A DNA stretch of 25,276 nt, from the IMG/VR virus record IMGVR_UViG_3300031993_006620. One strand, given 5' to 3'. This stretch comes from a virus. Taxonomy: Duplodnaviria; Heunggongvirae; Uroviricota; Caudoviricetes. Positions 1 to 25,276 of the stretch are shown here, piece by piece. Below the pieces are notes generated by a model that saw nothing but the letters and a program-made list of their open reading frames with translations, did not search any database and was not told the DNA's origin. Both the position numbers and the translations under genes were made by a program. Position 1 is the first letter of the stretch; each line of letters starts with the position of its first letter.

Positions 1-147
1 CTTGGTGACCTCGAGCGTCGGGTAGGACGGCGTCTCGGCGGCCTCGACTGTCTTCTCGGCGGTCTCGACTGTCTTCTTGGAGGTCTTCTTCGTCGCAACC
101 TTCTTCGTTGCGGCAGTGGTTCCGGTGGTTTTCTTGGTAGTAGCCAT
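1..147 (-). CDS. 5' part of a protein with a Lys/Thr/Ala-rich, histone-tail-like N-terminus (runs off window)
   Basis: ATG at 147 behind element copy 1 and AAAGGAG RBS; MATTKKTTGTTAATKKVATKKTSKKTVETAEKTVEAAETPSYPTLEVTK, open to position 1. Confidence 0.8.
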   Translation of the reverse strand, partial: MATTKKTTGTTAATKKVATKKTSKKTVETAEKTVEAAETPSYPTLEVTK

Positions 148-164
148 GTTATCTCCTTTGGTTG

Positions 165-198
165 ATGTAGTACGGATGCCGGTTCAGGGGAGCCCCGG
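165..198 (-). promoter_or_regulatory. Repeated promoter-like element, copy 1
   Basis: CCGGGGCTCC-CCTGAACCGG-CAT-CCGTA-CTACAT. Confidence 0.8.
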
Positions 199-199
199 T

Positions 200-337
200 C
201 TAGAACATGCCGTAGCATTCCATACAGCAATGACCTTCGCTGTCGGTGCTTATGGTGGTGCCGCCGCAGTAGGGGCACTTGAGTTCGTCGGGTTTCTTCT
301 TGGTCGCCTTTTTGGGCTTGTCGTTTTTGGTCGCCAT
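200..337 (-). CDS. 45-aa basic zinc-ribbon protein (CPYC...CMEC)
   Basis: ATG 337 with AAAGGAG RBS behind copy 2; MATKNDKPKKATKKKPDELKCPYCGGTTISTDSEGHCCMECYGMF; the longer 200..673 ORF overlaps the next gene. Confidence 0.8.
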   Translation of the reverse strand: MATKNDKPKKATKKKPDELKCPYCGGTTISTDSEGHCCMECYGMF

Positions 338-354
338 GTCGGTTCTCCTTTGTT

Positions 355-388
355 GTATAGAGAGGATGGGCTCCCGGAGGAGCCCCGG
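355..388 (-). promoter_or_regulatory. Element copy 2
   Basis: CCGGGGCTCC-TCCGGGAGCC-CAT-CCTCT-CTATAC. Confidence 0.85.
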
Positions 389-390
389 CG

Positions 391-1005
391 TCACATCGGG
401 ATCACGTAGGTGTCCTTCGTGTCCGTGTCGGTCACCCTGACCTCGTTCACTTTGTAGCACGGGTCGCCCAGGCCGAAACGGAAAATATTCCCGAGCTTTG
501 CCATTATGTCGAAGTCGGTGTCGCGGTCGCGGTTGAAAAACCTTCCATGGCTGCAGACTTCGATGGTGCTGGCCATAGCGCTCACGACGAGCCTGTCGTT
601 TCCTTCCGAGACGGCCTTCTTGACCGTCTTGAACACGGCCAGCATCTTCGCCAGCGGCGTCGTCGTCTTGCACTTCACCTTCTTCGTGAACGGCTTGTAG
701 TAGTTCTCGACCTTGACGAGGAGCCGGACGTTGGAACCGCCGGACGTGGACAACTCGGACCGGCAGGAACGGCCTACCAGTTCCTTCCAGCGCGTGTCGA
801 TGTGGGCATGCGCCCTAAGTACGTTCTTGCGGATGTAGCCGTCGGCCGTCTTCGCCAACTTCTGGTCGAGCTGGACCACCACGACTCCGTTCTTGTAGAG
901 CGGGGTGGCGACAGGGTCGGCAGGCCCGTACTTCTTCACGAAGTCGAGCTGCAGTACCTTCTTCCCCAATTCGTTGAGGAGGTTGACATGTGCATCGGTA
1001 ATCAT
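391..1005 (-). CDS. Hypothetical protein, 204 aa
   Basis: ORF with AAGGAG 8 nt upstream, behind copy 3. Confidence 0.85.
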   Translation of the reverse strand: MITDAHVNLLNELGKKVLQLDFVKKYGPADPVATPLYKNGVVVVQLDQKLAKTADGYIRKNVLRAHAHIDTRWKELVGRSCRSELSTSGGSNVRLLVKVENYYKPFTKKVKCKTTTPLAKMLAVFKTVKKAVSEGNDRLVVSAMASTIEVCSHGRFFNRDRDTDFDIMAKLGNIFRFGLGDPCYKVNEVRVTDTDTKDTYVIPM

Positions 1006-1024
1006 TTTTCATTCTCCTTGGTTG

Positions 1025-1058
1025 GTACAGGATGGATGGGCTCCCGGAGGAACCCCGG
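1025..1058 (-). promoter_or_regulatory. Element copy 3
   Basis: CCGGGGTTCC-TCCGGGAGCC-CAT-CCATC-CTGTAC. Confidence 0.85.
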
Positions 1059-1060
1059 CA

Positions 1061-1453
1061 CTACACCTCGGACACCCGGTACACCTCGACGCAGTCCTCC
1101 TTGCCCGCAATGCAGATGTACAGGGCGGCGTTCCTGGTGTTGTTGGCTACGTAGTTGGCCACGTTGGAGGCGTAACGCACGAAATTCGCCATGCGCTCGT
1201 CGAAGGAGGCGGAAGGGTTGACGCAGGTCGGAATCCTCGCGAACTCTGCGGCCGGCTCCGTCTTGTAGCGGAACTTCGAGAAGTCGACGCTCGCCAGCAG
1301 CTTCATGGACTCCACGAGGGAGTCTCTGATGGTGTTCTGGTCCTTGTTGACCCCGCTTTCCACGGCGACGACCATCGGGGTGCATACTTCGAGCCGTTCG
1401 TTGTCCGACGCTCGCTGGTCGGTGCAGATTCTGGATGCGATAAGAATTTTCAT
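1061..1453 (-). CDS. Hypothetical protein, 130 aa
   Basis: ORF with GAGAGGA RBS; last gene of the 4-gene unit behind copy 4. Confidence 0.8.
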   Translation of the reverse strand: MKILIASRICTDQRASDNERLEVCTPMVVAVESGVNKDQNTIRDSLVESMKLLASVDFSKFRYKTEPAAEFARIPTCVNPSASFDERMANFVRYASNVANYVANNTRNAALYICIAGKEDCVEVYRVSEV

Positions 1454-1471
1454 TTTGTCCTCTCGGTTGGC

Positions 1472-1666
1472 TTACGATCGATCGTCGTTCCGGCGAAGCC
1501 CGGCCAGCCAGCGGTAGTGCGGGCGGTTGAACCACCCGTCGAAGTTGTGCGGGTATTCGTAGACGAGCCGGAGCCCGAAGGACTTGGCCACGCTGGCCAG
1601 ACGGGCGTCGAACATCCCGACCGATTCCCGTTTGGTCGGGACTATGAATTTCCGGCGCTTCTTCAT
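1472..1666 (-). CDS. Hypothetical basic protein, 64 aa
   Basis: Start re-assigned to ATG 1666, giving an ATGA overlap with the upstream stop; MKKRRKFIVPTKRES... Confidence 0.65.
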   Translation of the reverse strand: MKKRRKFIVPTKRESVGMFDARLASVAKSFGLRLVYEYPHNFDGWFNRPHYRWLAGLRRNDDRS

Positions 1667-1926
1667 GCTCTCGTGTCCATCGAAGCCCCGAGCCATATAG
1701 TTCGTATAAGCGCGGGAATGATAAGCAAGATATCGCACGTACGTGCGAAAATTTCCGTGTCCACCATGCCGACGCTGAGAATGAGGCCTGCGAAGGCGTA
1801 AAAGTCAATCACGAACAGGAGCATGCGGGCGGTCACGTTCCAGCGGATGGCTCGTCCCAGCAGCTCGACGGCGACGGGGAGCGCATAGGCGAGCACGAAC
1901 AGGACGAGTTCGATGTTTATTTTCAT
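1663..1926 (-). CDS. Small membrane protein, 87 aa, 2-3 hydrophobic segments
   Basis: MKINIELVLFVLAYALPVAVELLG...LLFVIDFYAFAGLILSVGMV...; start 2 nt after upstream stop, AAGGGG RBS. Confidence 0.75.
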   Translation of the reverse strand: MKINIELVLFVLAYALPVAVELLGRAIRWNVTARMLLFVIDFYAFAGLILSVGMVDTEIFARTCDILLIIPALIRTIWLGASMDTRA

Positions 1927-1928
1927 GG

Positions 1929-2246
1929 CTACCCCTTCTTCCAACAGTGTACCTTGTTGGACGAGTACGGGTGGAACGTGCCGTAGTTGCAGATGTAGAT
2001 GCCCTGCGGGTCACGGTCGACACGGTCGGACAGCTTGACCGTGCGGTGGGGTTCTTCCGGGTCGAGGGATGCGGCGACCATGTTGCCGTGGTCGTAGCGG
2101 ATTTCCATGAGCTCGTCGTTCGGGGTGTCGATGTGCTCCTTACCCATCGGGTCGATGTAGGGGAAGCTCACGAGGTCGCCCACGAGGATTGGCTTGCCGT
2201 CGAGGTCGACGAGGCCGGTGTCGGTGCCCTTGCTGATAGTGTTCAT
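1929..2246 (-). CDS. YopX-like phage protein, 105 aa
   Basis: TGLVDLDGKPILVGDLV matches the YopX motif TGLKDKNGKEIYEGDIV; RBS behind copy 4. Confidence 0.55.
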   Translation of the reverse strand: MNTISKGTDTGLVDLDGKPILVGDLVSFPYIDPMGKEHIDTPNDELMEIRYDHGNMVAASLDPEEPHRTVKLSDRVDRDPQGIYICNYGTFHPYSSNKVHCWKKG

Positions 2247-2265
2247 GTTAACTCCTTTTCGGTTG

Positions 2266-2299
2266 GTATAGTGGTGATGGGCCCCCCGGGGAGCCCCGG
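2266..2299 (-). promoter_or_regulatory. Element copy 4
   Basis: CCGGGGCTCC-CCGGGGGGCC-CAT-CACCA-CTATAC. Confidence 0.85.
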
Positions 2300-2303
2300 A
2301 CGA

Positions 2304-2411
2304 CTACTTTTCCTTCTTTGCTTTTTCTTCGTTGACAGGAACGTCGTTCTTGACCTTGAGGGTCTTCCCGTCGGCCACCATGAGCGGTGCACTGTAGGTC
2401 TTGGTTTCCAT
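2304..2411 (-). CDS. 35-aa small protein (not in ORF track)
   Basis: METKTYSAPLMVADGKTLKVKNDVPVNEEKAKRKK*; AAAGGAG RBS; fills the space between copies 5 and 4. Confidence 0.8.
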   Translation of the reverse strand: METKTYSAPLMVADGKTLKVKNDVPVNEEKAKKEK

Positions 2412-2431
2412 TGGTTGTCTCCTTTCGGTTG

Positions 2432-2465
2432 GTATAGTACGGATGGGGCTCCGGAGGAGCCCCGG
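2432..2465 (-). promoter_or_regulatory. Element copy 5
   Basis: CCGGGGCTCC-TCCGGAGCCC-CAT-CCGTA-CTATAC; directly abuts the upstream TAG. Confidence 0.85.
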
Positions 2466-2744
2466 CTATTCGACGTGAGTGCAGTACACCGTGTACTTGT
2501 CGCCGGGTTGCAGGCAGGCGTTTACCTTGACCGTGAGGACGAGCTTCCACTCCCCGTCTACCTTGGCGAAAATGTTGTACTGGGGCGGATGCTCGAGGTC
2601 GAGGAAAACCCGCTGGCACACGGTCTTTCGGCCGAACACTTCTCTGGCGACGTTGCCCACCTCGCACTCTATGTCGAGCTCGTCGACGGGCGTGCCGGTG
2701 GCCAGGGCAGTGTTGAGCTTGGATACGATGTTGATGTGTTCCAT
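2466..2744 (-). CDS. Hypothetical protein, 92 aa
   Basis: Start re-assigned to MEHINIV (AAGGAGTTAACA-ATG). Confidence 0.8.
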   Translation of the reverse strand: MEHINIVSKLNTALATGTPVDELDIECEVGNVAREVFGRKTVCQRVFLDLEHPPQYNIFAKVDGEWKLVLTVKVNACLQPGDKYTVYCTHVE

Positions 2745-2760
2745 TGTTAACTCCTTGTTG

Positions 2761-2794
2761 ACATAGTGTAGATAAGGTGTGTGGGTAACCCCGG
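2761..2794 (-). promoter_or_regulatory. Element copy 6 (degenerate)
   Basis: CCGGGGTTAC-CCACACACCT-TAT-CTACA-CTATGT; same spacing; abuts upstream TGA. Confidence 0.7.
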
Positions 2795-3052
2795 TCAGAA
2801 ACCGAGGGTTATCCACTTCCCGTATTTACCCGTTTCGGCCTTCAGCGGGGGCGTGCCTGTGGGCCCGCCGAACTTATGCAACGCATAGCTGCCCCCGCAG
2901 TTGTCGTCGACGTCAATCATGGCGTCGCCGTCACCGCGCTCCCTGAGCTCGCCGAGCGCCTCCCAGAGCTCGTCCACCGTCATGGTGGACCTCTCGTATT
3001 GCTCCCTGCGACGCGTGTCCTTCTCCTCTTCTGTCATTTCCGTAGTTGCCAT
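2795..3052 (-). CDS. Hypothetical acidic protein, 85 aa
   Basis: Start re-assigned to MATTEMT (AAAGGAGCTTAC-ATG). Confidence 0.8.
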   Translation of the reverse strand: MATTEMTEEEKDTRRREQYERSTMTVDELWEALGELRERGDGDAMIDVDDNCGGSYALHKFGGPTGTPPLKAETGKYGKWITLGF

Positions 3053-3069
3053 GTAAGCTCCTTTTCTCT

Positions 3070-3103
3070 TCATATAAAATATAGCACGCCGGAGGAGCCC
3101 CGG
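3070..3103 (-). promoter_or_regulatory. Element copy 7
   Basis: CCGGGGCTCC-TCCGGCGTGC-TAT-ATTTT-ATATGA; upstream box at 3112-3119. Confidence 0.8.
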
Positions 3104-3140
3104 ATACTGTCCGGCAGTGGCAATGCTCCCGCAATGCGGG

Positions 3141-3161
3141 AAAGCCGCCCCGTGGGGCGGC
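3141..3161 (-). terminator. Putative intrinsic terminator
   Basis: GCCGCCC-CACG-GGGCGGC followed by TTT on minus strand, 11 nt after the 3173 stop. Confidence 0.55.
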
Positions 3162-3172
3162 GCCGATCGATC

Positions 3173-3730
3173 TTACTTCTTCATATTGTCCTCCATGAAA
3201 AGGTCTAACGACAGCCTGAAATTTACAGGGATGCCGTCGAAGTGGAAAGAACGCCTCTTGGTGCAACGCGGAGAGGCGCCCCAGTAGATAAATTCTTCGC
3301 CCGCCTTGAACTTGTACGGCCCCGCCTCGAAATCATGCTTGACGGGGTAACGCTGGCCCACCACCAGGGTGTCGGCGAAGGCCTTGATGCGGTCCGCCTC
3401 CGCCTTCGCCTTGTCGCACCGGTCGAGCCATTCCTTGAGGTATCCGTCGGGGGTGAGGCCTCGGGCCTCGTATTCCTTCTTAATCCAGCGGGCAACGCCT
3501 TGGTTCAGCTCGTTCGGGCCAGCGCTCGCACTTACGGCTTTATACAATACAAAGCCTTCGTACTTGTGCATGAGAAGAACCAGGGCGCACGGAGTGTTGG
3601 ACTCCTTCCGGATGTACTTAATCCACGAACCGGTGATGCCGACCAGTTCGACCTTGTTCGGGTCGAGCCCCTTGGCATATTCCTTGATTTGTTCCTTTGT
3701 CGTGCGGATGTAGTCGCAGCTCCAGCCCAT
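3173..3730 (-). CDS. Hypothetical protein, 185 aa, possibly DUF6927-like
   Basis: MGW start and LYKAVSASAGP...EWLDRC pattern recall DUF6927; not verified. Confidence 0.6.
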   Translation of the reverse strand: MGWSCDYIRTTKEQIKEYAKGLDPNKVELVGITGSWIKYIRKESNTPCALVLLMHKYEGFVLYKAVSASAGPNELNQGVARWIKKEYEARGLTPDGYLKEWLDRCDKAKAEADRIKAFADTLVVGQRYPVKHDFEAGPYKFKAGEEFIYWGASPRCTKRRSFHFDGIPVNFRLSLDLFMEDNMKK

Positions 3731-3766
3731 TGTTAACTCCTTGTTGGTGGTGATGGTTGTTTCCTT

Positions 3767-3800
3767 GTATAGGAAAAATTGCCGGTCCGGGGAGGCCCGG
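3767..3800 (-). promoter_or_regulatory. Element copy 8
   Basis: CCGGGCCTCC-CCGGACCGGC-AAT-TTTTC-CTATAC. Confidence 0.8.
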
Positions 3801-3818
3801 TCCGGCGGGCTTGAACAT

Positions 3819-4244
3819 TTACCACTCTGCGGTGTCGTCGTTGGGGATTCGGTGGTGGGTGCTGTGGAACACGCCGCAGTACAGGCCGTCGTCGGACACG
3901 AGCACGGCGGCCGAACTGAGGAGCCCGTAGGTCTTCACCACTTCGTCGTGCTCGAGCTTCTGAAGGTCGCGGACGTCGCTCATGGTGCCGACGGCGCCCC
4001 ATTCGCATTCGTTGTTTTCGTCGCAGAAGACGACCTCGCCGTTCAGCTCGACCTTTACGATGTTATCCTTGCTGAGGTCGGCCTGCATGCGGCTCCAGAT
4101 TTCCTCGGACGCCTTGGTTACGGGGTCTTTGCCGTCCTCGTCAGAGTAGAGGCGGCAGCCGAACTCGGGGTTCTCGGTTCTGCATTCGGTAGAGTCGTTG
4201 CTGGTGAGGACGACGTATTTCGTGGGTTCTTTCTTTTCTTCCAT
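3819..4244 (-). CDS. Hypothetical acidic protein, 141 aa
   Basis: ORF with AAGGAG RBS behind copy 9. Confidence 0.85.
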   Translation of the reverse strand: MEEKKEPTKYVVLTSNDSTECRTENPEFGCRLYSDEDGKDPVTKASEEIWSRMQADLSKDNIVKVELNGEVVFCDENNECEWGAVGTMSDVRDLQKLEHDEVVKTYGLLSSAAVLVSDDGLYCGVFHSTHHRIPNDDTAEW

Positions 4245-4264
4245 TTTAAACTCCTTTTTCCGTT

Positions 4265-4298
4265 GTATAGAAAAAATGACCCGGCCGAGGAGCCCCGG
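4265..4298 (-). promoter_or_regulatory. Element copy 9
   Basis: CCGGGGCTCC-TCGGCCGGGT-CAT-TTTTT-CTATAC. Confidence 0.85.
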
Positions 4299-4322
4299 CC
4301 GGGCAGAGCCATTTCCACCGGG

Positions 4323-5132
4323 CTAGATGGCCTCAAGAGCGGAGATAATTTCTTCAAGCTGCTCCTTCTTGAATGTCCACGTCCAAGAAGAGTAGCCGGA
4401 GCCATCCATGTATTCGGGAGTCTTGTTCCATGTTTTGGAGAGGGACTGGCGGACGGTTTCGGGCATCAGCTGGTCAGCGCGGATTTTCAGGTCGTCGGAC
4501 CACTTTTCGCTTCCCATATGCGTCAAGGGAGTGTTGCAGCCGAGGTCGACGGAACAATCATCGGTCACCCAGTAGAAGGCAAAAATTGCCTCCTTGGATT
4601 TGATGGTGTCGCTCCACTGGAAACTTTTTTCGTTGCCATCAAAATCAAAATTCAACTTTTTGTTCAGCTTGTTCAGGCAATTGTTCAGGCGCTCCGTGTC
4701 GACCGTGTTGAAGAGGATGCGCAGCTTGACGCCGTTCGTATCGTAGATGTGCCCCTCCTTGGTGATGTACACCTTCATCCCGTAGAACGAGGCGGTCGCC
4801 ACGTACCTGCCGTCGTCGCAGGGCTTGATGCTGCCCGTGTCGACGAGGTTCATCACGACGGGGGGCATGATGGCCACCACGTCGGAGAAGCTGCGCATGG
4901 CGACGACGTCGATGAACTTCACGGGTGCCACAGTGTGGGTCTTCGCCTCGATGACGGTCGTGGAGATGCTGCCGTCACGGTTGCGTTCGACGCTCTGGAA
5001 CCAGGTCGTGGAAATCAGCTTGCCGTCCTTGTCCATGAGGTTCCACTTGGTGTCCTTGTCCTTGCCGACCTTGATGTAGTCCGTGTCGAAGGGGAGGATG
5101 GTGGTGATGCCGGTAAGTGCCGTCTTTTTCAT
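4323..5132 (-). CDS. Hypothetical protein, 269 aa, with one WG-repeat-like motif near the N-terminus
   Basis: YIKVGKDKDTKWNLMDKDGKLISTTWFQSV resembles the WG beta-repeat pattern; RBS behind copy 10. Confidence 0.7.
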   Translation of the reverse strand: MKKTALTGITTILPFDTDYIKVGKDKDTKWNLMDKDGKLISTTWFQSVERNRDGSISTTVIEAKTHTVAPVKFIDVVAMRSFSDVVAIMPPVVMNLVDTGSIKPCDDGRYVATASFYGMKVYITKEGHIYDTNGVKLRILFNTVDTERLNNCLNKLNKKLNFDFDGNEKSFQWSDTIKSKEAIFAFYWVTDDCSVDLGCNTPLTHMGSEKWSDDLKIRADQLMPETVRQSLSKTWNKTPEYMDGSGYSSWTWTFKKEQLEEIISALEAI

Positions 5133-5164
5133 TGGTTAACTCCTTTGTGGTTGGTTGTTTCGTT

Positions 5165-5198
5165 GTATAGTACGGATGGTCGCCCGGAGGAGCCCCGG
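5165..5198 (-). promoter_or_regulatory. Element copy 10
   Basis: CCGGGGCTCC-TCCGGGCGAC-CAT-CCGTA-CTATAC; upstream box CACTGTCG at 5207-5214. Confidence 0.85.
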
Positions 5199-5234
5199 AC
5201 GGTTGCCGACAGTGTCAACACCATCGATCGAGGG

Positions 5235-5253
5235 AAAGGGGGCCTGAGCCCCC
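5235..5253 (-). terminator. Putative intrinsic terminator
   Basis: GGGGGC-TCAG-GCCCCC-TTT just after the 5259 stop. Confidence 0.6.
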
Positions 5254-5258
5254 CGATA

Positions 5259-5738
5259 TTAGTCGAAGGAGGCGTGCTCCATCGGGTCGTAGTCACGGGC
5301 GTCATAGCTCACACAGAAAACTCCCAGGGCGTAGAGCGTGGAACCCTTCAGCGGGGTCTTGGGGCGGGTCTTGTAGTCCTTGGTTTCCTCCACCTCGCGG
5401 ATGTGGTGGTTAACGACCTTGCGGACCCTGCGGACGGCACGCCACCCCTTGATACCGAGCAACACGGCGTGACACTTGTACTGCGGGATGAGTTCCATGA
5501 ATTGGTCGGGGGCGTCCTTGCCCATTGCGATGGCGCCGTCACGGTAAGTCTTGTCGTACTTGGACAGGGCGGCCTTGGAAATCGCGCCGTCATTCAGGAT
5601 GCGCACCTCGGGGTAGTCGGTGCAGCCGTCCCGCTTTGCGGGAGTTTGCTGACGCCACCAGGTGGAAAGGTCGGACTGTGCGTAGCCGGGTCGGAAACGG
5701 ACGGTGTGCTGCTCGTGATAGCAAATGTAGTGTCCCAT
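5259..5738 (-). CDS. Hypothetical protein, 159 aa
   Basis: ORF with AAAGGAG RBS behind copy 11. Confidence 0.85.
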   Translation of the reverse strand: MGHYICYHEQHTVRFRPGYAQSDLSTWWRQQTPAKRDGCTDYPEVRILNDGAISKAALSKYDKTYRDGAIAMGKDAPDQFMELIPQYKCHAVLLGIKGWRAVRRVRKVVNHHIREVEETKDYKTRPKTPLKGSTLYALGVFCVSYDARDYDPMEHASFD

Positions 5739-5767
5739 GTTTTAACTCCTTTGTGGTTGGGTTCCTT

Positions 5768-5801
5768 GTACAGGAAATATCGGGGCTCCGGGGAGCCCCG
5801 G
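5768..5801 (-). promoter_or_regulatory. Element copy 11
   Basis: CCGGGGCTCC-CCGGAGCCCC-GAT-ATTTC-CTGTAC. Confidence 0.85.
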
Positions 5802-5808
5802 TCCGGGG

Positions 5809-6372
5809 TCATTCCACCCAGTCCTTGACGGCGTCCCATCCCGTCTTTCCAGCGTGGTTCACTGGCAGGTCAAGCGTGTACCCCACGAGCGAGACGGCGC
5901 AGGGGGCGACAACGTCTCCGGCGAACTGAACAAGTTCTTGCACACGGGGGTCGTCCACGCCGGTGATTCCCTCCAGCTTCTCGCAACGGCCGATGGAGAT
6001 GTCGAAGCACTCCCTGCCGTAAGCCACGCCGAACCCGTACCGCCAGCACTCGTATTCGTCCACGTCCTTGGGGTCGATGCCGCACGAGTCGGCGACGCGC
6101 TTCTTGGCCTTGGGCCCGAGCCTCGACGCGTCGGGGACCATGCACAAGTGGATTCCGTAGTCGCCTGGCTTGGTGTCGCCGGACGGGACCGCCATCTCGT
6201 CGAGCACCCACACGGCGAGCTTCACGCCGCACTTGCGGCCGTCGCCGAGCTCGATATCGCCCGACAGCTTGCTCACGTAGAGCCATTCGTCGCCGCCCGT
6301 GTCGAAGCGCACCAGCGTCTCGTCAATCGGTTTCAGAGTTTTTCGTTTGGTCTTGATGCCGAAATGTTTCAT
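5809..6372 (-). CDS. Hypothetical protein, 187 aa
   Basis: Start re-assigned to MKHFGIK (AAAGGAGGTAAAC-ATG). Confidence 0.85.
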   Translation of the reverse strand: MKHFGIKTKRKTLKPIDETLVRFDTGGDEWLYVSKLSGDIELGDGRKCGVKLAVWVLDEMAVPSGDTKPGDYGIHLCMVPDASRLGPKAKKRVADSCGIDPKDVDEYECWRYGFGVAYGRECFDISIGRCEKLEGITGVDDPRVQELVQFAGDVVAPCAVSLVGYTLDLPVNHAGKTGWDAVKDWVE

Positions 6373-6388
6373 GTTTACCTCCTTTCTG

Positions 6389-6422
6389 ATGTAGGGTCGA
6401 TGGACGGGCAAAGGAGCCCCGG
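6389..6422 (-). promoter_or_regulatory. Element copy 12
   Basis: CCGGGGCTCC-TTTGCCCGTC-CAT-CGACC-CTACAT. Confidence 0.8.
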
Positions 6423-6515
6423 CGACGGCTGGGTAGTCGCCGCCCGGAGCTCCCCAAGGAACAACCCCCAGAAGGGGGATACGGAGTTAAGAAAATTATG
6501 CCACGGGCGATCGAT

Positions 6516-6950
6516 CTAGTAGCGGTCGCCACGTGCGATACGCCTGATAAGGTCGAGCGCCTCCCATAGGGCACGTGTTTGGTGAGCCGTGCCTAGGCAG
6601 TACGTGCGCAGGCAGGCCTTCTGGCGCTTCGTCAACAGGCGGTTGGCTATGTCCTCGTTGGACACGAGGAACACGGCGCCTTCCGAGCACTCACTGACGA
6701 CCGTCTTCGCCTCGGGTGACCGGTCGGACCACTTGTACTTCTCGGCGTTGTTGTGTTGCATGGCGTGGCGCAGGGTGAGCTGCTCGTAGTCGGTGAACTG
6801 GTCGGCGGTTGCTGCGCCCTTCACGCCGTCGGCCTGGTACAGGTTCACCACTCGCTCCAGCAGGTCGATGGCGTAGGCCTTGACGCCTTTGTCCCATTTG
6901 CTGCGCCGATTCAAGTGCTTGACGGCGTTCAGAATCTCGAAAACTTTCAT
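6516..6950 (-). CDS. Hypothetical phage protein, 144 aa
   Basis: Start re-assigned to MKVFEIL; pattern SKWDKGVKAYAIDLL...NEDIANRLLT...QTRALWEA recalls an unnamed phage family (from memory). Confidence 0.8.
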   Translation of the reverse strand: MKVFEILNAVKHLNRRSKWDKGVKAYAIDLLERVVNLYQADGVKGAATADQFTDYEQLTLRHAMQHNNAEKYKWSDRSPEAKTVVSECSEGAVFLVSNEDIANRLLTKRQKACLRTYCLGTAHQTRALWEALDLIRRIARGDRY

Positions 6951-6974
6951 GTTTGGCTCCTTTGTTGTTTCCTT

Positions 6975-7008
6975 GTATAGGATGGATGGACGGCCGGAGG
7001 AGCCCCGG
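6975..7008 (-). promoter_or_regulatory. Element copy 13
   Basis: CCGGGGCTCC-TCCGGCCGTC-CAT-CCATC-CTATAC. Confidence 0.85.
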
Positions 7009-7024
7009 ACCGTCCGGGGAATTG

Positions 7025-7507
7025 TTACACCTCCTCGAAGCTGCACTCCTCGACGTAGGCCGCTCCCTTCGACTTCGCGTCGGGTGCGAATAGATCGATC
7101 TGCTCGAACTTCACGCGGGCCTCCGCCTCGCTCACCGCGTCGATGTAGATTTCGGCGCGGAAAGTAATGCGGAACCGTTTGCCGTCGGGGTGGCCGTGCA
7201 GGCCGTCGACGACCTCGCCTCCCAGCAGTTCGGCCAGTTGTTCGGCCTTCTCGTCGTCGGGGAGCGATACATGTAAAAATGTCAGGACGTTCTCGCAACG
7301 GTCATAGGTAAGATGTTCCGTCGTCTTTATGGTGTATTCGGGGTCAATGCCGACCGCCTTCGCCGAGTCGAAAATTTCCGGGTCGTTGTCGTCCGGGTAG
7401 ATGCCCGCCAGGAACTTCTCGACCTTGGCGCGTGTCTCGCCGGACGGGACAAATTCCTCCGTGCGCAGGTCGTCCATGTCGAAACTTTCTTTTGTCTTCG
7501 TGTTCAT
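7025..7507 (-). CDS. Hypothetical acidic protein, 160 aa
   Basis: ORF with GAGGA RBS; C-terminal FRITFRAEIYIDAVSEAEARVKF weakly recalls DpnD/PcfM-type motifs. Confidence 0.8.
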   Translation of the reverse strand: MNTKTKESFDMDDLRTEEFVPSGETRAKVEKFLAGIYPDDNDPEIFDSAKAVGIDPEYTIKTTEHLTYDRCENVLTFLHVSLPDDEKAEQLAELLGGEVVDGLHGHPDGKRFRITFRAEIYIDAVSEAEARVKFEQIDLFAPDAKSKGAAYVEECSFEEV

Positions 7508-7524
7508 GTATTCCTCGTGTATGG

Positions 7525-7560
7525 AAAAAAGATAAAGAAGGGGCGGGCGAGCCCGCCCCT
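7525..7560 (-). terminator. Intrinsic terminator after the DUF2958 gene
   Basis: AGGGGCGGG-CTCG-CCCGCCCCT followed by TCTTTATCTTTTTT. Confidence 0.75.
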
Positions 7561-7580
7561 GTTTCGGAGTTAAGCAAACC

Positions 7581-7997
7581 TTACATCCATTCCTCGCCGT
7601 AGCGCTTGCGGAGCTCGCCGAGCGTTTCCTTCAACGGCGTGACCATGATGTCGCGTTCCAGGCCGAGGCCGAACGGGGGGAAGTGGATAGAGCTAATCTC
7701 CTTCAGGGAGAAGGGGCCGAGCTCGAGCCCGTGGCCGAGGGTGACCGCCCCGAAGACCGTCATGTTCGGTTCGATGTGGTCGGCATCGAGACTGGTGGGG
7801 ACAAGCAGGCCGGTCTTTTCGTCCAACTTGTAGTCCTTGAAGAAGCTGTCGTCCTCGAGGACGTACCACGTGCAGGCGCAACCTCCGAAGAAGCGGGCGA
7901 TGACCTTCTTGTCGTCGGGGGCGACCTTTTCCGTCGACCTGTACGGGGTCTTGGCGAGAGCGTCGATGATGGGCTTGGTGATGAGTTTCTGTGCCAT
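7581..7997 (-). CDS. DUF2958-family protein, 138 aa
   Basis: RFFGGCACTWYVLE...FGAVTLGHGLELGPFSLKEI...GLGLERD matches the DUF2958 pattern. Confidence 0.8.
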   Translation of the reverse strand: MAQKLITKPIIDALAKTPYRSTEKVAPDDKKVIARFFGGCACTWYVLEDDSFFKDYKLDEKTGLLVPTSLDADHIEPNMTVFGAVTLGHGLELGPFSLKEISSIHFPPFGLGLERDIMVTPLKETLGELRKRYGEEWM

Positions 7998-8025
7998 TTT
8001 GTTAACTCCTTTCTGTTGTTTCCTT

Positions 8026-8059
8026 GTATAGTAAAGATGGGGGGCCAGAGGAGCCCCGG
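8026..8059 (-). promoter_or_regulatory. Element copy 14
   Basis: CCGGGGCTCC-TCTGGCCCCC-CAT-CTTTA-CTATAC. Confidence 0.85.
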
Positions 8060-8063
8060 CATC

Positions 8064-8645
8064 CTACTGGACTTTGGTTGGCCCGTCGAGCGATGCAAGC
8101 TCGGCAAGGAGGTCTTGGCGTCTCTTTTCGTCACGCAGTACCTTCGCCTCGTCGGTTGCGGCCTTGAAGATTTCGTCGTAGGCGTCCATTACACGCTTGC
8201 CGTTCTTCAGGTCAAAGAACATATTTCCGCTGCCTGCGGTGTCCACGAGAACGGGCGAGAACGCCTTGAGCTTCTCGATGAAGCGGTCATAGATGGGGCA
8301 AAGCTGCGCCCACATCGATTCGTCGCCGAACAGGAGGGGGCCGAGGCCGCCTGCCGTCCACACGACGTAGCGGGCATTGGGGTCGGGCAGCTTGGGACGG
8401 GTGTAGTAGCTGCCGGTACGGATTACGAATTCTTCCCGTTCAATCCTGTAGCCCGGTTCGGCATCCATTTCGAGAAGGTCGTCGAGATACCTGATGAGCC
8501 GTTCGGGCTTGTCGTGCCGGTTCCTCACCTCGAACTTGGGGTGGTTTACGAACGCCTTGCGGTATTCCTCCGCAATATTGCGCAGGCGCAGAATTTCGGC
8601 CCGGTTTTCCTCGGGGGTGAGCTGCTTGGTTGTAGATTCTTCCAT
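8064..8645 (-). CDS. Hypothetical protein, 193 aa
   Basis: Start re-assigned to MEESTTK (AAAGGAGTTAAAA-ATG). Confidence 0.85.
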   Translation of the reverse strand: MEESTTKQLTPEENRAEILRLRNIAEEYRKAFVNHPKFEVRNRHDKPERLIRYLDDLLEMDAEPGYRIEREEFVIRTGSYYTRPKLPDPNARYVVWTAGGLGPLLFGDESMWAQLCPIYDRFIEKLKAFSPVLVDTAGSGNMFFDLKNGKRVMDAYDEIFKAATDEAKVLRDEKRRQDLLAELASLDGPTKVQ

Positions 8646-8665
8646 TTTTAACTCCTTTTTTCGTT

Positions 8666-8699
8666 GTATAGGAAAGATGGGGGCCCCGAGGAGCCCCGG
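8666..8699 (-). promoter_or_regulatory. Element copy 15
   Basis: CCGGGGCTCC-TCGGGGCCCC-CAT-CTTTC-CTATAC. Confidence 0.85.
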
Positions 8700-8704
8700 C
8701 CCCG

Positions 8705-9169
8705 CTACGGGAGCCCGATCACCCAGAACCGTTCCACGAGACCCGCCAGGGCGGGTTCCGCAGTGGCGTCTATCGCACGTGCCTGCGTATCGAACACGTC
8801 GTCCTCGTAGATAGTCTCGTCGTAATCCTGCTGAATGACCTCGCGCTCCAGCAACACAAGCCCGTCGTCGGGTATGCCGGCGAGCGCCTTGGTTATTTTT
8901 TCCATAAGCTCGCGCTTGGTCTGGCACGCGTTCAGCTTTTCGGCGAGCTCACAAAGTTCGTCGTACTTTTTATTCTTTTTGTTCGCATTGGTTTTATTTA
9001 GAAGTTCATTATATTTTTCAATGGGAGCGTTGTAGCAAGCGTCGCAGTTCGTCCTGCGGTACGGCTCGCTATTATTCTCGGGCGGGAGCCAGTGGCCGCA
9101 CACGGAGCACTCCCTGTGGCTATCCGGCACGCTCACCAGCTTCAAGTCGTAGGCGTCTACCCTGTACAT
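8705..9169 (-). CDS. C4 zinc-finger-containing hypothetical protein, 154 aa
   Basis: Start MYRVDAY (GGGAGG RBS); CSVC-x17-CDAC. Confidence 0.75.
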   Translation of the reverse strand: MYRVDAYDLKLVSVPDSHRECSVCGHWLPPENNSEPYRRTNCDACYNAPIEKYNELLNKTNANKKNKKYDELCELAEKLNACQTKRELMEKITKALAGIPDDGLVLLEREVIQQDYDETIYEDDVFDTQARAIDATAEPALAGLVERFWVIGLP

Positions 9170-9179
9170 GGCAGCCTCC

Positions 9180-9494
9180 CTAGCCCAGAGTCCCGTCGCA
9201 GGGTTCGGAGCCGTGCGAGTGTTCCTCGGCGAGAGCGGCGAGTCGTTCCCTGTCGTGGGCAATGTCGTGCTCGGGGTCGACCATCAGGATGGCGTGATTC
9301 AGCTTGGCGACGGTGTCCAGCGCCGTGTTGATGCTATGGGTGAGCTTGTCGTAGGCGGCGTTGCGTTCCGGCTGGGCGATGCTGGCTGCGTTGACGAGGT
9401 CGTAGCGCACGAGCTTCAGTTCCTTCGCCACGTCGGCCGATGCGAGCTTGGCTCTGACCAGTACGTCCACGAGTTCTTGCTGTTGTCTGTCCAT
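9180..9494 (-). CDS. Helical hypothetical protein, 104 aa
   Basis: ORF with AAAGGAG RBS behind copy 16. Confidence 0.85.
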   Translation of the reverse strand: MDRQQQELVDVLVRAKLASADVAKELKLVRYDLVNAASIAQPERNAAYDKLTHSINTALDTVAKLNHAILMVDPEHDIAHDRERLAALAEEHSHGSEPCDGTLG

Positions 9495-9512
9495 TGTTTA
9501 ACTCCTTTCGTT

Positions 9513-9546
9513 GTATAGTACGTATGGTCTCCCGGAGGAACCCCGG
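9513..9546 (-). promoter_or_regulatory. Element copy 16
   Basis: CCGGGGTTCC-TCCGGGAGAC-CAT-ACGTA-CTATAC. Confidence 0.85.
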
Positions 9547-9580
9547 ACGGCGGCAGGCATCGCCGGGCCGTTTCCGAAAG

Positions 9581-9603
9581 AAAAAACGGGGCACGCGGCC
9601 CCG
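9581..9603 (-). terminator. Intrinsic terminator
   Basis: CGGGGC-CGCGT-GCCCCG-TTTTTT. Confidence 0.7.
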
Positions 9604-9618
9604 CTCATGTTCACCCGA

Positions 9619-10035
9619 TTAGATGCACTTGGTTTCGTCAATGCGCCATTCGCACCAGTTCCCGTCTTCGTCCTTGCGTATGGTGAGGCTGTCCCCGAAA
9701 TCGCCCGACATGATGTACTTCTCCAAGTCGTCAAGCGTCTTGGGGCTGTCCTCTTCGGTGCCGTCAAAATCGCCTATCTCGGCCACGGAATTCCAATCTA
9801 TCGTCCCGTCTTTATTGACCGCGCCAATGGATGTCTTCATGTACTTCTTGACGTCCTTCCACATCTCTTCACGGGCACGGCTCGGCGTGGAGCATACCAC
9901 GGGCGGGAAGACGCCGTCCCCGCTTCTCGACGTGTTGTACCTGCAGCTGAGGACGACGACACGCATCCCCTTTACGATGCTATTCAGGCATCCCGTCACC
10001 TTCTTGGCGACATTCTTGATTGTTTTAGTAGGCAT
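9619..10035 (-). CDS. Hypothetical protein, 138 aa
   Basis: Start re-assigned to MPTKTIK (AAAGGAGTTGAAA-ATG). Confidence 0.85.
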   Translation of the reverse strand: MPTKTIKNVAKKVTGCLNSIVKGMRVVVLSCRYNTSRSGDGVFPPVVCSTPSRAREEMWKDVKKYMKTSIGAVNKDGTIDWNSVAEIGDFDGTEEDSPKTLDDLEKYIMSGDFGDSLTIRKDEDGNWCEWRIDETKCI

Positions 10036-10052
10036 TTTCAACTCCTTTGGTT

Positions 10053-10086
10053 GTATAGAAAAAATGCGCCCGCAGGGAAGCCCCGG
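10053..10086 (-). promoter_or_regulatory. Element copy 17
   Basis: CCGGGGCTTC-CCTGCGGGCG-CAT-TTTTT-CTATAC. Confidence 0.85.
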
Positions 10087-10128
10087 CGGGCGGCCGGGAT
10101 CGATCGCACCGTTTCCCGAAGGGAACGG

Positions 10129-10147
10129 GGGGCGGGATTCCCGCCCC
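10129..10147 (-). terminator. GC hairpin, probable terminator
   Basis: GGGGCGGG-AAT-CCCGCCCC just after the 10157 stop; weak U-tract. Confidence 0.5.
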
Positions 10148-10156
10148 GCCGCACCC

Positions 10157-10762
10157 TTACAGGAGGTCGTTTTCGGAATATTCCACGAACACGAGCCATT
10201 CTTCGCCCTGTGACGTGATGGTGCTCGCCCCACGGCGTTCGTAGCTGAGTTCAAAATATTTCTTCTGCGAGAGTCTGGCACGGGCGGAGTCCGAAGAAAT
10301 TTGTCTCGTGCTCGCACCCTTCCAAGAAAATCCGTAGCGGTATCCGCAGGGCTTGCCCGCGTTAATCCACGCCATCGCCTTCATCTCTTCCGTGGACTCG
10401 GGCATCTTGTAGAAGGACACGCTCCCGTTGCGTTCCAGGCTCACCGCCACCTCGCCGGGCTTCAGGATGCTCGTGCGGGGGATGGTGGTTACGATGCGGG
10501 TCGCGTCGAACAGCGTGGCGAGCCCGTCGTTGATGGTGCGCCCGGAGCCCCACGCAACGTATTCCAGCTTACCGCCGTGGCTCTCGGCTACGCACGGGGC
10601 GTCGTACATGATGCAGCGGGCTCCGTTAATGATGCGCTTGGCTATCGGACGGATGGCGGCCAGCGTGACCTGAGTCGTCGCCACGGGGATGGTCGGGTGT
10701 TCCTCGACGACCCTCGGGATGAACTTGGGGTCTATCCCCTGTTTGAAACTAGCGGTTCCCAT
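10157..10762 (-). CDS. Hypothetical protein, 201 aa
   Basis: ORF with AAAGGAGTTAAGAA RBS behind copy 18. Confidence 0.85.
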   Translation of the reverse strand: MGTASFKQGIDPKFIPRVVEEHPTIPVATTQVTLAAIRPIAKRIINGARCIMYDAPCVAESHGGKLEYVAWGSGRTINDGLATLFDATRIVTTIPRTSILKPGEVAVSLERNGSVSFYKMPESTEEMKAMAWINAGKPCGYRYGFSWKGASTRQISSDSARARLSQKKYFELSYERRGASTITSQGEEWLVFVEYSENDLL

Positions 10763-10794
10763 TTCTTAACTCCTTTGTTGATTGTTCCTCGCTT

Positions 10795-10828
10795 GTATAG
10801 GGTTGATGCGTTCCCACGGGAGCCCCGG
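10795..10828 (-). promoter_or_regulatory. Element copy 18
   Basis: CCGGGGCTCC-CGTGGGAACG-CAT-CAACC-CTATAC. Confidence 0.85.
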
Positions 10829-10865
10829 CCGCCCGCAGGCATAGCCGGACCGTGGAACGGGGGCA

Positions 10866-10887
10866 GGCGGGCGGTTTCCCGCCCGTC
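10866..10887 (-). terminator. GC hairpin, probable terminator
   Basis: GACGGGCGG-GAAA-CCGCCCGCC after the 10898 stop; no clear U-tract. Confidence 0.5.
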
Positions 10888-10897
10888 CCCGCAGGAG

Positions 10898-11161
10898 TTA
10901 AGCAAATGTCTTCGGGGGCAGCTTGCCCGCCTTCTCGGCCTGCACACCGCTGTCGTACCACTTGCGGAGCTGCACAAGGCGCTCGGTCATCATATTCTGC
11001 ACGGCCGTCACCTTGTCAAAGTTCTGGCCGAACCCCGTGGGGGTCTGCCGTGTGCCCAGCTTCTCTTCAACCCTGTCGGCAAGCGCTTCAATGGATTTAA
11101 ATTTCTTGCGCAGGCGCACGTATCGGGGGTCTTTTTCGGCGTATTCGGCGAAAGAAATCAT
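10898..11161 (-). CDS. Hypothetical protein, 87 aa
   Basis: Start re-assigned to MISFAEY (AAAGGAGG RBS, 2 nt after the upstream TAA). Confidence 0.8.
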   Translation of the reverse strand: MISFAEYAEKDPRYVRLRKKFKSIEALADRVEEKLGTRQTPTGFGQNFDKVTAVQNMMTERLVQLRKWYDSGVQAEKAGKLPPKTFA

Positions 11162-11163
11162 TT

Positions 11164-11742
11164 TTATTCCTCCTTTATGTCGGCCCCGTCCAAGCGGTCG
11201 GCGATAATGTCGTAAATCACCTTGGGGAGCACGTCCAGCACCTTGGGAAAAATTTCCCGCACCGCGTCGCCAAATCCGGCGTCGGAACAAATCTTTTCGC
11301 ACACGGCCTCGGTGGTCGGGTTCACCCCGTCCCTGTCCTTGTCCCAGTCCGACCAGTCGTCCAGCGCGTAGGCTACGTCGGAGCGCAGGAGCTCGAGCAG
11401 GCCGTCGTCGAGGCGCACCTCGGCCCTGTACAGCCCGCCGTCGTGGTCGGTCGAGGCGGCGGGGTCGGCCCAGTTGATGCGGGCGCTTTCGTACCAGCCG
11501 GTCTCCTCGACCGTGCCGATGCTATCCCTGTCGAGACCGCCCATGCGTTCGAGCAGCGCAGCCACCAGCGGCCTCGTCGGGCCGGTCACGGCCTTGGCCA
11601 CGGCGGCCTGGATGTCGGCGGGGTTCCTCACGGCGACCTCGTAGGCGTCGCCGGTCATTGTCGTCACGAGGCAGGCCACGTCGTCCGCTTCGGACGTGCA
11701 GTCGTACCTGAGGTAAAGGGTCTTGGTTTCGTTCGTTTCCAT
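11164..11742 (-). CDS. Hypothetical acidic protein, 192 aa
   Basis: ORF with AAAGGAG RBS behind copy 19. Confidence 0.85.
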   Translation of the reverse strand: METNETKTLYLRYDCTSEADDVACLVTTMTGDAYEVAVRNPADIQAAVAKAVTGPTRPLVAALLERMGGLDRDSIGTVEETGWYESARINWADPAASTDHDGGLYRAEVRLDDGLLELLRSDVAYALDDWSDWDKDRDGVNPTTEAVCEKICSDAGFGDAVREIFPKVLDVLPKVIYDIIADRLDGADIKEE

Positions 11743-11760
11743 CGCTTAGCTCCTTTCGTT

Positions 11761-11794
11761 GTATAGGATGGATGCGGGCCCGGAGGAGCCCCGG
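11761..11794 (-). promoter_or_regulatory. Element copy 19
   Basis: CCGGGGCTCC-TCCGGGCCCG-CAT-CCATC-CTATAC; upstream box CAATGCCG at 11803-11810. Confidence 0.85.
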
Positions 11795-11867
11795 CCGGCC
11801 GCCGGCATTGTGCGGGACGGTTCCCGCACGTGGACGGGCCCGCAGGCCCGGCCGCACGCGCCCCCCG

Positions 11868-12008
11868 CTATCGCCCGTTGCGCTTCACGAACCGCCCGTA
11901 AAGGTCGCTGCAGGCGTGCTTGGCCACGGGAACGGGAGCCACGAGGCCGATACCGCTCGCAAACTGGGCGAAGCGCAGGAAACGGGTCTTTGACAAAAGT
12001 CTGTACAT
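11868..12008 (-). CDS. 46-aa basic small protein (not in ORF track)
   Basis: GGAGG RBS right after the 12020 stop; MYRLLSKTRFLRFAQFASGIGLVAPVPVAKHACSDLYGRFVKRNGR*. Confidence 0.7.
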   Translation of the reverse strand: MYRLLSKTRFLRFAQFASGIGLVAPVPVAKHACSDLYGRFVKRNGR

Positions 12009-12019
12009 TTTGGCCTCCA

Positions 12020-12244
12020 TTACATCGGTACGATGTCCCTAAGGTAGAAGTTGTAACCCCTAAGGCGGATAAAGGCGCCCTTGGTGTTGTGATGAATTTT
12101 TACGCAGTGAGCCACCTTCTTGTGGCCGTCCCACGACCCGCTGACACATTCCACGTAGTCGTCGCCGATTTCCTTGACCTCCAGCCCGTTGAGCGCGGAC
12201 CAGTAGCCTACGGATTTCTTGTTCAGAATTTTAAATTTGTTCAT
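12020..12244 (-). CDS. Hypothetical phage protein, 74 aa
   Basis: AAAGGAG RBS behind copy 20; GLEVKEI...DYVECVSGSW...HCVKIH...GAFIRLRGY pattern recalls an unnamed phage family. Confidence 0.8.
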   Translation of the reverse strand: MNKFKILNKKSVGYWSALNGLEVKEIGDDYVECVSGSWDGHKKVAHCVKIHHNTKGAFIRLRGYNFYLRDIVPM

Positions 12245-12261
12245 GCTTACTCCTTTGGTTG

Positions 12262-12295
12262 GTACAGGAGGAATGGGCTCCCGGAGGAGCCCCGG
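12262..12295 (-). promoter_or_regulatory. Element copy 20
   Basis: CCGGGGCTCC-TCCGGGAGCC-CAT-TCCTC-CTGTAC. Confidence 0.85.
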
Positions 12296-12313
12296 ACGCG
12301 CCAGGGGATCGGC

Positions 12314-12367
12314 CTACCCGCTGACGCGCTTCTTGGTGGGCTTGTAGATTCGTTGATGTTTCGCCAT
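12314..12367 (-). CDS. Possible 17-aa basic peptide
   Basis: TAA-T-ATG coupling to the 12369 gene; MAKHQRIYKPTKKRVSG*; ends 18 nt before copy 20. Confidence 0.4.
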   Translation of the reverse strand: MAKHQRIYKPTKKRVSG

Positions 12368-12368
12368 A

Positions 12369-12575
12369 TTACTTGAAGTCGCTCCACGTTCTGGCCGGTG
12401 CGAGGTCGTCCGGGATGGTGAGGCCGTGCTTCTTCATCTGTTCCATCATTGCGGGAGCGTCGTCGGGGCTCTCGGCAATCACGAGGCGCAAAAGATTTTC
12501 TGCCGTGCGCTGGTTCTTGGGGACCCATTTGTCCCAGCTGTTCACTTTCAGCAGTTGGGAAAGTTTCGGATTCAT
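12369..12575 (-). CDS. Hypothetical protein, 68 aa
   Basis: ORF with AAAGGAG RBS. Confidence 0.8.
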   Translation of the reverse strand: MNPKLSQLLKVNSWDKWVPKNQRTAENLLRLVIAESPDDAPAMMEQMKKHGLTIPDDLAPARTWSDFK

Positions 12576-12608
12576 AATTTAAAATTCTCCTTTCGGTAAA
12601 ATGTTGTA

Positions 12609-12887
12609 CTACTGCCCGAGTCCTTCTTCGGAACACGGGTGAACGTCGTCGGCGTCGCCGAAATCTTTTATGAGCCTGCCGTACTCGTCAAACCAGTCGG
12701 GGTGCTTCGGAGACCACGGCTTGTTGGCCTGCACGTCGCACAGCAGGTGCGCTATGCGCTCGGGGTGGGCGAGGTTGTACTGCCTGTAGTACCCCTTGCG
12801 GTGGCGGTCCTTGCGGCCCGTGCGCTTGGCGTAGTCCTTGTAGTAGCCAGGCCGGTGCCTGTCCTTCTTCTTGGTCGGCACTCCCAT
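12609..12887 (-). CDS. Basic hypothetical protein, 92 aa, with an internal KDRHRxGYY repeat
   Basis: GGAGG RBS, start 1 nt after the upstream TAG. Confidence 0.75.
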   Translation of the reverse strand: MGVPTKKKDRHRPGYYKDYAKRTGRKDRHRKGYYRQYNLAHPERIAHLLCDVQANKPWSPKHPDWFDEYGRLIKDFGDADDVHPCSEEGLGQ

Positions 12888-12888
12888 G

Positions 12889-13083
12889 CTAGGCGGCCTC
12901 CACCTTGATGTGGTCGCCGAACATCACGTGGCACGTGTTCTGGTCGTAGTCGCCCTCAAGCACCAGCAGCTCCTCGAGTTCGACCTTGGTGATGTCGACG
13001 GGGAGGCGGCGACGGGTCTTCGTGACCTTGCGGTTGGCGCAATCCATCACGACGACGTCAAATTCCTTGGTTTCCTTGGACAT
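12889..13083 (-). CDS. Hypothetical protein, 64 aa
   Basis: AAGGAGTTAAGCC-ATG behind copy 21. Confidence 0.85.
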   Translation of the reverse strand: MSKETKEFDVVVMDCANRKVTKTRRRLPVDITKVELEELLVLEGDYDQNTCHVMFGDHIKVEAA

Positions 13084-13115
13084 GGCTTAACTCCTTGTTG
13101 GTTGTCCGTTTCCTT

Positions 13116-13149
13116 GTATATTAATGATGCGGCCCGAGCGGAACCCCGG
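13116..13149 (-). promoter_or_regulatory. Element copy 21
   Basis: CCGGGGTTCC-GCTCGGGCCG-CAT-CATTA-ATATAC; upstream box at 13158-13165. Confidence 0.85.
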
Positions 13150-13238
13150 ACTGTCCACGGCAGTGGCCCAGCCCCGAGCCACCGAAACAGGGCCCGCAGA
13201 TCGATCCGCGGGCCCATCGGAGTAAGCAAAAATCTTGG

Positions 13239-13262
13239 AAGGGGGAGCGCCACGGCTCCCCC
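13239..13262 (-). terminator. Terminator (near-duplicate of 13447-13468)
   Basis: 8-bp stem GGGGGAGC/GCTCCCCC followed by TT. Confidence 0.6.
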
Positions 13263-13268
13263 TAGGAG

Positions 13269-13427
13269 TTAAGCAAAAATCTTCTGAATGTAGCTCGTGA
13301 CGCACCACGTCACGCAAACAATCCCGACAAAGCTCAGCAACACGGCGAAGGCCTTGCCCTTGATATACTTGGCCGTGATTACGAAACCCACGACGACGCA
13401 AAGCAAAAGTTTAATTGAAAAAAACAT
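13269..13427 (-). CDS. 52-aa two-helix membrane protein (not in ORF track)
   Basis: AGGGGG RBS; MFFSIKLLLCVVVGFVITAKYIKGKAFAVLLSFVGIVCVTWCVTSYIQKIFA*. Confidence 0.75.
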   Translation of the reverse strand: MFFSIKLLLCVVVGFVITAKYIKGKAFAVLLSFVGIVCVTWCVTSYIQKIFA

Positions 13428-13442
13428 TTGAACCCCCTAGGG

Positions 13443-13468
13443 AAAGGGGGGAGCCTCACGGCTCCCCC
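13443..13468 (-). terminator. Terminator after ardC
   Basis: GGGGGAGCC-GTGA-GGCTCCCCC-C-TTT. Confidence 0.7.
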
Positions 13469-13478
13469 GTTTTCGGAT

Positions 13479-14450
13479 TTATTTTTTCGCCTTGCCGTGG
13501 TAGATGTACTCCACGGCCGCCATAGCTCCGGCCATTGCCTTCTCTATCAAGAGCGGGTCGCTCTTCAGCGCCTTGCCCCAGCTCTGAATGTAGGCCACGT
13601 GGTTCCTGTCGGTCGTGTTGACCGCCAGCCCGTTCTCGTGAAGCAACACCGCAGAAGCGATTTCCGCTATGAGTTCCTCACGGGAGTAGCGTTCGTCGCC
13701 CTTGACGAAAAATTTCGGGCGGTGCAGGCGCTTGGAGTGACCCGTGGAGTGAGCCATCTCGTGGAAGCAAGCCTGATAGTAGGCGGGCTCGGAAACAAAG
13801 TTTTCTATGCTCGGCACGTTGATGCGGTCGGTCGCAGGGTGATAGAACGCCCTGCCCTGCATCTCGTGGCCGAACCCGACCCCCTCTCGGGAAACGTAGT
13901 CGAGAACAATCTTTTCGGCTCTCGGTATGGGGTTAGCCACACGCAGGGTCTTGTCAAAAGTTTTTTCGGGAATGTTCCTCGGGCAGTCAACCTCGGTGCC
14001 GATGCGGTACACCTTGTGACTCTTCAGGCACCAATATTCCACAAGCTCGGGGTTGCCGTCCTTGTCCTTGACGACGTTGCCGTTCTCGTCACGGCGCTTG
14101 CCCAGCACCTTGCCCCTGAAGACGATATAAGTGCCCTCGGGGAACTTGCCGTCCTTGCGGATGAACCGATTCCACACGCACGCCTCGCCCTCGCCATTGC
14201 GGCTGGTGCCGGTGCGCTTAATCACCTGGTCGACCGTCACGAACTCGCCCGCCTGTTGGCCTCCGAGCCACAGAAGGAGAGAGTTCAGGAACCCGTAGGG
14301 CTTGCCCGACGCTCCGTAGTAGTCGCTCTCACGCTTGAGCCAAGGCTGTTCCCAAGGGATGACACGCCTGTCAAGCGCCTCCAAAAATTTTTCCGTGATT
14401 TCAACGCCTATCCTGCGCTCCACTTCACGGCAAGTAAGTCTTTTTTCCAT
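13479..14450 (-). CDS. ardC: ArdC-family ssDNA-binding antirestriction protein (ArdC-N/DUF1738 + zincin-like MPTase domain), 323 aa
   Basis: IPWEQPW, GKPYGFLNSLLL, AFYHPATDRINVP, FHEMAHSTGH (HExxH), YSREELIAEIASAVL. Confidence 0.9.
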   Translation of the reverse strand: MEKRLTCREVERRIGVEITEKFLEALDRRVIPWEQPWLKRESDYYGASGKPYGFLNSLLLWLGGQQAGEFVTVDQVIKRTGTSRNGEGEACVWNRFIRKDGKFPEGTYIVFRGKVLGKRRDENGNVVKDKDGNPELVEYWCLKSHKVYRIGTEVDCPRNIPEKTFDKTLRVANPIPRAEKIVLDYVSREGVGFGHEMQGRAFYHPATDRINVPSIENFVSEPAYYQACFHEMAHSTGHSKRLHRPKFFVKGDERYSREELIAEIASAVLLHENGLAVNTTDRNHVAYIQSWGKALKSDPLLIEKAMAGAMAAVEYIYHGKAKK

Positions 14451-14485
14451 TTGCTTGACTCCTTTCCGTAAGGCACCATCGCCTT

Positions 14486-14519
14486 ACACATTATTTATCC
14501 CGCCCCCGAGGAAACCCGG
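14486..14519 (-). promoter_or_regulatory. Element copy 22 (class II)
   Basis: CCGGGTTTCC-TCGGGGGCGG-GAT-AAATA-ATGTGT then AAGGCGAT; upstream box at 14528-14535. Confidence 0.75.
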
Positions 14520-14604
14520 CCACGGGCCGGCAGTGCCGAACCCTGGGAGGGACGGCAAAGGCCGTCCGTTGCCCCCTCGGGGTCGGGGGTCGGACGGCTA
14601 GGCC

Positions 14605-14928
14605 TTAGGCCTGCGCCCCAGCGTGGAGGCGCTTGTACTCCTCGGTGAGCTCCGCCATCCTCACGTGCTCGCATTCGTCCTCGGTCGTCACCTTCAGCAC
14701 GCCCTTGATGGCGGCGATGACGACCTTGCCGAGACGGACACGGGTCACGAGAGCCGTGTTCAGGTCGTGGTCGTTACGGCAGTCGTAGAACACCTTACCG
14801 CGTTCGTCCACGAAGAGACGGGAGAGGAACGGCCCGTGGGGGCGCTTCTTGGACTCCCAGTCCGCACGTGCCTGCTTCAACAGGGTCTCCCTGTTGGCGA
14901 ACAGGACTTGCAAAAACTTGTTTTTCAT
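14605..14928 (-). CDS. Hypothetical protein, 107 aa
   Basis: Start re-assigned to MKNKFLQ (AAAGGAGTCAAGCAA-ATG, same RBS as ardC). Confidence 0.85.
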   Translation of the reverse strand: MKNKFLQVLFANRETLLKQARADWESKKRPHGPFLSRLFVDERGKVFYDCRNDHDLNTALVTRVRLGKVVIAAIKGVLKVTTEDECEHVRMAELTEEYKRLHAGAQA

Positions 14929-14961
14929 TTGCTTGACTCCTTTGCGAGGCCTCATCGCCTC

Positions 14962-14995
14962 ACACACACCCGATGGGGGCGCGGAGGAGCCCCGG
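14962..14995 (-). promoter_or_regulatory. Element copy 23 (class II)
   Basis: CCGGGGCTCC-TCCGCGCCCC-CAT-CGGGT-GTGTGT then GAGGCGAT; upstream box at 15004-15011. Confidence 0.8.
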
Positions 14996-15160
14996 CCACC
15001 GTCCGGCAGTGACAGGCCGGGGGACGGCCACGAACCGCCCACGCAGGGCACGAAAAAGAAACCCCCACACCAACACGGCATAGGCACAAAACGAGCCCAC
15101 GGGCTACGGGAACCGCAAAAAACGGCATCCACGGGCGCCATAGGGAGCTTAAAAAAGAAT

Positions 15161-15272
15161 AACCGCCCTAGGCGGTTACAGAACGAAAAAAACGCCATAG
15201 GGCGCACGAACGGAAAAAACCGCCCTAGGCGGTTACAGAACAAAAAACGCCATAGGGCGCACGAACGGAAAA
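15161..15272. repeat. Two tandem ~56-bp direct repeats built from hairpins and A-tracts
   Basis: Units 15161-15217 and 15218-15272: AACCGCC-CTA-GGCGGTT ACAGAAC(G)AAAAAA(A) CGCC-ATAG-GGCG CACGAACGGAAAA. Confidence 0.9.
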
Positions 15273-15301
15273 AGCCCCAAAACAAAAGTTTTGGAGCAAA
15301 T

Positions 15302-15324
15302 AAAAAAGGGGGCTTGCGCCCCCT
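15302..15324 (-). terminator. Intrinsic terminator
   Basis: AGGGGGC-GCAA-GCCCCCT-TTTTT. Confidence 0.75.
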
Positions 15325-15341
15325 GCCGTTGGTAGGTTTCC

Positions 15342-16208
15342 CTACTTCCCGACCCGTTCTTCAAATTCGGCCTTTTTCTGCAACAGCCACGCCATATCAA
15401 CGGGGCGGTTCAACAAAATTTGGTCGGTGATGTTGTGTTCCTTGATGTACACACGGCAATTCGAGAGGTTGATGCGCTGGAACGGGGGGAGAGGAATTTC
15501 TTTCGGTACGAGATTGCCGTCGGCATCCTTCTCAAAAATAATATCCCCGTTGTCGTCACGTGCAGGGAGCATCACCTTCTTTTTCTTGGGCACGGGCTTG
15601 CCGTCCTTGCCAAGAATCTGATTCCCTTCAGCATCCGTCTCAAAAATCATTTTTCCGTCGCTGGTGAACACGGGAACCATCACGCCCACGGCCGACTTCT
15701 TGACTTCTTCACCGCTCCAACGCTTGAAATCGTCGGACGGAGCCCACTGGGCGAAGGCGTACTTGTCGATTTCCGTGCCGTTTGCAAGAAAATATTTCGG
15801 GTCGGACGTGTCGCTCCGGCGGTACACGGCGATAGCGTAGTCCGTCAGGTCGTTCTTGCAGTACAGGAAATCCTTGAAGATGGGGAAGTAACCCGTGTTG
15901 CGCTGGTCGGGCTCGTAGCTTTCCACAATGCCCTTGTTTCCGGCACGGCCGATGGCGTTCATCACGCACCGCTTGTAGTCCATAGAACCGCCAAGCTGGA
16001 TGGCGTAGGTGTTGCTCTTGTAGACGTCGCCAAGGGTGCAGGGGTCGCCAACGGGGGCAACGTAGAGCCCGTGTTCGGCAATCTTGCCAGCAAGGACAGC
16101 GTTCGCAAGCCTCGCCTTTTGGACAAGTTTGACCTTTCCGCAGTATTCAAGACGGGCGAACGAAGAATAGAACTTCTCCAAGAACGCCGTGTTAATGGCT
16201 TTCAACAT
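15342..16208 (-). CDS. Hypothetical phage protein, 288 aa
   Basis: AAAGGAGTTAAGCT-ATG behind copy 24; C-terminal charged segment with repeated D-x-x-G-N/K turns. Confidence 0.85.
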   Translation of the reverse strand: MLKAINTAFLEKFYSSFARLEYCGKVKLVQKARLANAVLAGKIAEHGLYVAPVGDPCTLGDVYKSNTYAIQLGGSMDYKRCVMNAIGRAGNKGIVESYEPDQRNTGYFPIFKDFLYCKNDLTDYAIAVYRRSDTSDPKYFLANGTEIDKYAFAQWAPSDDFKRWSGEEVKKSAVGVMVPVFTSDGKMIFETDAEGNQILGKDGKPVPKKKKVMLPARDDNGDIIFEKDADGNLVPKEIPLPPFQRINLSNCRVYIKEHNITDQILLNRPVDMAWLLQKKAEFEERVGK

Positions 16209-16273
16209 AGCTTAACTCCTTTGAGAGGGGTGGAACCTTACCGCCACCCGTTCGGTGCTCGGCCTTTCGCCTT

Positions 16274-16307
16274 ACACACATCCGATGGGGGCGCTGAGGA
16301 GCCCCGG
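16274..16307 (-). promoter_or_regulatory. Element copy 24 (class II)
   Basis: CCGGGGCTCC-TCAGCGCCCC-CAT-CGGAT-GTGTGT then AAGGCGAA; upstream box at 16316-16323. Confidence 0.8.
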
Positions 16308-16340
16308 CAACGGGCCGGCAGTGGCACAGGCCGGAAGGGC

Positions 16341-16370
16341 AAAAATATACGGCGGGAAACCGCCGTATAT
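16341..16370 (-). terminator. Intrinsic terminator
   Basis: Perfect 11-bp stem ATATACGGCGG-TTTC-CCGCCGTATAT followed by TTTT. Confidence 0.75.
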
Positions 16371-16393
16371 GCCCAAATGTCCATTACAAGCGC

Positions 16394-16549
16394 CTAACCT
16401 TTACGCGACGTGCGGATGGCGGAAATCTTCACCGCCATTTGGGGCTTTATGCCGCTGCGCAGGCACCTGAAGTACCTGTCTGCATCCAGCTCCTTGGCTC
16501 CGTTCGCCACGAGGTCGTCGAAGAACTTGTCAATGTCACACGTTGCTAT
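16394..16549 (-). CDS. 51-aa protein with an apparent ATA start (not in ORF track)
   Basis: Element, then GGAGTTGACT-ATA, then (M)ATCDIDKFFDDLVANGAKELDADRYFRCLRSGIKPQMAVKISAIRTSRKG*, then terminator. Confidence 0.55.
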   Translation of the reverse strand: MATCDIDKFFDDLVANGAKELDADRYFRCLRSGIKPQMAVKISAIRTSRKG

Positions 16550-16582
16550 AGTCAACTCCGATGCGAGGGGGTTGTGTCCTCA

Positions 16583-16616
16583 CGTCCATCCCGATGCCGA
16601 CCCGGAGGAACCCCGG
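16583..16616 (-). promoter_or_regulatory. Element copy 25 (most upstream, variant 3' part)
   Basis: CCGGGGTTCC-TCCGGGTCGG-CAT-CGGGA-TGGACG then TGAGGA; upstream box CACTACCG at 16625-16632. Confidence 0.75.
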
Positions 16617-16721
16617 ACCCGGATCGGTAGTGGCCGAAACCGCCGTAGGGCACATTCGGGCACCTTTTTCTGGTGGGGGTTTACGCTCGCGGCCGGTGGC
16701 CAGGCGGGCCGGCTCCGGCAA

Positions 16722-16765
16722 GGTCTGGCATGGGTCTGGCATGGGTCTGGCATGGGTCTGGCAGG
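16722..16765. repeat. Four tandem 11-bp repeats, GGTCTGGCA(T/G)G
   Basis: Units start at 16722, 16733, 16744, 16755; degenerate GGCAGGG units continue to ~16860. Confidence 0.9.
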
Positions 16766-17022
16766 GGTGTGCCGGGGGTTGCCGGAACCGGCAGGGCCTG
16801 GCAGGGTCGGACAACGGGGGCAGAGGGAGGCAAGGGAGAGGCAGGGGAAGAGGGGCGGGGAAATTTTTCAAAAATTATTCATGGGTACGAAAAAACAAAA
16901 AAATCAAAAGCCCCGGTGCGGAAAATCGACCGGAGCATACTATATGCTGGGGGGTCTCGGCATATTCATATAGGGGTGCCGTCGGGCCCTACCCACGTAA
17001 AAACGCATGCCCAGTGACCCGT

Positions 17023-17067
17023 TTTCAAAAAAAATTTGGGGGGTACGGGGGGTAGGGGGGTACTGGG
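17023..17067 (+). other. A/T-run followed by four G-tracts (G-quadruplex motif)
   Basis: TTTTCAAAAAAAATTT-GGGGGG-TAC-GGGGGG-TA-GGGGGG-TACT-GGG. Confidence 0.7.
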
Positions 17068-17078
17068 TGACGTGTCCG

Positions 17079-18386
17079 CTACCAGATGCTGTAGTTGACG
17101 GCGTCCTCGAAGTCGAGGAACCCGTGGATCCCGGAGGAGCACGTGTTGTCGGAGTCGTCGAACGGGAGGGACGGCTTCACCGTCTTGTTCGGCCAGTACC
17201 TGAAGGAGGTGTCCCTGAACGAGTGGACCTCGTAGCGTCCGAGGAGGCGACCGAGGGCAGGGAGGGTCAGCTCTTCGTTCTTCAGGTTGTACAGGCCCGT
17301 GACGACGGCCTCGGAGACCCTTATCTTCCTGTAGGAGGTATCGTAGCGTTTCCTGGCCGAGGCGGGGACGGACAGCTTGACGATGACCTCCTCGCTGCGG
17401 GCGCATTTTCGGGAGAATGGGTTTCGGCTAGGGATACGGAGTACGGCCTTCTTGTACAGGACCATGGGCAGGTCGGGGAAGCCGTGCGACCTCGCGGGGG
17501 CGCAGGAGCGCACCGCGTTCTCCACGGACTTGCCGCAGGGCTCGACGAGGGTCGAGTCGGCCGTCCTGAGCATCCGTATCGTGGAATCGGGGGTATAGAG
17601 CTGCCTTATGAGCGACTGCTCTATGTCGAGGACCTGTATATGGGAACGCAGGCAGTAGACGGAGTATACGGAGTCCCGGATGGAAACGACCCTTTTTGCG
17701 GATAGGGCGGAGTCGTAGAAACGGACAGTGGAGAACGCGCCGTCCTTCCCGTTCCAGACGGAGAGACACGGGTGCGCCGACTCGAACCTGGGGTCCGACT
17801 CGTCCACGTCGGAGACCTGTACGTACGAGGCCTGTTCGATGTCGACCGAGTAGGGGAGTCTCGAGACGAAGTTGATGCGGTAGACGGACATCACGAGGAA
17901 ATTGAAGATGTCGCAGTCGTCCACCCTGACGTCGGAGTTGCCCATCCCCTCGACGAGTATCGTGGACTCGGTTTTCGAGCGGGTGAGGTTGAGGTCGGCG
18001 CCTGATTCGACGGTGAAGCAGGTCCTGTGCGGCGCCTCGAACCTGCAGTCGACGAACTCAGCCTTCCTCTCCTCGGCGATCCGCACGAACGTCGTGCATT
18101 TGTTCAGGACGGGGCGGAAGGTGCAGTTCCTGAAGACGACGGGGCGGGACTTGTCGCCGGGTTCGATGCGGATGTCGTTCGACATCAGGGTGAGGTTCTC
18201 GACGATGAAGGCCGGCAGGGTGTACGCCTTGGCCAGGCCTTTCGGGACTTCGCCGGAACGCCAGCTCTCTTCCTGGAAGAGGAAGCTGTCCACGCGGGCG
18301 TGCTTTTTTAGGAACGTGTCGAAGGGGAGGCTGTCGTCCAGGAGGACGGCGCTGTCTTCTTTGGTGTCTGTCTTTTTCTTGGTCAT
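17079..18386 (-). CDS. Beta-solenoid repeat + C-terminal DUF5758 protein, paralogue 4 (435 aa)
   Basis: VVFRNCTF/EFVDCRF coils; LYKK...IVKLSVPASA...KIRVSEAVV...CSSGIHGFLDFEDAVNY. Confidence 0.75.
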   Translation of the reverse strand: MTKKKTDTKEDSAVLLDDSLPFDTFLKKHARVDSFLFQEESWRSGEVPKGLAKAYTLPAFIVENLTLMSNDIRIEPGDKSRPVVFRNCTFRPVLNKCTTFVRIAEERKAEFVDCRFEAPHRTCFTVESGADLNLTRSKTESTILVEGMGNSDVRVDDCDIFNFLVMSVYRINFVSRLPYSVDIEQASYVQVSDVDESDPRFESAHPCLSVWNGKDGAFSTVRFYDSALSAKRVVSIRDSVYSVYCLRSHIQVLDIEQSLIRQLYTPDSTIRMLRTADSTLVEPCGKSVENAVRSCAPARSHGFPDLPMVLYKKAVLRIPSRNPFSRKCARSEEVIVKLSVPASARKRYDTSYRKIRVSEAVVTGLYNLKNEELTLPALGRLLGRYEVHSFRDTSFRYWPNKTVKPSLPFDDSDNTCSSGIHGFLDFEDAVNYSIW

Positions 18387-18389
18387 GGG

Positions 18390-18719
18390 TTACCCTCTGT
18401 ACGGCGTGGGATATTTCCAGTATTGGAGGTCTTCTAGGTACTTCCGGAACTCTTCTGGGGGCAGCGGGTTGTCCTTCATCCGCCGGAACGGCAAGGAGTA
18501 GATTTCCCGCATCTTGTCGAGGATTTTCTGGGAGACGTGGTGGTTCGTCCTGGGGTCGATGTGGCCGTGGCATTCGCCGAAGTTGCAGATGCAGTCCTCG
18601 CAGATGCATTCGGCCTGGTATTCGCAGTCGAACTCGTTCCCGTCGGGGGAATACGTGTGGTAGCCGAGACACGGCAGCGCGAGCAGTTCCAGGGCTTTCT
18701 TCTCTGTGTACGTCTTCAT
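18390..18719 (-). CDS. Cys-rich hypothetical protein, 109 aa
   Basis: CEYQAECICEDCICNFGECHGH cluster; tightly packed between paralogues. Confidence 0.75.
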   Translation of the reverse strand: MKTYTEKKALELLALPCLGYHTYSPDGNEFDCEYQAECICEDCICNFGECHGHIDPRTNHHVSQKILDKMREIYSLPFRRMKDNPLPPEEFRKYLEDLQYWKYPTPYRG

Positions 18720-18725
18720 GTCTCG

Positions 18726-20018
18726 CTATTCGTAGTTTGCCGCTTCCTCGACGGAGAGGAACCCGTGGATACCGGGGGCGCAGACCTCGTCGGCCACGAG
18801 GAACGGTGTCTTCGGGCGGACGGTCTTGCCTATCCTGTACTTGAAGTTGGGGTCGTGGATGCTGGAGAGCGACGAGAGGAACGGCTTCCTGTGGGGGTTG
18901 CCGTCGGAGTCGACCATGGCGACGACCCTCGCCTCGGAGACGCGTATCTTCCCGCAGGTTCCCGTGTTGTAGCTGCTGTAGCACTTGAGGGCGCCGGCGG
19001 GGACCTCGAGCTTGAGCAGGGTGCGTAGCGCCGGCCTCCCGTCGTGGTAGTCGATGCGGACCTTCTTGTACAGGACGGCGGGGGTCTCGGGGAAGCCGAG
19101 GGAATTGATGGACGCCGCGAAGCCCGGCGGGTCGCCTTCCCACAGCTTGCAGATGGAGTTGGTCGCGCTGAGGACGCGTATGGACCCCCTTTCGAGGTTG
19201 AACGACCTGAGGACGCTGTCGACCACGTGGAGGCACCCGAGCTCCGATTCGACGGACGACACGCCGCAGTCCGCCGAGTCGTTTACGCTCACGGTCGACA
19301 CAGACGGGTCGAGAGAGCACCTGTCGAAGGACAGCTGCGGGCGGTACCCGGCTGCATTGTCGAAGCTGACCGACGTTTTCTGATGGCTGTTCGGGCCGAG
19401 ACGGGCGAGCGTCAGTCTGCAGCAGGCGTAGGCTTGGACGCAGTAGGGCGCCGTCCCGTCGTGTATGGTGGCTTCCCTCACGTAGTTGATGTGGAGGTCC
19501 CTGACGCCGTCCGCGTGGTCGAAGGACACTCTGGTGCCGGGAAGCATTTCGACCGGTTCCGTCCCGCGCACTTCCATCGATGCGCTGAAGGGGTAGCGGA
19601 AGGTGATGTTCGAGCGACATCCGGCGTGGACGATAGTATTCGGGCTGAACGAGCAGTCGGCGAACACGGTGGTCGAGCTTACGTAGATCGCGGGCGGGAG
19701 GCCGAGGTCCATCTGGAACACGCAGTTCCTGAACACGACGCGGTGGGGGTATATCTTGGACGCGAACTTGGTGCCGTCCAGGGTAACGTAGATGCGTCCG
19801 GCGAACACCATGTCGCGGATGACGACGATCGGGTTGTGGTCGTCGTCGACATCCACCATGGCGTGTTCGTCGACGACCCTGGCAAAGCCGTCGTCGGTGA
19901 CGCAATGCGTCTCGCAGTAGTCGTATTCCAGGGTCGATCCGCGGAATTGCGGGTCGGTCTTCCGGACCAGTTCGGGGTCCTTCGGCCACTTTTTCTTCGA
20001 AAGGCTAATTTCTTCCAT
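18726..20018 (-). CDS. Beta-solenoid repeat + DUF5758 protein, paralogue 3 (430 aa)
   Basis: VVFRNCVF, VFADCSF; LYKK...LLKLEVPAGA...KIRVSEARV...CAPGIHGFLSVEEAANY. Confidence 0.75.
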   Translation of the reverse strand: MEEISLSKKKWPKDPELVRKTDPQFRGSTLEYDYCETHCVTDDGFARVVDEHAMVDVDDDHNPIVVIRDMVFAGRIYVTLDGTKFASKIYPHRVVFRNCVFQMDLGLPPAIYVSSTTVFADCSFSPNTIVHAGCRSNITFRYPFSASMEVRGTEPVEMLPGTRVSFDHADGVRDLHINYVREATIHDGTAPYCVQAYACCRLTLARLGPNSHQKTSVSFDNAAGYRPQLSFDRCSLDPSVSTVSVNDSADCGVSSVESELGCLHVVDSVLRSFNLERGSIRVLSATNSICKLWEGDPPGFAASINSLGFPETPAVLYKKVRIDYHDGRPALRTLLKLEVPAGALKCYSSYNTGTCGKIRVSEARVVAMVDSDGNPHRKPFLSSLSSIHDPNFKYRIGKTVRPKTPFLVADEVCAPGIHGFLSVEEAANYE

Positions 20019-20026
20019 ATGTCATC

Positions 20027-21229
20027 CTAGTAGTTGAGCGCTTCATTGAGGGAGAGGAACCCGTGGATCCCGGAGGCGCACGTGTTGTCGGAGTTGTCGA
20101 ACGGCTCGTCGGGCCGGACGTCCTTGCACATCCTGTACGTGAAATTCGGGTAGTGCAAGCTGCGGACCGAGTGGAACGGGCCGACCTTCCCTTGGAGGTA
20201 GCGGAAGGCGAATACCTTGGCGCGTTCCACCCTGATCTTGCCGTCGATGGACGCGTGGCGCCCGGCCCCCTCGGGGACGCGGAGTTCCACTATCACTTGG
20301 TGGCGGGTCTTGATGCAGAGCCATGACGGCAGGAACCACGGGCCGAGATACAGGTCGGCCTTCTTGTAGATGAATATTTCCGGCAACGTGTCGTAGCCGC
20401 TGGACTGGGTGGGGAACAGGTTGGCCTTGCCCGGCCCGACGCGGTTCGAGGCGAACGTGCTGCGGAACGTCTTCAGCGTGTTCACGGCGCACTTGAGCTC
20501 GACCCAGATGCGTTTCAGCATGGAGAGGTCCACCTCGAGGTAGTTGACCGTGGAATGGTTCCTGGCGAATATGTTGACGAACGAGTCGCGGACGAGGACG
20601 GGTACGTTGATGGTCGATTCGATGAACGTCAACCCCCTGTCGTCGGCGCCGTTCATATCGTTGATGCGTATTGCGCAGTCGGGCTGGGTCCTGCCATACA
20701 TGCACACGTGGTCGAACACCACCTCGCCGGTCTTCTCGATCAGGACGCCGTCCAGCGGGTCGGAAAGGTTGGCGATGGTCACCTTGCCGAAGCCGGTCGC
20801 CGATATGCCGAGGGAGACCGAGCGGTTGACGCCGTCGATGACGAGCTCCGCCCTTGGGTAGTACGAGGTGAAGCGGATCAGCGATCCCTTCGTACAGCCG
20901 ACCAGGGAGATCTTCTTGTCGTGGACCATCGAGATTACGGTGTCGGCATCGAAGATGCAGTTCTGGAACACGCACTGGTTCGCCATGAGGAGTTCGATGC
21001 AATTGAACTTGCACCTGAGGAACTTGACCTGCGTGCCGGGGATGAAGAAATGGGACTGGTCGTTTCTCACGACGAAGGTGGTGTCGGACACGCAGATGGT
21101 CCTCTCCTCGTCGCCGTGTCCGACCGTTTCAAAGAACTTCGATACATAGTTCGCGAGGCCGGCGCCGCCGTCGACGAAGACATCGCGCTTGTTCTTTATC
21201 TTTATTGTCTTGTTACTTTCGCTTGACAT
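20027..21229 (-). CDS. Beta-solenoid repeat + DUF5758 protein, paralogue 2 (400 aa)
   Basis: KFLRCKF, VFQNCIF; IYKK...IVELRVPEGA...KIRVERAKV...CASGIHGFLSLNEALNY. Confidence 0.75.
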   Translation of the reverse strand: MSSESNKTIKIKNKRDVFVDGGAGLANYVSKFFETVGHGDEERTICVSDTTFVVRNDQSHFFIPGTQVKFLRCKFNCIELLMANQCVFQNCIFDADTVISMVHDKKISLVGCTKGSLIRFTSYYPRAELVIDGVNRSVSLGISATGFGKVTIANLSDPLDGVLIEKTGEVVFDHVCMYGRTQPDCAIRINDMNGADDRGLTFIESTINVPVLVRDSFVNIFARNHSTVNYLEVDLSMLKRIWVELKCAVNTLKTFRSTFASNRVGPGKANLFPTQSSGYDTLPEIFIYKKADLYLGPWFLPSWLCIKTRHQVIVELRVPEGAGRHASIDGKIRVERAKVFAFRYLQGKVGPFHSVRSLHYPNFTYRMCKDVRPDEPFDNSDNTCASGIHGFLSLNEALNY

Positions 21230-21231
21230 GG

Positions 21232-22434
21232 CTATCCTGTATACTCGACGGCAGATTTAATGTCGAGGAATCCGTGGATTCCGGAAGCGCAGGTGGCGTC
21301 GGAGTCGTCGAAGGGGCGATTCGGGACTGCGGTCCGTCCGATCCGGTACTCGTACGTGGGGTCGAACAATGAAGTGATTCGGTAGCGCCACGGCAGTCGG
21401 ATCTCGCTTCCGGTGATGTCGAGCACGGCGACCGGCATCGCCTCGGACACGCGTATCTTGTTATTGGAGCCGATGGAGAAATGCTTGATGGCGTGTTCGG
21501 GCACCTCCAGCTTGACGATTGCCGGCCCCACGCCGACAAATTTACCGAACAGGGTGTAGGTCTTCAGTTTCACCTTCTTGTACAGGGTCATCGGAATTTC
21601 GGGGAAGCCGTGGGATTGGGTCGCGCCGGCGTATTCGACCATGTCGCAGTGGTCGATAAGAGAATCATTGCCCGCCAGGATGTGGACGCTCGCGTCGGTC
21701 AAGGACAGTTTCTTGATGCACGACTTGTTGGCGCGGAGAACATTGATTTTCGACCCGTGGTTCGCGTATATCTTGCAAAGGGAGTCGTAGATCCCAATCC
21801 AGCCACGATTATTCATGTCGACATTGTGCAGTGAAAGGTCGGCTTCGCCGATGGAGCAATTCAGGCACAAGGAGCTCCATTTGAACTCATTGACTATGTC
21901 GTATATGGTGACGTTGCTCCAGTATGCTATTTCTACGCTCACAGGGATGCGTTTGCTGATGTGGACCGTTTGTATGTGCGACATACGAAGGCGAGATAGC
22001 CGAGTATTGTGTATACGGGCGCATGTAATGGAATCATCACGAGCCTTTATGGAGATGTTGTTTCCGTCAGAGTCGTCGATAAACAAATTCGTCCCGTTTT
22101 TCAAATTGATGGTAACGCTGTTGGTAAACGAGCAAAATTTGAACGCGATTGATGCGCACCCTTCGGCATTGATATTGATATCGCCCTCGAAGCGGCAGTT
22201 GTAGAACGTGATTAGGCGGCCGACAAGGTTTATATCGTCATCGCGAAACGTCATATTCTTTACAACGCCGCCGAACAGGAAGGATTCCTTGGGCTCGGCG
22301 GTGCGGGGGTCGGGCATTCCCTGTTGCAATGTAGACCCGCAGAAAGTCGGGTCATTTTTCATTACCGACGACGGGTCTATGATGTCGGTAGTACATGCGT
22401 TCATTTTGTCGTTTGGCTTGGCGTCTTCGCTCAT
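21232..22434 (-). CDS. Beta-solenoid repeat + DUF5758 protein, paralogue 1 (400 aa)
   Basis: ITFYNCRF, FKFCSF; LYKK...IVKLEVPEHA...KIRVSEAMP...CASGIHGFLDIKSAVEY. Confidence 0.75.
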   Translation of the reverse strand: MSEDAKPNDKMNACTTDIIDPSSVMKNDPTFCGSTLQQGMPDPRTAEPKESFLFGGVVKNMTFRDDDINLVGRLITFYNCRFEGDININAEGCASIAFKFCSFTNSVTINLKNGTNLFIDDSDGNNISIKARDDSITCARIHNTRLSRLRMSHIQTVHISKRIPVSVEIAYWSNVTIYDIVNEFKWSSLCLNCSIGEADLSLHNVDMNNRGWIGIYDSLCKIYANHGSKINVLRANKSCIKKLSLTDASVHILAGNDSLIDHCDMVEYAGATQSHGFPEIPMTLYKKVKLKTYTLFGKFVGVGPAIVKLEVPEHAIKHFSIGSNNKIRVSEAMPVAVLDITGSEIRLPWRYRITSLFDPTYEYRIGRTAVPNRPFDDSDATCASGIHGFLDIKSAVEYTG

Positions 22435-22712
22435 GTGGTTTCCTCATCGTTGATTGCTTCTTCCAGTTCTCGGCGCTCGTACTTGGATAGCGCCCTTTCC
22501 TTGTTGGAACGTATTTCGTGCCGGTAGGCCGCCCTGCTGTTGTCGGCCGGGCCCGGTACGGAACAGGTTTCCCTGATCGCGCTGTGCAGGTCGTCGGTGT
22601 CCGCCCCGTACTTCCTCAGGACGTCGGCTCCTGCGCCGTGATTGACCTTGTCGTATTCCATCAGCATACGGCGCAACTTCTTGTCGCGCCTGTCCTTATA
22701 CGTCCGTTTCAT
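22431..22712 (-). CDS. Charged hypothetical protein, 93 aa
   Basis: 4-bp overlap with the next gene; overlaps the upstream gene by 17 nt. Confidence 0.7.
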   Translation of the reverse strand: MKRTYKDRRDKKLRRMLMEYDKVNHGAGADVLRKYGADTDDLHSAIRETCSVPGPADNSRAAYRHEIRSNKERALSKYERRELEEAINDEETT

Positions 22713-23250
22713 TCTTGTCCTTCGCCGTGAGCTCTTTCACTGCGGGGATGAAGAACTGATGCACCATGTAGGTATAGTCGGACATCTGTTCGGGGAATAG
22801 GTCCGGGTTGTCCAGGTATATGGAACCCTGGCGGTATCTTACCGTCCACAATCCGTTCGGTGAACTCAGGCGTCCACAGATGGAATTCGTAGTTTCGCGA
22901 AGGTCCTGCACGATGACCTTGAACGTGCCGTTGTTTATCTTGATCTCGGACTTGCAGTAGAGGTGGAGGGCGCGGACGTGTTTCACGATGAGCGGCAGGA
23001 GCTGGTCAAACGTCTCGGTGTCACGGAACCAGTATTTCTTTAATTTCGGCTCATACAGCTGGATGGTCATTCCGCTGTTGTTCTCGAGGTCACCTGCGGC
23101 CTCAATGAACAAGCGTCCCGAATCCTTGTATACGTATGACAGTTCATTGGACGTGTTGTTTTTTACGGAATACGCGTCCGTAGGAAGTTCGGCGGCCTTC
23201 ATTATTGCTTGTATAGCGTCGTCCCTGGTAAACATAGCGCTGATATCCAT
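22696..23250 (-). CDS. Hypothetical protein, 184 aa
   Basis: Start re-assigned to MDISAMF (AAAGGAGATCTAT-ATG). Confidence 0.8.
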   Translation of the reverse strand: MDISAMFTRDDAIQAIMKAAELPTDAYSVKNNTSNELSYVYKDSGRLFIEAAGDLENNSGMTIQLYEPKLKKYWFRDTETFDQLLPLIVKHVRALHLYCKSEIKINNGTFKVIVQDLRETTNSICGRLSSPNGLWTVRYRQGSIYLDNPDLFPEQMSDYTYMVHQFFIPAVKELTAKDKNETDV

Positions 23251-23269
23251 ATAGATCTCCTTTGTGCCG

Positions 23270-23304
23270 AAATATAGCATATGTAACGGCGAATAGCTAT
23301 ATTT
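23270..23304. promoter_or_regulatory. Divergent promoter region with a 9-bp inverted repeat
   Basis: AAATATAGC-N17-GCTATATTT between divergent starts 23250 and 23314. Confidence 0.45.
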
Positions 23305-23313
23305 GATGTCGAA

Positions 23314-23784
23314 ATGAAGTTCCGAGACATCAAATTTTACGGAAAACTGGCCGCGCTCGCCTTTTCGGCGGCGCTCGGCGTATTTTCCGGCATCCGTGCG
23401 CTGACCAAGTTTGGGTGGCGGATACTGGTCGCGGATAAGTCGATCCGTTACAAAGTCGTCATTATTAATCAGAGTGGCGAAACATGCGCCGTGAGAGACC
23501 GCAACTGGCGGTCATTCCCCGCCATAAACATCAAGTGTTTTCCTTATAGCAATGTGATACATCAGGCGATGATCGACCAGCTTGCCAGGATACACGAGGA
23601 GATGTGTATATATCGCGAGCATATCGATGTTATACCAATCAATTACATGATCTACGTATGCCGTATTATCGAGCCGGCCGAGTTCGACGCAATGTTGGCT
23701 GTAATCGAGAAGATGAACAACAATCCGGAACGGATACTCATGGAATATCGGGCGGGCAGAAAATACGGGGAGCAAGATAGGTGA
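23314..23784 (+). CDS. N-terminally anchored membrane protein A, 156 aa
   Basis: LAALAFSAALGVFSGI hydrophobic segment; ends ILMEYRAGRKY. Confidence 0.8.
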   Translation: MKFRDIKFYGKLAALAFSAALGVFSGIRALTKFGWRILVADKSIRYKVVIINQSGETCAVRDRNWRSFPAINIKCFPYSNVIHQAMIDQLARIHEEMCIYREHIDVIPINYMIYVCRIIEPAEFDAMLAVIEKMNNNPERILMEYRAGRKYGEQDR

Positions 23785-24338
23785 TGACTAGGTTATTCAT
23801 ATTGGCGGGGGTACTGTGTGCCGGCATCGTTTCCGCGTTGCGGAACCGGGCCAAGTATCTGATGGGCAGCAAATCGTTGCCATTCCAACTCCCGTCCAAC
23901 ACGTCGGAGACAATATTGTCGTTGCGCCAAATAGTGTTAGAACTTATCACAGAGACTTCGATTATTGTCCATCCAATTAAGGGCACCGAAATATTAGTTA
24001 TCAACGATAACCAGAAATTAGCTACGTTAACTGGCTTAAATGATGTAGTCAATGCGGCTTTATCATTATTACGAATCAGGAGGGAAATAGCTCCATACCA
24101 CATCGCAACCGTTAGTTGCGGAGCCTATTTCTATAATAGGAAACTTCGTATGTGGCAGGGGGGGTACTGGCCGTCGCAATCGCCGGAGCGGAGCGTCAGT
24201 CCCCGAATGATGCGCCTTATCAAGGCGGTAAGCGCATACGCTGTGGCTAACCACGCAAAGTTAAGGCAAGTCGCCTGTGGCGAGCGATCGCCAGAGGAAT
24301 GCGCCAAGGAATTAATTAAGGAGGCGCGGCTTGATTAA
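23781..24338 (+). CDS. N-terminally anchored membrane protein B, 185 aa
   Basis: GTG start, GGGGAG RBS, 4-bp overlap; LFILAGVLCAGIVSAL. Confidence 0.8.
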   Translation: MMTRLFILAGVLCAGIVSALRNRAKYLMGSKSLPFQLPSNTSETILSLRQIVLELITETSIIVHPIKGTEILVINDNQKLATLTGLNDVVNAALSLLRIRREIAPYHIATVSCGAYFYNRKLRMWQGGYWPSQSPERSVSPRMMRLIKAVSAYAVANHAKLRQVACGERSPEECAKELIKEARLD

Positions 24339-24801
24339 GGTTTTCCTTGCATTGTTGGCTTTAGTGGCCGGAATCTTTAGATCGTGTCGGAGGCTGGTTA
24401 CGCATATATACGATACCAGATTGGTTCAGTACAAGTTTCACGGGGTAATATTCCATAAGAGGCGCGGAGGAACATACCGTATATATTCAGGCTTTGTGTG
24501 CAATGGAGCATTCCGTGAACTTACCGACGAGCTGGATATCATCATAATGGCAGCCAATCTGTGGGAAGCCATAACAACGGCCAAATTGTTCGCCAAATCG
24601 GTCAATGATGCATTGGGTTACCCATCCGACCCGCATGTATTGGTATTTGTTACTGATAATGAGTACAGCCGTATAACGTCGTACATCACGATATCAACAT
24701 GGTTTCTTCTGCCGTTTTACAACGCCAAGAAGAAAGCCGTCATTGAATATCGTAGTAAAGGAAAGTGGATTTATGATGCCCGTGCGTTATGTGTCGTTTA
24801 G
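24331..24801 (+). CDS. N-terminally anchored membrane protein C, 156 aa
   Basis: TTG start with AAGGAGG RBS; VFLALLALVAGIF; ends AVIEYRSKGKWIY... Confidence 0.8.
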   Translation: MIKVFLALLALVAGIFRSCRRLVTHIYDTRLVQYKFHGVIFHKRRGGTYRIYSGFVCNGAFRELTDELDIIIMAANLWEAITTAKLFAKSVNDALGYPSDPHVLVFVTDNEYSRITSYITISTWFLLPFYNAKKKAVIEYRSKGKWIYDARALCVV

Positions 24802-25276
24802 GTTAGCCGCGTGGATATTGGTCGGGCTGGTTATATGCGCCGGACTGCGCCATTCCGTGCAGAATATGCTTAAATACGGCGTGTTCAACTGGGGCTCGAA
24901 ACGGTACCATTTCCGCGCAATGTTTTATTACGCACCGCTGAAGAGGTTCTATCGTATCGCCGATGTACGCGAGGGTCCCCCGTTCACGAAGATACATACC
25001 GGTCTCGACTTGATTGTACCAGGCAAAGACTATTACGAGGCCACCAAGGTCATCATGAAGTTCGAGTCAGATATGAATAAATGCTTTACGATGGAGTTCA
25101 AGTCGGTTTCCATTGCCTATGCATTGTGGAAGGATGATTCCGGCGAACTGATCAACAATATCCAGTGGAGCCAGATTGATATAGCGAGACCGAATAAAAC
25201 GATTATGCGTCAGCTCGAAGCAACCCGTCGTCAACTAGTACTGGAATACCGGTCGAAGGGAATTTGGGTCACATGA
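24773..25276 (+). CDS. N-terminally anchored membrane protein D, 167 aa
   Basis: Start re-assigned to ATG 24773 (AAAGGA RBS); LAAWILVGLVICAGL; ends LVLEYRSKGIWVT*. Confidence 0.75.
   Translation: MMPVRYVSFRLAAWILVGLVICAGLRHSVQNMLKYGVFNWGSKRYHFRAMFYYAPLKRFYRIADVREGPPFTKIHTGLDLIVPGKDYYEATKVIMKFESDMNKCFTMEFKSVSIAYALWKDDSGELINNIQWSQIDIARPNKTIMRQLEATRRQLVLEYRSKGIWVT

Follow-up and report, generated by a model that had tools for sequence, protein, structure and literature searches.

At the end of the 308-kb contig of a very large uncultivated phage, small genes in a long, rapidly shuffling block of uncharacterised genes are headed by copies of an element of about 50 bases (its length may also be given as about 35-55 nt), in which a hairpin is joined to a promoter-like signal. 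These copies are probably composite attenuator-promoter cassettes of the PeSL/PmSL design that are reshuffled and are read by host core RNA polymerase together with a phage factor. The PeSL design consists of a stop codon, a -35 element, a stem-loop located mostly between the -35 and -10 elements, the -10 element itself, an SD sequence and an ATG; both terminator and promoter activity have been shown for it, and recombination between copies has been demonstrated (PMC2839356, PMC4122927). The cassettes described here share the layout of the PeSL/PmSL elements known from T4-type phages, whereas their promoter half is lineage-specific and not of the sigma70 type, with boxes that match no known polymerase or sigma specificity.

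The window (the whole stretch of DNA analysed, 25,276 nt) carries a cassette array on its minus strand, with 25 strong or variant copies, one weak copy and about 32 small genes. The initial annotation had listed 25 copies by their right edges, and every one of these edges bears the element on the minus strand. The extent then given, 165-16632, holds for those 25 copies, but the array continues past window position 1 to the contig end. A PWM scan of the whole 308-kb contig placed 41 copies scoring 20 bits or more on the genome plus strand at 281,380-307,708 (the last 27 kb, reaching the contig end) and found no strong copies outside 281-308 kb. All strong copies are intergenic and lie on one strand. 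As had been noted, the genes at 17-25 kb of the window are free of copies; the single weak partial match there, near 19101, is inside a gene and lacks CCGGG and the AT. The upstream bound of the array is a non-coding region of about 450 bp (16620-17078), in which four 11-bp repeats, C-rich repeats and an A/T block are found.

In the window, 23 sites match the core CCGGGNYTCC-N11-AT exactly, all on the minus strand, compared with 0.04 ± 0.2 expected from 100 dinucleotide shuffles. The core is exact in 23 of the 25 listed copies, and the other two each carry one core mismatch: copy 6 (2759-2794; TTAC; 25.7 bits) and copy 17 (10051-10086; CTTC, with a T-run after it; 40.9 bits). The motif holds about 36 bits of information. 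A22 and T23 are retained in all 72 non-redundant copies collected from this genome and a close relative, which agrees with the earlier claim of invariance, although the figure is partly circular because the copies were chosen with a PWM that includes positions 22 and 23. Positions 31 and 33 are purines in every copy, each preceded by T.

Each cassette runs from an upstream stop codon through an optional true terminator and an A-N-T-S-C-C box to CCGGG-NN-TCC-YC, and then through a partly complementary right arm, A22-T23, a pyrimidine-rich 5-mer, C-T-R-T-R-C and a short A/C-rich leader to a strong RBS and the ATG. The first base of the motif (C1) lies 0-24 nt past the upstream stop codon in 13 copies and about 70 nt past it otherwise. 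The RBS starts at position 40-44 in 50 of the 72 copies and at position 36 at the earliest; leader and RBS are both strongly conserved. The first reading of the element had left out the upstream ACTGCC box, which the same annotation recorded in a separate entry.

Approximately 24 of about 32 genes have a copy of their own and eight ride second or third in their units, which tempers the original statement that the element heads nearly every gene. A strong RBS generally follows just downstream, as had also been stated, with the exception of the most upstream copy. This degenerate copy 25 (16581-16616; 12.3 bits) retains CCGGGGTTCC..CAT but is without CTRTAC and without a clear RBS or gene. Copies 24, 23 and 22 belong to a variant class. 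The first of these (16272-16307; 34.3 bits) has a TGTGTAAGGCG leader, is preceded by an ACTGCC box and heads a 288-aa gene at 15342-16208; copy 23 (14960-14995; 32.4 bits) heads the gene at 14605-14928, and copy 22 (14484-14519; 30.8 bits) heads an ArdC-like gene at 13479-14450. ArdC is indeed the only assignable product, and 19 of 20 further proteins tested have no PHROG hit; the early timing and the anti-host arsenal proposed for these genes are guesses.

Copy 21 (13114-13149; 38.7 bits) heads a unit of three genes (12889-13083, 12609-12887 and 12369-12575). The upstream stop codon is 5 nt 5' of C1 in copy 15 (8664-8699; 50.6 bits), 4 nt 5' of C1 in copy 14 (8024-8059; 50.6 bits), and adjoins C1 in copy 6 and in copy 5 (2430-2465; 46.5 bits). 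In copy 2 (353-388; 48.4 bits), the RBS GGAG occupies positions 41-44, just 6 nt past CTATAC. Further copies are 19 (11759-11794; 49.7 bits), 18 (10793-10828; 37.9 bits), 13 (6973-7008; 47.4 bits), 10 (5163-5198; 48.7 bits), 4 (2264-2299; 41.8 bits), 3 (1023-1058; 45.8 bits) and 1 (163-198; 36.6 bits). The weak 26th copy (1468-1503; one mismatch; 16.7 bits), absent from the first list, heads the gene at 1061-1453.

Long spacers within the array contain strong GC hairpins followed by T-runs. Separate intrinsic-terminator-like hairpins with T-runs, again on the minus strand, are found at 16349-16363 upstream of copy 24 and, in canonical form, at 9584-9606 upstream of copy 16 (9511-9546; 45.7 bits), and a similar hairpin with a T-rich tail lies at 6465-6478 upstream of copy 12 (6387-6422; a CTACAT variant; 32.5 bits). 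The first array gene and copy 23 are separated by a non-coding 'terminator wall' (15064-15324) of about eight successive GC hairpins, each with a T-run after it. Because several copies directly follow bona fide intrinsic terminators, the genes downstream of them need re-initiation. Promoters of sigma70 consensus occur in the array at chance level (5 versus 4.2).

The hairpin half of the element was missed in the first reading, which took the N10 spacer to vary freely. Instead, the spacer sequence is skewed towards pairing with the left box: the mean MFE is -11.5 kcal/mol compared with -9.1 kcal/mol when the right arm is shuffled (p = 8e-8). All 72 and all 29 copies in the two copy sets form a hairpin, which averages about 8 bp. 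Its loop, the conserved TCCYC, covers positions 11-12 in every copy. In 46 of the 72 and 16 of the 29 copies the hairpin has its 3' end at position 20-21, so that it usually closes immediately 5' of the invariant AT. The left arm is conserved and the right arm is variable yet pairing: left-arm variants CCGGGCC and CCGGGTC have right arms that match accordingly, as in copy 8 (3765-3800; CCGGGCC; 36.2 bits). Copy 20 (12260-12295; 43.4 bits) forms a Class I hairpin, GGGCTCC/GGGAGCC; perfect 8-bp hairpins are found in copy 11 (5766-5801; 41.2 bits) and, with a 3-nt loop, in copy 5. The U-tract 3' of the hairpin is weak in this genome (mean of 3.7 T in 9 nt). Copy 9 (4263-4298; 42.1 bits) looks terminator-like because its 11-pair hairpin is followed by TTTTTT.

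From this anatomy we infer promoter activity, a start site and attenuation as follows. A new transcript would begin at each unit from the element acting as a promoter. The predicted start site is the purine at position 33, inside CTRTAC, which would place Y21-A22-T23 at -12/-11/-10 as half of a -10 element, CCGGG..TCC at -32 to -23, the location of a MotA-type box or of an unusual -35, and the upstream box at -47 to -42. When RNA reads through from the upstream gene, the hairpin and its pyrimidine- or U-rich tail would serve as an attenuator or weak terminator. CTATAC is more likely the start-site region than a -10 box because it is too near the RBS; with a sigma70-type -10 at 29-34, transcription would begin within the RBS or beyond it.

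A start at position 33 is favoured by the leader hairpins of variant copies, which begin exactly there in both lineages (among them copy 23 and copy 22, the latter with GTAAGGC/GCCTTAC). It is also favoured by the hybrid copy 7 (3068-3103; 30.6 bits), which has a CCGGGGCTCC box and, in place of CAT..CTATAC, an extended -10 native to this genome, TGCTATATT, whose TATATT occupies precisely positions 21-26. However, the -10-like element is no more than Y-A-T, and T occurs at position 26 (the -7 equivalent) in just 28 of 72 copies, unlike sigma-A -10 boxes. In addition, the best-conserved block (positions 1-12) would sit at -32 to -21, which overlaps only in part with the stretch read by sigma region 4, and 14 bp, not 17, would separate it from the -10-like element. 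The location of the conserved TCCYC in the loop could instead mean that a folded nucleic acid is recognised.

The promoter proposed in the initial annotation therefore survives in part: the element behaves like a lineage-specific, non-sigma70 promoter that heads independent units (co-oriented, intergenic, RBS-adjacent and post-terminator), but the virion polymerase suggested as its reader is unsupported. The reading factor is the weakest step of our explanation. We infer that host core RNA polymerase is redirected by a phage factor, which may be the single sigma70-family protein (G000 154,897-155,709) or an activator that would bind the CCGGG..TCC box. The search for sigma genes called for earlier found one sigma70-family gene, with regions 2 and 4, in each phage, and its DNA-reading regions are invariant across three lineages. 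Host polymerase with a phage factor is favoured over a virion polymerase because of this one sigma per phage and because neither this genome nor a 93%-complete relative has a recognisable RNA polymerase, whether single-subunit or multisubunit. A second phage-specific signal, TATAAACT-R-CGG, precedes about 50 core genes and could equally be the target of the sole sigma, which would leave the array motif without an identified reader.

It is unlikely that the element is the promoter of a dedicated phage RNA polymerase, possibly virion-borne, that reads an extruded DNA hairpin as the N4 virion polymerase does and starts at or beside A22/T23. The information content and rigid geometry of the motif would suit such an enzyme, as would its conserved loop and left arm combined with a right arm that need only pair, since N4 promoters likewise have only some stem and loop bases fixed (PMC4496689). 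With the N4 geometry, in which the loop centre is at -11, +1 would coincide with the invariant AT at 22-23. Six ORFs of 1,362-2,198 aa are without a detectable family, the 308-kb genome is estimated to be 81% complete, and the array lies at the contig end both here and in a distant relative, G001. However, neither this genome nor the 93%-complete relative contains a T7/N4-type or two-barrel polymerase domain, and no large ORF has a catalytic DxDGD-type motif in a plausible context. Such a polymerase would also leave CTRTAC, the position-33 leader hairpins and the hybrid TATATT unexplained. Furthermore, N4 has three such promoters, with 5-7 bp stems and 3-nt loops, compared with about 100 here, with stems of about 8 bp and loops of 3-5 nt.

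Less plausible is that the element is not a promoter, and that long array transcripts carry the hairpin as a 3' stabiliser or as a processing site cut at the AU past the stem, with CUAUAC-AAC and the RBS forming a standard translation leader. The strongly conserved leader and RBS are consistent with this arrangement, as is the closing of the hairpin just 5' of the invariant AU; a GC hairpin followed by AU is reminiscent of the sites at which Cas6e and other hairpin-specific endoribonucleases cut. No CRISPR repeat or Cas1 was found in the DNA examined, and the element has no Rfam match. Long read-through transcripts are unlikely because independent intrinsic terminators, including the eightfold wall, precede many copies. 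Moreover, an invariant left arm with a drifting right arm fits a purely structural RNA signal poorly, and the conserved ANTSCC box lies in DNA outside any plausible RNA motif.

More doubtful again is a promoter for an alternative sigma of the host, rather than for a phage factor. The layout in two boxes, with its invariant A in a -11-like position, does fit sigma70-family promoter logic. However, the motif is not known to fit the sigma54, sigma32, sigma28 or ECF consensus sequences. When one genome per species was scanned for the exact pattern across 185,579 prokaryote species, 14 scattered single matches turned up and none of the genomes had two; metagenome and other viral contigs gave no multiple copies apart from the phage's own relatives. 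These counts make a host sigma less likely, although so strict a pattern would miss degenerate host promoters.

The close relative, which is 96-98% identical, has at least 65 copies in 53 kb, and G001, whose sigma is 72% identical, has about 30 with the same geometry. Between the two lineages, orthologous cassette proteins are 28-69% identical, and whole orthologous promoter regions are 55% identical compared with 66% for coding DNA. CCGGG, TCC, AT and CTATAC nevertheless hold their positions, and because they are kept despite this divergence, the consensus positions are held by selection and are not leftovers of recent copying.

The copies are also break points of cassette shuffling, a role that the first reading overlooked. 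The close relative carries additional cassettes, each with its own copy, and gene order in G001 is scrambled relative to this genome. Where cassettes are gained, lost or reshuffled, the breaks are at the motif or close to it: about 8 of the roughly 12 points at which homology between this genome and the close relative breaks off fall 18-73 nt past C1. It is highly improbable that the element is mainly a site-specific recombination site of the integron attC type with secondary expression signals, even though a co-oriented array in which every small ORFan cassette has a single imperfect hairpin repeat, and cassettes gained, lost and reordered between relatives, recall such a system. No tyrosine recombinase domain was found in the 308-kb genome, the paired R''/L''-L'/R' core organisation of attC is absent, the element is continuous with the downstream gene's RBS instead of trailing a promoterless cassette, and the break points scatter over about 55 nt with no single position. 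As composite attenuator-promoter cassettes, the roughly 100 near-identical copies would instead provide patches of homology, and recombination between them would gain, lose and reshuffle the ORFan cassettes.

The repeated element that heads the genes of the array is real, strongly non-random and selectively maintained. When printed in register, the 25 sites listed in the initial annotation form an unmistakable repeat. Its core, CCGGGNYTCC-N11-AT, is matched exactly at 23 sites, none of them on the plus strand (shuffles give 0.04 ± 0.2), and each of the two other listed sites carries a single mismatch. That annotation also proposed a whole-contig matrix scan. The window is the reverse strand of positions 272,411-297,686 in a 308,245-bp IMG/VR virus record (hereafter G000), such that the window minus strand is the genome plus strand. 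A weight matrix derived from these sites identifies 41 strong copies (at least 20 bits) in this record, all on one strand and all within 281,380-307,708. Three weaker copies exist beside them, and neither the other 280 kb nor the opposite strand holds anything comparable. Because matches are restricted to this interval, the array extends from about window position 16,600 through position 1 to the contig end, and all copies are confined to one 27-kb block.

Every copy is intergenic. A ribosome binding site (RBS) and start codon follow 50-100 nt after the first C of the core (position 1) in 24 of the 25 listed copies, and after 50-70 nt in 23 of them. The earlier claim that each copy precedes an RBS and the first gene of a unit therefore holds with one exception, and eight genes are the second or third in their unit. 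Thirteen copies begin 0-24 nt after the upstream stop codon, and nine copies in the window begin about 60-93 nt after it (69-73 nt for seven of the nine). A literature search found no paper for the box sequence, and no Rfam family matches in the window.

The record is linear and 81% complete by CheckV, and is assigned to a huge tailed phage because it encodes a tail sheath, tail fibres and a family-B-like DNA polymerase. The array ORFs behave as coding sequence, and their differences from a close relative are distributed 45/47/91 by codon position. Most of the encoded proteins are unfamiliar. No PHROG match was obtained for 19 of the 20 cassette proteins tested, the first array protein (288 aa) has no match in the ESM Atlas, and Pfam assigns ArdC only. 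The sole PHROG match among these 20 is a weak one to endonuclease VII (E = 1.7e-4), for a 154-aa cassette protein at window 8,705-9,169 (minus strand). The window contains no tRNA genes.

In the databases searched, the signal is specific to one small phage lineage, because multiple copies occur only in G000 and two relatives. No other IMG/VR contig contains the exact composite pattern, and a search of one genome per species from 185,579 prokaryote species yields just 14 scattered single matches. Among JGI metagenome contigs, many copies are present in one only, the 78.7-kb JAEEGH010001140.1, which is 88-98% identical to G000 across homologous parts. Across the 53 kb examined, this close relative carries 65 or more copies, including stretches and cassettes without a counterpart in G000. 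Use of the phage sigma factor as a query led to a more distant, 355-kb and 93%-complete relative (G001), whose sigma factor is 72% identical. The last 17 kb of G001 contains approximately 30 co-oriented copies of CCGGG-YN-TCCCC-N9-TAT-N5-CTATAC-AAG, which share with the G000 copies an upstream A-C-T-G-N-C box and the RBS. As in G000, the array of G001 continues past the end of its contig. A looser pattern applied to 2.9 million viral contigs finds multiple copies in the G001 contig alone. One cassette gene, L059, has a homologue in another phage, where it resides in an ordinary context without the motif.

Among 72 non-redundant copies, the nucleotides C1, C2, G3, G4, G5, T8, C9, C10, C12, G14, A22, T23, T30, T32 and A36 are invariant or nearly so, and positions 31 and 33 are purines in every copy. 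About two thirds of the copies also carry an upstream box, A-N-T-S-C-C, at positions -14 to -9. The conserved sequence amounts to approximately 36 bits, and its positions are spread across more than 50 nt, separated by gaps of variable length. The 16 cassette proteins common to G000 and G001 are only 28-69% identical and are encoded in scrambled order, and orthologous promoter regions taken whole are only 55% identical, whereas the adjacent coding DNA reaches 66%. Even so, the consensus positions are kept between the two phages, and it is selection, rather than recent copying alone, that maintains them.

Huge phages possess large blocks of uncharacterized accessory genes and, to our knowledge, little has been learned about how such blocks are expressed and how they turn over. 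A single rigid signal that is found at each unit across 27 kb or more (53 kb or more in the close relative), and that is kept across a divergence where the proteins have fallen to such low identities, offers a clean handle on both. As an annotation aid, a motif scan shows where genes start and how far the hyperplastic region extends.

The spacer within the element was initially described as varying freely, but it proves to be one arm of a hairpin. Positions 13-21 are biased toward pairing with the conserved left box, and the mean minimum free energy is -11.5 kcal/mol, whereas shuffling of the right arm alone gives -9.1 kcal/mol (p = 8e-8). Upon folding, a helix of approximately 8 bp with its loop over positions 11-12 is obtained for all 72 of the non-redundant copies and for all 29 copies from the distant relative. 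It ends at position 20 or 21, immediately before A22-T23, in 46 of the 72 and 16 of the 29 copies, respectively. Left-arm variants (CCGGGCC and CCGGGTC) are paired with matching right arms. The tail that follows the stem is pyrimidine-rich and only sometimes includes a true T-run. At window 10,895-10,915, 13,440-13,460 and 6,480-6,500 (minus strand), the complement of the array's RBS consensus, such as TTTGCTTAACTCC, lies just past the stop codons of several units. It may base-pair with RBS segments of the RNA, or it may be left over from a cassette start that was inverted.

Several features of the array are consistent with a promoter function for the element. In the spacers of about 60-93 nt that precede nine copies, a strong GC hairpin and its T-rich tail lie ahead of an ACTGCC box. 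The first array gene is separated from the copy that follows it by a 260-bp non-coding run (window 15,064-15,324, minus strand), a 'terminator wall' of about eight GC hairpins, each with a T-run, in which a 55-bp unit is present twice. Genes located 3ʹ of such terminator-like hairpins would need a new transcription start, and the only conserved feature ahead of them is the motif. Sites matching the sigma70 consensus occur in the array at chance frequency (5 versus 4.2 expected). The motif itself, CCGGGGCTCC..AT..CTRTAC, lacks TTGACA/TATAAT and TGCTT, and promoters of the sigma-A type (TTGACA-N17-TATAAT or the extended -10 TGnTATAAT) are absent from it with the exception of one hybrid copy, named 3103 for its plus-strand right edge. 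The initial assignment of a non-sigma70 character is thus upheld outside this copy. A further strong terminator-like hairpin resides inside a two-gene unit (window 7,539-7,560, minus strand), directly ahead of a gene at 7,025-7,507 that has neither a motif copy nor an obvious promoter.

The start site can be predicted from the internal register of the element. The RBS start falls within positions 40-44 for 50 of the 72 copies, and at position 36 in the earliest case. The CTATAC/CTRTAC box (positions 29-34) was considered as a -10 element of the sigma70 type. The RBS follows it by 6-10 nt (2 nt in one copy), and position 31, where the essential A at -11 would be needed, is G in 32 of the 72 copies. 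Transcription would then start near position 41, inside or beyond the RBS, and so we rejected this assignment. The ACTGCC box likewise fails as a -35 element, since a 17-bp spacer would place the -10 element on CYCNGN. Transcription probably begins instead at the purine of position 33, as three observations suggest. First, in hybrid copy 3103 the phage's own extended -10 sequence, TGCTATATT, replaces CAT..CTATAC such that TATATT falls exactly on positions 21-26, which would make A22 the A at -11. Second, variant copies at the array head in both lineages have a leader hairpin whose first paired base is position 33, which is where a 5ʹ-terminal stabilizing stem would begin. Third, A/T-rich sequence is confined within the element to positions 22-35, where T32-R33 provides a pyrimidine-purine step. 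With a start at position 33, Y21-A22-T23 would correspond to the upstream half of a -10 element, with CCGGG..TCC at -32 to -23 and the upstream box at -47 to -42.

The element was initially proposed to be read by a phage-encoded RNA polymerase, possibly packaged in the virion, by a sigma factor or by an activator. Searches for these genes favour the latter two. G000 and G001 each encode exactly one protein of the sigma70 family, which has regions 2 and 4 (154,897-155,709 in G000). In contrast, Pfam domains for beta', beta and T7-like polymerases were detected neither in G000 nor in the 93%-complete G001, although the search for the T7-like domain (PF00940) had no positive control. We therefore favour a reader composed of the host core polymerase and a phage-encoded specificity factor, either the sigma factor or a MotA-like activator that binds the box. 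Covariation between sigma factor and motif is uninformative on this point because the DNA-reading segments of the protein are identical in the three lineages compared. The single sigma factor may instead serve a second promoter class, typified by TATAAACT.

Six G000 ORFs of 1,362-2,198 aa belong to no family (15,692-19,954; 27,919-32,175; 69,883-74,574; 90,575-96,559; 183,098-189,694; 194,423-198,511) and have no Pfam or PHROG match. Those at 69,883-74,574, 90,575-96,559 and 183,098-189,694 have no meaningful match among PDB sequences, and the one giant ORF tried against the ESM Atlas gave nothing. A regular-expression search for a hidden polymerase with a DxDGD-type motif produced only matches that sit in implausible acidic contexts.

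Whether the boxes represent a specificity that has not been described before was considered separately, and we regard this reading as possible but rather unlikely. It includes two options: a phage sigma factor or a MotA-like 'appropriator' that uses CCGGG-NN-TCC together with a minimal YAT -10 element, or an unrecognized polymerase or factor that might read the extruded hairpin by its conserved TCCYC loop. If this reading were true, approximately 100 single-gene cassettes, perhaps a fifth of a genome of more than 350 kb, would be switched on by such a reader, and the element would also drive cassette turnover. Several familiar specificities were rejected. For a sigma32-like CCCCATnT, the CCC before AT is part of the hairpin arm and is absent in G001 (GGYTAT). 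The consensus sequences for sigma54 (GG-N10-GC), ECF factors and sigma28 do not fit by eye.

The closest precedents for this architecture are the PeSL cassettes of T4-type phages, in which a stop codon is followed by a -35 element, a stem-loop mostly between -35 and -10, the -10 element, a Shine-Dalgarno (SD) sequence and ATG (PMC2839356, PMC4122927). The stem-loop functions as a terminator or attenuator, and in the PmSL variant a Mot box takes the place of the -35 element (PMC2839356, PMC4122927). Such cassettes are known from RB49/phi1, T4/PST and KVP40/nt-1, and PeSLs are enriched beside ORFans in hyperplastic regions, where recombination between copies generates indels and mini-circles (PMC2839356, PMC4122927). 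The present element similarly occupies approximately 50-60 bp of intergenic sequence from the upstream stop codon to the next SD and ATG, and combines a GC stem-loop with a predicted promoter, mostly between two boxes. Its copies are densely packed, share one orientation and accompany small ORFans of a hyperplastic region, and indels or replacements in close relatives break at the elements. It thus matches every architectural and evolutionary feature of PeSLs tested, except for promoter type. The boxes are not sigma70-like as in PeSLs, nor do they provide the TGCTT Mot box and good -10 element of PmSLs, and this sets the element apart from members of both groups. In addition, its conserved sequence is far longer and more rigid, the system is larger in copy number, block length and share of the genome, and the carrier is a huge (>300 kb) uncultivated phage rather than a T4-type phage. 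T4-type phages thus provide a precedent for the design, but not for the specificity or the scale. Once found, the reader would carry over from T4-type to huge phages the PeSL concept of regulatory cassettes that also act as hot spots of recombination, would reveal how a huge phage without a recognized polymerase of its own times an arsenal of accessory genes, and would supply a new orthogonal promoter/factor pair for synthetic biology.

T4 middle promoters consist of a MotA box at -30 and a sigma70 -10 element, and depend on sigma appropriation by MotA and AsiA. With a start at position 33, CCGGG..TCC would similarly take the place of a -35 element at about the MotA distance from the -10 element (10-13 bp), and both systems place a phage-specific promoter class ahead of many genes. 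However, the -10-like part of the element is just Y-A-T, without T at -7, the box sequence is unrelated, and no MotA or AsiA homologue came to light in searches directed at other families.

The three promoters for the N4 virion polymerase, a protein encoded by a 3,500-aa polymerase gene, have a 5-7-bp stem and a 3-nt loop centred at -11, and their conservation is limited to -17 to +1 (PMC4496689). The element resembles them in its small GC hairpin with a conserved loop, in its partly conserved stem whose remaining bases need only pair, and in the conserved bases directly after the stem. It differs in having approximately 100 copies with stems of ~8 bp and loops of 3-5 nt, an extra conserved CTRTAC box 7-12 nt past AT, and no detectable polymerase.

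The resemblance to the SPO1 terminal redundancy and the T5 pre-early region, noted initially, lies in a terminal gene block: numerous small genes whose functions are unknown are grouped there, and a strong repeated promoter (predicted in the present case) stands before each of them. The SPO1 and T5 promoters, however, are of the host sigma-A type. Promoters of the T7 type, with ~23 contiguous bp from -17 to +6, are not matched by gapped positions spread over more than 50 nt, and the corresponding polymerase gene was not found.

Cassette shuffling at or near the element is evident from the relatives. About 8 of the approximately 12 real homology break points between G000 and the close relative fall 18-73 nt past a motif start. 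In the close relative, one additional cassette of 315 bp carries a duplicated copy of its own and long runs of different cassettes are present, and the distant relative carries shared cassettes in a different order. Integron attC sites offer a parallel in their co-oriented small ORFan cassettes, separated by imperfect hairpin repeats, and in cassette content that varies among relatives. However, the repeat described here carries the expression signals of the next gene and, as read from the sequence, lacks the R''/L''-L'/R' organization of attC core sites, and G000 has no tyrosine recombinase (PF00589) that could represent an integrase. Cas6-type RNA processing was also considered. The hairpin-then-AU layout resembles that of type I-E CRISPR repeats, and CACTGCCG resembles type I-F repeats; Cas1 and a CRISPR array are absent from G000 and from the pieces of the relative examined.

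Two other signals are over-represented in the genome. An extended -10 element of the sigma-A type (tTGCTATATTt) is over-represented genome-wide in G000 on both strands, and TTGCAT-N17-TATATT, also of this type, precedes the phage sigma gene at 154,897. The second signal, TATAAACT-R-CGG, also written ttATAAACT(A/G)CGG, has no -35-like box and is located 25-35 nt before the ATG of approximately 50 core genes spread over 2-260 kb, including those for tail sheath, tail fibre and replication (examples at 173,060/173,084; 127,834/127,867; 90,508/90,542). It often occurs in back-to-back divergent pairs, and by analogy looks like a promoter class of the T4-late type.

A divergent pair of extended -10 promoters, a type with about 30 other sites genome-wide, is present at window 23,271-23,303 (G000 274,384-274,416), and one of the two heads an operon of DUF5758 genes that precedes the array. 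Four tandem paralogous genes of 400-435 aa, each with a C-terminal DUF5758 domain (window 17,079-22,434, minus strand), adjoin the upstream side of the array. Three of them score above the Pfam cut-off and that at 17,079-18,386 just below it; all four lack the motif. The non-coding stretch that heads the array (window 16,620-17,078) contains four exact 11-bp repeats, GGTCTGGCATG, at 16,722-16,768, together with degenerate C-rich repeats, an A/T block and a small palindrome, and could serve as an origin, as a pac site or as a binding region for a regulator.
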